DNA of 62,373 bases, the filler included, from Anaerolineae bacterium (GTDB lineage: Bacteria > Chloroflexota > Anaerolineae > Epilineales > Epilineaceae): NCBI GenBank assembly GCA_029262755.1. It is 7 parts of 7 records of this genome, joined end to end, with 100 filler letters (N's around TTAATTAATTAA, not from the genome) between each part and the next. Parts side by side here need not be neighbours in the genome. Positions count along the whole stretch, not along the records: positions 1 to 11,735 come from JAJCYU010000242.1; positions 11,836 to 20,741 come from JAJCYU010000244.1; positions 20,842 to 35,866 come from JAJCYU010000246.1; positions 35,967 to 39,781 come from JAJCYU010000247.1; positions 39,882 to 42,498 come from JAJCYU010000248.1; positions 42,599 to 47,798 come from JAJCYU010000249.1; positions 47,899 to 62,373 come from JAJCYU010000250.1. The stretch is one strand, 5' to 3'. The notes beneath the pieces were generated by a model that saw only the letters and a program-made list of their open reading frames with translations, had not been told where the DNA came from and searched no databases. Below are positions 1 to 62,373 of this stretch, piece by piece. Every line of letters begins with the position of its first letter. Position 1 is the stretch's first letter. A program made the translations under genes and the position numbers.

Positions 1-251
1 TCTTCCATCATGATCCCGAACACGACGACGACCGTATGGACACCTTCAGCGAGGAAGCCGCACATCGCGTTCGCATCGATGGGGACGAACTCGCCGTATC
101 CGCCGCGGCAGAGGGCGATCTGATCGATCTTGCTTCGTGCACAGTCGAGTCCAAGGTAACAGCCCACGATCATGGCCGCGCAACGCACACACGGGCTGCG
201 ATTGGATCGGCACCTCCTTTGCAACCAGCCTTGCGTTCGGCAGCCACGTGA
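1..251 (+). CDS. MBL-fold metallo-hydrolase, C-terminal fragment (5' end outside window)
   Basis: Frame open from nt 3: FHHDPEHDDDRMD...AAAEG, which resembles the HHDP-x-H-D-D...A-x-EG C-terminal signature of RNase Z-like/Lactamase_B_2 proteins. Confidence 0.65.
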   Translation, partial: FHHDPEHDDDRMDTFSEEAAHRVRIDGDELAVSAAAEGDLIDLASCTVESKVTAHDHGRATHTRAAIGSAPPLQPALRSAAT

Positions 252-1189
252 TCCGACGTCCCGACGCATCGCGTCGCTCAACCCATGATCATCGGACGTA
301 CGCAGCGGCCTACGATTCCCTCAAGTACCTCGGCGCGGGCATCCGTTCCGGTGGCCACGCCGTCTGGATCGTGCTGCTCATCGTCTCGCTTTCCGCGTGC
401 ACGCCGATCGCCCAGATCCCCACCGCAGCGCCCCGTGATTCGGGAACGGTGGAGGATGGCCCTCCGGAGACGGCGTCCGAACGCGGACGTGTGCAGCGCG
501 TCGTAGACGGCGACAGCCTGATCGTGGATGGACGCGATGTGCGCTTGATCGGAATCAACGCGCCGGAACGCGGTGACGCGCAACATGTCGCAGCGCGCGA
601 GCACCTACGATCGCTCGTCGACGGCGAAACCGTGTACTTGGAACGCGACGTCGAACGGCGCGACCAGTATGGGCGCGAGCTTGCCTACGTCTATCGGGAT
701 GACGGCACCTTCGTCAACCATGAGATGCTACGTGCCGGCTACGCCCAGGCGTACACCGTTCCGCCCAACGTTTTGCACGCCCTTGTGGCCATCCAAGCCG
801 AGATGGCAGCGCGCGAGTCAGGGTCCGGTCTCTGGGCGCGTAGCGAGCTTCCTCTTGAGATCACGCATCTGCAGCATGACGCTCCCGGTCGCGATGAAGA
901 AAATCCGGGTGGCGAGTGGATCGAGATCGAGAACACGGGGCGGGTCGCGGTCGCCTTGGAGAACGTAAGCATCCGCGACGAAGCAAACAACGTGTATGTC
1001 TTCGCGGACGGAGACCTCGGCCCCGGTCAGGTCGTGCGTGTGCACTCGGGACGCGGCGACGACGCTCCCGGCCGCCGCTTCTGGGGTGAGAGCCGTGCGA
1101 TTTGGAACAACGGCGGCGACGCGGCGATCCTGCGCGATCCCGAGGGGCGGTTCATCGACATCTGGCGCTACGAAGGACGGCCGCGCTAA
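248..1189 (+). CDS. Thermonuclease (SNase-like) plus lamin-tail-domain lipoprotein
   Basis: VVDGDSL, VRLIGINAPE, DQYGRELAYVY, VNHEMLRAGYA nuclease motifs; C-terminal LTD (EWIEIENTG...IWNNGGD); lipobox LSAC; GTG at 248 overlaps the upstream TGA (start uncertain). Confidence 0.9.
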   Translation: MIRRPDASRRSTHDHRTYAAAYDSLKYLGAGIRSGGHAVWIVLLIVSLSACTPIAQIPTAAPRDSGTVEDGPPETASERGRVQRVVDGDSLIVDGRDVRLIGINAPERGDAQHVAAREHLRSLVDGETVYLERDVERRDQYGRELAYVYRDDGTFVNHEMLRAGYAQAYTVPPNVLHALVAIQAEMAARESGSGLWARSELPLEITHLQHDAPGRDEENPGGEWIEIENTGRVAVALENVSIRDEANNVYVFADGDLGPGQVVRVHSGRGDDAPGRRFWGESRAIWNNGGDAAILRDPEGRFIDIWRYEGRPR

Positions 1190-1289
1190 GGCGCTGCATC
1201 CTACCACGCACAGTTTGGGTGGCTCGGTCCGCAGGGAGTATCGTGAAGCATCGTCTTTGTCGCCACACGCCCCACCCTGGGAGCCGTCG

Positions 1290-2063
1290 ATGCCCAAGTA
1301 CACGGTCGAGAAACTGCGCCTCCGTGAATCTTCGAACTTCACACGCTGCGCACCGCTGGGGCTGATCGCCGCCGGCCTCTTCGTGTTGGGTCTCGCAGCC
1401 TGCGCGCCGGAAGGTCAGGAGACGCCGGAACGCTTCGTGGCCGCGATTCGCTCGGACGGTACCCCAACTCTCGACCCACAACCTGCGGCGACCGTGTCGG
1501 CGGATGGCGAAGCGGCCGAGGCGCCCGTTTCGACCGAGGCGACCGTGGACTCTCTAGTCGAAGCGATCACGTCGGATCCAGCGGAAAGCGGCGCGAACTC
1601 CGTGCAACAGGAGTGTCCGCCCTCGCTGCCCGGGGCCTTCGCGCACGCCGAAGAGCGATTCTGCCTGCGGGTGCCCGACGGTCACACGGTCAGGTCGCCG
1701 ATGCCGGGTCGGATCGTCATCAGCGGGCCTGCGCCGGACGACGGCGGGCCGGCCGCGCAACTGGTCATTACGGAGGAAGGAGGCGCAACCGGCCGGGACA
1801 GCCTGGCCTTCGCCGAAGAGCGGACCGCCGCGATTGCGGCGGCGGGCATTACGCTGCAGAGGGCGTCGGTTGTCATCGGTGGGAGCGGGGCCATTACCGT
1901 CGAGCCCGTGCCGGGCATCGCGCCGGCCCGCATGGCGTTTCTCGTTCACGACGATCGCGCCTACGTGCTCACCGTCCTACCGTTGGACCCCGCCCGCCCG
2001 GAGGTGACCGCCGCCGCGGAAGCATTGTGGGCGGCAACCGTCGAGTCCTTCACGTTCCGATAA
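1290..2063 (+). CDS. Hypothetical lipoprotein with possible PsbP-like C-terminal domain
   Basis: Hydrophobic stretch plus LAAC lipobox; low-complexity linker; ends ...LWAATVESFTFR. Confidence 0.6.
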   Translation: MPKYTVEKLRLRESSNFTRCAPLGLIAAGLFVLGLAACAPEGQETPERFVAAIRSDGTPTLDPQPAATVSADGEAAEAPVSTEATVDSLVEAITSDPAESGANSVQQECPPSLPGAFAHAEERFCLRVPDGHTVRSPMPGRIVISGPAPDDGGPAAQLVITEEGGATGRDSLAFAEERTAAIAAAGITLQRASVVIGGSGAITVEPVPGIAPARMAFLVHDDRAYVLTVLPLDPARPEVTAAAEALWAATVESFTFR

Positions 2064-2240
2064 GCCGTCCTTGGCCGGTCCAACTGACGTGCGGCGGCGT
2101 CGTAAGCCTTATCCGAAGCGGAGTTCCGGCACAAACAGATTGCCCACCGCAACAGAACTCCCGCCACAACGGGGTTCCCATCGCAATGGTGCCCCAGTGC
2201 CGGCCTCCGATCATGACCTAGACCTGAATCCATACGCAAG

Positions 2241-2276
2241 ACCAGAACCAGAACTAGAACCAGAACCAGAACCAAG
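2241..2276 (+). repeat. Hexanucleotide tandem repeat (ACCAGA)x~6
   Basis: ACCAGA ACCAGA ACTAGA ACCAGA ACCAGA ACCAAG, ending about 20 nt before the 2298 CDS. Confidence 0.85.
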
Positions 2277-2297
2277 CCCAGACTCCAGGAGTCCCTC

Positions 2298-3335
2298 GTG
2301 ATGCGCTGCAAACTCCCCCGCGCTCGTCACTCTCGCAGCCGAAGGTCCGCGTGGTCCGACGGCTTGCGCGCCGTCCGCGCTGGCACCCGTCCTTGGCGGG
2401 CCGTAGTGGCCGTGCTCGTCCTCGTCGCGGGCCTCGCGCCCTTCGCTGTCCTGCGACTGCGCGCTGCGCACGCGCAGGATGCGCCCCGCGCGTTGGTCTA
2501 CCTCCCCTTGATCCTGCGCGGCGAGACGCGCGACCAGCTCTATGCACCACAGGCCCTTGCGCCCGCCGTGGCAACACGTCGCGCCGCAACGGCGACCGAG
2601 GACGTTCCACCAAGCGCAACGCCCGGACCCGCATCACCTACGAGCGTTCCGACCGATGCGGCCAGCCCCACCTCCGCTGCTACAAGCGAACCGGCCACCC
2701 CGACGGTGCCCCCCACGCCGACGTCGACACCCGAACCAACTGCCACGGCGACCCCTGACGCGGTATGCTCCAACGTGCTCTACAACGGAGACTTCGAGGA
2801 AGGCGCTTCGCGCTGGGCCATTGACTCTACCTACCGCGGTCGGTCCCTTTCCGGCGTGATCCTGCATCCGGAGCCCAACATCATCCCGCGACCGGTGGAC
2901 GGCGAGTGGCTGGCCCAGCTCGGCGGTGGGCGCGACGGCGGCTACGACGAGCTATCGCAACCACGTGCGCCCGATCGCCCGTGGTCGACCGTTCCGGAGG
3001 ACCAGATGGTTTCCGCGACGCTCAACTTCTCCTTCGCGGTGTTCACGGAACTCATCCGCGATCGGCGTCCGGATGACACCCTGAGCTTCCTGCTCTACGA
3101 CGTCTCGACGGAACGCGAGTACCCGATCGAGAACGCCGTGGTCTCGGAAGAATCGGGGCCCGACCTGGAGTGGCGGGCGTTCAGCGTCGATGTCACGCGG
3201 CAGATGACCAGCAGCCGCGGTGAGAAGCTGGGCCTCAAGATCCGCTCGCAGATGCGCGAGGTGGCCGACGGGCGAGGCACGAATCACTTCATCGACGCGA
3301 TCTCGCTCGAGGTGTGCACCAAGCCGGCGCCCTAG
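2298..3335 (+). CDS. Exported protein: signal peptide, VYLPLILR motif, Pro/Thr linker, CBM-like domain
   Basis: Hydrophobic segment ending AHA-Q; LVYLPLILRG; PTATP linker; CSNVLYNGDFEEG typical of CBM4/9-like jelly-roll starts. Confidence 0.75.
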   Translation: MMRCKLPRARHSRSRRSAWSDGLRAVRAGTRPWRAVVAVLVLVAGLAPFAVLRLRAAHAQDAPRALVYLPLILRGETRDQLYAPQALAPAVATRRAATATEDVPPSATPGPASPTSVPTDAASPTSAATSEPATPTVPPTPTSTPEPTATATPDAVCSNVLYNGDFEEGASRWAIDSTYRGRSLSGVILHPEPNIIPRPVDGEWLAQLGGGRDGGYDELSQPRAPDRPWSTVPEDQMVSATLNFSFAVFTELIRDRRPDDTLSFLLYDVSTEREYPIENAVVSEESGPDLEWRAFSVDVTRQMTSSRGEKLGLKIRSQMREVADGRGTNHFIDAISLEVCTKPAP

Positions 3336-3625
3336 CGGCCGGACCGTTTGTCGAGGCCGTGCCGGGCGGGTAGCCGAATCCACCCGGTTGCGTAAGTTCT
3401 GCGTTGCATGCGCTACGCGCCGCACGGCCGCCCAGCGCTGCCGCGCGCGTGACGCCCCGCCCGCTGTCCCCACTGTCCTGGTGGTGACGCGGGGCGGCCG
3501 CACCGCCATGGTTCCTCTGCCGCAGCCGCTGCCGTTGACCTACGCCGGGTCGCGTCGGGTCCACAGGTGGCACAAGCTCGCAGGGCCGTGTCCGTGCGTC
3601 GGTCCTTCTACAGGAGAGGAACTCC

Positions 3626-6600
3626 ATGCGCCACTCTGCCAGCAGTGCAGATTTTCAAGCGCGTGCGCAACGCCGAACTGTAGCCGCGTCACGATCGGCG
3701 CGGTTCAACGCATGCTCCCGCGTTCCATCCCTGCGGCGGGCCGCGTATCCGACCCGTCGAGCGTCGGACCGCGTCGGAACCGGTAGCGGATGGTGGCGCG
3801 GTGACGTGGTCGTCGCTGCGTTGCTCATCGCTATGGTCGTTGCCGGCCTCACAGCGTCTGCAATCGCGCATGGACCCGATCGCGCAACCCAACGCGCAGG
3901 CGCGTTCCGGACGCGGCGGGTTGCCGCGCAAGGAGCACAGGCTGCGCTCTTCTTGCCGATCGCGCTACGGGTCGACACGACGGGGGCGGATTCCGATTGG
4001 CAGGCCCATCCCGGGCCCGCGCCGCGTGCAACCGACAATCCATCGACGCCTGGTGCATCAGCCACGGCCGCGCCCACCGCGTTGCCGACCGTGGGGCCAG
4101 GCGGCTCCGTCGGCGCGCGTCATTTCAAGAGCGGCCCGGTGCAGGTCGATGCCGCGGGTGATACGGTCTGGATAGCCCAATCTCACGCCGACGCGGTCGC
4201 ACGCTACCGCGTGGCCGACGGAAGTGTTGCCCACTTTGCGCTCGGCGCCGCCGTAGACGGCACGGCGGCGGGGCGAGACGTGCCGCTCGGTCTTGCCGTG
4301 AGCGAGGACGGGGACAGCGTCTGGGTCGCGGCGCACGATAGCGACCGTGTCTACGTGCTCGATGCACGAGACGGTCGTGTGCGCCGCGTTCTGTCGATGC
4401 CGTGGGGCAGCGGCCCATACAGCGTGGCGCTGCAACCCCCGGACGAAGGCGGCGCGCAGCGCTGGGCCTTGGTCACGCTACACCGGAGTGACCAGGTGGC
4501 CGCGATCGACACGATCTCCTTCGACATGACCCTTCTTGGGCCGATGTTTCGCACGCCGCATGCAATCGCGTGGGCGGACGACGGTGCGAGCGCATGGGTG
4601 ACCCACTTGCTCACCGGCGGCGAGCATCCGCGCCTGTCACGCATCGACGTGGCGGATGGGCCGCCCCGCGTGACGACGCGGCTTCGGCTCTTCGCGGCCA
4701 CGCCGCGCGACAGTGGCGCCATGGGTGAGGCCGACTCCGGTCGCAACACTGCGGAGGGCGGCTACCTCAACTGGCGCGGCCATCCCGCCCAGTGGCCCGG
4801 CGAAGGCCCGCGGCGCCTCTGGCTGCCGACCCAATATCACAACATGCACACAGACCAATTCACCCCCGACTCTACGATTCAGGCCAGCCTGCGCCAGGTA
4901 GACCTCGACGACCATCGTCTCCTCGTGGACGAAAAGATCGTGCTCAGCGCCGCGCACGTGCACGATCCCAAGGGCGGTGACAAGAATCCGGCCTGGATGG
5001 GCTACGGCTGGGATGTGCCTATCTCCGGCCTCGTCGACCTCGCGTTCGCGCGCCTGCGCGGTCGTTGGTTTGCCCTGGTCGTTGGCGAGCAAAGCGACAA
5101 CGTGGTGCTCCTGCCCGCCGATAGCGCCATGTGGCGTTCGCGCACGGATCCCGGCGCGCCGGGTTTGCCGGCGGTGGCCATCGGCAACCGTCCGATGGGT
5201 GTCGCGGTCTCGCCGATACGAGCCGAAGCCTATGCCTACAACAGCGTGTCCGCAGACCTCTCGGTGCTAGACCTTCAAGATCCGAGCGCGCCGAAGGAAC
5301 GGGCTCGCATCGGCCTCGCGCCTCCGCACCGCGCAGACCTTCTCGCGGATCCGAAGCTGCGACGAGGAGCGGCCCTATTCTTCACCAGTGCCGACCCACG
5401 GTTGAGCGACAATGGCAAGGTGGCCTGTGCATCCTGCCATCTCAACGCCGAAACCGATGCTCGCCACTGGGCCTTCGAGCGTCTTCCGGACGGTACGAAC
5501 GGACAGGCCCACGGCCCGCGCCGCACGATCGATCTTCGCGGCTTCGGCCTTGGGCTACGCGCGAGCTCCGGCAATCGCGATCCGGCTACCGGTTTCGGCT
5601 TCGTGCATCGCTCAGGCGACCGTGACGAAGTCCAGGACTTTGAGTGGACCACTCGCAGTCCGATCATGGGCGGGACCGGCTTCCTCGGTGCGGACGCCCA
5701 ACCGGAGCTGGGTGCCCCCAACGCCGGACGCGACGAAGATCTGGATGCGATCGCCGCCTTCGTGGAAGCGCTACCCCCACTCGGGCGCAGCCCGCACCGG
5801 GAGCCGGATGGCCGGCTGTCGCGCGCCGCCGTCCGCGGAGCGACCTTCTTTCTCGGCACCGGTGGCCGACCGGCCGATGCGCAGTGCTCCTCTTGTCACG
5901 TACCTGAGACCGACTTTCAAGACTTCGGATTCCACGACGTCGGGGCAACGCGATTGCCGGGCGAAGCGGAATTGGGCGCGGATCGACGTGCGGCCTGCCG
6001 GTGGTGCGTCGGGACGCTCTCGTTGCGCGGCGCATTCGGCCATGCACCCTGGGAAGGCGCATACGGCTACATTGGAACGATGTTCGAGTTGATCGCCGAT
6101 TTCGACCGAGCCGATCGCCCGCGTGCGCACGGCGATGTCTCCGGGCTAACCGGCCGCCAACGCGCGGACCTCGCAGCCTTCGTCTCTTCCATCGACGGTT
6201 CGCTCGATGCAGCCGCGGTGCGCGCGCTGCGCGACACGCAGCCGCCACGCATACTCGAGGTTCGGCCCGTCGGGCCGCGGCGCATCCTCGTGACCTTCGA
6301 CGAGAGCGTGAACGGCACGAGCGCGGCGGACCCTGCGGCGTGGAGCCTTCGTGTGCGCGGCACGGGAGCCGCGATCGCGATCGAAGGCGCGGAACTCGAC
6401 CAGGCTCTCGGGGATCGGCTGCGTTTGGACACGGGGATCATGGAGGCCGGTGGCGCGTATCAGCTGGCACCGATCCTCCCGATCCGAGATGTGGCCGGCA
6501 ACGCAAGCGGAAATGCCTCGAATGCGTTGGACCCCAGTGACCCAGCCCTGGCGTTCGCCTTCGACCTTCCGGAGGTGATCACCCTATCCCTGGGCGCGAG

Positions 6601-7258
6601 CGGCTACGAAGACCTTCGCATCGGCGTGCACGACGCCGCGCTCGTGGGGCCGGGTCTCGCGACGTGGAGCCACGACTCGCTCTGGATCGGCACCCAACAG
6701 GCGGTGCCGATTCCCGGCTTCGTCCGCTTCGACTGGCGCGATGCCTTCGTCGCGGCGACCGGCGTCGAAGACGCGGATCGCATCCTCGACGTCCGGCTTG
6801 TGCTCCAGCCACTACATGGCGATCTTCAGCGCATGGAGTTGCGCCGCGTCCTCCAGCCGTGGTCGGACCCCGCGGTGGGCGGTGACTGGAACAGCAGCGC
6901 AACGGGCGCCCCGACATGGCGGGACCACAGCCACCCCAACGGCCGATGGAACCAGGCGGGCGCAAGCGCGCTCGGCGGAACGGGCGCGCGCGCGGCCGAC
7001 TACGACGGCGCGTTCGATCTGGCGGCGGCCGTCGACTCGATCGCATCCATGCGCTCGATCACCGAGCCGGCCGTCTTCGAGGGCGAGGCATTGGGGTCCG
7101 CATATCGCTTCTGGTTCGAGCATCCGGAGTACGACTACGGTCATGCCGTTCGCGTGCTGCCCAATCCGCCGTTTCAGCCGGCCGTGAAGTTCCACAACCA
7201 CGAATCGGACCGCAGGCAGCGCGGTCCGCAACTGCTGATCACCTACCGGCTCCCTTGA
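3626..7258 (+). CDS. Exported YVTN beta-propeller plus di-haem cytochrome c (CCP/MauG-like) plus Ig-like plus DNRLRE-like domain protein
   Basis: Propeller repeats ([22 protein letters not shown]); two CxxCH motifs (CASCH 5426-5440, CSSCH 5885-5899); RGAALF and RGATFF before the haems; [11 protein letters not shown]g-like start; [19 protein letters not shown]-terminal domain; start uncertain. Confidence 0.8.
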
Positions 7259-7279
7259 TTCCGCACGCTCCGTGCACGA

Positions 7280-7288
7280 TGCTAGACT
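7280..7288 (+). promoter_or_regulatory. Possible extended -10 promoter for the sulfurtransferase operon
   Basis: TG-C-TAGACT about 70 nt upstream of the GTG at 7356. Confidence 0.35.
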
Positions 7289-7355
7289 GATCCTCCGTCG
7301 CGGCGCCCTCGTATGGCCGTCTTTTCGGCCGCGACATCCTTGCCGGGAGGACCAC

Positions 7356-8219
7356 GTGAGCGACATCGCCGAACGCGGATACCGTCACCCCGACGTCCTG
7401 GTTTCCACGGACTGGGTCGCCGACCATCTCGACGACCCCAACGTCGTTGTCGCGGAGTCCAACGAGGATCCGTTGCTCTACCCGTCCGGACACATCCCGG
7501 GCGCGGTCGAGGTCGACTGGACGCGCGACCTGAACGACCCGCTTCGGCGGGACTATCTGGACCGCGAAGGCTTCGCCGCCCTCGCCGAACGGATCGGGCT
7601 CACGCCGGACACGACCATCGTCTTTTACGGTGATAAGAACAACTGGTGGGCCACCTACGCATTCTGGGTCTTCCGGCTATTCGGCCACGCGAACGCGCGC
7701 ATCATGGACGGTGGCCGTCTCAAGTGGACCAAGGAAGAGCGGCCGCTGACCACGGACGTCCCCGTCCGCCCAAGCGCGACCTATCCGGCGCCGCAGCGCG
7801 ACGACGCCCGCCACCGTGTATTCCGCGACGACGTGCTCAAGCACGTAAAGGCCGGCGGTCCGTTGGTCGACGTCCGTAGCCCTGAAGAATTTTCGGGCGA
7901 GCGCATGCACATGCCCGACTATCCCAACGAGGGCGCCCTGCGTGGAGGCCATATCCCTGGCGCTGCGAACATACCGTGGTCCCGGGCTATCGACCCGTCC
8001 AACGGCACATTTCTCAACTCCGACGCGTTGCGTTCAATCTACGAAGGGGAGGCAGGCTTGTCGGCCGATGACGAGGTCGTGGCCTACTGTCGGATCGGCG
8101 AACGATCGAGCCACACCTGGTTCGTGCTGACCTACCTGCTTGGCTACAACAACGTGCGCAACTACGACGGCAGCTGGACCGAATGGGGTAATCTGGTCGG
8201 CGTGCCGATCGAGCGCTGA
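7356..8219 (+). CDS. sseA: Tandem-rhodanese thiosulfate/3-mercaptopyruvate sulfurtransferase (SseA/CysA type)
   Basis: [23 protein letters not shown], active site [25 protein letters not shown] before GTG 7356. Confidence 0.93.
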
Positions 8220-8221
8220 AC

Positions 8222-8788
8222 GTGTCAGATATCCAGAACCGGAAACCCGCGGACGCCGCCACCTCGTTACCCGGACGACTTGGCGAAACGGTGGAGCTTT
8301 TGTCTTGGGCCGAGGATCGCGCTGCGCGAATCCAGTTGCTCATCGACTTGGGGGCGCACTTCAACGAGGTTGCCGTGTCGCCCGATGTGGCAACGCGACC
8401 CTTCGACGAGGCGCATCGCGTGCCTGGCTGTGAATCGGAGGCCTTCGTGTTCGCCGTTCCGCGGCCCGATAGCACCTTGGACTTTCATTTCGCCGTGGAA
8501 AACCCCCAAGGTGTTTCCGCCCGCGCTCTTGCCTTGATCCTCGGTCGAGGGCTCAACGGCGTGCCTCCCAGCGAAGTGGTGCGGGTGGACCCGGAGTTGG
8601 TGTACACCCTGTTCGGGCGCGAGCTCTCGATGGGCAAGTCGATGGGGCTCATGGGCATGGTTGCGATGGTGCGGGAGTTGGCGCGCGACGCCGTCAAGCA
8701 AGGCGATGCGGCCATCGATGACACGGACGATGCCGAGCAAGCGGGCCGGGGCCGGCCGGCTGCCGGCGTCAAGGGGGTCGAGGCGTGA
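8222..8788 (+). CDS. sufE: SufE-family sulfur-acceptor protein
   Basis: RIQLLIDLG...HRVPGCESEAFV with the conserved Cys; starts 2 nt after the sulfurtransferase stop. Confidence 0.85.
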   Translation: MSDIQNRKPADAATSLPGRLGETVELLSWAEDRAARIQLLIDLGAHFNEVAVSPDVATRPFDEAHRVPGCESEAFVFAVPRPDSTLDFHFAVENPQGVSARALALILGRGLNGVPPSEVVRVDPELVYTLFGRELSMGKSMGLMGMVAMVRELARDAVKQGDAAIDDTDDAEQAGRGRPAAGVKGVEA

Positions 8789-9537
8789 CCCCGGCCATCG
8801 AGGTATATCGCGAGGAGCGCGCCGACCGCTGCGCGGCGGGCGTTCGCTGTCCGCGCTGCGAGCGGGTGCTGCCGGTCGAATGGGACGAAGACGATCGGCG
8901 CCAGGTGGAGCGCGGCGATACAGGGCAACGCATCGGGCGTTGCGAGGCCTGCTTCCTCCCGCCCGGGGAAGGTGCGGGCGGCGAAGATCTCGGTGGCTAT
9001 GTCTACGTGACCCTCGAGCCGGACGGGAGCTTGGCGGTCGGGACGTCCATGGACGACTATCGCGAAGGCCTCGACATGCTCGTCACGGGCGAAGCGCGCT
9101 GCGGCTGCTGTCAGGTAACGATCGTGCGCTGCGGCTGGTGTGCCACGCCCGTAGCAACGCGCCATGCGCCGCTCGAAACGTTGGATGAGTACGTCGAGTG
9201 CGGGTACTGCGTGCATTGCGATCGCATCGTCGGCATCGACGTGTATGCGCGCGATAACGAGATGGTGCGCGAATTCGTGGATCGCGTGGCCTCGCCGGAC
9301 GAGGTCGACGCAGAGCGATGGGCGGCCTGGCGCGACGCGATGCAGGCGGAACTGGGCGACGTGGACCGCTTGCGCTCCCCGTGTGTTCGGTTGCCGCGCG
9401 AAGATCTGGACCTGTTGGAACTCGCGGCCGACGACGTCGACTTCGCCGGATCCCCCGCCGGCATGACGTGGGAGGCGTGGCTGGAAACCTTCGGTCGCGA
9501 CCTGCCGCCCGGCATTGCCCGACCCGGCGCAGGCTAG
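8785..9537 (+). CDS. Cys-rich hypothetical metal-binding protein
   Basis: GTGA overlap with sufE; 14 Cys including CPRC, CEAC, CGCC, CGWC, CGYCVHC; acidic C-terminus. Confidence 0.65.
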   Translation: MTPAIEVYREERADRCAAGVRCPRCERVLPVEWDEDDRRQVERGDTGQRIGRCEACFLPPGEGAGGEDLGGYVYVTLEPDGSLAVGTSMDDYREGLDMLVTGEARCGCCQVTIVRCGWCATPVATRHAPLETLDEYVECGYCVHCDRIVGIDVYARDNEMVREFVDRVASPDEVDAERWAAWRDAMQAELGDVDRLRSPCVRLPREDLDLLELAADDVDFAGSPAGMTWEAWLETFGRDLPPGIARPGAG

Positions 9538-9650
9538 GGTCGGGTCGCGTGCTTGAACCCGCGGACGAGCCCGCGAGCCTGCGCGAGCCGGTTACCCTTC
9601 GCTGTCGCAAACCGTCGCCCCGGCTCCCGGCTACGCGTTGCGTCGCCCCA

Positions 9651-10762
9651 ATGCGGTTCCCGCGCCTTGTCCGTCCGGGCTCGCCCCGCCTGGTTGTCGC
9701 TTTGCTCGGCGCCTGCCTATTGGTGCTCCTCACAGGCGCCCCGGCGCCTGCCGCGGCGGATACCGTAGCCATCCTCGATGACTTCGAGCGCATGGACTGG
9801 CCCGATCCCCTACTCTGGCCACCCACAGGGCTGACGGGCTGGGCGCCCTCGGCCTGTCAGGCGCGGCGGGGCAACCGCGCCTTGCGCGCCTTCGCCGCAA
9901 CGCCGCCCGACGTCGCCGAACCCGACTGCGATGCGCCGGTGGCGGCCGGTGCGATTAGCTCGGGTCTGCTCTTGCTGGATTTGCGCTCCGCGAGCGAAGC
10001 GAACCTGCTCGAACTGCACTTCGACCTCTGGCTTCGCCTGTCAGCCGGTACTTCGGCTGCACCTGCGGGTCTCTTTCTCTACGTGCGCACACCGGATGCA
10101 GATGCCGGCGCCCCGCAGGGTACAACCAAGCGCATCGCGATCTTCGGCGCGACCGGTGACGCAGGACGATGGGTGTTCCCGGGTCGTAGCCTGGATCTGC
10201 GCAATCTGATCGACCTCAATGATCCAGGTGAGGTCTACGATCTGCGTGGCAAACGCTGGTGGCTCGAATGGATCGCGTTGGCGCCGGCCGGGGCTCCGCC
10301 CGGCGGTGGCGTCTTCTTGGACGACGTCGCGCTCGTCTGGGAGCCGGACGAAGTCGTCCCGACCCCGACGCGCCGACCGCCCCCAGCACCGACGGCCACG
10401 CCGACCGCGACGCACACTCCGACCGTGACCGCGACGCCAACCGTGACGCCTGTGCCCACAAAGGAGCCGACGGTCGCCTTTCCCCGCATCTACCTGCCGA
10501 TCACGCGCCATGATCCCCAACCAACCCCGACCGCAACTCCGGAACGGACCGAGACGCCGGAACCGGTGGAAACCAATACGCCGGGACCGTCGCCGACGGC
10601 TACCGCGAGCCGCACGCCCGTTCCGTCCGCAACCCCGACGCCGGTTCGAAGGTATCTGCCGCAGTTGGACATGTTCCGTTCCGAGGAGGCCTATCCCGGT
10701 CCCTCCGGCGTCGCCAACGCGCCGACACGCAGCCGCCGTGTGCTAGAATGGCGCCGGTTCGC

Positions 10763-10772
<10 letters not shown>
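9651..10772 (+). CDS. Exported protein with Pro/Thr linkers and two YLP motifs
   Basis: Signal peptide ending APAAA-D; RIYLPITR and RRYLPQL; stop codon lies inside the tRNA 5' end. Confidence 0.7.
10741..10749 (+). promoter_or_regulatory. Extended -10 promoter of tRNA-Arg
   Basis: TG-C-TAGAAT, 13 nt upstream of the mature tRNA 5' end. Confidence 0.6.
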
Positions 10773-10838
<66 letters not shown>

Positions 10839-10842
10839 AATT

Positions 10843-10884
10843 GCGCCGACGGCTGGGCTATCCCGGTCGTCGGCGTTGTGTTTT
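10843..10884 (+). terminator. Intrinsic terminator after tRNA-Arg
   Basis: 15-bp stem GCGCCGACGGCTGGG / CCCGGTCGTCGGCGT (with G-U pairs), loop CTAT, followed by TGTGTTTT. Confidence 0.75.
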
Positions 10885-11144
10885 CCACGCGCGTGTCCAA
10901 CCGATTGGATGGGAACGCAACGTCCAGGATCGGCGAATCGAGGGTTCAAGCCTCTAGCGGCGTGCGCTGACCTGCCCGGTTTGGGATCAAGGGTGCTTCG
11001 GACCATGCGGTCGGATCGGAATGCGCTAGCCTCGATCGAACACCGGTGGCCAAACGCCTTCATGAAGGACCACCGAGAGATGCGGACGCAAGAACGGCTG
11101 GTGCGGTCCGCCGGCGTACTTCCGACCCACCAAGGAGCGTCTTG

Positions 11145-11735
11145 ATGCGCGTGCAACGGACCGTGTTGTGGGAACCCCGCCGCTCGCTCGCCGCGTTGGC
11201 CGCTCGTTTCATGCGGGCTGGGCGCGTCCGGCGCAGAAGACTGCGCCCGCAAGATAACCAGGTCGTTGGCGGCGTCGTCAACCGCCGGCGCTCCTACGCC
11301 TCTCGCGGTGGAGACCGCGGCCGTTTGGTCGCCACGTTCTGCGGCGCGTCCCTTGCCTGCCTTGTCGGTGCCGGCCCGGGTCCGCTACACGGTCCGGCCG
11401 CGGCCCAATCCGGCCTTTCGCTCTCCGTGCGCGGCCAGATCGGGGGTGCGAGCGGCGCCGTCGCGTTGCACGGCAACGTCGCTTGGGTCGCGCAAGGCGC
11501 CCGGTTGGTGGGCTTTGACGTCACGCCGTCTGCACCGTCCGAGACACCTGTAGATCCGGCCACCTTGCTCCGCCCTGTCGGCCGCAGCCCCATCCTCCCC
11601 GGCGTCGTGCGTGATGTTGCGATCGTCGACGGGCACGCGTTCGTAGCCGCAGGGCCCGAGGTGGGTTTGCTTGTCCTGGACGTGTCGAAGCCCGACGCAG
11701 TCCACTTGTTGGCCGAGTTGGACACACCGGGGACT
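11145..11735 (+). CDS. Exported LVIVD-repeat protein, truncated by contig end
   Basis: GQIGG..AVALHGNVAWVAQG; VRDVAIVDGHAFVAAG..GLLVLDVSKP...LDTPG LVIVD-type repeats; start uncertain. Confidence 0.7.
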
Positions 11736-11835
11736 NNNNNNNNNNNNNNNNNNNNNNNNNNNNNNNNNNNNNNNNNNNNTTAATTAATTAANNNNNNNNN
11801 NNNNNNNNNNNNNNNNNNNNNNNNNNNNNNNNNNN
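11736..11835. other. Artificial contig-join spacer (also at 20742-20841, 35867-35966, 39782-39881, 42499-42598, 47799-47898)
   Basis: N44-TTAATTAATTAA-N44, six identical 100-nt copies with stops in all frames. Confidence 0.98.
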
Positions 11836-11875
11836 GCCTGCGCCGCCTGGGCCTGCGCGCCCGATCGGGTCTCCG

Positions 11876-12838
11876 ATGGCCGTGAACCGGACCTTGTCGA
11901 AGGGCTCGGCCGCTTCGGCGACACGGAACGATTCGCGCCGCCCTACGGTGCGTCTCGTGCCGACGCGCGCCCGAACACGCGCGTTGCCCATCCTCGGTGC
12001 GACGTTGATCGCATTGGCCGCGGTGTGGGGGCTCGCCACGAAGCGGGCCGCGCCGCGTGAGCCTGCGGAGAACGTGTCCGTGGCGGACGGCGCGCGCGCC
12101 GCGCTGGCCGTACCGCACGGGCTCGCGCTTGGCGACGGGTTCCGGGTGGCCTACTGGACGAGCACGGCGCGGCGGGAGCAGCGTCCCGGCGGCGCCGATG
12201 CGACGGAGCCCGTGCGTCGCGAGTGGCGCTACACGCTCCGCGCCGAAGAGCCGGTTGATGGACGGACGCGGCAAACGTTCGTGGCGCGCCTGCTCGCCGG
12301 CTCGCCGGGCGAGCGGGAGGCGAATCCGGCCGGCACGATCACGCTTACCTTGGACGGCGACACGCGGGCGCTGTGGACGCTGGTCGAGGCGATGCCCGGG
12401 CCGGGTGGCGGTGATGCCGCAGCACGGCGCGTGGAGCAAGCGAACCATTACGCGGTCGGCGGACCGGAGGCCATCTTGCACGCGCCGCGCGCTCATCTGG
12501 CGTGGATCGCCGACTTGCCGCGCTTGCCCGCGACGCCGTCGACGGCCGGTGAGCGCCTCGAGCGCGTGATCGCCCGGGCGGACGGTCTCCTACCTGCGTT
12601 CGAGCAGAGCGTGGTTGCCACCGGGGACGGCGGATGGGAGGTCACGCTCTGGCGGCACGATCCGGACTCGGGTTTGGAACTGCGTTCATGGCAGCATTGG
12701 CCGCCCGGCGCCCTGTGGTGGTCGGAGGCGCGTGTGACGCTCGGAGATACGCTGTTGGTGGAAGGCCGCGTCCTAGGCTTGGAGCATCCGCGGACGGCCT
12801 GGCTGCCGATGCTCCTGGCCGACGGTGCGTTGCGCTGA
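11876..12838 (+). CDS. Hypothetical exported or membrane-anchored protein with C-terminal AWLPMLL motif
   Basis: N-terminal hydrophobic segment; ends PRTAWLPMLLADGALR. Confidence 0.6.
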   Translation: MAVNRTLSKGSAASATRNDSRRPTVRLVPTRARTRALPILGATLIALAAVWGLATKRAAPREPAENVSVADGARAALAVPHGLALGDGFRVAYWTSTARREQRPGGADATEPVRREWRYTLRAEEPVDGRTRQTFVARLLAGSPGEREANPAGTITLTLDGDTRALWTLVEAMPGPGGGDAAARRVEQANHYAVGGPEAILHAPRAHLAWIADLPRLPATPSTAGERLERVIARADGLLPAFEQSVVATGDGGWEVTLWRHDPDSGLELRSWQHWPPGALWWSEARVTLGDTLLVEGRVLGLEHPRTAWLPMLLADGALR

Positions 12839-13109
12839 GGGCGCGGCCAACCGTACCCTGACCAAGTTGCGTGCCGGACCGCTGTAGCCGTCGAACGCGA
12901 GGCGCACGTCCATGAGGCCATCGGCGACGGGGCAGCCGGCCGATCTAGCCGCCGCCTCCCTTTGCCCCGCCCCCGCTAACGCGCAAGGACTACAATTCGG
13001 CGCACGCGTCCCGTTCGACTCGTGACGAAGGATCGACCCCAGCCCGATCGCCGAATGCAGCACCGCACCAGAACCAAACCCGCGAGAAATCATCAGGAGA
13101 GGAACCGCC

Positions 13110-13643
13110 ATGAATCGTGTAGATCCGTTGCTCCGCTCGTCCATGACCGCAGCCGTGGTTGCGGCCTGCCTGCTGCTCGGCGCTTGTGCGCCGGCGGACA
13201 CGCCAGCCTCCGATGTTGCTGAGGGCGCCGCGTCCGCGGTGTTGGAAGGCAGTGGCGGCACCGACGGCGACGAGTCGGTCGCACCGGACATGGAAGGCGA
13301 TCGCGATTCGGCTGGGGACACGGACGCCGACGCAAGCAGCGCGGAGGACGCCGGCGACATGGCCGAAACGATGATCACCCAGATGATGATCGGCGCCGCC
13401 GTGGAGCGCGGCAGGATCAGCGAAGAAGACGCCAACCTCTACCAAGAGGTCGACGCGATCCTGGCCGACTTCCGACCGGAGGGGGAGGGCAATCTGGGGC
13501 AAGGGCTACCGCGCGAAGAGCGGTTGGATCGGCAACGTGCGGCCGCGGAAGCGGCCGTCGAGGCGGGCGTCCTGGACGAAGACCGCGCGGATCGCTTCGT
13601 CGACCTCTTTGCCCTTCTACAGGCGGAAGGCCTCGTGCCCTGA
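13110..13643 (+). CDS. Acidic hypothetical lipoprotein
   Basis: AGGAGAGG RBS; lipobox LLGAC; D/E/A-rich linker and helical C-terminus. Confidence 0.7.
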   Translation: MNRVDPLLRSSMTAAVVAACLLLGACAPADTPASDVAEGAASAVLEGSGGTDGDESVAPDMEGDRDSAGDTDADASSAEDAGDMAETMITQMMIGAAVERGRISEEDANLYQEVDAILADFRPEGEGNLGQGLPREERLDRQRAAAEAAVEAGVLDEDRADRFVDLFALLQAEGLVP

Positions 13644-13726
13644 ACTCCATCGGCAAGGCCCTGAAGGCCGGCGACCGCTGGTTTGCAAGCTTCGGACGCG
13701 CGGGCCGGCCCGGATGGCTGCGCTGG

Positions 13727-14128
13727 ATGCCCGCGGCGCTGTGTTACGCGGCGGTCTTTTCGCTCACCGCGGCACCGGGCACGGACGGCGAGAGCACCCG
13801 TGGCTGGCTGGCGATCGTCGGCCTTGGGGATTGGAACACCTTGCTGCGCGCTTCGGCGCACATCGGCGTGTTCGGCACCCTGGCGGTGTTGCTTCGCGGC
13901 GCGGCCGGTCGCGGCTTGTCCGCGCGTCGCAGCGGCGCGGTCCGTGCGACGTGGATCGCCGCGATCTTGGCGCTGGTCCTCGCCATGACGGACGAACTCC
14001 ACCAGGGTACGGTGCCGGGGCGCCATGCGCGCTGGATCGACGTCGGCTACGACGGCCTCGGGATTCTGATGGGCCTCGCGGCCCTTGGCTGGGCGTGGCG
14101 GCGCTGGGTGATCGCGGAGATCACGTGA
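13727..14128 (+). CDS. VanZ-family membrane protein
   Basis: RASAHIGVFGTL...TDELHQGTVPGRHARWIDVGYD VanZ signature. Confidence 0.85.
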   Translation: MPAALCYAAVFSLTAAPGTDGESTRGWLAIVGLGDWNTLLRASAHIGVFGTLAVLLRGAAGRGLSARRSGAVRATWIAAILALVLAMTDELHQGTVPGRHARWIDVGYDGLGILMGLAALGWAWRRWVIAEIT

Positions 14129-14182
14129 GATTGCACGGCGCGCGGCACGACAGTTCTTGTGGGGAGGAGCCTAAGGCAACGC

Positions 14183-14986
14183 TCAAGCCAGTGCGGTAAA
14201 CGCACGCAAGAAGACCAGACCGTCCGGCTCGCTGGTCGCCGGACGCCGATGCCACGCTGGGTGGCGTACGTCCTCGACGAAGCGCTCCGGGTGGGGCATC
14301 AGGCCGACGATGCGGCCCGTGGGATCGCAGACGCCGGCGATGGCGTGGAGGGCGCCGTTGGGGTTGGCCGGGTAGACGTCGGTCGGCTCGTCGTTGGAAT
14401 CGACATAACGCAGGGCGATCAAACCCTCCGCTTCCAGGCGCGCCATCGTTTCGTCGTCGGCCCAGAAGCGGCCCTCGCGGTGGGCCATGGGCATCTCGAG
14501 GCGGCTAGGCAAGCCTTGCAGGAAGTCGGCGCGCGTGTCGGACTCGGGAGCCATCGTCACCCAGCGGCACTCGAAGCGGCCGCTCTGGTTCTCGGTCAGT
14601 GTCGCGGACATCGTGCCCAGCTCGCCGAAGGGCAGCAGGCCCGTGCGCACCAGCACCTGGAAGCCGTTGCAGATGCCGAGCACCGGCTTGCCGGCTGCCA
14701 CGAAATCGGCCATCTCGTCGGCGAGGAAGCTCATGAGCTCCACGGCCATCACCTTGCCCGCCGCAACGTCGTCGCCGTAGGAGAAGCCGCCGGCCACCAC
14801 GAGCATGTCGTGGTCGGCGAGGCGCACCTCGCCGGCGCGGAGACGGTTCATGGGGACGATGACGGCGCGCGCGCCCGCTTGCTCGAGGGCGTGGGCCGTC
14901 TCGACCTCGCAATTCGTGCCGTCGGCCTTCAGGATGCAGGCCAAGGGACCCATTTGGGACGACCTTCCGTTGCTCGCGTTGCTCAC
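14183..14986 (-). CDS. purQ: Phosphoribosylformylglycinamidine synthase subunit I (glutaminase)
   Basis: GTNCE, GGFSYGD, LGICNGFQVL, AHREG, NPNG, GLMPHPER; GGAGG RBS before GTG 14986. Confidence 0.95.
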   Translation of the reverse strand: MSNASNGRSSQMGPLACILKADGTNCEVETAHALEQAGARAVIVPMNRLRAGEVRLADHDMLVVAGGFSYGDDVAAGKVMAVELMSFLADEMADFVAAGKPVLGICNGFQVLVRTGLLPFGELGTMSATLTENQSGRFECRWVTMAPESDTRADFLQGLPSRLEMPMAHREGRFWADDETMARLEAEGLIALRYVDSNDEPTDVYPANPNGALHAIAGVCDPTGRIVGLMPHPERFVEDVRHPAWHRRPATSEPDGLVFLRAFTALA

Positions 14987-15104
14987 CCTGCCTCCTCCGA
15001 CGCGGTCGTCACGGACGACCGGTTTCGCCGCGCGCAAACCCGCACCGCACTTGGCCGGGAGGATAGCGGGGGCAACGCAAAGCGGCTATTTGGAAGGGCA
15101 GGGA

Positions 15105-16475
15105 TCATCCTCCGAGCAGGCGATCCACGGCCGCCGCAAGTTGCCCGAGGTCGCGCACGGGATAGACGGCGTCGCATTCCGGTGCGTAGGCCAGCATGTC
15201 GCTGTCGCCGCTGCCCCATTGGCTGGGCGGTTCCGGGTTGAGCCACACGAGCCGGCGGCTGCGGCGCTTCAACGAGCGGATGAGGTCGAGGCGGGGATCG
15301 TTGTGGTTGTTGCGGCCGTCGCCCAGCACGATCAGCGTCGTGCGATGATCGAGCGCAGCGCGGAAGTGCTGGTCGAAGGTGGCCAGGCTTGTGCCGAGAT
15401 CCGTGGCGTAGTATCCGGGTGGGATCGCGTAAAGGACCTCGGAGACGGCCTCGCCGACGCGGCTGCCGGAGACCAGATGGGTGATTTCCTGCAGATCGTC
15501 GTTGAAGGCGAAGGAGCGGGCGCGCGCCACCTGATCGGATAGCTCGTAGATCAGCCGCAGCATGAATTCCGCAACGGGGCGCATGCTGGTCGAGACGTCG
15601 CAGATCAGCACGAGGCTGGGCTTGAGGCGCTTGCGGCGCTGTCGCAGCTCCACCGGCACGCCGCCGTAGCGCTGGTTGGCGCGCAGGGTGCGGCGCGGAT
15701 CGAGGCGGCCGCGACGGGCGCGCTTCTGGCGCAGCGCCGCCCGGCTGCGCAGCCGCGCGACGAGCCGCCGGACTTCCTTGCGCAGCACCTCGGCCTCGGC
15801 GCGCGAAAGGTCCTGCAGCGGCCGGTCCATCGGCCCTTTGCCACCGGGAGAGTTCGGCGGCTGCTCCGCCCTGCGCCGCGCCATCTCCAACCCGACTTGG
15901 CGCGCCATGCCCTCCTCGATCGAATCCTGGTTGGCCCGCGCAACACCGAGCAGGGCGTCGATCATTTCGTCGCCCATGCCCAGGTCCGCGAGTTTCTGGC
16001 CCAACTCGGCCAGCAAGTCCTCGAGCTCGCCGAAGCCCATCTTGTCGAGCATGCGGCGGCTCACGTAGTGAGCGTGCTGCGGGTTGTCGGTGAGCTCCGC
16101 TGCGCGGCGCGCCATCTCCTCGAGTTGCTCGGGCGTGGGTCCGTCGCCGCGCGTGAGCCATTCCAGAAGATCGCGCGCGCGTCCGGCAAGCGCCGCGAGC
16201 GCCGCCTCGAGCAGCTCCCGGTCTTCGGGCGAGAGCTCTTCCGCCCCGTCTTGCAATGGCGGCTCGCCGCCGAAGTACAGCGGGAACAAGGCCTCGAAGG
16301 CCTCCATATCGCCCCGGTCCTTGATCAGCGTCGCCCGCAGTGCGCGCCGGAAGCGCTCCCGCTCCCCGACGCCCGCCGCTTGCGCGGCACGGAGGCCGTC
16401 GATGGCCTCCGCCAACGACACGCGCACGCCCGCGGCGCGCAAGCCGCGCACGAATTGCGCGACGCGTTCATCCAC
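15105..16475 (-). CDS. CoxE-like VWA-domain protein
   Basis: FVRGLRAAGVRVS, LDPRRTLRAN, CDVSTSM MIDAS, LGDGRNN, WLNPEP..WGSGDS; start overlaps the MoxR stop. Confidence 0.9.
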   Translation of the reverse strand: MDERVAQFVRGLRAAGVRVSLAEAIDGLRAAQAAGVGERERFRRALRATLIKDRGDMEAFEALFPLYFGGEPPLQDGAEELSPEDRELLEAALAALAGRARDLLEWLTRGDGPTPEQLEEMARRAAELTDNPQHAHYVSRRMLDKMGFGELEDLLAELGQKLADLGMGDEMIDALLGVARANQDSIEEGMARQVGLEMARRRAEQPPNSPGGKGPMDRPLQDLSRAEAEVLRKEVRRLVARLRSRAALRQKRARRGRLDPRRTLRANQRYGGVPVELRQRRKRLKPSLVLICDVSTSMRPVAEFMLRLIYELSDQVARARSFAFNDDLQEITHLVSGSRVGEAVSEVLYAIPPGYYATDLGTSLATFDQHFRAALDHRTTLIVLGDGRNNHNDPRLDLIRSLKRRSRRLVWLNPEPPSQWGSGDSDMLAYAPECDAVYPVRDLGQLAAAVDRLLGG

Positions 16476-17649
16476 GGCGCGGCGGCCGGTTGCGCGGGTC
16501 GCGCGAATCACGCGGATCGCGAGGGCGACGCGGGCTGCGGGGGTCGCGAGGGTCGCGTGGTTCACGCGGATCGCGATGGTCGCCCGGGCCGCGGGGATCA
16601 TCCTCGTCCTCGTCGTCGCGCGCACTACCGCGGAATCCGGGCGGCGGCGTCATGAGGCGCCGGGCGCGGGAGAGGTCGGACTCGTACTTGAGCAGGACGC
16701 TGGCCGTGCGCCGGATCGTATCGCGGTCGAGGCGCTTGGCGTTCAGCGCAAGCAGCGCGCGGGCCCAGTCCAGCGTCTCGCTGATCGAGGGCGCCTTGCG
16801 CAGCTCAAGGCCGCGTAACCGCTGCACCATCTCGACGGCCTGGCGTGCCAGCTCGCGGTCGATGCCAGGCACGCGTAGCCGCACGATCTCCAACTCCGCG
16901 TCGGCGTCGGGGTAGTCGACGTGCAGGTAGAGGCAGCGGCGTTTGAGCGCCTCGGAGAGCTCGCGCGTGTCGTTGCTGGTCAGCAACACCATCGGGTGGC
17001 GCTTTGCACGGATCGTCCCCAGCTCCGGGATGCTCGCCTGGAAGTCCGAGAGCAGCTCGAGCAGGAAGGCCTCGAACTCGACGTCCGCGCGGTCGATCTC
17101 GTCGATCAGCAGTACAACCGGCACCTCGGAGGTCAGCGCCGCGAGCAGGGGACGCGGCAGCAGGAAGTGCTCGCTGAAGAACACATCCTCCTCCGCCGCG
17201 ACGCGTCGCGCCGCCTCGCGCAGGCTGCCTGCGCCGGCCAGCGTGTCGGAGAGCGTGTCGCGCAGCAGCTGCGTGTAGAGCATCTGCTTGGCGTACTCCC
17301 ACTCGTAGAGCGCCTTGCTCTCGTCGAGGCCTTCGTAGCATTGCAGCCGGATCAGCGGCCGTCCGCTCGCCGCGGCCCAAGCGCGCGCGAGCTCTGTCTT
17401 GCCGACGCCGGCGGGCCCTTCGGCCAGGATCGGCTTGCCGAGCTGCTCGGCCAGGAAGACGATCGTGCTGATGTCGTCGGAGGCGATGTAGCGTGCACCC
17501 GCCAGCCCGTGGCGCACGGCGTCGGGGTCGTCGAAGGCGGGCTCGAGCTTCGGACCATCGCCGGCAGCGGTACCGGCAGCGGTGCCGGCGGCGTCGGCCG
17601 CGCCGGAAGGCGTGCTCTCTCGATCGGGGTTCGGTGCGTCAAACGTCAC
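16468..17649 (-). CDS. MoxR-family AAA+ ATPase (CoxD-like)
   Basis: Walker A EGPAGVGKT, RLQCYEGLD, LIDEIDRAD, ELSEALKRRC; R/D/P-repeat C-terminal tail. Confidence 0.92.
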   Translation of the reverse strand: MTFDAPNPDRESTPSGAADAAGTAAGTAAGDGPKLEPAFDDPDAVRHGLAGARYIASDDISTIVFLAEQLGKPILAEGPAGVGKTELARAWAAASGRPLIRLQCYEGLDESKALYEWEYAKQMLYTQLLRDTLSDTLAGAGSLREAARRVAAEEDVFFSEHFLLPRPLLAALTSEVPVVLLIDEIDRADVEFEAFLLELLSDFQASIPELGTIRAKRHPMVLLTSNDTRELSEALKRRCLYLHVDYPDADAELEIVRLRVPGIDRELARQAVEMVQRLRGLELRKAPSISETLDWARALLALNAKRLDRDTIRRTASVLLKYESDLSRARRLMTPPPGFRGSARDDEDEDDPRGPGDHRDPREPRDPRDPRSPRRPRDPRDSRDPRNRPPRRG

Positions 17650-17767
17650 GGTGGCGTCTCCGAGTTGTGGCGGGAATCGTGGATATCGGAGCGGCGAGTG
17701 CTGGGACCGCGGCACGGATGTTCAGCAAGGGTAGTCCGGTCACCAAACCGTGTCCTTGGAACACCGG

Positions 17768-17788
17768 TTCGATTCGGATTCGATTCGG
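17768..17788. promoter_or_regulatory. 10-bp direct repeat, possible regulator binding site
   Basis: TTCGATTCGG-A-TTCGATTCGG (11-bp period) in the divergent moxR/cls intergenic region. Confidence 0.3.
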
Positions 17789-18021
17789 TCTGGGCAGCGC
17801 GCGGTTCATGGTCGCGACGGACGAGGCCCAACAGAAAGAGGCCCAGGAAGTCAGCCATGCCCCATGGCGTCGTCCCGGGCCCCCAATCTCCGAACAGGAG
17901 TTGTGTATCAAGCTTCCAGATCTGGGAGGATCGTGCGGTCAGGATGCCGTGAATCGATGAGCGGCGTGTGAGCGAAAATGAGAAGTTCCCTTAGCCGCCG
18001 CCCTCCACCTATAGTCCCGCC

Positions 18022-19272
18022 ATGTTTCCGAACCTAGACCCTACGCAACTGATTCGCCCACTGCTCTGGAGCCTGCTGGCCTTTGTCGCCCTGCAGGCCA
18101 TCGTCATCATGCTCTTGATGCACATGAGCCGTCGGCGGAAGAATCGCGTGCCCGAGTCCGGCTTTCCCTCGCTGCCGCCCGAGGCCCTCGGGCCGATCGA
18201 GGTGGCGGAGAACCAACTCCAGCTGTACATGCGCGGTGGCCCGCTCTACGAAGCCATGATCGAGGCCATCGAGGGCGCCGAAAAAGAGATCTTCTTCGAA
18301 AGCTACATCTGGAAGGACGACGAGGTCGGTCAGTCTATCAAAGCGGCGCTCGAGGCAAAGGCACGCGAAGGCATCCCCGTCTACGTAATCTACGATGCCC
18401 TGGGCAACTTCGTGGTGCCCGACGCCTTCTTCGCGTTCGGGCGAGCCGTGAACGTGCTGCCCTACAAGTCGTGGAACCGATTGCGCGATGTCGTGACGCC
18501 GACGCGCTGGGGACGCGATCATCGCAAGATCCTCGTTGTGGATCGCGAGATGGCCTTCGTCGGCGGCTACAACATCGGGGCGCACTACCGCGACTATTGG
18601 CGCGACACCCACCTGCGCCTGATCGGACCGGCGGCGCGCGACCTCGCCTACGCGTTCAGCGATTTCTGGAACGCCTGGACCGAGGACAGCCAGCCCGCAA
18701 TCCCGCAGCCGCAGCGCCCGTGGTCGGCGCACCTGCGTGTCCACCGCAACGACCGCCGTCGGCTCATGTTTCCGATCCGTTCGGTCTACTCCGAGGCGAT
18801 CGAGCATGCCAGCAAGCGCATCGAGCTCACCAGCGCCTACTTCGTGCCGGACCGCGCGCTGCTGGCCGCCTTGCGTCGCGCCGCACGCCGCGGCGTGGAC
18901 GTACGAATCCTCGTCCCCAAGGAGTCCAACCATATCCTGGTCGACTGGCTTTCACGGTCGATCTATGACGAAGTACTCGGCAGCGGCATCCGCATCTTCC
19001 GCTATGCGGGCGCGATGATCCACGCCAAGACCTGCACCATCGACGGGGTGTGGAGCATGGTCGGCACGGCCAACCTCGACCGCCTCAGCCTGGCGGGCAA
19101 CCACGAGATCAACGTCGAGATCTTCGACAAAGCCTTCGCAGCCACGATGAGCCGCGTCTTCGAATGCGACCTTGGAAACGCGCGCGAGCTGCGCCAGAGC
19201 GTGTGGCAGCGCCGGCCCCGTATCGCGCGCGTTGGCGAATGGATTCTTGCACCGCTACGCCCGTTTGTTTGA
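18022..19272 (+). CDS. cls: Cardiolipin synthase (phospholipase D family)
   Basis: Two HKD motifs (HRKILVVD..GGYN, HAKTCTID..GTAN), WRDTH, SAYFVP; N-terminal TM helix. Confidence 0.9.
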   Translation: MFPNLDPTQLIRPLLWSLLAFVALQAIVIMLLMHMSRRRKNRVPESGFPSLPPEALGPIEVAENQLQLYMRGGPLYEAMIEAIEGAEKEIFFESYIWKDDEVGQSIKAALEAKAREGIPVYVIYDALGNFVVPDAFFAFGRAVNVLPYKSWNRLRDVVTPTRWGRDHRKILVVDREMAFVGGYNIGAHYRDYWRDTHLRLIGPAARDLAYAFSDFWNAWTEDSQPAIPQPQRPWSAHLRVHRNDRRRLMFPIRSVYSEAIEHASKRIELTSAYFVPDRALLAALRRAARRGVDVRILVPKESNHILVDWLSRSIYDEVLGSGIRIFRYAGAMIHAKTCTIDGVWSMVGTANLDRLSLAGNHEINVEIFDKAFAATMSRVFECDLGNARELRQSVWQRRPRIARVGEWILAPLRPFV

Positions 19273-19634
19273 GCGGCGCCATGGTGTGCCATGTGTATCG
19301 ATGACCCCAATCGGCAACGGCTGGGTATGACGGGAGGAGCATGCACGCTCTGGGCGAACGTGCGCGCTCGCGGAGTTGTGGCAGCAAAGACGCAACGCTA
19401 CTGCCGACGCACGATACTAACGGCGCGCTAGGAAACGCATGGCAGGCTGAACGATACGAATCAGTACGAACAGAACCGTGTCGCCTTTTGATTCGATGTA
19501 CGTCTTGGACTCACAACCAGCCACGGCAACGTCCTTCGACAAGCCCCCTCGTGGCTGTGCCACCCCTGATCGGGATCTCGCCCGCGCCCTTATCTTCCGG
19601 TGCAAACCTTCTGCGCTCGACGGAGCATCCAACC

Positions 19635-20549
19635 ATGACCACCGCAGTACGCCTCTCTATGCGCCGCATCGCCGTGCGCCGTTTCGCGGGCACCTCGCTC
19701 CTCGCCGAGCAGCTCGACCGGCCGCTGCGCATCGCGCACGTGACCGATCAGCACGTCGGGTTGGCCACGCCCCATCGGGCGCAGCTGGCCGCGGTCCGCC
19801 ACGTCAACGGCCTGGAGCCGGATCTCATCGCGCTGACCGGTGACTACGTTGCTCACAGCCTCAAGCACCTGGACGCCCTGACCGACATCCTGGGCCGATT
19901 CGAGGCGCCGATGATCGGCGTGCTCGGCAACCACGATCACTGGAGCGGCGCCGACGAGGTCCGCAACACCCTGCGCGCCTGCAACGTCGAGGTGCTGGAC
20001 AACGCCGTGACCACGATCACACTGCGCGGCCAACAGCTCCAGGTCCTGGGCCTGGACGACGGCTGCACGGGCCACGCCGACGCCGCCTTGGCCGTGCGGA
20101 GCCTCGATCCCTCGCTGCCGACCCTCGGCTTGTCGCACATCGGCGAAGAGGCCGACCTGTTATGGGAGCACGGCGTCTCGCTGGTCTTGTCGGGCCACAC
20201 CCACTCGGGCCAGGTCAGCTACGGCGGCCTGCACCGCCTGACCGTCGGCTCACACCCCAACGTGCGCTACGTCCACGGCCTCTATGGCTGCCGTGAGGGT
20301 CTACGCGCCCCGGGCGCCCTGTACGTCAGCGCCGGCATCGGCGCCGCCGTCGTCGGCGTTCGCCTGGGCGAGCGCGCCCGCCGCGAGGTCGCCGCCTTCG
20401 ACATCGGCGTCCCGCCGGCGCACCTACGCGCCGACGAGCACCACGCAGAGCAAGAGCCGCTGCCGTCCGACCGCAGGGAGCTCGCGGTCAGCGAGCTGCG
20501 GCGTATCAAGCGCGAGTGGCGCGAGTCGCTTACGGGCGTTTCGATCTAG
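19635..20549 (+). CDS. Calcineurin-like metallophosphoesterase (YkuE-like)
   Basis: DQH, LTGDY, LGNHD, SH, SGHTHSGQ motifs. Confidence 0.9.
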   Translation: MTTAVRLSMRRIAVRRFAGTSLLAEQLDRPLRIAHVTDQHVGLATPHRAQLAAVRHVNGLEPDLIALTGDYVAHSLKHLDALTDILGRFEAPMIGVLGNHDHWSGADEVRNTLRACNVEVLDNAVTTITLRGQQLQVLGLDDGCTGHADAALAVRSLDPSLPTLGLSHIGEEADLLWEHGVSLVLSGHTHSGQVSYGGLHRLTVGSHPNVRYVHGLYGCREGLRAPGALYVSAGIGAAVVGVRLGERARREVAAFDIGVPPAHLRADEHHAEQEPLPSDRRELAVSELRRIKREWRESLTGVSI

Positions 20550-20741
20550 TCTCTGGGCACCGGGCGCTCAGCTCTCGCCGACGGCCCGTCGACCGCGACT
20601 CCCCGCAGCGCGATCGCCAGCACCACCATCACCGCGGCGCCCACGATCGCCCATGTGCGCAGCAGGCCCGATAGTACGGGCCACGTTGCGGGCGCGCCCT
20701 CGCCCGCGGCGAGCGAGAGCGAGACGAGCACGAGGCCGAAG
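20546..20741 (-). CDS. Membrane protein, C-terminal fragment
   Basis: Hydrophobic segments open to the contig edge; stop overlaps the convergent phosphoesterase stop. Confidence 0.4.
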
Positions 20742-20841
20742 NNNNNNNNNNNNNNNNNNNNNNNNNNNNNNNNNNNNNNNNNNNNTTAATTAATTAANNN
20801 NNNNNNNNNNNNNNNNNNNNNNNNNNNNNNNNNNNNNNNNN

Positions 20842-21061
20842 CGCGCCCCAGATGGATTCGGTTCGCGAACCGCAGCCGGACACCGGTTTCGATCGCTGCG
20901 ACGCCTTCCATCTGCAGGATCAGGCGATACATGACCGCCCGGACGCCAATGCCGAAGATGGTCGGCACCCTACCGAACAGCGTGGTGACCAGGGCTTCCC
21001 ACATGTAGCGGACGGGACCGTCCGCCTGTCGGCGGATGTAGAGCTGCAGCTGGGCGTACAG
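20842..21061 (-). CDS. Acyltransferase (hexapeptide/LbH type), N-terminal fragment truncated by contig end
   Basis: LYIRRQADGPVRYMWE...VPTIFGIGVRAVMYRLIL...IETGVRLRFANRIHLG resembles polysaccharide O-acyltransferase N-termini; start is either CTG 21061 (GGAG 7 nt upstream) or ATG 21004. Confidence 0.6.
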
Positions 21062-21467
21062 GAGGCGGCTCCGAGTTCACTCGCAATCGATGCAGTTCGG
21101 CACCGCCGATTGTTCCAACGCGGTGCCACATTGTGCTGGTGGCGCCATCACCCGGATGGCTCCGCCCCATCCCTGCCTACCGACAGTGATGGGGATGACC
21201 ATGCATTTCCAATCGTACATTCCGGCCGGCGATCACGACGGTGCGTGGCCAAGGGAACGGGGCGATCAGTTGGATACTTGCCTCGCCGAGCTCACGCGTC
21301 AGTCCATGTCCCGAACACAATACGGGGAAGACACGGGTCGGAAGCGTTGGCTTCCACTAGTGAAACGGGAGACGCCTTCGAAGGATACGGTCGAAGTTTG
21401 GCGCCGCGGTGACTACGCGGTATCGGTCGCCCGAGCGCGTGGGGGAGTGACGGACTTCACGGCGCAC

Positions 21468-21956
21468 CTACGCGATCCGTTCCACCGTGCCCTCGTCTAC
21501 GATCACGCGCGTCTGCCGCCCCACGATCTCCAAGAGGATCGCCACACGTGCTTCGCCGTTCATCCGGCGTTCGAAGATGGCCTCCACGTCCCGGAACGGC
21601 CCTTCGCGTACCCGGACTCGTTCTCCCGGCTTGAGCGACAGAAAGGCATCCCCGTCGAGCGCATCCAATCCCGTCCGCAGCGCTGCAACCCACTCGTCCG
21701 AAACCCACGCCGGGCGATCGTCGAAGGTGACGATGGAGGTCAGGCCGGGTGTCCAGCGCACAGGAGCGGCGCCTTCCTTCTCCCAGTCGAAGCGCGCGAA
21801 CATGTAGCGCGGAAAGAAGGGGATATCCCGCGCCTTCCCCTTGCGTCCGCCGACCTCAAGCAGCGGGACGTATGCCTCGATACCGCGTCCCGCAAGCCTG
21901 CGCGCAACCTGGCGTTCGGCGCGCGGTTTTGTGAATACCGTGTACCAACGCTCCAT
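21468..21956 (-). CDS. NusG paralogue, RfaH/UpxY-type transcription antiterminator
   Basis: WYTVFTKPRAE, PFFPRYMF, VRWTPG NGN domain; KOW domain GERVRVREGPF; AAGGGAG RBS. Confidence 0.9.
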   Translation of the reverse strand: MERWYTVFTKPRAERQVARRLAGRGIEAYVPLLEVGGRKGKARDIPFFPRYMFARFDWEKEGAAPVRWTPGLTSIVTFDDRPAWVSDEWVAALRTGLDALDGDAFLSLKPGERVRVREGPFRDVEAIFERRMNGEARVAILLEIVGRQTRVIVDEGTVERIA

Positions 21957-22320
21957 GACAGCACTCCCTTGGCGGCCATCGGCCACCTTGCACCTCGTCC
22001 GAAAATTCAAGCCAACCGAATCGTCAGGCCGGCGTTCCTCGGACGTCGGCCGCAACGTCCCATAACCATACCGGTCCGAGAGGTCGCCGGCCAGGATCGG
22101 CGCAGGCTCTATCGCAAACACACGGCCGAGCGATCAACCATGTACTTGGGCACATGGCGCAATTGCTTACCGTGTTCCGGAGCGAGTCGGAGCACCGCGG
22201 AATGCTCGTGTACTATGAGGCACCGACCGGCTGGGCGACGACCGTCTCGATCCGCGACACCCGATTCCGGCGACGATCCAAGACGCACTTCCGTCAGGCA
22301 ATGGTCCGCGGAGAGAACCG

Positions 22321-24819
22321 ATGGCAAACGTCAAGCAAGGGCCATGGCACGGAGCCGATCCCGTCCGCGCACGAAAACCACGCTGGCGGGGCGCCGGTCT
22401 CCTCGCCTTCGCCCTCCTGATTGCCGCCGCCGGACAACCGCGCCCCCAGGTCCTGGCCCAGCGCGCCACGCCGCCCGCGACGCGCCCGACCCCAACGCCG
22501 CGGCCCGACCTCGATGCGAGCATGATGGCGACGTGGCGTCCGGAGTACACGTCCTGGCAACCGCTCCCGGGTGACGAGACGCCGATTACCTTGGCGGCGG
22601 AGCCGGGCGGGCAAGGCTTGTGGATGGCCACCGGCGCGACGGTCGCCCGGCTCTTTGACGGCGTATGGAGCACGCCGGAGCAGCCCACGGATGCCGATCA
22701 TATCTACGCCATGACGGTGACCGACCGATCCGTGTGGGGCGTCGGCTGGAGCGGTGGAGCGTGGCGCCGGGGCAGCAGCGGCTGGACGGACGTCGCGTCC
22801 GGCACCGTCGGCGACCTATACGCCATGGCCCATGGGTCCGACGGCCTGGTCTGGGCGGCAGGCTTCGATTACGAGACGGCGAGCGGCGTGATCGTACGGT
22901 GGTCGGAGGACGCGGCCGGCGTCGATCCGGCGGCCACCACCCTGTGGTCGGGCGATGCGCTCGTCGCCCTGCAGCTCTACTCCGTGGCGGTTGATTCCAC
23001 GGGCGGTACCTGGGCCGGCGGCTGTCGCATCAACGGCTGGGAGGAAGAGGCGTGGCAACCGGTGATCTTGCGCTTGGATCCGGACGGTTCCTGGTCCGAG
23101 CATGCTCTGCCGTTGTCTACAGGCTGCGTGTACGATCTTGCTTTCGCCGCGGAGGGTCCTGGTTGGGCGGCCGCCGGTACCGACATCCTGCGTTATGACA
23201 ATGCCGCCTGGGTCGCCGAAGGCCTCGTTCCGCCGAGTGCCGACCCCGACGCCCAGCCGCCCGTGCCCGAGGGCGTCGAATGGGTCCGCGTGGCCGCATC
23301 GGGCAGCCGCCTCGGCAACGACGGCCCCCTGCACGGCGCGTGGGCCGTGGCCGGCGTGCCAACCTGGCGTGGCTACATCAACGGGCAGACGCCGTGGCGC
23401 TTCGACGGCAGCGGGTGGTCGCCCGCCGCGGTCGACTACCGCGGGTTGCCCGCGGCCGGCCGCGATGTCGAGACCGAGATCGAGCCCCGTTCCTTCATGG
23501 CCCTGGCCGGCGACGGCGACCGAGCCTGGTCGGTCAACCGCACGACGACCGGCGCCGGCGACGCTGCCATGGCCTTCGCGACCATCATGGAATTGGACGA
23601 GGACGCGGATGCCGCGGTGCTCTTCCACCCCTTGCTGCTGCAGCCGATCAGCGTTGCGATCACCGAGAACCCGGAGGGCGAGAGTCGCGTCTTCGTTGCG
23701 GGCCGGCACGGCTCGACGCCGATCGATCGTAGCGGCGATGTCGGCTGGCTCTCCGATCCGGCGTTTCGCTTCGTGCCGGCGCGGCGCACGATGCAACCCA
23801 CCCGGTCCCACATCGATCTAGCGGCCGCCGACCGGGGTTGGCAGCTTCGGACCGCGGGACCCTTCACGAACTCCGTCGCCGCCGCGCACCGGTGGGACGG
23901 CGAACGGTGGCGGGAGCTAGCCACACCGCGCGGCTTGCGCCAGCTACGCACGCTGCCGGACGGCGGGGCTTGGGGACGCGTCGCACAACCGGGCGGCAAA
24001 CGCTACACGGGCCAGCTCGTCGCCTGGCAGGCGGACGGCTGGCAGCCAGTGCCCGGCGCTCCCGAGCCGGCGGAAGCAACGCCCCTCTGTGACCGCATCG
24101 GAAAGAACATTTCGGCGGTTGCCTGGGCCAGACAGGATTGCGACGTGCCGCGTGCGCCCTTTGATGCCGTCACGCTTCGCGGCAACGGCACACGCGACAA
24201 GCCGGCCGTCACGGTCGGTTGGCTGGGCGGCGCGGATCACCGGATGTACCGCTGGGACGGCACCGACTTTCAGGCCGCGGGCCAGCCCCTTGCAGGTCCT
24301 GTGCTGGACTTGCAGCTTGCTCCGCAGGGCGGCGGCTGGGCGATCATGCACGACGAGCAAGCCGATCCGCCCACCGACCGGCTGATGCGCTTGCAGGGCG
24401 AACGCAACTGGATCGCCGTCGATCAGGTCGTGCGCCGTCACCCACAGCTGCGCTTCAACGTGGTGTCGGTGGAATGGCAAGAACTCGCCATGATCGATGC
24501 GCGCGAGGTGTGGCTGCGCGGACGCATCTTCGCCCCGCGCCTCGGCCGCGGCGACCGCGTCTTGGTCCACCTGCGCGGCAACACCGTCGAGGTCTTTCCC
24601 TTGGCGTGTTCCGTGGTGGGCATGGCCGCGGCCCGCGTGCCGGGTGGATCCGACCTCTGGCTGGTCGGCGGCGTGGACCCGGAAGGCTGCCGGATGGATC
24701 GCTTCCCCATCCCCGTCTACGAACAGGGCGATGCCGTGGCGGGCAACCGAGAGCGCCTGAGCCGCCTGCGCATCCGCGACGTCGCGGGCCGCGTGGCCCT
24801 GCCCTGGCTGGGACGGTAA
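22321..24819 (+). CDS. Large exported Trp/Gly-rich beta-propeller-like protein with C-terminal VALPWLGR
   Basis: Signal peptide; many repeats such as VWGVG, W-R-[FW]-DG..W; terminal RVALPWLGR. Confidence 0.7.
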   Translation: MANVKQGPWHGADPVRARKPRWRGAGLLAFALLIAAAGQPRPQVLAQRATPPATRPTPTPRPDLDASMMATWRPEYTSWQPLPGDETPITLAAEPGGQGLWMATGATVARLFDGVWSTPEQPTDADHIYAMTVTDRSVWGVGWSGGAWRRGSSGWTDVASGTVGDLYAMAHGSDGLVWAAGFDYETASGVIVRWSEDAAGVDPAATTLWSGDALVALQLYSVAVDSTGGTWAGGCRINGWEEEAWQPVILRLDPDGSWSEHALPLSTGCVYDLAFAAEGPGWAAAGTDILRYDNAAWVAEGLVPPSADPDAQPPVPEGVEWVRVAASGSRLGNDGPLHGAWAVAGVPTWRGYINGQTPWRFDGSGWSPAAVDYRGLPAAGRDVETEIEPRSFMALAGDGDRAWSVNRTTTGAGDAAMAFATIMELDEDADAAVLFHPLLLQPISVAITENPEGESRVFVAGRHGSTPIDRSGDVGWLSDPAFRFVPARRTMQPTRSHIDLAAADRGWQLRTAGPFTNSVAAAHRWDGERWRELATPRGLRQLRTLPDGGAWGRVAQPGGKRYTGQLVAWQADGWQPVPGAPEPAEATPLCDRIGKNISAVAWARQDCDVPRAPFDAVTLRGNGTRDKPAVTVGWLGGADHRMYRWDGTDFQAAGQPLAGPVLDLQLAPQGGGWAIMHDEQADPPTDRLMRLQGERNWIAVDQVVRRHPQLRFNVVSVEWQELAMIDAREVWLRGRIFAPRLGRGDRVLVHLRGNTVEVFPLACSVVGMAAARVPGGSDLWLVGGVDPEGCRMDRFPIPVYEQGDAVAGNRERLSRLRIRDVAGRVALPWLGR

Positions 24820-25004
24820 GGGGCTCGAAGGTGGCTGCGCTGCTAGTGCGTCGGTCGCTGCTCCCGAAGCGAGCGTGGCGCACACGTGGCGCAGGCGCGG
24901 CGCGCGAGGCCTCCCGGGGCGGTGTCCGGATCGGATAGGCTGCGCGGGCGGCTCCCGGTGGGTCGCACGCCCTCCCCCACGTGGCGGCCGGCCTGGAGCG
25001 ATTC

Positions 25005-26285
25005 ATGCGACCCTTCGAGCACCCGATCCCATCGCGGCCCCGTACCATACGACGCGCCCATCGCGGTCCCGAGCTGGCCCTCACCGTCCTCGGCGCCGCG
25101 GTGCTACTGGCCGCACGCGAGGCGGGCCGCGCGGACGCGCCGGCCATCGAGGCCGCGCCGGCCGATGTCGCGAGCGTATCGCAATTGGTCATCAACGAGA
25201 TCGACTACGACCAACCGGGAGCCGACGACGAGGAGTTCGTCGAGATCTACAACGACGGCGCGGACAGCGTCTCGCTCGACGACGTCCAGATCCTCGGCGT
25301 GAACGGTGACGGAACCGTGTACCGGCGTGAGGCCCTACCGGCGGTTACCGTGGACGCGGGCGAGTTCTTCGTGGTGGGCAGCAGCACGGTCTACAACGTC
25401 GACCACATCGTGTCGGGCACGAGCTGGATCCAGAACGGCGCGCCGGACGCCATCGCGCTCGTCTGGAACCCGACGACGGATCCGGACAACGACCAGATCA
25501 TCGACACCGTGTCCTACGAGGGCGCGGTACCGGGCGGCCCGGCGTGGGGCGGCACGTGGACGGAAGGCACGGTCGGCGCGCCTGCAGACGACGGCGGGGA
25601 CGATTTCCTCGGTCTAGCGCGCCATCCGGACGGCGAGGACACGGACGACAACGACGTCGACTTCGCGGCGCGGTGTACGACGCCCGGCACCGCGAACGTC
25701 ACCACGGACACCTCCTGCCCGGACCCGGCCGCCGGCACCGCAACGCCGACGGCCACGTCGACGCCAACGGAGACGCCGACATCGACCCCGCTGCCCTCCG
25801 CCACCGCGACGCCCGGCGGCCCCACGCCGACCCCGGTCACGCCAACGGCTACGTCGACCCCGACCACCGCGCCGAGTGCGACGCCCACGACCGGCCCCAG
25901 CCCCACCCCGACCGATCTGCCCGACGTCGGAACGTTGGCCGTCGAGCTCGAGGCGTTCACGGCTCGCCGTCTGGGCGGACAGATTCGCATCTCGTGGCGC
26001 ACATCATCAGAGACCGATCACGCGGCCTTCCAGATAATGCGTGCGAACGCCGGCGCGTTTTGGACGTCCGCCGTCCCGATCGGCGCCCCGCAACGCGCCC
26101 AAGGCGATGTGTTCGCAGGGGCATCGTACACAGCGCTGGACACACATGCGCCCGGATCCGCCTTGGACTACTGGCTGGTTGATCTCGATCGCTGGGGTCG
26201 CGCAACCTGGCACGGTCCCGTGCGGGTCGGGCCGGCGACCCACATCGCCCGTCCGACGGATCCACGGGCGCCGAGCGCGCGATGA
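25005..26285 (+). CDS. Exported lamin-tail-domain protein with Pro/Thr linker and C-terminal AVELxxF (PVEL-type Ig-like) domain
   Basis: LVINEIDYDQPGADDEEFVEIYN, IQNGAPDAIAL, DTVSYEG (LTD); LAVELEAFTA...ISWRTSSETDHAAFQIMRA...YWLVDLD; stop overlaps the C25 ATG. Confidence 0.8.
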   Translation: MRPFEHPIPSRPRTIRRAHRGPELALTVLGAAVLLAAREAGRADAPAIEAAPADVASVSQLVINEIDYDQPGADDEEFVEIYNDGADSVSLDDVQILGVNGDGTVYRREALPAVTVDAGEFFVVGSSTVYNVDHIVSGTSWIQNGAPDAIALVWNPTTDPDNDQIIDTVSYEGAVPGGPAWGGTWTEGTVGAPADDGGDDFLGLARHPDGEDTDDNDVDFAARCTTPGTANVTTDTSCPDPAAGTATPTATSTPTETPTSTPLPSATATPGGPTPTPVTPTATSTPTTAPSATPTTGPSPTPTDLPDVGTLAVELEAFTARRLGGQIRISWRTSSETDHAAFQIMRANAGAFWTSAVPIGAPQRAQGDVFAGASYTALDTHAPGSALDYWLVDLDRWGRATWHGPVRVGPATHIARPTDPRAPSAR

Positions 26286-28789
26286 CGCGCGGTCTCCGAA
26301 TCGCGCGTGGGGCCGCGGCGGCGCTGACCGTCGTCGCGGCCCTCGCCGGCGGCCCGCCGCGCAGCGTTGTGGCTGGGCGAACGAACTCCAGCGGCAAGCC
26401 AGAGGTCGCGCAGGCGGTAATCGCACCGCCCGGTCCCGTCCTCACGCTCGCGCACACGCCGTCCGCGAGCACCCCCGCCGAGAGCGGTCGCCCACCGTGG
26501 GCCGACCCCGACGCGCTGCGGCTGCGCGTCGACGAGGCCGGCGTCGTCGCCGTGACCGGTGCGATGCTCCGCAACGCGGGTTGGGCGCTCGACGTCGTGG
26601 AAGCGGCTCGCGTGCGGCTGTCGCGTCAAGGGCGGCCGATACCGTACGCCATCCTTCGGGATGGTGTCGCGACGGCGGACGGCACCCTGCGCGACACGGA
26701 CCGGCTCGTGTTCGTGGCGGCAGCGCCGGACTCGACCTATGCGCCATTCGCGATCTACTGGCTACAGCCGGCTGCAGAACCGCAGCGCTTCGCCGCGCTC
26801 AGCATCGCTCCTCCGCCACCCGGCTCCCCTGTTCCCGCGACCGGAACTCGCGTGCGCGCAGAAATGCACCTTGAGCAGGACGATTACTTCGTGGGCGCCT
26901 TCCGGCCCCCGGGCGGCGATCGCTGGCTGTGGGGCGCCCCCCTGTGGGCGGGGCAGCAACGCTCGATCTCGTTGCCGAGCACACCGCCCGTGCATCCCGA
27001 AGGCAGCGCCACGCTGGCGCTGCGACTCGTCGGCGTCACGAACGATCCGCAGCGGAGCCCGGACCATCATCCGCGGCTCGCGTTGGCGGACGTCGAACGC
27101 GACGCGCCGGCCTTCGAGGGACTCTCTGCGATCACGGTCACCATGACCGTGGACGCAAACCGCTGGCGGGAAGCGGCATCGGGTGAAGGCTTGCGGCTGC
27201 ACGGCGCCGACCGGGACACGAGCCCGGACCGCGGCACGGTGCTGGACGGCATTCAGGTCGATCAACTGGCCCTCGCGTGGGACGCCGAGGCCACAGCGCG
27301 GGACGCAAACGGGCAGCCCGGAACGCAGCTCTCGTTTCTCGTTCTTTCGCGCGATCCGACCATCGTTACCGGGCTTGCCGCACCGCGAATTCACGCCGCG
27401 GCATTCCCAACCGGCGACGCATCGCCCATGCTGTGGACGGTGGAGGACGCCGCAGGCGACCTGGGCGACCCCCGTGACCCCGGCGACCCCGGCGCTGGAC
27501 ATTGGATCCACCTCCCCGCCGCCCTGCCGGGGACGCGCGTCGTCGTGTGGACGGCGGGCGCGGAATCCGCTCCGGCTGCCATCACGCGCAACCGGGCGAG
27601 CGATCTCAGCGGCGCCGGACGCGATGGTCCGTGGCCGGGCGATCGGCGCGGCGGTGCGGAGTGGATCGTCGTGGCGGACGCGCGTCTCCATGGAGCGCTG
27701 GCGCCGCTTGTGGCACACCGCCGTAGCGCCGGTTTGTCTACGGCGCTGGTCGACGTACAGGACGTGTGGGACGAAGGATCGCACGGCGTGCCCGATCCGG
27801 CCGCGCTGTCCGCGTTGCTGCTGCGCGCCCGAGCGCGGTGGGATCCGGCGCCACGTTACGTGCTGCTCGTCGGCGAGTCGAACCTCGATCACCGCGGCGG
27901 GGACGCGCGTCGCCGCGGACAGCCGGGCCCGCCCGACTTGCTACCGGCTTGGACGCTGGAACGCGCCGACGGCTCTGCGGCCACGAGCGACCTGCCCTAC
28001 GTGGATCACAACGGCGATGGAGCGCCGGAGATCGCCATCGGACGCCTGCCGGGCGCGGACGAGGGCGAAGTGGCGGCCGTCGTGGCACGCGTGCTCGCCC
28101 ACGAAGGCCGGGCGATCGCCGCTGCGCCCGCGCCGCGCGCCGTGCTGCTCGACGACGGGAGCAACCCTGCCCTCGCCGAAGCCACCGCGCGTTTGGCGGC
28201 CGTGCTCGCTCCCCGGCTGCGCGTCGCGCGTCACGACGGCGCCGCGATGCGGGCGGCCGGCGACGACCTGCCGGGAGTCGTGCGCGCCGAGCTGGCCGCC
28301 GGCGCGCTCGTCGTGGCCTATGTGGGGCATGGCAACGCGGACACCTGGGCACCGTGGCCGGGAGGCGGGCGCCTGCTACATGCGCGTGATCTGGCCGATA
28401 CTCCCAACGGAGCGGAGGCGACCGACCGCGGCCTGCTGGTCGCGGCGACCTGCCTCAACGGCTTCTTCGACCATCCCGTCACCGGCGGATCCCTCGCCGA
28501 ACGCTGGCTGCTGGATCCCGGAGGCGGCGTGGCGGCCTGGGCGCCGTCCGGAGCGGCGCGGCTACCGGCCCAGGCCGCGCTCCTCGAAGCCCTCGGCAGT
28601 GAGCTGGCGCTCGCTCCAGGCCGTCCCGTCGGGGACGTGATCGCGCGCGCGCAGCGGCGCGTGATAGCGGGCAGGCCGGACCGGCGTGAGGCGGCGCAGA
28701 GCATGGTCTTGCTCGCGGACCCTGCCATGCCGCTGTGGCCGGGCGCCGCCCGCCGGCCGCTCCACCTGCCGCGGCTCGGCCGCCCGTGA
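26282..28789 (+). CDS. Peptidase family C25 (gingipain/PorU-like cysteine peptidase)
   Basis: LVDVQDVWDE, YVLLVGE, SDLPY, PEIAIGRLP, catalytic-type YVGHG (His 28328) and ATCLNGFF (Cys 28451), SLAERWL, LLADP; N-terminal LRVDEAGVVAVT propeptide-like region; ends LHLPRLGRP. Confidence 0.88.
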   Translation: MTRGLRIARGAAAALTVVAALAGGPPRSVVAGRTNSSGKPEVAQAVIAPPGPVLTLAHTPSASTPAESGRPPWADPDALRLRVDEAGVVAVTGAMLRNAGWALDVVEAARVRLSRQGRPIPYAILRDGVATADGTLRDTDRLVFVAAAPDSTYAPFAIYWLQPAAEPQRFAALSIAPPPPGSPVPATGTRVRAEMHLEQDDYFVGAFRPPGGDRWLWGAPLWAGQQRSISLPSTPPVHPEGSATLALRLVGVTNDPQRSPDHHPRLALADVERDAPAFEGLSAITVTMTVDANRWREAASGEGLRLHGADRDTSPDRGTVLDGIQVDQLALAWDAEATARDANGQPGTQLSFLVLSRDPTIVTGLAAPRIHAAAFPTGDASPMLWTVEDAAGDLGDPRDPGDPGAGHWIHLPAALPGTRVVVWTAGAESAPAAITRNRASDLSGAGRDGPWPGDRRGGAEWIVVADARLHGALAPLVAHRRSAGLSTALVDVQDVWDEGSHGVPDPAALSALLLRARARWDPAPRYVLLVGESNLDHRGGDARRRGQPGPPDLLPAWTLERADGSAATSDLPYVDHNGDGAPEIAIGRLPGADEGEVAAVVARVLAHEGRAIAAAPAPRAVLLDDGSNPALAEATARLAAVLAPRLRVARHDGAAMRAAGDDLPGVVRAELAAGALVVAYVGHGNADTWAPWPGGGRLLHARDLADTPNGAEATDRGLLVAATCLNGFFDHPVTGGSLAERWLLDPGGGVAAWAPSGAARLPAQAALLEALGSELALAPGRPVGDVIARAQRRVIAGRPDRREAAQSMVLLADPAMPLWPGAARRPLHLPRLGRP

Positions 28790-28844
28790 GCCGCGATCCG
28801 CCTGCTGCCGCGCTCGGCGCTCCCTTCTATCGCTGCTCAAGCCG

Positions 28845-30659
28845 TTAGCGCCGCCTATACGCAAAGGGCAAATAGATCGTGCGCGTGCCCACGCCACGAT
28901 CGACCGTCGGGGTCGGGGGCGGCAACGAAGAGGGCATTGCGATCTGGGTCGGGGTCGAGGGCTCACGCAACGACGTCGGAGAGGGCTCCGCGCTGGGTGA
29001 CGACGTCGGGCCCGGCGCCGGCGTATCGGTCGGCGTTGCGGCCGTGCCGTCGGGAGGGCTTGACGTCGGGCTTGCGCTTGCCGTGGGACCCGGCGGCGGC
29101 GAGCCGCCGGGTGGCGTTGGCGTTGCCTCCGCGGTCGCTGTGCCGACGCCACTCGGTGTCGGCGAGGCCGGCGAATCCGGCGTGCCGCTCGCGATCGGGC
29201 TTCCGGTGGTGGCCGTCGAGGTCGATGTGGCAACAGGCAGCGTGGCGGTACCGGTTGCGGTCGGGGGCATCCCGTCCGCACGAAGCTCGATGATCGTGCC
29301 CTCGTCGCCGACGGCGAATCCCAGACCGTCGTGGGCCATCCAGACGTCGTTGAGCGCCACGCGCGGATCGCCTTGGATGGGCACCGTGTACCAATGCTCG
29401 TCCGGTTGCAGGTAGGCGATGGTCGATGAGCCCGACGTCGGGCCGCCGACTACCCAGCCGACGCCGCGGCGCAGCAGGTCGATGCCCAGCACGTCCACAG
29501 TCAGGGGCGGACCGGAGGGCGGTCGGATCGGACGGTCCTTGTTGTCAAACCAACAGGCGGTCTCGGGGTCGTCGTCGTGACAGAAGCCGAGGTAGCGGTT
29601 CATGCGGCCTTTCTGCCCGCCGTCCCAGCCGTACTGTGCGTCCGTCATGTCCATCGCGTAGAGATGATCCTTACCGGACTTGCCACGCGCGCCCCAGTCA
29701 CCCGGTTGGTCGCCGGCGGCCTTATACCACGCCTCGTGACCGTTCTCGCCGACGATCCACGCTTCCTCCGCGGAGATGATCTTGGCCGCACGCAGATCCG
29801 CCGAGATGTTCGTCGAACGCGTCGTGGCAGTGTAGCGCCATCGGCCGTCGCCGTTCGGGCCGCGGCCGTCGTCCAGGAATTCGAGAATCAGAGACTTCAA
29901 CGAGTCGGTGTCGGTGTCATTCCCCGCGATCCAGCCGAACCACAGTTCCTGGCCCGCATCCCAAAGCATGTCTAGGGCGTTGAGCGGCGCGAGCGGACGC
30001 GCCAGGCCGACATCGTTGAAGGTGAACACCGACCATCCCGTGCCGTCGTGGCGTACGACCATCCCGCAGCCCTCGTCGTAGTCGACGTCGTCGCGGGAAA
30101 TCGGCGTGGCCGCGACGCAGTCGCGCTCTAGGCCGCTGCCGCCCTCATACCGACCGACGGCCCAAAGGTCGCCCGGTCCGCGGACAAACACGTCGCGCAG
30201 GTCGTAGCGCTTGAGTCCCGCGCACATCTCTTCGAAGGCCGTGACGCGCTGCCAGCCTTCCCCGCGATGCACGGCGACCGAGCATGCATCGCCGACGGCC
30301 CAGACCTCATGGCCGCCGCCGGGCAGAACCACCCCATGCACGGCGTTGAGCGCAGGGGGCGTGCCGCCGCGCGTTGCGGTCCACAACGGATCCGCGTCCA
30401 CCGCGTGCTGCACCATCCACGGCGCGGCCGGCGTCCAAGGCTCGAATGTCGGCATGATGGTGGGTACCAGCGTTGGATTTCCCTGCGCGACGACGGCTCG
30501 GCTGTCGCCTGAATCTCCGTTCACCGCCCAGGCGATCAGCGCCAAGCAGAAGAGGATGGCGAAGAGGATCGATGCGGAACCTGCCGTCTCGTTCGTAGCT
30601 CGCTCGACCACGTTGGCGGCGCGATTGGACACTTGGTGGGCAGTTTTCGGGGGGGTCAT
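28845..30659 (-). CDS. Exported beta-propeller-like protein with Pro/Thr stalk and C-terminal IYLPFAYRRR
   Basis: TM or signal segment; repeats LNAV..VWAVG, LRDVFV..LWAVG, LNDVWM..GFAVG; GAGG RBS. Confidence 0.75.
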   Translation of the reverse strand: MTPPKTAHQVSNRAANVVERATNETAGSASILFAILFCLALIAWAVNGDSGDSRAVVAQGNPTLVPTIMPTFEPWTPAAPWMVQHAVDADPLWTATRGGTPPALNAVHGVVLPGGGHEVWAVGDACSVAVHRGEGWQRVTAFEEMCAGLKRYDLRDVFVRGPGDLWAVGRYEGGSGLERDCVAATPISRDDVDYDEGCGMVVRHDGTGWSVFTFNDVGLARPLAPLNALDMLWDAGQELWFGWIAGNDTDTDSLKSLILEFLDDGRGPNGDGRWRYTATTRSTNISADLRAAKIISAEEAWIVGENGHEAWYKAAGDQPGDWGARGKSGKDHLYAMDMTDAQYGWDGGQKGRMNRYLGFCHDDDPETACWFDNKDRPIRPPSGPPLTVDVLGIDLLRRGVGWVVGGPTSGSSTIAYLQPDEHWYTVPIQGDPRVALNDVWMAHDGLGFAVGDEGTIIELRADGMPPTATGTATLPVATSTSTATTGSPIASGTPDSPASPTPSGVGTATAEATPTPPGGSPPPGPTASASPTSSPPDGTAATPTDTPAPGPTSSPSAEPSPTSLREPSTPTQIAMPSSLPPPTPTVDRGVGTRTIYLPFAYRRR

Positions 30660-31058
30660 GGCACCTCGGGTGCGCTCGGTCCAGCCGGGTCCTGGCACAT
30701 GGTGATCTACGTCGCACGCTACGCGCGAACGGCATTTCACAGCAGCCCTCGGCGCGTGATACTGTAGCGTGCGAGTGTATGCGGTTCGTATCCTTCCGCA
30801 TTCCTCGTGCGTCATCTGTTGCGGTAGTGTTACGAGGTCATGGACGCATGCCCTCGCCGCGTATCATTACAATGCCGCAGCACCGTCCTGGAATCGTTCG
30901 CAGGCGCACCGAGAGATCGGAGCGCGCTTTCGTTCGAGATATAGGACGCTTGAGAACCACCGACGCGTTACGCTCGATTTGCGATCCGTCCCCCACCCGG
31001 ATCCCGCGAGCGGCTCGCCGCGCTTGTCGCGACGGGTTGCCCAAATGCCCGCGAGGCC

Positions 31059-33830
31059 ATGGATCCGAAGTCGTCCTATCCCATTCGCGTTCCGCTAGGC
31101 GGACGCGCCGTCGTGTCGTTGGCCCTGTTGGCCTGCGGCGCGCTTGTGCTTGGTATCGTTCGTGCGCGCATGCCCGTTTCCGCGCAGAATCCTACGGCAA
31201 CGGCCCTGCCCACCGTAGCGCTGAGCGCGACGGTACCGCCGATTCCACCCGGTAGCGTGACGCCACAGCCCACGAACACACCCAAGCTGTTCACCGACAC
31301 GCCCACGCCCGCGCCCATACCGGCCACGGTCACGCCTGACGCGACCGAGACGCCCGGTGGCACGCCGGCGACGGCGACAACCGAGCCGGATACGCCGGAT
31401 CCCCCAACCCCCGGCCCCTCGCCGACAGGCCCGACCCCGACGGCCAGCGAGACGAAGCAGCCCAAGACCGACACACCGGGTCCACCGGCCTCCGAAACCC
31501 CGCCACCGGCCACGATCGCCGCGAGCCCAACGCCGGCCGTCACGGCTGCGCCGACGCTCTGCCCCGACAACTGGCGTGTCGCAATCTGGGCGTTCAACGA
31601 CACGGTCGGCAAGGGGCCCTACGATTGTCCCGGCTGCGACACCTTCTTCCGGGATCACGACCGCTACCAGGCGAGCTTCTGCCCGCTGGCGCCGCTGCGG
31701 ATCATCATCACCCCGCTCAACGAACCGAATCGCGCGCTCATCGATCGCTTCATCGAGCGGACGGATCCCAGTCGCGGTCGGAATGTCTCGGGCCAGGACA
31801 TCCGCGTGGTGGTCTCCCTGTGCGAGCCGCCGCCCTACGCCCTTCGGATGTTCACCGAGAACCCGCCCTGCTACACGCTGTGCCCGAACTCGCCGCCCAC
31901 ACGCGTGATCACGCAGCGCGATTTCGATCTGGCCAGCGGCAGAGGGCGACGCGGCGCCGGCCGGTACCTGCAAGAAAACTTCGCGTACTGGCGTTGCAAC
32001 ACGATCGACGAGCCGCCGGACGAGGACGAGGTGGACTGCGCGATCCACCCGGAGAACAATCCGCGGACCTACCCGGGCGGCACAACGTCCAGCGGTCGAA
32101 ACGGCGGATTTGAGGTACCGGGGCCCGCAGCGGGCAGCGCGATGTCATGGTTCGATCGCACGAATGCGGTGCGCGTGCCGGCGAACCTGCCTCTTGGCTA
32201 CCCCTTCAACGGCACGACCGGCCAAATGCTGCTTGCGCCAAACGGTGTGCTCGGTGGGCGTGGCACTGCCACCGTCGCAAACCTGCTACGTCCCAGCAGC
32301 AACCCGCCTGTGAACGCGACGATGTCCGTGGACGTCCATTGGCGGGTCATGCGAGGCAATGCCGCCACGGCGGACTTCACGTTGACGGCTTCGTTCGACG
32401 GTTGGAGCCAGGTCATCGCGACCTCCGGGCCCGGCGCCAACCACCTCGATGCCGATACGTGGCGGACCTTCAGCGCGCTCGTGACACCGGCCAGCCTGCG
32501 CGGCGTCAAGACGCTGCGCTTCGACGTGGAGGGCACGGTTGGGCTAGAGGTCTTCCTTGACAACGTCGACCTGGACTTCTGCTTCGGACAGCTGCCGACA
32601 GCTACGCCGACGCCCATCCCACCGTCTCCGACGCCGACGGCCACCAACACACCGGTACCGCCCTCGGCAACCCCGACGCCGACCCCGCGCCCGAGCGCAA
32701 CGCCGACCCCGAGCGCCACGCCACGGGCCAGCGCGACCCCGACCAATACGCCACGGCCGAGTGCAACCCCAACCCCGACCAACACGCCTGTGCCGACGGC
32801 CACCCCGCGACCATCGCCGACGCCGACGTTCACGCCGGGGCCGTCGCCGACGCCGACCCCGACCAACACGCCCGTGCCCCCCACGCTGACGCCGCGGCCC
32901 TCCGCGACACCGACCAACACGCCCGTGCTGATCACCGCAACACCGCGGCCGAGCGCCACGCCGACGAATACACCGGTACCGCCGACGGCCACACCGCGGC
33001 CGAGCAATACGCCGACGAACACGCCGGTACCACCGACGGCCACGCCGCGGCCGAGCGCCACGCCGACGAATACGCCGGTTCCACCGACGGCCACGCCGCG
33101 GCCGAGCGCCACGCCGACGAATACGCCGGTTCCGCCAACGGCAACGCCGCGGCCGAGCGCCACGCCGACGAATACACCCGTGCCGCCGACGGCCACGCCG
33201 ACCAACACGCCGGTACCGCCGACGGTCACGCCCGGGCCAAGCGAAACTCCGACCAACACGCCACGGCCGTCCGCAACGCCAACGAACACGCCGGTGCCGC
33301 CCACCGCCACGAGGCGGCCGTCGAGCACGCCGCGCCCACCGACCGCGACACCGCGGCCGACCCGCACGCCCGGCCCGACGCGCACGCCCGGTCCGCCGCG
33401 CACTTCCGAGCCGCCGACCTCCGTGCCGGGCTGCGCCGCGTGTCTCCAGGTGCGCAAATTCCACGACCTGGACGGCGACGGACAATGGGATCCGGGCGAA
33501 GAAGCGCTGCCCGGCATGCCGTTCCAGATCGTCGAACAGGGCGACGCCCTGCGCTACCACCGACGTGAGAGTGACGAGACCGGCTATTGGGAGATCTGCT
33601 TCACGCAGGACACCCTCGTCGCGGTCGACGAACTGCTGCGCGAGATTGGTGGGCGCTTCCAGACCACGGGCGAGATGCCGGCGCTGATGCTCCTACGCTG
33701 CGGTCAGATCCGTACCTATGACGTCGGCAACGCCCCGTTCGACCTGCCGCGCACCGGCGCGGAATGGACCTACCGCGCCGCGGGCGGCGCCCGCACGGGC
33801 AAGCCCCTGGACCGGCTCTGGGCCCGCTAG
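31059..33830 (+). CDS. Large Pro/Thr-repeat surface protein with Cys-rich domain, SdrD-B-like C-terminal domain and LPRTG motif
   Basis: Signal peptide; two PT stalks; NGGFE CBM-like domain; [20 protein letters not shown] (SdrD B-like); LPRTG at 33744-33758. Confidence 0.8.
32859..33197 (+). repeat. Intragenic 51-bp tandem repeat ([17 protein letters not shown])
   Basis: Units start at 32859, 32910, 32961, 33012, 33063, 33114, with a partial unit at 33165. Confidence 0.9.
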
Positions 33831-34014
33831 GGCACTAGGGCATTCGGGGCACCGTCCCCGTCTTCGCTCCCGAGTTGGGGTGGACGCGCGAGCGTGGACG
33901 GTTGATCTTCGGACCGATTGATCACCGTCCGGTCAGTGGCCGGTCGGCTACGTTCTGGTCACGAAGCGCAGGCTGGTCCGGTGCACTCGGGTCGATCGAC
34001 GTTCGGGCGCAATC

Positions 34015-35866
34015 TCAGCGTGCGCCGCCGCCGTCCGGACGATCGCCGTCACGATCGCTGTCCAGCTCCGCGCCTGCGGCTGGATCCTCGACCGGTTCGG
34101 GCAGCGTGCTCTCTTGCACCCTGCCGTCTTCCATGATGACGCGATAATCGAAGAGCGCGGGGTCAACGCGCACGTGGCTGATCAGGAACACCTGGTCGAA
34201 GCTCTCGGCGATCTCGCCTTCGGTGATGAGGCCGATCAGCGCGCGCGCCCTGGCTTCGTCGAAGGCGCTGAGGGGCTCGTCCAGGAACAAGAAGCCCGGC
34301 GCGACACCGCGCTCCTCCGGCAGCGTCGCCAGCGCGAAAGCGAGGCGCAGGGCCAACGAGAACTGGTCGCGCGTGCCGCCGCTGAAGAGGTTCTTGCGCA
34401 GCCAGTCGCCCGCCCGCTCGTCGAAGACCTCGATGCGGTAATCGTCGGCCAGCTGGGCGTCGAAGTAGCGCCCTTCGGTGAGTGTGGGCAGCAAACGGCG
34501 CATGTGCTCGATGGTACTGGGCATCACCTGCTTCACGACGCCGCGGCCGGCCGCGTCGAGCAGCACGCGCGCCTGCCGCCGGACCGCATGATCGCGGACC
34601 GTAGCGGCGAGGGCCAGCTCGCAGGCGCCCAGATCGAGCACCTCGCCCGGTAGCTCGAGGGCCCGCTCGAGCCGCGCCCGCTCGTGCCGCGCGACGTCGA
34701 GCTCGCGCAGCGCTCGCTCTTGGCGCTGGGCCAGATTGGCGGTCGGGACGTCGCTACCCAACGCTTCGATCACGGCGGTCGTCGCCTGATCCAGGTCCGG
34801 TACCGCGGGATCGTCCGCGAGCGAAAGCGCCGGCTCCAACGCCGCTACCTGCTCGCGCACCGTGCGCAGGACCTGCACCCACCGCTCTCCGGCCTGCGCT
34901 GCCCGCGCCGTGACCGCCGCCGCGCGCTGCCCCGCCTCGTCGTAGGCCGCGCGTGCCGCGTCGCCTCCGGCGTCCTGGAACGCTGCCTCGGCGGCTGCGC
35001 GAGCACGCGCGACGCCGTCGGCGGTGGGTAGGACAGTCGGTTGTGTCGAGGGATGGCCGACGGAGTCCGTGATGGGGGAAGGCGGGGAGCCGGTCGCATC
35101 GGTTGAGCCGGTCAGCGTCCGCTGAGAGCCGGGCGCATCTGTCGGCCCCGGCGCCCCGGTCGGTTCTGCCGACGGGAACGTCGAAGGCGCCATGACGGAA
35201 CTCTGCACGCCCCCGACCCGCACGTGTTCCGGACCCGCTTCACCTGATTCCGGCGTCCCCGGCGACTCGGGCGTCACGGGCGGCGCCCCGTGCTCGGCGA
35301 GTCGAGCAGGTACGCTCTGCCACGCGGCAACGGCCGCCGCGCGGTGTTGCGCGCCGAGTTGTGCCGCCTGTTGCCATCGTTGGCGCAGCGTCGGCGCTTC
35401 GGCGGCGCGTTGGCGGTGGGCCTGGAGCTCGGCGCGCAACGCGCCCAGCTCGGTGTCGAGCGCGTCCAGCGCGAGGGGAACGCCGGCGAGCTCGGCGGCC
35501 TGCTCCAGCCGCGGGCGACGGCGCGCGAGGAAGCGGTCGAGCCGTTCGGCGCGCGCGATCGCGGCATCGCGGGCGCTGCGGCTCTGCGTGGCTTCGCGAG
35601 GCCCGGCAGACGCGAGCAGCTCCGCCTCGCGCGGTATCAGCACCTGGATGGCGGCCGTGGCCTCCGCGCGTTCGCGGCCCGCGTCGTCGCGCGCCTGCTC
35701 GACGACGGCGCGATCCCGCCCGGCGATGCGGTCGTCGAGGGCGGTGATGCTCTCGCGCGCGCGCTCCATGCCGGCCGGGACGGCCGCGCGCAGACCGGCC
35801 AGACGCCGTTCGGCGCCCGTCGCGCGCTCCTGGAGCGCCGAACGACGCTCTTCCAGCACGCTGGCC
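34015..35866 (-). CDS. SbcC/Rad50-like SMC ATPase, C-terminal part (5' truncated by contig edge)
   Basis: Coiled coil, signature FSGGTRDQFSLALRLA, Walker B FLFLDEP, H-loop LISH. Confidence 0.85.
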
Positions 35867-36035
35867 NNNNNNNNNNNNNNNNNNNNNNNNNNNNNNNNNN
35901 NNNNNNNNNNTTAATTAATTAANNNNNNNNNNNNNNNNNNNNNNNNNNNNNNNNNNNNNNNNNNNNTGGCGCGTATGGGCTCGACATCCACGCCCCGGTT
36001 TCCCCATCCCGAACACACCCATCGAGGAACGACGC

Positions 36036-37103
36036 ATGAAGGGCTTGATCCTATCCGGCGGCAAGGGCACGCGCCTCTATCCGCTGACGTACACCCGCGC
36101 GAAGCAGCTGATCCCCGTGGCGAACAAACCGGTGCTCGTGCGCGTCATCGAAGCGATCCGGGACGCGGGCATTACCGAGATCGGGATCGTGACCGGCGAC
36201 ACGGAGCCCGAGATTCGGGACGCGATCGGCACGGGCAAGCGCTGGGGCGTCGAGATCACGTACATTCCGCAGGACGAGCCCCTCGGCCTCGCGCACGCGG
36301 TGAAGATCAGCCGCCCCTTCCTCGGCGACGATCGCTTCGTCATGTTCCTCGGCGATAACGTTATCGAGGGCGGTGTGGCCACGCTCATCCGTCAATTCGG
36401 TGAATCCGAATGGAATGCGCAGATCGTGCTCACGGAGGTCGACGAGCCGCAGCATTACGGCGTGGCAGAGCTCAATCCAGATCGCTCGATCAAGAAGCTC
36501 GTCGAGAAACCGCGCGAGCCGCAGTCCAACCTCGCCCTGGTCGGCATCTACATGTTCGACGCCAACGTGCACGATGCCTGCGAAGCGATCGAGCCGAGCT
36601 GGCGCAACGAGCTCGAGATCACGGATGCCATTCAGTGGCTCGTCGATCAAGGCAAGTCGGTGCACCCCTACGTGCATCGCGGCTGGTGGATCGACACGGG
36701 CAAGCCCACCGACATGCTCGATGCCAACGACCACGTGCTCGAAGAGATCGAGCACGCCGTCCACGGCTTCGTCGACCGCGACAGCCGCGTCGACAAGCGG
36801 GTTACGGTCGAGTCCGGCGCGGAGGTCATCAACAGCGTGGTACGCGGACCCGCGATCATCGGCGAGAACTCGCGGATCGTGAACAGCTACATCGGCCCCT
36901 TCACCTCGATCTATCACGATGTCGTGGTCGAGGACAGCGAAATCGAGCACTCGATCGTTTTGGAGAATTCGTCCATCCGTGGGATCGCCGGGCGAATTGC
37001 GGACAGCTTGATCGGCCGCAACGCCATCGTGCGCCGATCGCCCATCAAGCCGGTTGCGCACAAGATCACGCTCGGAGATCACAGCGATATCGGGCTCTTG
37101 TAA
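36036..37103 (+). CDS. rfbA: Glucose-1-phosphate thymidylyltransferase (long form)
   Basis: GLILSGGKGTRLYPLT..AKQLIPVANKP, PLGLAHAV, LGDN, VEKP, ELEITDAI, WIDTG. Confidence 0.95.
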   Translation: MKGLILSGGKGTRLYPLTYTRAKQLIPVANKPVLVRVIEAIRDAGITEIGIVTGDTEPEIRDAIGTGKRWGVEITYIPQDEPLGLAHAVKISRPFLGDDRFVMFLGDNVIEGGVATLIRQFGESEWNAQIVLTEVDEPQHYGVAELNPDRSIKKLVEKPREPQSNLALVGIYMFDANVHDACEAIEPSWRNELEITDAIQWLVDQGKSVHPYVHRGWWIDTGKPTDMLDANDHVLEEIEHAVHGFVDRDSRVDKRVTVESGAEVINSVVRGPAIIGENSRIVNSYIGPFTSIYHDVVVEDSEIEHSIVLENSSIRGIAGRIADSLIGRNAIVRRSPIKPVAHKITLGDHSDIGLL

Positions 37104-37145
37104 GGGGCCTCGCCCCGCGCCGTGCGCTATGGACACCTCCCTGGG

Positions 37146-37173
37146 TTGACGCGCCGGCCGTTCTGGCTTTAAT
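37146..37173 (+). promoter_or_regulatory. Possible sigma70-type promoter for rmlB
   Basis: TTGACG-16 nt-TTTAAT in the rmlA-rmlB gap. Confidence 0.35.
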
Positions 37174-37269
37174 CACACGTCGCTCCAAACGCGGGTTGCT
37201 ACGACGCTGCTCGGACCCGTTTGGAACCCCTCCCGGCTACGCTGTTGCCAGAGGAATCGGATCAAACTC

Positions 37270-38301
37270 ATGCCACGTACCATGCTCGTCACAGGCGGCG
37301 CGGGCTTCATCGGCGCCAACTTCGTTCACCTCGTCCTGCGGACCTACCCGCAGGACCGTGTGGTCGTGTTCGATAAACTCACCTACGCGGGCAATCTTGA
37401 GAACCTGGCCGAGGTCGCGGACGATCCTCGCTACACCTTCGTCCACGCCGACATCTGTGATCGGGCGGCGGTGGAGCAGGCGGTGACGGAGCACGGCGTC
37501 GATACGATCGTCAACTTCGCGGCCGAGTCGCATGTCGATCGCTCGATCACCGAGCCGGACGCGTTCATCAAGACGGACGTCAACGGGACGCACACGCTGC
37601 TTGAGGTCGCGCGCGAGCACGGCCTGCGTTACCACCAAGTGTCCACCGACGAAGTCTACGGCCACGTGGCCGACGGCGCTTCGGCCGAGGGCGACCCCCT
37701 CGAGCCCCGCTCGCCCTATGCCGCCAGCAAGGCCGCGGGCGATCTGCTCGTCCACGCCTATCACGTGACCTACGGGATGCACACGACGATCACGCGCGGC
37801 ACGAACAACGTCGGGCCGTTCCAATATCCCGAGAAGGTCGTTCCGCTCTTCGCCACGAACGCGCTCGAAGGCGGCCGCCTGCCGGTATACGGCGACGGCT
37901 TGCAGGAGCGAGACTACCAATGGGTGGGCGACCACTGCGAGGCCATCGATCTCGTGATACGCGAGGGCGTTTCGGGCGAGGCTTACAACGTCGGCACCGG
38001 CACGTCGATCACGAACATGGCCATGGTCGAGGTACTGCTCGACACGCTCGACAAATCGCGCGACCTGATCCAACACGTCGAGGATCGCCCCGGCCACGAT
38101 CGCCGCTACTGCGTCGACGTGTCCAAGATCGAAAAGCTCGGCTGGACGTCACGCCACACACCGCGCGAGGCAATCGCCCGTACGGTGCAGTGGTACGTCG
38201 ACAACCCCGGCTGGTGGGAACCGATCAAGAGCGGGGCGTTCCGCGAGTACTACGAAAAGAACTACGGCAGCCGCGCGGTGCTCGAATCGCCAGGCGCCTG
38301 A
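37270..38301 (+). CDS. rfbB: dTDP-glucose 4,6-dehydratase
   Basis: VTGGAGFIG, DKLTYAGN, AAESHVDRSI, STDEVYG, YAASK, DRPGHDRRY. Confidence 0.96.
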   Translation: MPRTMLVTGGAGFIGANFVHLVLRTYPQDRVVVFDKLTYAGNLENLAEVADDPRYTFVHADICDRAAVEQAVTEHGVDTIVNFAAESHVDRSITEPDAFIKTDVNGTHTLLEVAREHGLRYHQVSTDEVYGHVADGASAEGDPLEPRSPYAASKAAGDLLVHAYHVTYGMHTTITRGTNNVGPFQYPEKVVPLFATNALEGGRLPVYGDGLQERDYQWVGDHCEAIDLVIREGVSGEAYNVGTGTSITNMAMVEVLLDTLDKSRDLIQHVEDRPGHDRRYCVDVSKIEKLGWTSRHTPREAIARTVQWYVDNPGWWEPIKSGAFREYYEKNYGSRAVLESPGA

Positions 38302-38326
38302 TGCCGAACCGCAGGGAGGAAGCAGG

Positions 38327-38899
38327 ATGACCGTCGATACCGGGTTGTTGGGCAACGAAGCTCAGACCGAAGCCCAGGCCGAGATGTCCCGGCGCGAGTT
38401 CCTCAATTACGCCTGGCTGGCGTCGTTGGGGGTGCTCACGGCCGAGACGGCGGTCGTGTTCTACCAATTCTCCATGCCGCGGCTCGGCCCGGGAGAGTTC
38501 GGCGGTCCGGTGGACATCGGGCTGTTCGACATCCTGCCCGGCATCGGCGCCGCCCCCGAACCGTTCAACAAGGCCAAGTTCTGGTGGGTTGTCGACGACG
38601 AAGGCGGCGCAATCGCCATCTTCAAGATCTGCACCCACCTGGGTTGCATCTATAGCTGGAAGCCGGATCAGGCGAAGTTCATCTGTCCCTGTCACGGCTC
38701 CCAGTTCGAGCGCGAAGGTAAATTCATTCAGGGCCCCGCGCCGCGTAGTCTCGACAGGATGATCATCCGCGCCTACGATCCGGGCGACGTGCTCGTGGCA
38801 GAGACCAACGAGGCCGGCGATCCGTTGCAGGTTCCGCCGGGCTCGCGTCTCGTCGTCGAGACAGGCCTGCGCGTCATCGGCGAGAAGAGAACAGACTAG
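38327..38899 (+). CDS. qcrA: Rieske 2Fe-2S subunit of a cytochrome bc complex
   Basis: Tat motif SRREFL plus TM helix; CTHLGC, CPCHGSQF, GPAPRSL. Confidence 0.92.
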   Translation: MTVDTGLLGNEAQTEAQAEMSRREFLNYAWLASLGVLTAETAVVFYQFSMPRLGPGEFGGPVDIGLFDILPGIGAAPEPFNKAKFWWVVDDEGGAIAIFKICTHLGCIYSWKPDQAKFICPCHGSQFEREGKFIQGPAPRSLDRMIIRAYDPGDVLVAETNEAGDPLQVPPGSRLVVETGLRVIGEKRTD

Positions 38900-38941
38900 A
38901 GCGCCGACCCCATCGGCTTCAGGCAACAGGAGCAGCAACGC

Positions 38942-39781
38942 ATGATCGGATCGCAGATACGCGACCTGCGCGCCACGGTTACCACGGAAATCGACAAGAT
39001 TCGCCGCTACGACTGGCGTGCGTGGTTTGCCATGGTGACGGACTACGTGGTGCGCGGCGTGATGGCCGGCCTCAGCGCAAGCGAACTACGCGCCATCTTG
39101 CGCGGCGATGCACCGACCGAGAAGCCGAACCCGCGCTACAAGGCGCAGGTGAAGAGCTTCATGCTCCACCTACGGCCCAAGTACTACCAACGCGGCAGCA
39201 CGTGGTTTACCCACACCTGGCGCCTGGGATGGTTCAGCACCTACTTCTTCATCATCGAAACGATCACGGGCATCATCTTGATGCTCTTCTACGCTCCCAC
39301 GCCGGAGCGCGCCTACGGCGACATGTTGGCGCTGCTATCCAACGTGCCCTTCGGCGAGTTGATGCGTGATCTACACCGTCTCGGCGCCGAGGGCATGGTC
39401 GCCACGGTGCTCTTGCACATGGTGCGGGTCTACTTCACCGGCAGCTACAAGGGCGAGCGCGCCTTCACCTGGTTTACCGGCGTGATCCTGTTGCTCGTCA
39501 CCCTGCTGCTCTCCTTCAGCGGCTACCTCCTGCCGTGGGATCAGCTGGCCTACTGGGCCGTAACCATCGGCACCTCGATGGCCGAAGCCGCACCGCTGGT
39601 CGGAACCGAGGTCAACCTGCTGCTACGCGGCGCGGTCGACATCTGGGCCGGCGGCCTCATGCGCTTCTACCTGCTCCACGTGCTGTTGATGCCGCTACTG
39701 GCCATCATCTTCATCAGCGTCCACTACTACAAGGTCGCGCGCGAGCACTCGATCTCCTTGCCGGCCGTCGTCGTCGAAGGC
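38942..39781 (+). CDS. qcrB: Cytochrome b (b6-like N-terminal domain), truncated by contig end
   Basis: [19 protein letters not shown]...[25 protein letters not shown]...VHY. Confidence 0.92.
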
Positions 39782-40053
39782 NNNNNNNNNNNNNNNNNNN
39801 NNNNNNNNNNNNNNNNNNNNNNNNNTTAATTAATTAANNNNNNNNNNNNNNNNNNNNNNNNNNNNNNNNNNNNNNNNNNNNGTGTCACAGACCGGGGTAC
39901 AAACCACAGGTGAGGTCGGCCCAACGGACCACACCTAGATCGGGTCAAAGGACCACAGCCGGGTCGGCCTAACGGACCACGCCTGAGGCTGCCGGCCGCG
40001 TCTCGACGCGGCATTCTCCAGGGAGCGACGAAGACTCCCCGGAGGAGGTGGCC

Positions 40054-41643
40054 GTGAGTGCCCCGAGGGTTGACATGCACAGATTGCAGGAGTTGGTGCG
40101 GCTGTACCGAGAAGATTGCGGCGTGCGGGAACGCGCCCGCCTTCTCAAGATGAGCACCCGGACCGAGAGGAAGTACCGCAGCGCGATCGCGAGCGCGGGC
40201 CTGCTGGAGGGCGCGGCGGAGGACTTGCCGAGTCTGGCTGACCTTCGAGCGGCAGTCGAGACGGCGTATCCGCCGCCGTCGGCGCGACAGGTCACCAGCA
40301 ACGCTGATCCCTGGATGGCGAAGATCCGCAAGGATGTGGCTGGAGGCGCGGGCCCCACTGCGATCTGGGACAAGCTCAAGCGTACCGAAGAGGGCTTCGA
40401 TTGCAGCCTCTCGTCGGTGAAGCGAGCGGTGCGGCGAATCCGCAAGGAAGCTGAAGACGTGGAAGCCACGGACGTTGCGATCCCGGTGGTGAGTGCGCCC
40501 GGCGAGATTGCCCAGGTCGACTTCGGCTATGCCGGCCGTTGGCTCGATCCGTCGAGCGGGACGTTGCGCCGAGCGTGGGTCTTCGTGATGGTTCTGGCCC
40601 ATTGCCGGCACATGTTCGCCAAGCTCGTCTTCGACCAGAAGTCCGAAACGTGGCTGAGGCTTCACCTGGATGCCTTCGCCTACTTCGGCGGAGTGCCGTT
40701 GGTCCTGGTGCCGGACAATCTGAAGTCTGCGGTAGTCAAGGCGGCCTTTGGCCTGTCCGGGCGCCAGAAACTCGCCCTGAATCGGAGCTACCGGGAGCTG
40801 GCTCGCTACTGCGGCTTCCGGATCGATCCGACGCCCCCGTACCGGCCGCAGACCAAGGGCAAGGTCGAGTCCGGCGTGAAGTACGTCAAGAACAACTTCC
40901 TCAAGACCACCGATGCCAGCGATCTGATCGAGGGCAACGCCGACCTTCTGCACTGGCTGGAGCACACAGCTGGCCAGCGGATACACGGAACGACGGGCCG
41001 GCGCCCGGCCGAGGCCTTCGTCCAGGACGAGCAGCACCTCCTGCAGGCACTGCCGCGCAAAGCGTACCGCATCGTGGTCTGGCACCGGTGTCAGGTGCAT
41101 CGCGATAGCCATGTGCTCTTCGATGGCCGGCTCTACTCAGTGCCATGGAAGCACCTGGGGCGCGCAGCCTGGGTTTGCGCAACGCCCGCCAGCGTGAAGG
41201 TCTTCATCGACGATGAGCGCGTGGCGACCCATCCCCGCCGCGGCGAGGGACGGCGAAGCACCCTCGACGCTCACCTACCGATCCACCGCCGCGATCTTCG
41301 CTTCCGCTCCATCACCTACTGGTATGAGCGCGCGGCCAAGATCGGCGCTGGAGTCGAGCTCTACGTTCGCACCGTCTACGATGCCGATCCCGTGCTCAGT
41401 CGGCTCCGCGAGGTGCAGGCCATCGTCCTCTTCTTGGAGACGGTTTCCCCAGAGCGTGCTCAAGCCGCGTGCGCACGGGCCCTGCACTTCGGCAACCTCC
41501 GAGTCACCGCGGTCGCCCGCATTCTCGAGCGGGAACTCGATCGCGTTCCCCTGCCCACCGAAGCTGCACCGCTCGGCGCGCTTGCTGCTCCCCGCTTTGC
41601 ACGCCCCGTTTCAGAACTCCTGCCACCTGGAGGCCAAGCATGA
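40054..41643 (+). CDS. istA: IS21 transposase IstA
   Basis: PGEIAQVDFG, FGGVP..LVPDNLKSAV, PQTKGKVESGVKYV, RIHGTTG, YSVP; GGAGGAGG RBS. Confidence 0.95.
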   Translation: MSAPRVDMHRLQELVRLYREDCGVRERARLLKMSTRTERKYRSAIASAGLLEGAAEDLPSLADLRAAVETAYPPPSARQVTSNADPWMAKIRKDVAGGAGPTAIWDKLKRTEEGFDCSLSSVKRAVRRIRKEAEDVEATDVAIPVVSAPGEIAQVDFGYAGRWLDPSSGTLRRAWVFVMVLAHCRHMFAKLVFDQKSETWLRLHLDAFAYFGGVPLVLVPDNLKSAVVKAAFGLSGRQKLALNRSYRELARYCGFRIDPTPPYRPQTKGKVESGVKYVKNNFLKTTDASDLIEGNADLLHWLEHTAGQRIHGTTGRRPAEAFVQDEQHLLQALPRKAYRIVVWHRCQVHRDSHVLFDGRLYSVPWKHLGRAAWVCATPASVKVFIDDERVATHPRRGEGRRSTLDAHLPIHRRDLRFRSITYWYERAAKIGAGVELYVRTVYDADPVLSRLREVQAIVLFLETVSPERAQAACARALHFGNLRVTAVARILERELDRVPLPTEAAPLGALAAPRFARPVSELLPPGGQA

Positions 41644-42377
41644 GTCCACTCGACGACCTCATCCCGATCCTCAAGAAGCTCCGTCTCTCCGGCGTCCTTC
41701 AGAGTCTCGACGTCCGCTTACGGCAGGCCAGCGAGGACGAACTCAGCCACATCGAGTTTCTGTACCGTCTCCTCACCGACGAAGTGGAACGACGCGAAGC
41801 CAAGCAACTTCACCTCCGCCTCAGCCGCGCGGCGTTCGAAAGCCGCAAGTCTCTCGAGGACTTCGACTTCGCCTTCAATCCCTCACTGCCAAAGTCCAGG
41901 ATCCTCGACTTGGCGACCTGCCGCTTCCTCGAAACGCACACCAACGTCTTGCTCGTGGGACCGGCCGGAGTCGGCAAATCTCACCTCGCTCAGGCTCTTG
42001 GCCAGCGCGCCTGCCAGACCGGGCACAAGACCCTCTACACCACTGCCCACCACATGTTCAGCCAACTGCGCGCTGCGCGCGCCGACGGCACCTACGACCG
42101 ACAGCTTGCCCGCTTCGTCTCTCCGCGCCTGCTCATTCTCGACGATCTCGGACTTCGCCCTCTCGAGCATGACGAGCCCATGGACCTCTACGAGGTCATC
42201 CGCCAGCGCTACGAGCGCAGCTCCACCATCCTCACCAGCAACCGCGACGTCCAGGAATGGTATCCGCTCTTCGGCGACGCCCTGTTGGCTTCCGCGGCCA
42301 TGGACCGCCTCCTTCACCACAGTCATGTCCTCGTCCTGGAAGGCGACTCCTTCCGAACCACCAAACGCGCGGCCTGA
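41640..42377 (+). CDS. istB: IS21 helper ATPase IstB
   Basis: ATGA overlap with istA; GPAGVGKSHLA, LLILDDLG, RYERSSTILTSN, DRLLHH, GDSFR. Confidence 0.96.
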   Translation: MSPLDDLIPILKKLRLSGVLQSLDVRLRQASEDELSHIEFLYRLLTDEVERREAKQLHLRLSRAAFESRKSLEDFDFAFNPSLPKSRILDLATCRFLETHTNVLLVGPAGVGKSHLAQALGQRACQTGHKTLYTTAHHMFSQLRAARADGTYDRQLARFVSPRLLILDDLGLRPLEHDEPMDLYEVIRQRYERSSTILTSNRDVQEWYPLFGDALLASAAMDRLLHHSHVLVLEGDSFRTTKRAA

Positions 42378-42598
42378 CCCCAGTGTGGTCCATTGACCCG
42401 ACCCGGACGGCGCAATCTTGTCCAGCCGTTTCGCCCTGCGTCGTCCTGTGGTCCGTTCACCCGATCTCGACTGTGGTCCGTTGCCCGGTCCTTGACAGNN
42501 NNNNNNNNNNNNNNNNNNNNNNNNNNNNNNNNNNNNNNNNNNTTAATTAATTAANNNNNNNNNNNNNNNNNNNNNNNNNNNNNNNNNNNNNNNNNNNN

Positions 42599-42747
42599 AC
42601 ATCCTCCGCGTCGCCGAGCGGCACTTCGGCGAGCACCGCGCCCGTTGCCGGGTTGAGGGTCTTGCTCCAGCCTCCCTTCGCGGCGTCGACCGGTTCATTG
42701 TTGATCCACATCGGAAACCGACTTTGGTCTGCCCAGCGCAAATCCAT
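42599..42747 (-). CDS. Aldehyde dehydrogenase, N-terminal fragment
   Basis: MWINNEPV...TLNPATGAVLAEVPLGDAEDV, a typical ALDH start; truncated by contig edge. Confidence 0.75.
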
Positions 42748-42795
42748 CCAAACACGTCCTCGGTGTGAGCGGCGCATGTACGCGCCGTCGGAGCC

Positions 42796-44010
42796 TTATT
42801 GGTCTAGTGATTCGAATACGGTGGCGGCGCCTTGGCCGACGCCGACACAGAGCGTGGCGAGCCCATACCGCGCGCCGCGGCGCTTCATCTCGTGCAGGAG
42901 CGTCGCGGTGATACGCGCCCCGGAACAGCCTAGAGGATGGCCCAAAGAAATGGCGCCCCCGTTGACATTCACCTGCTCTTCGTCCAGGCCTAGCTCGTCG
43001 ATAACCGCAAGCGCTTGGACGGCGAAGGCCTCGTTGAGCTCCACCAAATCCAGATCTGCGACCGCGAGGCCGGCGCGCTCCAAGGCCTTTCGAGACGCGG
43101 GAACCGGCCCTAGGCCCATGGTACGCGGATCGACGCCGGCTACGGCCGAGGACACGACGCGCGCCAGCGGGCGCATGCCGGCGGCTTCGGCCGCCGCACG
43201 GTCCGCGACGAGGACGGCGGCGGCACCGTCGTTGAGGCTGCTGGAGTTGCCGGCCGTAACGGTTCCGCCGTCCCGGAACGCGGCGCGCAAGCGGCCGAGC
43301 ACCTCGAGCGACGTATCCGGGCGCGGTCCTTCGTCGCGCTCCACGACGGTGATGGCACCCTTGCGGCCCGGCACCTCGACCGGCACGATTTCGTCGTCAA
43401 AGCGGCCCGCTTCGTGCGCGGCGATCGCGCGTTGGTGGCTGCGTAGCGCGAACGCGTCTTGTCGTGCGCGCGGCGCCCGCTCCTCAACCAGCTCGCGGAT
43501 GTTCTCCGCCGTCTCGCCCATTCCCTCCAACGGAAACAGGGCGCTCATGCGCGGATTCGGGTAGCGCCAGCCAAGGGAGGTGTCCCAGGCGGTGACGTTA
43601 CCGCGCGGGAACGGATAGGCTCCCTTCGGCAACGACCAGGGCGCGCGTGACATATTCTCCACGCCGCCGGCAATAAAGAACGAGCCTTCGCCTGCTTGCA
43701 CGGCTCGTGCGGCTTGCTGAATAGCGTCGAGACCCGAAGCGCAGAGACGGTTGATGGTTGTGCCCGGCACGGAATGCGGCAGTCCGGCAAGCAGCGCGGC
43801 CATGCGCGCGACGTTGCGGTTGTCTTCGCCTGCCTGATTCGCACAGCCGAAGTACACGTCTTCGATGGAACCCGGATCGACGTGGGTTCGCGCCACGAGC
43901 GCGGCGATGACGTGCGCTCCAAGGTCATCGGCACGGACGCCGGAAAGGCCGCCGCCGTAGCGGCCGATCGGCGTACGCAGCGCATCCACGATGACGGCTT
44001 CGCGACTCAC
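42796..44010 (-). CDS. paaJ: Thiolase, PaaJ/PcaF type (3-oxoadipyl-CoA)
   Basis: [53 protein letters not shown]. Confidence 0.88.
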
Positions 44011-44708
44011 GCGCTCGTCTCCGCATCGGAGCCACGATCGTCTTCGCGCGTGGAGTCCGAGGTCGGGTCGCTTGCGGTCAGGTCGCCCGCCGTCGCGTCC
44101 CCAGCCGCCGCGGCACCTGCAGCGTCTTGATCACCCGCGTTCGTGGATGCGTCGGAAGCCCCTTCAACCGGCTGTTCGTGCTTGGTCTCGCCCACGGCCT
44201 CGGACAGCCAACGTCGCGCATCGCTCTCGGCGCCGGTGACGACGTCCGCGGCGTGTGTGCGAAGACCACCCGCAACCGGTTGCGCCTCGACGCCGGGCTG
44301 GGAGCTCGTCGTTCCCAACTGCGACGCCCCTTGCTCCCCCTTGTCCAGATTCGTGGTTTCCGTGGATGCCGGGGGCGGCGCCCCCGTTGGATGCAGCTCC
44401 GATCCCGCGATAGAACCGACAGTGCCCGCGCCCACCGCGTCTTGAACCGTCACCAAGCCCTTGCCGTCTCGCTCCTCTCCGGCGCGGCCCTGCGGAGCAG
44501 GCAAATCGGCAGCCTCCAACCAGTCGCGGTTGTCGGCGTGCTCTCCAACTCCGGTGAAGGCCTGCTCGAGACGCGTCATCCGCCGTCGCAGCGCACGCAT
44601 CTGAATGGACTGCGCCGCGATCCAAAGCAGCATCGCAAGCGGCACACCGAAGAGAACGGCGAGCGATGCCAAGACGAGCAGGGTCGACTGATCCAGGTTG
44701 CCAAACAT
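44007..44708 (-). CDS. Hypothetical single-TM protein with acidic disordered tail
   Basis: TAATG overlap upstream and GTGA overlap downstream; N-terminal TM helix then a short coiled segment. Confidence 0.6.
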
Positions 44709-45460
44709 TAGAGCTCCCACTTCCGGCCGGCGACGGCCATTCGGCGCAACAAGGGCGCCACGCGATATCGATCTTCTCCGTGCTCGGCGGCCAGACCATC
44801 CATTGTGGCAACGATGTCCGGCAGCCCGATGATGTTGGCCCACGCCAAGGGTCCACGAGGGTAGCGCGTACCGAGGGTCATTGCGCGATCCACGTCCTCG
44901 GCAGTCGCTGCGCCCTCCATGACCGCGAACGCCGCTTCATTCGCGAGGCACGCTACCACGCGCGGCAAAACGAGTCCTGCTCCGTCACCAACCCACACCG
45001 GATCGAGGCCGGCCGCCTGCCAGAACGCCTCCACGGCTTCCCGCGCGGTGTCCGCGGTCTGCATCGCCTTCGCACATTCGACGGTCGTTCTCCCCGTCCA
45101 GGGCGGCAGGAGGGCAAACCCGGTGACCCGGCCCGAATGCTTCGTGGCCGCCGCGGCTGTGGTCGCGCTCCCCGCATGGCAGCACGTGAGCAACGGCCGG
45201 TCCGCCGCTAGATGGCTGTCGATCAAGCGCAGGGCATTCGCCTTTCGGCTTCGGTCGCGGACGTAGAGATCGATCGCGACATCGGCCACGGTCAGCGCAT
45301 CGGTTCGCGATTCGTGGTCGTGTTCGGACTCGTCCCCGACGTCGTACATCGACGTGCGCATACCCGCATCACGTAGAAGCGACGCTAGGTCCTCTCCAAG
45401 CCCATGCTCGCGATCGCCAAGGATCACAACGTGTGTTTCGTTGCCGGTAGGCGTGCTCAT
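44708..45460 (-). CDS. 3-hydroxyacyl-CoA dehydrogenase C-terminal-half protein (degenerate Rossmann plus 3HCDH domain)
   Basis: GLVLPRVVACLANEAA, DVDRAMTLGTRYPRGPL, RYRVAPLL; lacks GxGxxG. Confidence 0.8.
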   Translation of the reverse strand: MSTPTGNETHVVILGDREHGLGEDLASLLRDAGMRTSMYDVGDESEHDHESRTDALTVADVAIDLYVRDRSRKANALRLIDSHLAADRPLLTCCHAGSATTAAAATKHSGRVTGFALLPPWTGRTTVECAKAMQTADTAREAVEAFWQAAGLDPVWVGDGAGLVLPRVVACLANEAAFAVMEGAATAEDVDRAMTLGTRYPRGPLAWANIIGLPDIVATMDGLAAEHGEDRYRVAPLLRRMAVAGRKWEL

Positions 45461-46149
45461 GAGGCTCCCATCGCGGTCGCCGTTGGAACAGAGGGCTTGC
45501 CGAGACCGTGCGAGGCACCCGCGGAGAGGGAAGCGAACATCCCACGTAGTACCGATGCAGGTTGGGCGCCGAGGAGCATATGGCCGCCCAGGCGCAAGGC
45601 CGGCACCGCGACGAGACCGTAGCGCGCGGCTGCTTCGCGATCGGGCTCGAGCAGTTGGACCCGTCGCGCGGGCGCGAACGCGTCTTCGAAGCCTGCGGGA
45701 TCTACGCCCGAGGCCGCCACGATTGTTCGCAGGGTGGCTGGTTCATCGATGCGGGGTCCGTCGGGTTCTGCGTCGACATCCCGTGCAAAATGGGCCGCGA
45801 ACAGCAGTTCGAGGAAACCGGCTACCGCGTTGGGTGCGCGTTCTCTGACCCATGCGCACGCTACAGCCGCCGGCCGCGGGTCGGTCGTGCAGCCCGGCTC
45901 TGCCAGTTGCAGTCCGTATTCTTGCGCTGCAAGCGCTTGGACCGCGGGCCAGGTCGCGCGGTGTGCCGCGTCCCGCATCGCGTCCTGCGCGCCGGCTGCG
46001 CGCTCCTTCCCCTCCGCTGATCCCGAGATCGGAAGCATCCGCCACACAACCTCTCCTCGCTGTTCGGCGTCCACCGCGCGCAGGGAGCGAAGAAGCATGA
46101 AGCTGTACGGGCACACGGGATCCAGGAACGCCTCGACTCGCTCGCTCAT
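45457..46149 (-). CDS. DsbA/FrnE-like thioredoxin-fold protein
   Basis: FLDPVCPYS, LFAAHF, GLVAVP....LLGAQP; ATGA overlaps on both sides. Confidence 0.75.
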   Translation of the reverse strand: MSERVEAFLDPVCPYSFMLLRSLRAVDAEQRGEVVWRMLPISGSAEGKERAAGAQDAMRDAAHRATWPAVQALAAQEYGLQLAEPGCTTDPRPAAVACAWVRERAPNAVAGFLELLFAAHFARDVDAEPDGPRIDEPATLRTIVAASGVDPAGFEDAFAPARRVQLLEPDREAAARYGLVAVPALRLGGHMLLGAQPASVLRGMFASLSAGASHGLGKPSVPTATAMGAS

Positions 46150-47051
46150 TTGCTCGACTCGCCGTAGGAGTAATAGCCCTGCTTGGTCTTGCGCCCGAGG
46201 CGTCCGCTCTCGACCATGGCTCGTTGGATCGGATGGGGACGAAAGCGGGGATCCTGGAAGAACCCGTCGAATACACTGGACGCGGCGGCGTAGTTCACGT
46301 CGATGCCGATCAAGTCCATCAGGCGAAACGGCCCCATCGGAAAGCCGGCGTCTTCCGCCAGACGGTCGATCGTCGCGACGTCGGCTGCGCCCTCGCCCAC
46401 CAGGCGCAAGGCTTCACCATAGAAGGGGCGAGCGACCCTGTTCACGATAAAGCCTGGAGTGTCCTTGGCCATCACCGGCTGTTTGCCCCACGCGAGGGCC
46501 AAGGCGTAGACGGCCGCTACGGTCTCCGGTGCTGTGCTCGGCCCTTCGATGACCTCCACGAGGGGCATCAGCGGGGCCGGATTGAAGAAGTGCATCCCGC
46601 AGAGCCGCTCGGGATGGGCCATGGCCGCCCCGATCGCGGCGACCGATAGCGTCGATGTGTTCGTTGCTAGGATCGCGTGTTCGCCGACGGCGCCTTCCAA
46701 TTGTTCGAATAGCTCGCGCTTGAGGGTCAAGTCCTCCGGCGCTGCTTCGACCACCAGACCGCAGCCGGCGAAGGCGGATACGTCCGTTGTCGGCGTGAGG
46801 CGTTCCAGGGCGGCTTCCGCCTCAGCAAGTGTGTACTTGCCCTTCTCCGCTCCGCGTCGCAGGAAGCCGGCGATCGCTTGCCCACCGCGCTCCACGAAAG
46901 CCTGGGCGATGTCGTAGAGCACGACCTCGTGCCCGGCCCATGCAGCGACCTGCGCAATACCGGCGCCCATGGTGCCTGCACCGACAACCCCGATGCGGCT
47001 TCCCGAGAGATCGGCTCCATGCGGATGGGCAGCCGTGGACGATCGTTCCAT
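46146..47051 (-). CDS. paaH: 3-hydroxyacyl-CoA dehydrogenase (PaaH N-terminal half)
   Basis: VGAGTMGAGIA, EAAPE, ATNTSTL, GMHFFNPAPLMPLVE, DTPGFIVNRVARPFYGEA, GFPMGPF. Confidence 0.85.
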   Translation of the reverse strand: MERSSTAAHPHGADLSGSRIGVVGAGTMGAGIAQVAAWAGHEVVLYDIAQAFVERGGQAIAGFLRRGAEKGKYTLAEAEAALERLTPTTDVSAFAGCGLVVEAAPEDLTLKRELFEQLEGAVGEHAILATNTSTLSVAAIGAAMAHPERLCGMHFFNPAPLMPLVEVIEGPSTAPETVAAVYALALAWGKQPVMAKDTPGFIVNRVARPFYGEALRLVGEGAADVATIDRLAEDAGFPMGPFRLMDLIGIDVNYAAASSVFDGFFQDPRFRPHPIQRAMVESGRLGRKTKQGYYSYGESSK

Positions 47052-47052
47052 G

Positions 47053-47798
47053 CTAGCGGCCCTCGAAGCGCGGCGGCCGCTTCTCCAGAAAGGCGGAGAT
47101 GCCCTCCTTGTGATCGGCGGTCTCGCCTGCGATCTGCTGCAGGTGGGCCTCGTAGTCGAGCGTCTCTTCCAGGCTGCGGTCCATGGCGCGCCGCATCGCG
47201 CGCTTGGTTAGGCCAAGCGCCTTGGTCGGTGCCTGCGCCAGGGTCGCGGCCATCGAGAGCGCCGCTTCTCTGCACGCGTCCCCGTCCGGCGCAACCTCGT
47301 TCACCACGCCCCAATCAACGGCTTGTTGCGCGCTGAAGCGTCCGCCCTTTGCGTAGATTTCGTAGGCTCGCGCGAGCCCGAGCATCCGCGGCAGAAAGTA
47401 GGTCGAACCGCTATCGGGCACGAGCCCGACCTTCGCAAACGCCGTAACAAAGCTGGCTTGTTCGGCCACGACGCGCAGGTCGCATGCGAGCGCGAGACTG
47501 GCGCCCGCACCAGCCGCCACGCCGTTCACCGCGGCGATCACGGGTTTCTCCAACCCGACGATGCGCCGGATGACGGGGTGGTAGGCGTGTTCCAAATGGG
47601 CCCGGAAGCTCATGCCGCCTTCCTCGTCGCGATCCGCAACAGCGCCGAGGTCCTGCCCCGCGCAGAAGGCCCGGCCTGCGCCCGTCAGCACCACGGCGCG
47701 TACATCCGCGTTGCGTGCCGCGCCCGAAAGGGCTTTGCCCAAGGCCGCGAGCATCTCATCGGTAAGGGCGTTGAGCTTGTCCGGCCGGTTCAACGTGA
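47053..47798 (-). CDS. paaG: Enoyl-CoA hydratase/isomerase, PaaG-like (5' truncated)
   Basis: LNRPDKLNAL, GRAFCAGQDL, VNGVAAGAG, GLVPDSG, EGISAFLEKRPPRFEG. Confidence 0.85.
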
Positions 47799-47898
47799 NN
47801 NNNNNNNNNNNNNNNNNNNNNNNNNNNNNNNNNNNNNNNNNNTTAATTAATTAANNNNNNNNNNNNNNNNNNNNNNNNNNNNNNNNNNNNNNNNNNNN

Positions 47899-47931
47899 GC
47901 AGCGGCTCGACGTTCACCGTCGAGCCGCTGC
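47899..47931. terminator. Perfect 14-bp inverted repeat (terminator-like or REP-like)
   Basis: GCAGCGGCTCGACG-TTCAC-CGTCGAGCCGCTGC at the very start of the contig. Confidence 0.55.
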
Positions 47932-48237
47932 ACTTGTGCGTGTGCTTACTGACGATGGGCGAGGCGCCCATAGAGAAGGGCGTCGATGCAGTAAGCAGTG
48001 ACGGGATTGGGGTAATGCACAGCGAGGTCGTTCTGGGCGTGGCTGCACGTCGAGGGCGAATGTGTCGCGATCGCGGCGCGACGGTGGCGGGCGGAGCCTT
48101 CCGCTGGCTTGTCGAGGGGCGTACTGTCATTGTCCTGCCCCGCAGGGTGTCCGCTGTGCCGCATTGCCCATCGTCCCGCGTTGGCTACCGCGACTCGGGT
48201 CGCTACGATGGATGCCACCATGGTGGCATCCGGAGGA

Positions 48238-48582
48238 ATGATGAGCGAGATGACCAAGCTGACGTTGCGCCTGCCGGCGACACTTCATCGCAGACTGACC
48301 CAGCGCGCACGGACGACCCGTCAGTCCTTGAATCGGGTCATCATCGATGCGCTGCTACGGGGTCTCGGCCAGCCCAATCGGGGAGACGAAGGTGAAGATC
48401 CAGCCTACGTGGCGCAGGTGCTGCGTGAGGGAGGAATGCTCGCCGACCTCAGCGGCCCGAACGTCGTGGCCGAAGCAGAGCCGAACGCGACGACCGAAGG
48501 GCTCGAGGTGCTCCGCGCCCGTATCGGGCAAGTGGAACCCTTGGCTTCCGAGATCGTGATCGGAGATCGCGGGCAGCGCTGA
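48238..48582 (+). CDS. Ribbon-helix-helix antitoxin (VapB-like)
   Basis: KLTLRLPATLHRRL...SLNRVIIDAL; ends SEIVIGDRG; TGATG overlap with the PIN gene; GGAGGA RBS. Confidence 0.8.
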   Translation: MMSEMTKLTLRLPATLHRRLTQRARTTRQSLNRVIIDALLRGLGQPNRGDEGEDPAYVAQVLREGGMLADLSGPNVVAEAEPNATTEGLEVLRARIGQVEPLASEIVIGDRGQR

Positions 48583-49067
48583 TGGCGACCTGCTACTTCG
48601 ACAGCAGCGCCACGGTGAAGCGCTACGTGATGGAGCCGGGCACCGACGAGATCGATGCGCTACTCGATGCCTTGCGGGACGGGAGACCTCGGCACACCGT
48701 CGTCTTCGCTTCGATCGGCATTGTGGAAGTGGTAGCCGCCTTCTCCCGCCTGGAACGCTCGGGTGCCATCAGTGCTCCGCAATGGATCGGTTTGGCGGCG
48801 CAGTTCAACACGGAGCTTTCCTCGCGCTACCTCGCGATGGAGCTCTCGAACGCAATCGTGCAGGAGGCCAGCGCCTTGACGCGCCGACGTGGATTGCGTG
48901 GATACGACGCCGTGCACCTGGCTTCGGCCCTGGCGCTGCGCGACTCACTTCAAGAGTCGGGCTTGAACGCCCCGATCTTCGTCTCGGCGGATGTCGATCT
49001 CTGTGCTGCCGCGAGGAATGAGGGGCTCGAGGACATGGCGCCAGGTCTGTCGGTGACACCAGACTGA
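48582..49067 (+). CDS. vapC: VapC-family PIN-domain toxin
   Basis: YFDSSATVKRYVMEPGT, VEVVAAF, LRGYDAVHLASA, FVSAD..L..AARNEGL. Confidence 0.9.
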   Translation: MATCYFDSSATVKRYVMEPGTDEIDALLDALRDGRPRHTVVFASIGIVEVVAAFSRLERSGAISAPQWIGLAAQFNTELSSRYLAMELSNAIVQEASALTRRRGLRGYDAVHLASALALRDSLQESGLNAPIFVSADVDLCAAARNEGLEDMAPGLSVTPD

Positions 49068-49115
49068 GCATCGCGGAGTGGCACACTCACGTCGGGTCAG
49101 CCCTGTGCCTTCGCC

Positions 49116-49730
49116 CTACGCGAGCGTCCGCCCCATCACGTAGGCCTGCGGATACGCGGCCACCCGGTGAAAGCCCAACGCCTCATAGAAGGCGATCGCG
49201 CCCGTGTTGCGGCGGTTCACCTCCAGATGCACCGCGGGGACGGCGCGTGCGTTCAGCCGCTCCAGGAGCGCGTCCATCAGCAGGCGACCACCGCCACGGC
49301 GCTGCAGCTCGGGGAGCAGCGCGATGTGCAGCCGCGCGGGATAGGCGGCCGCATCGGCATTCAGATCGATCCCCTCATGGATGAGGGCGTAGAACTCCTG
49401 CTCCGCTCCCGAGCGATCGCTCGCGTCGGGGAGGGGGTAGCGGCGACGCAGCGGCGGGAACCACGTGTCCTCGCAGCGGCGACGGAAGGCCGCGATATCG
49501 CGGGTGGCGCAGATATAGCCCGCCGGAGTGGCGGGGGCGTCGTCGGCTTGCAGAACGAAGCAGAGCTCCGGCTCGAGGCTCGCGTAAGGGCCCACGTAGA
49601 AGTGGCCCATGAGGTCCGGATCCTCGAAGAGGTGCGTGCCATCCGTGCCGTCCGCGTTCGCGGTGCGCAGGCAGATGCGGTAGAGCTGCGGCAGGTCGCT
49701 GGGGTGCACCGGGCGGGTCGAGAGGTTCAT
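49116..49730 (-). CDS. GNAT-family acetyltransferase
   Basis: YPARLHIALLPELQRRGGGRLLM, VHLEV...NTGAIAFYEALGF. Confidence 0.88.
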   Translation of the reverse strand: MNLSTRPVHPSDLPQLYRICLRTANADGTDGTHLFEDPDLMGHFYVGPYASLEPELCFVLQADDAPATPAGYICATRDIAAFRRRCEDTWFPPLRRRYPLPDASDRSGAEQEFYALIHEGIDLNADAAAYPARLHIALLPELQRRGGGRLLMDALLERLNARAVPAVHLEVNRRNTGAIAFYEALGFHRVAAYPQAYVMGRTLA

Positions 49731-49886
49731 GGAGCGGCGGGTCCTGGGGGTGGGGCGAAGGTCGCTGTGCATTCTAGTGATCCTCGGCTCGGTGGGCCTT
49801 GCAAGGTAACACCCGCCTACCGGCCAGAGCCCAAGAGCTTCTCTGGGGATCTTGCTGGATCGTTCCACCGAACCTACCCTGGAGGC

Positions 49887-50138
49887 ATGAGCACGAAACG
49901 CGCAGTGAACGACGACGTCAGCGATCATGTTCGGGCGGCATTTGCGGACTTGGATCGGGACCATCTGGCCTTCCTCGCGACCTTGAGTGCGACGAGGCGG
50001 CTGTACATGGTCGGTGAGCTGGCCGACTTCGCGCGCGAGAGCTACGCGATGCAGGTGCGCAGGGCGAGACCGGACGCATCGCACGAAGAGCTGTGGGCTG
50101 AGGTGCGTCGACGCATGTGGCAACGTGACGACGCCTGA
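49887..50138 (+). CDS. Small helical protein, antitoxin-like
   Basis: GGAGG RBS; LSATRRLYMVGELADFAR...VRRARPDASHEELWAEVRRR pattern. Confidence 0.55.
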   Translation: MSTKRAVNDDVSDHVRAAFADLDRDHLAFLATLSATRRLYMVGELADFARESYAMQVRRARPDASHEELWAEVRRRMWQRDDA

Positions 50139-50167
50139 GCCGTGCCGAGCCCGATCGTCGTGTGTGA

Positions 50168-50196
50168 TTGACGCGCGCTGAGGCCGGCGCTACGTT
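50168..50196 (+). promoter_or_regulatory. sigma70-type promoter of the PLD-helicase gene
   Basis: TTGACG-17 nt-TACGTT about 66 nt upstream of the TTG start. Confidence 0.6.
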
Positions 50197-50262
50197 CGCC
50201 ATCGTGAGAACCATGCTACCGCACCCCTGCGCTGCTCCGGACGGCACGCCAAGGGTCCACCC

Positions 50263-53200
50263 TTGGCGGAGCTGAGCCCCGGACTCTACGACCAGCTGGT
50301 CGATCAGCTGCTGCGCGAGCGCCTCGACGACCTCGCCGGGCGGCGGCTGACGCCGTCGCTTGAGGTGGTCGAGGCGGCCGAGTTGCCCGATCGCGTCGGG
50401 GAGGTCGTGGCCGACTGGGTTCGCCTGATGCTGGCCGGCGTGCCCGCCAATCGCCGGCCCGACGCCGCCTTGGCGCTGGTTGAGTCCCTGCTGGCCTCGT
50501 TGAGCGACCTCGACGCCGATGGGGCGCTGCGCGATCGCATGCTGGCCGCGCCCCTCCGGCGTCTCCGCGCGATCGAACGTCTCGATCCGACCGACAAGCC
50601 CATGCCGATCCGCCAGCCGCTCACGCCCCTGCGCGACACCGTCCTGATGACGAACGCGCCAGACCAGCCGTCGGTGGGGCGGGAGATCGAGGCCGAGATC
50701 GACTCGGCGGACCGCATCGACCTGGTCCTGGCCTTTATTCGCTGGACCGGCATCCGCACGTTGCTCCCGCACCTGCGGAAGCACGTCGAGGCCGGGAAGC
50801 CGCTGCGTGTGATCACGACCGTCTACACCGGCAGCACCGAGCTCCGGGCGCTGGAGGCGCTCGAGGAGATCGGCGCCGCGGTCAAGGTCTCCTATGACAC
50901 CGCCGCGACGCGGCTGCACGCCAAGGCCTGGCTCTTCCAGCGCGACAGCGGCTTTTCGACTGTGTACATCGGCTCCTCCAACCTCACCTACTCGGCCCAG
51001 GTCGCCGGCCTGGAGTGGAATGTGCGGGCCTCGGAGCGCCAGAACCCGGGCCTGATCGCCGGCTTCGAGCGCACCTTCGATACCTATTGGGCGGACCATA
51101 GCTTCGAAGACCTCGACGCGGAACGCTTCCTCCGCGCGACCGAGAGCGCGGCGGGCAGCGATCGCATCCTGACGCCCTTTGCCATCGAGCCCTATCCCTT
51201 CCAGCGCCAGATCCTCGAAACGCTGCAGGTCGAGCGGCGGCGGGGCAACGCGCACAACCTCGTTGCCGCCGCGACGGGCACGGGCAAGACCATCATCGCC
51301 GCGTTGGACTACCGGCACCTGCGCGGCGAGCTGGACCGGTCGCGGCTGCTCTTCGTGGCTCACCGCAAGGAGATCCTGGAGCAGAGCCGCACGACCTTCC
51401 GCCACGTGCTGCGCGACGGCGCCTTCGGCGAGCTCTGGGTGGGCGGCAAGCGTCCGCAGCGGTGGGAGCACGTCTTCGCCTCGATCCAATCCCTCACCGC
51501 CAATGACGTCCAAGCGATCGACCCCGCGCAATTCGATGTCGTGATCGTCGACGAGTTCCACCACGCCGCCGCGGCCAGCTACGAGGCCCTGCTCGACCAC
51601 GTGAAGCCCCGCGTCCTGACCGGCCTCACCGCGACGCCCGAACGTACGGACGGCCTGGATGTGCTGCGCTGGTTCGACGGGCGCATCGCCGTGGAGCTGC
51701 GGCTCTGGGACGCGCTCGAGCAGGGGCTTCTGTCTCCCTTCCACTACTTCGGCATCCACGACGCGACCGACCTGCGCATGATCCCATGGCGGCGCGGCAC
51801 CGGCTATGACACCGGCGCGCTGACCAATCTCTACACCGCCAACGACCTCTGGGCGGAGAAGGTCATCCAGGCCGTGGGCGATAAGATCGGCGATCCCACG
51901 GCCATGCGCGCGCTCGGCTTCTGTGTCAGCATCGAGCATGCGCTCTTCATGGCCCGACACTTCGAGCGGGCCGGCATGACCGCCGTCGCGGTCACGTCGC
52001 GCAGCAGCGCCGAGGAGCGCCGGCAAGCGCTGGACGGCCTGCGGGACGGCGCCGTGCAGATCCTGTTCACCGTGGACCTGTTCAACGAGGGCGTCGACAT
52101 CCCCGCCGTGGACGTCGTGCTGATGCTGCGGCCGACCGAGAGCGCAACGGTCTTTCTACAGCAGCTCGGCCGCGGCCTCCGCCGCAACGCCGGCAAGGAC
52201 GTGCTCACGGTGCTCGACTTCGTGGGCCACGCGCGCAAGGAGTTCCGCTTCGACCTGCGCTACCGCCGCCTGCTGGGCCGCAGCCGCCGCGAGCTCGAGT
52301 CCGACATCAAGCAGGACTTCCCCTACCTGCCCGCCGGTTGCCATCTCGAGCTGGATGCAATCGCCAAGGAGATCGTGCTCGAGAACATCCGCCAGGCCAT
52401 CCCGGGCCGCTGGAAGCAGCGGGTCGCCGAGCTGCGGCTGCTGGGCGACGTGGCCCTCGGGACGTTCCTTGAGGAGAGCGGGCTGGAACTCGGCGACCTG
52501 GTCCGGATGTACAAGAGCGGCAAGAGCTGGTCTGCGATGCGTCGCGCGGCCGGGTTGCCGGTGACGGCGGCGGGTCCGGAGGAAGATCGGGTCGCGCGCG
52601 GCGTGGGGCGGGTGCTGCATCTGGACGACGAGGCTCGGATCGGGATGTACCGCTGGTTGTTGGACCGGGCCGAACCTCCGGACCCCGACCAACTCAGCGT
52701 GCGTCGTCGGAGAGCGCTCCACGGCCTGTTGCTCACCGTGCTCAACCCCAAGCGCGGCGAGCACGCCGACCTGGCCGCCGCGGCCGCCATGCTGTGGCGC
52801 CATCCCGCGCTGCGCGAAGAGCTCGTCGAGTTGCTGCCGCTGCTTGAGCCGCAGGTGGTCCACCTGCATGAACCGTTAGGCACGGACGGGCAGGTGCCGT
52901 TGCAGGTGCACGCGAGCTACACGCGCGAAGAGATCCTCGCCGCCTTCGGCGCCTCCCGGGTCGACGCGCCGCTGCCGCTGCAAACGGGTGTCTACTGGCA
53001 CGAGCCCACCCGCACCGACCTGCTCTTTGTCACGCTCCAGAAGTCCGAGCGCGACTACTCGCCCAGCACGCGTTACTTGGACTACGCGATCAGCGAACGG
53101 CTCTTCCACTGGGAGTCGCAGGCTAGTACGGCTGAGGACAGCCAGCGGGGGCAGGACTACGTGCACCACGCGGCGCGGGGGCGGCGGGTTGTGCTCTTCG

Positions 53201-53367
53201 TGCGCACCGCCAAGCAGAGTGTGGACGGGCAGACGATGCCGTACTTCTGCCTGGGCGCCGCGACGTATGTTGAGCATCGGTCGGAAAGGCCGATGCAGAT
53301 CACGTGGCGGTTGGCGCATGCGCTACCGGGGGATACGTTCGCGCGGTGGCGGGCGGCGGTGGCGTGA
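50263..53367 (+). CDS. PLD nuclease-SF2 helicase-DUF3427 protein (SauUSI-like type IV restriction enzyme)
   Basis: RLHAKAWLF..YIGSSNLT (PLD), AATGTGKT, VDEFHH, GLTATPER, VDLFNEGVDIP, QQLGRGLR; C-terminal LFVTLQK..YSPSTRYLDYAIS..LFHWESQ. Confidence 0.88.
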   Translation: MAELSPGLYDQLVDQLLRERLDDLAGRRLTPSLEVVEAAELPDRVGEVVADWVRLMLAGVPANRRPDAALALVESLLASLSDLDADGALRDRMLAAPLRRLRAIERLDPTDKPMPIRQPLTPLRDTVLMTNAPDQPSVGREIEAEIDSADRIDLVLAFIRWTGIRTLLPHLRKHVEAGKPLRVITTVYTGSTELRALEALEEIGAAVKVSYDTAATRLHAKAWLFQRDSGFSTVYIGSSNLTYSAQVAGLEWNVRASERQNPGLIAGFERTFDTYWADHSFEDLDAERFLRATESAAGSDRILTPFAIEPYPFQRQILETLQVERRRGNAHNLVAAATGTGKTIIAALDYRHLRGELDRSRLLFVAHRKEILEQSRTTFRHVLRDGAFGELWVGGKRPQRWEHVFASIQSLTANDVQAIDPAQFDVVIVDEFHHAAAASYEALLDHVKPRVLTGLTATPERTDGLDVLRWFDGRIAVELRLWDALEQGLLSPFHYFGIHDATDLRMIPWRRGTGYDTGALTNLYTANDLWAEKVIQAVGDKIGDPTAMRALGFCVSIEHALFMARHFERAGMTAVAVTSRSSAEERRQALDGLRDGAVQILFTVDLFNEGVDIPAVDVVLMLRPTESATVFLQQLGRGLRRNAGKDVLTVLDFVGHARKEFRFDLRYRRLLGRSRRELESDIKQDFPYLPAGCHLELDAIAKEIVLENIRQAIPGRWKQRVAELRLLGDVALGTFLEESGLELGDLVRMYKSGKSWSAMRRAAGLPVTAAGPEEDRVARGVGRVLHLDDEARIGMYRWLLDRAEPPDPDQLSVRRRRALHGLLLTVLNPKRGEHADLAAAAAMLWRHPALREELVELLPLLEPQVVHLHEPLGTDGQVPLQVHASYTREEILAAFGASRVDAPLPLQTGVYWHEPTRTDLLFVTLQKSERDYSPSTRYLDYAISERLFHWESQASTAEDSQRGQDYVHHAARGRRVVLFVRTAKQSVDGQTMPYFCLGAATYVEHRSERPMQITWRLAHALPGDTFARWRAAVA

Positions 53368-53561
53368 GGGGGGAGGGGCTGTGGATGGATGATCTCCTCA
53401 TCGAGATACCCGCACGCACCGAGGACGAGCCGCGGTTCCTGGTCGTCGGGCGGATGGGAGGACGAGTCTGGTCTGCGATCATCACGTATCGCGACGATCG
53501 GATCCGGATCATCTCCGTGCGAAGGGCACGCGACGAAGAGGTAGCGCTATATGAAGGCTAA
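53368..53561 (+). pseudogene. brnT: BrnT-family toxin, 5'-truncated
   Basis: LWMDDLLIEIPARTEDEPRFLVVG...RIRIISVRRAR is the C-terminal part of BrnT; the N-terminal FEFD..K...N..KHGIDF segment is absent. Confidence 0.7.
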
Positions 53562-53778
53562 GGAATTCGACAAGCGATTCGAAGCCGGGGAGGACGTCCG
53601 GGACGCGCTGGACCTCGCCGGTGCCCGCAGGCCGATGTTGGAGTCACGGCGCGTGAACGTGGACTTCCCGGCGTGGATGGTGGAGTCCCTCGACCGTGAA
53701 GCACGACGTCTGGGTGTCACTCGTCAGTCTGTGATCAAGATGTGGATCGCCGAGCGTCTCGAACGCAGAGTGTCGTGA
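53551..53778 (+). CDS. brnA: BrnA/CopG-type RHH antitoxin
   Basis: MKAKEFDKRFEAGED...RRVNVDFPAWMVESLDREARRLGVTRQSVIKMWIAERL; overlaps the brnT end. Confidence 0.88.
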   Translation: MKAKEFDKRFEAGEDVRDALDLAGARRPMLESRRVNVDFPAWMVESLDREARRLGVTRQSVIKMWIAERLERRVS

Positions 53779-53867
53779 GACCTTCCCGCGTGAAGATGCG
53801 GAGTGAGGGAGCCAATGCGTCGCGGTGACAGCGGCTCCTCACCCGCAGATTGAGGCGGGACAACGCC

Positions 53868-55583
53868 CTACGGCCACCGCTGCCCCCAATCATGCCTCCC
53901 CCCCGGGCACGGAATCAGCTGCGCCAGCCGCCGATACAGCGCGGCCAACGCATCCGCCTCCGGTGCGGCGAAGTAGCGGTCCGGGCTGCCGGCCAGGGCC
54001 TCGAGCAGGGCGGGATTGACGTCCGCGCCCAGGCCGATGGCGTAGAGCGCGATCCCGGCGGATCGGACTCGCGAGGCGGCGGCCAGCGTGCCGGCCTCGT
54101 CGTCGAAGCTGGGGCGGCCGTCGGTGAGCAGCAGGATCACCGGGCGGTTCCGTGGCAGGCGCGCTGGGCTCGTCAGGACGTCACGCGCGAGGTCGAGCCC
54201 GAGGTCGATGCGTGTCCCGGCCCCGCGTGGCAGCGTGGCCAGGGCGGCGCGCACGTCGGCCCGGCTGGAGCCGAGCGGGCTGAGCACCGAGGCTTCGTTG
54301 TGGAAACTCAGGATCGCGAGCTGATCGCGATCCCCACTCCGGCCCAGGCGAAGTTGGTCGCTGAAGGCGCCGGCTGCCTGGGACGCGGCGTCGCGCTTGC
54401 TCAGGCCGCCTGCCCTGGTCGGGCCGTCCATGCTGGTCGAGAGGTCCAGCAGCAGGACCACGTCGAGCGTTTCGGTCTTGGGATCGCAGCGTTCATGGAG
54501 GAGCACGGGCAGGTAGATGGGGCCCGTGACGAGTACCTTGGGCACGGGGAAACGCAGCGTGTCGTCGTTGCCGAGTCCGTCGCGGTAGTCGGCGCCGGCG
54601 CGGACGTTGGTGGGGTGCGCGCCCGTCGCCAGCGGCTCGAGCTGATAGCTCATCGTCAGGCCGGGCTCGGGGACCTGGCTGAAGGTCCACGTGAGCAAGC
54701 GCCGGCCGGCATCCCACGCCGCGGCCGGCTCTGCGGAGCCGACGAGGTAACGCATGTTGGCCGGCACTTCGTCCTCGATCGTGATCGTCTCGAAGAGCAC
54801 GCCGGCTTCGATGCGGCCGGCGATCTGGAGGTAGATGTCCGCCAGCTGACCGCCGTTGATGTCACCGTAGTAGTTGGCGGGTGCGCTGACGATGCGGCGC
54901 AGCACCGTGTCATCTGCGTCATCACCGAGGCCGATGGCGTAGGTGTCGATGCCCGCCGCGCGCACGGCGGCGATGACGGCGTCGAGCTCGCTGATGGGGG
55001 GCCTGAAGCCGGAGTGATTCCCGTCGGTCATGAAGACGATCACGGGCGAGGCCTCGGGGCGGGCGGAGGAACCGGTGACCATGCGCCGTGCCGCCTCGAG
55101 CGAGTCGACGAGGTTCGTGCCACGATCCAGCTGAATGCTCGCGATGGCCTGCCGCAGCGCGTCCTTGTCCGTGCTCAGGTCCAGCACGTCGTCCACCGAA
55201 TCGTCGAAGGCAACGATGCCGACCTGCACGAGGCTGGTGTCCATCTCGTCCACGAAGGCGGTGGCGGCGGCCTTGGCATCGGCCAGCTTGTCGTCCTGCC
55301 CCATCGAGCTGGAGCGGTCGATGGCGAGCACCACGTCCGCCTGCTGCTCGCGCGTCGGGCAGGTACCCGCGACGCGGAGCGTCACCGTGACCTGTTCCCC
55401 GAGACGGATCTGTGCGGGCGCCGCGCTCTTGAAGGGTGCCGCGCTGCAGATGTCGGACTGAGCGAGTGCCACCGAGCTTGCGCTCCGCGGCAGCAGGCCG
55501 GCGTAGAGGGCAACGGCCACGCTCGACCCGAGGGCCATCCCAAGCAGGCCGAAGAGGAGTGGGCGGGAGAAGTACTGGCGCAT
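53868..55583 (-). CDS. Exported tandem-VWA protein with internal IYLPVLL motif
   Basis: Signal peptide; two MIDAS motifs (DRSSSM, DLSTSM), TDG, YAIGLG; DUF11-like linker; GGAG RBS. Confidence 0.85.
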   Translation of the reverse strand: MRQYFSRPLLFGLLGMALGSSVAVALYAGLLPRSASSVALAQSDICSAAPFKSAAPAQIRLGEQVTVTLRVAGTCPTREQQADVVLAIDRSSSMGQDDKLADAKAAATAFVDEMDTSLVQVGIVAFDDSVDDVLDLSTDKDALRQAIASIQLDRGTNLVDSLEAARRMVTGSSARPEASPVIVFMTDGNHSGFRPPISELDAVIAAVRAAGIDTYAIGLGDDADDTVLRRIVSAPANYYGDINGGQLADIYLQIAGRIEAGVLFETITIEDEVPANMRYLVGSAEPAAAWDAGRRLLTWTFSQVPEPGLTMSYQLEPLATGAHPTNVRAGADYRDGLGNDDTLRFPVPKVLVTGPIYLPVLLHERCDPKTETLDVVLLLDLSTSMDGPTRAGGLSKRDAASQAAGAFSDQLRLGRSGDRDQLAILSFHNEASVLSPLGSSRADVRAALATLPRGAGTRIDLGLDLARDVLTSPARLPRNRPVILLLTDGRPSFDDEAGTLAAASRVRSAGIALYAIGLGADVNPALLEALAGSPDRYFAAPEADALAALYRRLAQLIPCPGGRHDWGQRWP

Positions 55584-55847
55584 GGTCAAGCTCCAGACGG
55601 GGTGCTGGGGGGCTGTCTTGGGAGTAACAACACCGGCACCCGGTATCACGTCATCCCTTTGCGCCAACGTCCGTCCGCGCACATTTCCGACATCGCGTCG
55701 AGGACGATCGGCAACGGTACGGTCACGGCTTCCAAGGCCAGGCGCCGGAAGAGCTGGACTTCCCGCGTTAAACATTCGCTCGAAGGACCGACAGCGATGA
55801 CGCAGCTCGCCGTCGTTCGCAACGGAGTTCGCGAGCACGCGCGATCG

Positions 55848-56414
55848 CTAGTCCTCTGTCGCCTCGATCTGGCTAATTACCCGACCGGGGCTGGTCAACG
55901 AGATTCCCAGATGGTTGACGGTGTTGATCATGATGGCTTCCACGATCGGCTCGAACACGGGCTGTTCGGCAACCCATTCGACGATGAAGTTGGTCCCCAG
56001 TCCGCCACTTTCCTCCTTGGCATCGACGAAGAAGTCGGTGGTGGCCAGCGGTCCCATATGCCGGGGTTCGGTCAAGTACTCCCGTACAAACTGGCCGTCG
56101 GAATCGTAGTAGCGAACGGAAGAGATGATGATGGGATGCGAGATATCGGTGTTGTGAATGGTTAGATTCACGGCCAAGTCCAGGGTCAGGTCGCGGGAGA
56201 CGATGATCTCCGAATAGGCCGGGACGTAGATGGTCTGGCCGGAGGTCACATCCAGATCGGCCAGCGTGATTGCCGGCGCCGTAGGCGTCGTGGAAGGCGG
56301 GTCGTCTGAAGGCGTGCAACCGCTCGCCAGGATACCCAAGAGCAGGCCCGCGAGTGAGAGAGCCATCAGCGGCCGATGGCTGTGATCCCTCGAAGCTGTC
56401 GACAATGCGCGCAT
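55848..56414 (-). CDS. DUF3124-family lipoprotein
   Basis: Lipobox ASGC; GQTIYVPAYSEI, HNTD, YYDSDG, GGLGTNFIVEW, PIVEAIMI; GGGAGG RBS. Confidence 0.8.
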   Translation of the reverse strand: MRALSTASRDHSHRPLMALSLAGLLLGILASGCTPSDDPPSTTPTAPAITLADLDVTSGQTIYVPAYSEIIVSRDLTLDLAVNLTIHNTDISHPIIISSVRYYDSDGQFVREYLTEPRHMGPLATTDFFVDAKEESGGLGTNFIVEWVAEQPVFEPIVEAIMINTVNHLGISLTSPGRVISQIEATED

Positions 56415-56875
56415 GGCGTAAGCCTCCCTACATCTGTTGTTGGCAGCGTGGCGGAGGAGGAGCAGCCGCATTGCCTGGCCTCCCGATCCGGGTCGAGATG
56501 GACAGCCGTCACGCATAGGCTTTGGGAGCGGCCGGAGGCCGTCCGCAAGGGTGAACCGTGAGCCGCCAACGGTTGTGGGTAAAGAATAGCTTGCCGGGCG
56601 CCGAGGGCTCGTCGGGCACCCATGTCGCCAACCGAGGGCGACTCTGGGCAATCTGGGTATTCGCCGGGTCAACACGGCTTGCGTTCCCTCTGGCCGGTTC
56701 ATTGCGTCGAGCATACAAGGGTGGCAGGGTAGAACGGCTCGCTGGCCCGCGGAGAATCGGCTTGGCTCGGCGATCGAGTCCGGACCGCCCGTCGGAAGAG
56801 GCGCGATCCCAACGGAATGGGACCGCGAATTGGGACCACGGGCGGCGCGTGGCTGCCGCCGGAGGACGGTGCGAG

Positions 56876-59800
56876 ATGGGTCGAAACATCGCCGCTACAG
56901 GCTTCGCCACGGTCACGCTCTGCGTTGTCATCGCCGGGCTCTTGTTCGCCGCGGCCCGCGGACGTGCGGGCCATTCGACGCCGTCGGACCTGCCTCGCTC
57001 CTCCGCGGAACGCGTCGCCGCCCCCGCGGCCGTCGACACCTTCCACGCGGATCAGGACACCTTCGTCGATAGCGCGAATCCAAGCTCGCGCTTCGGCGGG
57101 CGTCCGGATCTGCGCGTCGGGAGCTACGGTCCGCGCGCGATGACCGACACGTGGCGCACGCTGCTGCGCTTCTCGGACCTGGCCGACGGGCTGCCGAAGG
57201 GCGCGATCGTCACGACCGCCACCCTTCGCCTGCGACACGAAGGATCTCCGGGGCGCCTCACCATTCTCGCGCGGCGTGCGGAGCAGGAATGGGATGAAAC
57301 GAAGGTCACGTGGGACACGCAGCCTCCCGATGTCGCCCCCGAGACGGGTCAGGTGGTAGACGATGTGCCAGGGGTGGTGGCATGGGACGTCACCGAGCAC
57401 GTGCGGGGCTGGGCCGCGGACCTCTGGCCGGACCACGGCTTCGTGCTGCGCGCCGACGACGAGGCGCTTCTCGTTGCGAAGCTCTTCCGCTCGCGAGACG
57501 TAGGCGGCCGCGGCACCCCGACCCCTGCACCCGCGGAGCTCGAGGTGCATTGGCTGCCCGGCCCCACCCAGACGGCCACGAGCACAGCGAGTCGCCGGAC
57601 CGCCACGCCGACCCGTAGGGCCACGGCCACGGCGACCGAGAAGGCGACCGAGACCCCGAACCTACGCACACGGACGCCCAGTGCCACGGCCACTCCTACG
57701 CGGCCAACGGTCACGGCGACCGGCACGTCGCCCGTCGCCCGGAGGACGCCGACAGCCACGCCGACAGCCACGCCCACCCGCACCCCGGCCGTGCCGAGCG
57801 CGACGCCACCGACGCGCACCGCGACCCCTGGACGTGTCGAGCCGACCGTCGGTCCGACGGCAACGCTGACGCGACCCTCACAGCCGACGCGCACGATGAC
57901 GCCGACCAGCACCGCGACGCCGACGCGCAGGGTGACCCCCTCGCGCACCGCGCCGCCGACACGCACGTCCACGCCGCCGCCGGGACACCGGACGACGACG
58001 CCGGAACCGACGCCTTCGCCCGGACGGGCGGCCAGCGCCACGCCGGGCATCGCCACGCCGGTCGTGCATCTGCCCTTCGTGTGGAATGGCCCCGCCGGTC
58101 CGCCGCCTACCCCGGGTAGCTCCTACGCGTCCCCCACGCCGCAGCATGGCCAGCCTAGCCCGACGCGCCCGCCCGGTCACCCCACCGAGACGGCGACGCC
58201 GGGGCAGGGCAAGCCGTCGGCCACGCTGCCGCCAGGGCCGGTCTCGCGCCTCTTTGCGATGCGCGGCGAGCACAGAATCGGCTGCCGGACGCAACGCCTC
58301 AACTATGGCTCGGAGTCGCTGCTCGACTGCGAAGAGGGCTTCACCATCGACCAATTCGCCAGACGTGAGGAGGGAACGACCTTCACCCGCATCCCCAACA
58401 CCGCGACGAAGTTTGTCGTGCCGGAGGGCTCCGTGCCGATACGCGGCGGGGGCATCGTCGACGTGGTGATCCTCGTTACAGCCTTCGTGTGGCCGGCCGA
58501 GCTGACGGACGATGACCCGCCCGTGCGGGTGCGGGCCGTGGTCGACGGGCTCATCGCGGCGCCGGGGGACATCGTCTGGGCGGACGCGGACTCCGGGCAG
58601 GAGTATCACGCGCAGAGCTTCCTCTTCACCCAGCGCATCGGTCCCGGCATCCACACCGTGGAGCTCGAATGGACCGCGGAGGGCTCCGCGGCCCGCATCC
58701 GCGATGCCTCCGTGCTCGTGCTGGCGGACATCCCTCCGGAGACAGGGCACCTGCTCGCGGCGCGGTCGTCCCCCGGCAACGCGCCGGTGGCGATGGACAG
58801 CGGAGCTTGGGAAGCCGTGCCGCTAGCCCAGCTGGACTTCGAGACGGTCGAGGACGGCCCGGCGACGCTGTGGTTCTCTGCGGCGCTGGAGCAGACGGCG
58901 GGCGACTTCGTGATGCTCCGCGCAATCGTCGACGAGGCGGCTGTGGCGGTCGAACCGTCCGAGATCCCATTGACGGCCCGCCTCGACGACGCCGAGGCGC
59001 GTGCGGTTGCCTTCGTCGTGCCTGAACTCCCTGCCGGCGACCACTCGGTGCGCTTCGAGTGGCGGGGCAGCATCACCGACGAGGTGGCGCAGGCCACGGT
59101 GCGCGGATGGTCGGCGGCGGCGATCGTCGGGCCGCCAATAGGCGCGGCGCTGCCGGTGGGGCTGCACGTGGAGCCCCAGACGGGGCCGCCGTTCACGGCC
59201 CAATCCGAGGACGGCTGGGAGGCGATTCCCGGCTTGGAGGTCAGCCTCGACCTCGAAGAGGGATTCACGGAGGCAGCCCTGATCTTCAGTGGCGGCGTGA
59301 CGGGTCGCGACCCGGCGTGGGTCGCCCCGCGGATCAATGGCGTGACGCAAGTCGACCAGGCCACCGTGCTGCATCACGCCGTGCTGACCTGCCCGGCGGC
59401 GGATCCTTTGTGTGATTCGCCGACGGTCCACGATGCCGGCGCACGCAGCTACGCCTTCAAGCTCCCGGCCCGCCCACCTTCCGACGACCCGACGACGATC
59501 GGGCTGGCCGTCCGATCCTCCGAGTTCGACGACTCATACTCCACCGTGCACGACGCCACGCTCACGTTGCTGCGCCAACCGTGGTTGGGCCCTGACCTCG
59601 GTCATGGCGCCAATATCGGCGCCGCGTCGTCGCAACGGCATGCGCCCGTGGAGCCCGCACGCGGCGAGCGGCCGCTCCTGCTGATCGTGATCGATCCCGA
59701 ACGGGTAAAGCAACCGGTGGCCGACGCCGCCTTCATGGACGAGGTCGAGGCCTTGGCCTTCGGGGACCATCCGGCCGCGGTTGGCTACTTGGACGCGATG

Positions 59801-61126
59801 TCGCGCGGGCGGCTGGATCTCGTTCCGGCCGGGCCCGGCATTCTGGGGCCCTACGGCACCCTGGAGGACGCCGATCACTACTGGAGCGCCCATGACTGCG
59901 AGGACGAGGACGCCGTGGACGACGGCTACCGCAGCGGTTTCGCCGAGCTGCAGGCGGAGGCTCTGGCTGCCGCGGACGCCGAGTTCGACTTCGCCGCCTG
60001 GGATCGCAACGGGGATGGCGCGGTCACCTCGGACGAGCTCGCCGTGGTCATCGTCGTGCCTCAGAGCAGCGGCTCCGGCAGCAATGCTGTTAGCTCGTTC
60101 AAACCCTTGTGCGGCGAAGATCCCTGGTTCGTCGCCGGCGACGGCCCCGATGGGACCATCGTGCGGCAGCTCCTGCATTGGTACACCCCCGGCTTCGGCG
60201 AAGATGCCACCGCCACCGCCACCGACGAGGTTGCTCTCAAGTCCCTGGCCACCTTGGTCCACGAACTGGGACACCTGCTCTTCTGGTTGGACGACCACTA
60301 CTTCGCCACCGAGCGCTTCGTGGCTGGGCCCAACATCGGCCAGCCTTGTGACGCGGGCGGCGCGGACGAGGGCGACATCAATTGCCAGACACGCATCGTG
60401 CCGACGGTGCCCGAGCGCATCTCGCTCATGGCGAGCACCAACGCATCGACGAACCATCTGGACGCCGTGCACAAGATCCACTTGGGCTGGCTGATGCCGG
60501 AGTGGGTGGGCGCCACGGGCGCATACACCCTGGCTGACGTGAAGGTCGATCCCCGCGCGCTGATCCTCCCGCGGCGCAATTCAGCGCACCTGGAGTACTA
60601 CGTACTCGAAGCCCGCTTCGAAGCCCCCGTGCCCGACGACCCCGCCTACGACTACGAGCTCCTCGACGAGGGCCTGGCGATCTACCACGTCATCGAGCCG
60701 GCGGGCGGCTGCATGACCGGCATCTGGCCCCCGTCGAACTGCGACGCGTACGTACCGGCCCCGTGCGTCACCCCCACGGTCTGGGACGCCTTCTTCAGCA
60801 ACTTCCTACGGCCCGGCCTACGCCTGATCCAACCCGACTACATGCACCACACGTCGTGCGTAGAGGACGAGGACGACGGCGACATCGATTGCTCCACCGA
60901 GAAGAACCAGACGCTGTGGGGCACCGGAGCGTTGGGCGGCCAATCGATCTCCGACGAGGGCCCAAGCGGCTGCCCCGTCTGGTTCGGCGACCCACTGCCC
61001 GATGACGTAGCGCCGCTGTTGCAATGGGCGGACGGCAGCCCGAGCGGCTATGGCCTCGAGGCGATCACGTTGATGGGGGCGGACACGTTGGCCTTGACGG
61101 TCACGGTGGAGGTGGAGGGGCCGTGA
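56876..61126 (+). CDS. Exported multidomain M6-like (immune inhibitor A type) metalloprotease with DNRLRE domain and Pro/Thr stalk
   Basis: DTFVDS..RTLLRF..WDETKVTW..WDVT (DNRLRE); VHLPFVW; FDFAAWDRNGDG; HELGHLLFWLDDHY (60260); SLMAS; HLDAVHKIHLGWL; EYYVLEAR. Confidence 0.8.
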   Translation: MGRNIAATGFATVTLCVVIAGLLFAAARGRAGHSTPSDLPRSSAERVAAPAAVDTFHADQDTFVDSANPSSRFGGRPDLRVGSYGPRAMTDTWRTLLRFSDLADGLPKGAIVTTATLRLRHEGSPGRLTILARRAEQEWDETKVTWDTQPPDVAPETGQVVDDVPGVVAWDVTEHVRGWAADLWPDHGFVLRADDEALLVAKLFRSRDVGGRGTPTPAPAELEVHWLPGPTQTATSTASRRTATPTRRATATATEKATETPNLRTRTPSATATPTRPTVTATGTSPVARRTPTATPTATPTRTPAVPSATPPTRTATPGRVEPTVGPTATLTRPSQPTRTMTPTSTATPTRRVTPSRTAPPTRTSTPPPGHRTTTPEPTPSPGRAASATPGIATPVVHLPFVWNGPAGPPPTPGSSYASPTPQHGQPSPTRPPGHPTETATPGQGKPSATLPPGPVSRLFAMRGEHRIGCRTQRLNYGSESLLDCEEGFTIDQFARREEGTTFTRIPNTATKFVVPEGSVPIRGGGIVDVVILVTAFVWPAELTDDDPPVRVRAVVDGLIAAPGDIVWADADSGQEYHAQSFLFTQRIGPGIHTVELEWTAEGSAARIRDASVLVLADIPPETGHLLAARSSPGNAPVAMDSGAWEAVPLAQLDFETVEDGPATLWFSAALEQTAGDFVMLRAIVDEAAVAVEPSEIPLTARLDDAEARAVAFVVPELPAGDHSVRFEWRGSITDEVAQATVRGWSAAAIVGPPIGAALPVGLHVEPQTGPPFTAQSEDGWEAIPGLEVSLDLEEGFTEAALIFSGGVTGRDPAWVAPRINGVTQVDQATVLHHAVLTCPAADPLCDSPTVHDAGARSYAFKLPARPPSDDPTTIGLAVRSSEFDDSYSTVHDATLTLLRQPWLGPDLGHGANIGAASSQRHAPVEPARGERPLLLIVIDPERVKQPVADAAFMDEVEALAFGDHPAAVGYLDAMSRGRLDLVPAGPGILGPYGTLEDADHYWSAHDCEDEDAVDDGYRSGFAELQAEALAAADAEFDFAAWDRNGDGAVTSDELAVVIVVPQSSGSGSNAVSSFKPLCGEDPWFVAGDGPDGTIVRQLLHWYTPGFGEDATATATDEVALKSLATLVHELGHLLFWLDDHYFATERFVAGPNIGQPCDAGGADEGDINCQTRIVPTVPERISLMASTNASTNHLDAVHKIHLGWLMPEWVGATGAYTLADVKVDPRALILPRRNSAHLEYYVLEARFEAPVPDDPAYDYELLDEGLAIYHVIEPAGGCMTGIWPPSNCDAYVPAPCVTPTVWDAFFSNFLRPGLRLIQPDYMHHTSCVEDEDDGDIDCSTEKNQTLWGTGALGGQSISDEGPSGCPVWFGDPLPDDVAPLLQWADGSPSGYGLEAITLMGADTLALTVTVEVEGP

Positions 61127-61180
61127 GCGGGGGCGGCACCCGACGGTCGGGACGATTCCTCTTGGCGCCCGTAACGCCCC

Positions 61181-62275
61181 CTACCGCCCCTCCAGCGTCC
61201 ATAGCGGCGAGGCCTTGGACAGCTCCACGTTGAACCATTCGTAGAGCACGGGGACGTGGGTGAACATCAAGGCGATGAAGACCGCGACGCAGAGCAGGGC
61301 GTAGCCGGCGAAGCGCCACTCACGGTAGAGGCGTTCGGGGTTCTGGACTGGGCTGTCGTCCCGTAGACCGATGCTCAAGTACCAGGTCAGGAAGCCTGCG
61401 ACGAGGGGGATGCCCAGGATCAGCTCGAGGTGGTAGCGGACGATAAAGACGCCCGTGAACAAGGCGCCGACCATGGCGAAGAAGAAGAGGCTGACTAGCA
61501 AGCGGTCCTCGTTGTAGTACACGAAGGACTTGCGGTAGCGCCCCGCCACGCCGACATCCGCGATGCGGCGGTACTCCGCGAAGCGCTTGATGGCCATGAA
61601 AAACGCCCCGATCATCCAATAGGCGATGGCCAGCGAGACCGGGGGAACGCTGTTGTCGATCAGAGCGAACCAGCCGAGCAGGAGCCGGAGCGGGTTGTTG
61701 ATCGACTCAGAGGTCACGTCGAGATAGGGAATGTCCTTGCTGCGAAGCGGCGGGACGTTGTAGATGATGCCCATGACCCACAAGGCGGCGGCCGACATGC
61801 CCGCGTGGCGCTCCACGGACCACGCGAGGCCGATCCCGAGCACGGCGAGCACGAGCCAGAGCCCGATCGCGGCGGGAGGACTCACCAGCCCGCTCGCGGC
61901 CGGACGGTGGCGCTTCACCGGGTGCTCCCGGTCGGAGGGCGCGTCCAGGAGCTCGTTGATCACGTAGTTGCTGGAGGCGACCAGGCAGGTGGCCACCAGC
62001 ACCAGGGCCAGCGGCAGCAGGGACTCACGCGTCGCAAGCTCCGGGCGAAAGAAGACGGCCAGCACGGCGCCGGGCAACACGAAGATGTTCTTGAACCAAT
62101 GGTCGGGCCGGGCCATCTGAACGTAGGGCTTCAGCCGGAGCCAGCCGGAGGGAGACCCGCTTGAGGAAGGCCCACTAGAGGATGGCCCGCTGGACGGTGC
62201 GCCTGACTCAGCCTTGGAACCTACCGTGGACCCCGCATTGGACTCCACAGTGGAGCGCGCTTCAGTCGATGACAT
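61181..62275 (-). CDS. UbiA-family prenyltransferase (decaprenyl-phosphate phosphoribosyltransferase-like)
   Basis: RPDHWFKN, SSNYVINELLDAPSDREHPVKRHRPAASG, KRFAE; multiple TM helices. Confidence 0.88.
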   Translation of the reverse strand: MSSTEARSTVESNAGSTVGSKAESGAPSSGPSSSGPSSSGSPSGWLRLKPYVQMARPDHWFKNIFVLPGAVLAVFFRPELATRESLLPLALVLVATCLVASSNYVINELLDAPSDREHPVKRHRPAASGLVSPPAAIGLWLVLAVLGIGLAWSVERHAGMSAAALWVMGIIYNVPPLRSKDIPYLDVTSESINNPLRLLLGWFALIDNSVPPVSLAIAYWMIGAFFMAIKRFAEYRRIADVGVAGRYRKSFVYYNEDRLLVSLFFFAMVGALFTGVFIVRYHLELILGIPLVAGFLTWYLSIGLRDDSPVQNPERLYREWRFAGYALLCVAVFIALMFTHVPVLYEWFNVELSKASPLWTLEGR

Positions 62276-62373
62276 CGCAGAGTTCCTCGAGTCGGTCGAT
62301 GGACCGGTACGTGGCCGCGGGTCCCGCGCGCGACGCGCCGATCATCGCGCAGCGCATGCCGGCGGCGGCCGCG
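62262..62373 (-). CDS. Probable HAD-family hydrolase, C-terminal fragment
   Basis: AAAAGMRCAMI...IDRLEELCDVID*, a typical HAD C-terminus; overlaps the UbiA start. Confidence 0.55.
   Translation of the reverse strand, partial: AAAAGMRCAMIGASRAGPAATYRSIDRLEELCDVID

Follow-up and report, generated by a model that had tools for sequence, protein, structure and literature searches.

Ten peptides with a short Leu-Pro core lie in frame in nine long open reading frames (ORFs; GC3 0.73-0.85) on contigs C242, C244, C246 and C250 of the window, i.e. the whole 62,373-nucleotide stretch of an Anaerolineae genome analysed here (Table 1). All ten peptides listed in the first-pass annotation were recovered in place and on the right strand. 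Nine of them score 12.4-24.4 bits against a matrix trained on the genome; the copy at 10650, which had been counted as a tenth instance, is probably not a tag, and the other nine are upheld. The domains recognised by Pfam and NCBIfam (MauG-like cytochrome c, C25, VWA, M6, and DNRLRE) match the cargo labels given before. Four of the nine carriers are without any match in whole-protein scans of these databases, and the matches of a fifth, ORF 2298, are weak and far below the cut-offs.

Table 1. YLP-box copies in the window and the proposed receptor outside it
Feature	Position	Strand	Context
YLP-box VYLPLILRG	2496..2522	+	ORF 2298-3335; 17.5 bits; ~8 residues past likely signal-peptidase site; Pro/Thr stalk after
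YLP-box LFLPIALRV	3947..3973	+	mature N-terminus of propeller/di-haem cytochrome c protein 3626-7258; 12.4 bits
YLP-box IYLPITRHD	10488..10514	+	ORF 9318-10772, flanked by two Pro/Thr stalks; 21.4 bits
RYLPQLDMF	10650..10676	+	second candidate in ORF 9318-10772; < 3.8 bits; unsupported as tag
YLP-box AWLPMLLAD	12797..12823	+	C-terminal, ORF 11876-12838; 18.0 bits
YLP-box VALPWLGR	24793..24816	+	C-terminal, ORF 22321-24819; 16.8 bits
YLP-box LHLPRLGRP	28760..28786	+	C-terminal, C25 peptidase 26282-28789; 15.6 bits; Peptidase_C25 E 1e-47
YLP-box IYLPFAYRR	28851..28877	-	C-terminal, ORF 28845-30815, behind long Pro/Thr stalk; 24.4 bits; used in complex prediction
YLP-box IYLPVLLHE	54492..54518	-	internal, between two VWA domains of ORF 53868-55838; 22.4 bits; Cys after tag
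YLP-box VHLPFVWNG	58064..58090	+	internal, within Pro/Thr stalk of DNRLRE/M6 protein 56558-61126; 16.6 bits
Proposed receptor, outside window	G000:C190:1-654; G000:C212:3-848	-; +	halves of one gene on two contigs

Catalogued status and genome-wide use of the YLP-box

The motif had been put forward as undescribed, but NCBIfam already has two entries for it, NF050076 (sort_motif_YLP) and NF053834 (ultrashort_CTERM), under the name 'YLP-box putative sorting motif'. The copy at 2496 scores above the threshold of NF053834 (14.0 bits, cut-off 10) and below that of NF050076 (13.9 bits, cut-off 15), and it is N-terminal despite the family name ultrashort_CTERM. The other nine window copies matched neither model, and among ten further copies on other contigs one passed both, with two more matching NF050076 below its cut-off. 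These matches are missed by whole-protein scans and revealed by 25-residue pieces. Consensus, type of carrier and phylum agree with the NCBIfam entry; the difference is that the copies here number at least 317 and are looser (Y replaced by W, H or F; Trp at +3), that 40% lie elsewhere than at the C-terminus, and that the two models catch 10-14. The family description viewed at NCBIfam names no partner and no mechanism. Likewise, the earlier remark that no mechanism has been characterised is borne out by a literature search, with subscription journals largely outside its scope, in which no description of a YLP tag or of a strand-docking mechanism in Chloroflexota was found. A profile of 97 local tags gave nothing meaningful against the PDB (one match, E 0.82). 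The tag is already catalogued, and the new addition is a candidate docking partner whose binding is predicted.

The proteome scan suggested in the first-pass annotation was carried out on 3600 gene calls with a scoring matrix seeded from 170 C-terminal aromatic-L-P matches only and a threshold of 13 bits. It yielded 317 copies spread over 313 genes, close to one for each exported protein (317-319 matches, as against 13 when the proteins are reversed and 21 when they are shuffled locally). Aromatic-L-P is enriched 4.8-fold in the final 25 residues of proteins, with no enrichment of aromatic-L-A or aromatic-L-G. The consensus is alike in all three position classes and reads I46/V21/L17, Y43/F18/W15/H11, L89, P99, and R49 at +6 (in percent), the L and P values being inflated by a scan anchored on L or P. 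Carriers make up 171 of 689 signal-peptide-like proteins versus 64 of 1617 proteins without signal or transmembrane (TM) segment (odds ratio 8, p 6e-47), where the signal call rests on a hydropathy heuristic; in many of the 64 the start appears to be mis-called.

The copies are distributed over C-termini (190), N-termini (37), and internal sites (90), so that 127 are not C-terminal; most C-terminal tags stop 7-10 residues past the aromatic residue, and Cys follows the tag in 45 of the 90 internal copies. N- and C-terminal copies exclude each other (0/116 versus 24/367, p 0.002), as do C-terminal and internal ones (2/116 versus 42/367, p 7e-4). The tag avoids TM- and lipid-anchored proteins: it is absent from all 24 exported proteins that have a TM helix at the C-terminus and present on 5 of 87 lipoprotein-like proteins, compared with 162 of 491 others. 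The initial description of a position-independent envelope tag on exported proteins that does without a TM helix agrees with these counts and with the excess among signal-like proteins. Its 'usually next to a Pro/Thr stalk' was too strong: a stalk adjoins 155 of 317 copies, far above the 3% background and approximately half of the total.

Among homologs, the tag is conserved and changes position. Of the 23 closest homologs of protein 3626-7258, 22 carry one tag, and the exception is a partial sequence. It is N-terminal in 8, C-terminal in 9, and internal in 5. Close homologs are named Anaerolineae, Ardenticatenales or Ardenticatenia bacterium. No tag was seen in homologs of the same protein named Verrucomicrobiae and Polarisedimenticolaceae. 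For the window C25 peptidase only two other homologs were found, one with a tag-like FLPFIRR end. The tag, its use once per protein and its switching between ends are read from sequences.

A secreted ring protein as candidate receptor

The candidate receptor is a secreted protein of four ASRAH domains, here called the ring, which is widespread in Chloroflexota. At E < 1e-30 its profile recovers 2685 clusters (50% identity) and matches no NCBIfam model, and ring proteins occur in Ardenticatena maritima (ARMA_1120) and Chloroflexus (WP_298819165.1). Predicted ring domains resemble Thermotoga TM1070 (Foldseek probability 1.0, TM 0.75; VIA Z 13.9, rmsd 3.2, 114 aligned). For the whole four-domain model the top Foldseek ranks are unrelated Ig-like arrays (TM ~0.1), and only TM1070 has probability 1.0. 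By sequence profile the likeness to ASRAH is weak (E 0.019-0.074), with no solved relative below E 0.019; DUF5719 is a related Pfam family. In 33 sequences, an Asn at the end of strand 2 (N44, N148, N257, N364) and the Pro of strand 1 in each of domains 2-4 do not vary or are kept in at least 90%.

In distant rings, the first strand of domains 2-4 is tag-like (e.g. VRLPLIMRN, AYLPVIYND, LFLPFILRE), and the tag profile aligns best, if weakly, to this strand (hhalign E 0.0067, probability 5.7). Trp, which starts strand 1 in ASRAH domains, is rare in these strands. By one rule applied to 76 complete stand-alone ring representatives, strand 1 was found in domain 2 of 63, domain 3 of 60, and domain 4 of 48, versus domain 1 of a single one (~8 by eye). 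In 41 of the 76, fewer than 50 residues separate the start Met from the domain-1 strand-2 Asn, which leaves little or no room for a strand 1. Domain 1 thus appears usually to present a slot without its own first strand. Some proteins supply the strand in cis, either N-terminally (L124, L125, and giant proteins of this genome) or C-terminally (P0053, P0112, P0114, and C212:1150). Most rings stop just after the last strand of domain 4, with a tail of at most 13 residues from a conserved Asp in 111 of 123 rows.

In the giant surface proteins of this genome, the C-terminus, which bears the tag in smaller cargo proteins, is taken up by a whole self-completed ring. Twelve of the 13 best-matching giants have no tag at 13 bits, and the lone match comes from strand 1 of the module itself. 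Of 45 ring-domain ORFs, nine also score as tagged, one through its own strand 1, and 304 of 313 tag carriers are without a ring domain. On the high abundance expected of an S-layer protein the signs are mixed: the two halves of the ring core gene rank 2 and 4 in codon deviation among higher-CAI genes, but only 254 and 375 of 3135 in CAI.

Ring and tag co-occur. The ring (E < 1e-30) was found in 47 of 200 genomes of the phylum, and all 17 genomes with at least ten NF053834 matches are among these 47, with none among the other 153; related genomes are not independent in these counts, and the sampled genomes themselves contributed the 22 loci behind the broad ring profile. Counted by family, 4 of 21 ring-positive ones are tag-rich versus 0 of 33 (p 0.019). 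Within the host's order the ring is present in 14 of 14 genomes and at least ten NF053834 matches in 10 of 14. NF053834 is an insensitive measure (10 matches in this genome versus 317 tags) that also responds in 10 of 14 control genomes. The 97-tag local profile was discarded for phylogenetic profiling as too lineage-specific: most genomes had 0-7 matches, often in short frames, and at least ten were reached only in G032, G045, G067, G163, and G203. Strand-1 likeness, the missing domain-1 strand and co-occurrence are again sequence-based.

A Chloroflexus ring protein is auto-named 'CARDB domain-containing', and a 49 kDa protein of that name, possibly a ring, is second by copies in a Litorilinea surface-appendage sample. 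A link from Litorilinea A0A540VDF2 to the ring could not be made: no literature naming was found, the genome scan led to four other loci, and the accession is absent from 10 representatives of similar mass. The ring protein could already be among the Chloroflexota S-layer candidates listed in Table S2 of an S-layer survey (10.1101/2024.05.28.596244).

Predicted docking and alternative readings

Structure predictions suggest how the domain-1 slot might be filled. In the AlphaFold2 model of the ring paralog C212:1150 (pLDDT 92.9, pTM 0.92), the C-terminal LP segment forms a strand (454-464, block pLDDT 87), and since single beta-sandwich chains align over model residues ~5-465, this strand is predicted to complete domain 1 in cis. 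For docking in trans, we combined the window tag (28848-28943) with the ring core of the same-family genome G008 (residues 35-491), because the ring gene of this genome is split over two contigs. The pair scored 0.93 and the best of three controls 0.01, the controls being unrelated proteins, neither a scrambled tag nor a closed ring. Of 157 solved complexes 116 reached the score mark, as did 2 of 215 mismatched pairs, counts that hold only approximately with our own alignments, and predictors are prone to complete an open sandwich edge with a strand resembling the protein's own repeats. At least 90% of contacts are shared between the runs (partner pLDDT 58-59), in which I-Y-L-P pairs with domain-1 residues 103-107, adjoining strand 2.

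We favour, with a probability of roughly 65%, a reading in which the YLP-box docks by donor strand onto an S-layer-like ring scaffold. After Sec export, the cargo would display the YLP-box, a donor beta-strand, at the end of a flexible stalk, and the tag would enter the open slot in domain 1 of the ring, whose domains 2-4 would provide their own first strand. The cargo would be held non-covalently on a ring protein that is probably a building block of an outer protein layer. That tag and ring bind in the cell, that the bond is permanent and that the ring serves as an S-layer is what we infer. The docking reading specifies which protein would receive the tag, where it would bind and which residues should be important.

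Alternatively, the tag may derive from ASRAH strand 1 and now bind another receptor or a hydrophobic outer layer, the domain-1 slot being self-filled, neighbour-filled or empty. We regard this as unlikely, though it has points in its favour. The ring core of this family has its own V-Y-A-S-R-L-A-G in exact register with strand 1, which AlphaFold places as a strand (residues 31-35, block pLDDT 61). This segment was trimmed from the modelled core, being taken as the signal-peptidase site, and if it were retained, the slot would be at least weakly filled. Moreover, 30 of the 47 ring genomes are not tag-rich, and five ring-positive genomes tested have 0-3 NF053834 matches each, including G117 and G215 with open rings. 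Membrane-interface anchors are aromatic-rich and Arg-flanked, and the tag, rich in Trp, Tyr, and Phe and flanked by Arg, resembles them. However, L and P are strictly required while +3 and +5 accept Arg and Glu, which seems unlike simple lipid partition, and many distant rings are without an N-terminal segment able to fill the slot. Five genomes of the same class that are without a full ring gave 18 NF053834 matches, and none of these is a C-terminal tag on an exported protein.

Another reading, which we consider improbable, is that the tag binds the ring only in passing, with the ring or a paralog escorting cargo across the inner and outer layers before releasing it. All docking evidence would fit it equally, a single copy per protein suits a routing signal, and Chloroflexota have extra envelope layers, a lattice-like protein layer included, whose identity is called unclear in PMC13319060 (2026). 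Against a transient contact, the tag lies beyond long stalks, as anchors do, and the giants with a self-completed ring at the tag position suggest a lasting structural role.

Of the roles named in the first-pass annotation (docking, export or cleavage), docking fits best, and cleavage clashes with the N-terminal class. A TM-less, LPXTG-like cleavage or transpeptidation signal read by a sortase or a C25 peptidase is highly improbable: the tag contains L-P-x-(A/T/V), some copies are LPxAG or LPxTG, and the genome has two full sortase (PF04203) matches plus one fragment and three C25-like ORFs, but these sortases have their usual clients with LPxTG/MPxAG, TM helix and basic tail (C376, four genes; C393; C223; C264), while the tag is without TM helix or basic tail (0/24) and without a Thr-Gly bond (T 11% at +4; Gly only 9% at +5, the sortase P1'), and cutting the ~30 convincing N-terminal copies would fix a stub of 5-10 residues and free the cargo.

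More tentatively, and with somewhat less than even odds, donor-strand docking might amount to surface display free of enzymes and membrane anchors, in which the ring builds an outer lattice with one open slot per subunit and the giants co-assemble as whole or part-rings. If so, any exported protein that acquired a donor strand of nine residues, whether terminal or in a linker, would plug into the ring, and the lattice protein of Chloroflexota would be identified together with their anchoring code, with a very small, position-free docking tag. Donor-strand docking itself would be a use of donor-strand complementation that we did not find described, with many cargos, one acceptor and no polymer.

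Comparison with known systems

LPXTG/sortase and PEP-CTERM systems place a short motif at the stalk end of unrelated exported proteins, together with a TM helix and basic tail. The YLP tag shares the L-P at the stalk end, but is without TM helix or basic tail, is not bound to the C-terminus and never occurs here together with a C-terminal TM helix. Cohesin-dockerin, SLH, and CWB2 modules display enzymes and adhesins non-covalently on a surface scaffold behind Pro/Thr stalks, and they consist of folded domains 50-70 residues long, which frequently come as triplets or use calcium. Non-covalent display would be alike, whereas the tag is a nine-residue strand and not a folded domain.

The ring has the fold, the strand-2 Asn and the arrangement in fours of the ASRAH superfamily (ASRT 2II7/2IIA, Thermotoga TM1070 1NC7; De Souza, Iyer, Aravind 2009, PMC2739507). 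In Chloroflexi, ASRAH domains are described there as coming in fours and always fused to amidases, with sugar binding proposed as a prediction; unlike here, the available text of that paper has no stand-alone secreted ring, missing first strand or peptide tag. Chaperone-usher pili and TasA/AbpX fibres (AbpX being archaeal) likewise complete an incomplete beta-sandwich with the strand of another chain, and according to the available part of 10.64898/2026.01.04.697558 every subunit there donates an N-terminal strand as well as accepting one, and a polymer results. Unlike in those fibres, hundreds of unrelated donors would here offer the strand, wherever it is accessible in the protein, to a single kind of acceptor, which itself does not donate.

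The YLP-box and its carriers

All ten peptides that the first-pass annotation had read as an undescribed surface-sorting or anchoring signal are found at its coordinates. They fall in frame within nine ORFs, which belong to four of the seven spacer-joined contigs of the window. Genes were called with a simple coding model (3600 genes, 85% coding, with imperfect starts, in a genome that is 84% complete), and a tag matrix was trained solely on 170 C-terminal aromatic-L-P matches. At 13 bits, this matrix returned 319 matches in the 3600 gene calls; reversed proteins gave 13 and shuffled ones 21. Nine of the ten original copies were retained at 12.4-24.4 bits, while RYLPQL at 10650 scored below 3.8 bits and was excluded as a tag. 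The genome total is 317 copies in 313 genes; 190 copies are C-terminal, 37 are N-terminal and 90 are internal. By eye, about 30 of the N-terminal ones sit a few residues past a signal-peptidase-like site and the remainder resemble chance matches. The predicted preference for exported proteins was confirmed (171 of 689 signal-like proteins versus 64 of the 1617 that have neither signal nor TM), and the Pro/Thr stalk, said to be usual beside the tag, flanks 155 of 317 copies on one side against a background of 3%, i.e. about half. Close homologs bear the names Anaerolineae or Ardenticatenales bacterium.

The YLP tag is real. It had, however, already been catalogued as “YLP-box putative sorting motif-containing protein” (NCBIfam NF050076 and NF053834) and, being both real and named, is no discovery in itself; a search of the accessible literature found no paper on the YLP tag. 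The window copy at 2496 exceeds the NF053834 cut-off, the other nine are too diverged to match either model, and the two models detect just 10-14 sites in the host genome. NF053834 also matches in 10 of 14 control genomes and scores above cut-off on the final strand of L149, a histidine-kinase-like protein, so that this label by itself is unreliable.

The tag is used one time per protein: N- and C-terminal copies coincided in 0 of 116 proteins versus 24 of 367. For C-terminal copies together with internal ones, the counts are 2 of 116 versus 42 of 367. It takes the place of other anchors: none of the 24 proteins that have a TM at the C-terminus carries it, against 5 of 87 lipoprotein-like proteins and 162 of 491 others. 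It also switches position among close homologs of window protein 3626: in the 23 closest it is N-terminal in eight, C-terminal in nine, internal in five and missing in one partial sequence, with several copies below 13 bits accepted on position and by eye. The same by-eye reading of 40 more distant homologs, two of them named from other phyla, gave no tag at either end. Within the tag, L and P are required and the flanking residues variable. Since it works from either end, uncut and with a strict shape, we infer that its partner is a protein groove.

The secreted ring as candidate receptor

The search target was an ASRAH-like module without its first strand. ASRAH-type ring domains occur in 45 ORFs of the host genome. 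Its giant surface proteins have four domains, every one with strand 1, and a small secreted ring protein is split over contigs C190 and C212, whose ends overlap and whose upstream neighbour type is that of another genome (G013). Domains 2-4 of this small ring begin with strand 1 and domain 1 shows no L-P strand, a pattern also seen in 123 family members and in rings of same-order genomes. It recurs in the distant stand-alone rings of the phylum sample, apart from two that have a cis strand at the N-terminus. Among 76 library representatives (88 minus 12 truncated or unaligned), strand 1 is present in domain 2 of 63, domain 3 of 60, domain 4 of 48 and domain 1 of one (about eight by eye). A minority of rings provides the domain-1 strand in cis, from the N- or C-terminal end.

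AlphaFold2 gave a confident four-domain model of one paralog (C212:1150), whose domains match TM1070 and ASRT and whose C-terminal LP segment forms a strand. As single sandwiches align over model residues 5-465, this strand is predicted to close the protein's own domain 1. The ring core of a same-family genome (G008) was then modelled with the C-terminal 32 residues of window protein 28845, and the complex scored 0.93 in three runs versus 0.01 for the best control, with contacts agreeing by at least 90% and a partner pLDDT of 58-59. Of 157 solved complexes, 116 reach the score mark, as do 2 of 215 mismatched pairs; these rates hold only roughly because our own alignments were used. Contacts come from tag residues 19-32 only; I-Y-L-P is paired with residues 103-107 in domain 1 of the G008 core and lies against strand 2 and domain 2. 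This model supports docking of the tag in domain 1, although the score may stem from the likeness of the tag to the ring protein's own repeats. Also counting against an open slot, the segment V-Y-A-S-R-L-A-G of this family's ring core lies in register with strand 1 and is made a strand by AlphaFold (block pLDDT 61). In related proteins A-F-A or A-Y-A takes the place of V-Y-A, and in some of these just seven residues or so follow before strand 2 begins, a spacing that favours a putative signal-peptidase site there.

We put the probability that the tag docks onto the ring by donor-strand insertion at about 0.65. The tag would be a donor strand entering the open slot of a phylum-wide secreted ring protein. 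This mechanism is specific and testable, and it draws jointly on the open slot, the predictions in cis and in trans, the switching of position and the co-occurrence described below.

Distribution and variants of tag and ring

Among 200 phylum genomes, each at least 90% complete, the ring was found in 47 at E <1e-30. All 17 genomes with at least ten NF053834 matches, counts that will include some matches to strand 1 of ring domains, have the ring, and the other 153 genomes peak at seven; by family, 4 of 21 versus 0 of 33 are tag-rich (p 0.019). The ten best NF053834 matches are all C-terminal tags in ring genomes, and five genomes of the same class that lack a full ring have 18 NF053834 matches, none of them a tag. 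Within the order, all 14 genomes have the ring and 10 of them reach at least ten matches. Counting against docking, 30 genomes with the ring fall short of being tag-rich by NF053834. Five of these, with 0-3 matches, were examined; two have self-filled rings (L124, L125) and two have open rings, which count against docking.

Ring domains also occur in other arrangements. Many large proteins, in G017-G030 and among L136 and L141-L147, have just two or three ring domains (profile about 133-351 or 133-462), and anchors may come as a single strand or as two to four domains. L062 and L064, each some 100-110 residues long, end in a YLP-box; L062 is apparently signal, stalk and tag with nothing more, possibly a plug for empty slots. 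The ring-containing proteins L166-L190 have an N-terminal L-P-D segment, most with a separate C-terminal YLP-box behind a stalk, and could be acceptor and donor in one.

Coordinates of tag carriers, ring proteins and neighbouring genes
Feature	Location	Strand	Observation
Window protein 3626	window 3626-7258		Tag position compared among homologs
Lamin-tail-domain protein and C25 peptidase	window 24981-28789	+	Lamin-tail protein with stalk and unannotated C-terminal domain, immediately upstream of C25 peptidase
Window protein 28845	window 28845-30815		Last 32 residues modelled with ring
Exported stalk protein	window 31059-33830	+	923 residues; very long Pro/Thr repeat stalk; C-terminal LPxTG-like word, then no TM helix; without YLP-box
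Nuclease-helicase-motif protein	window 50263-53367	+	1034 residues; phospholipase-D-type nuclease motif and helicase motifs (by eye)
VWA-containing protein	window 53868-55838	-	Member of a multi-copy family
Giant protein	G000:C209:3619-38286	-	At least 11,555 residues long; C-terminal complete four-domain ring module
Giants built like that of C209	C44, C108		4,800 residues
Ring-containing protein	G000:C71:12293-14299		Orthologs L166-L190
Locus with look-alikes	L135:1258-2604		ESM Atlas look-alikes: four-domain, TM 0.81-0.87, Actinomycetota and Acidobacteriota, DUF5719 fusions

Neighbouring genes and known anchoring systems

The unannotated domain of the lamin-tail protein recurs in four further host proteins, two of them just before another C25-like gene (C304). 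The window C25 peptidase matches PorU models weakly, far below cut-off, and with the lamin-tail protein it possibly forms a PorU-like enzyme-substrate pair outside a type IX system. The VWA-containing family has 51-76 matches per genome in 17 of 17 genomes of the host's taxonomic family and 0-7 in 14 genomes from other families of the order; in many members the tag precedes a second domain, some 200 residues long and flanked by Cys. The nuclease-helicase motif set presumably resembles restriction-like defence proteins.

A candidate S-layer role of the ring is suggested by its export, domain repetition and codon skew, and by a likeness in name and size to an abundant Litorilinea protein (putatively the same kind of protein; UniProt A0A540VDF2), which ranks second in abundance in that published sample (PMC13319060). 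The host sortases have ordinary LPxTG-TM clients, and a small canonical sortase system exists alongside the YLP-box (C376, C393, C223, C264; sortases on C9, C281 and C200). Cohesin-dockerin, SLH, CWB2 and PEP-CTERM systems, sortase specificity and signal-peptidase rules served as background for reading the tag.
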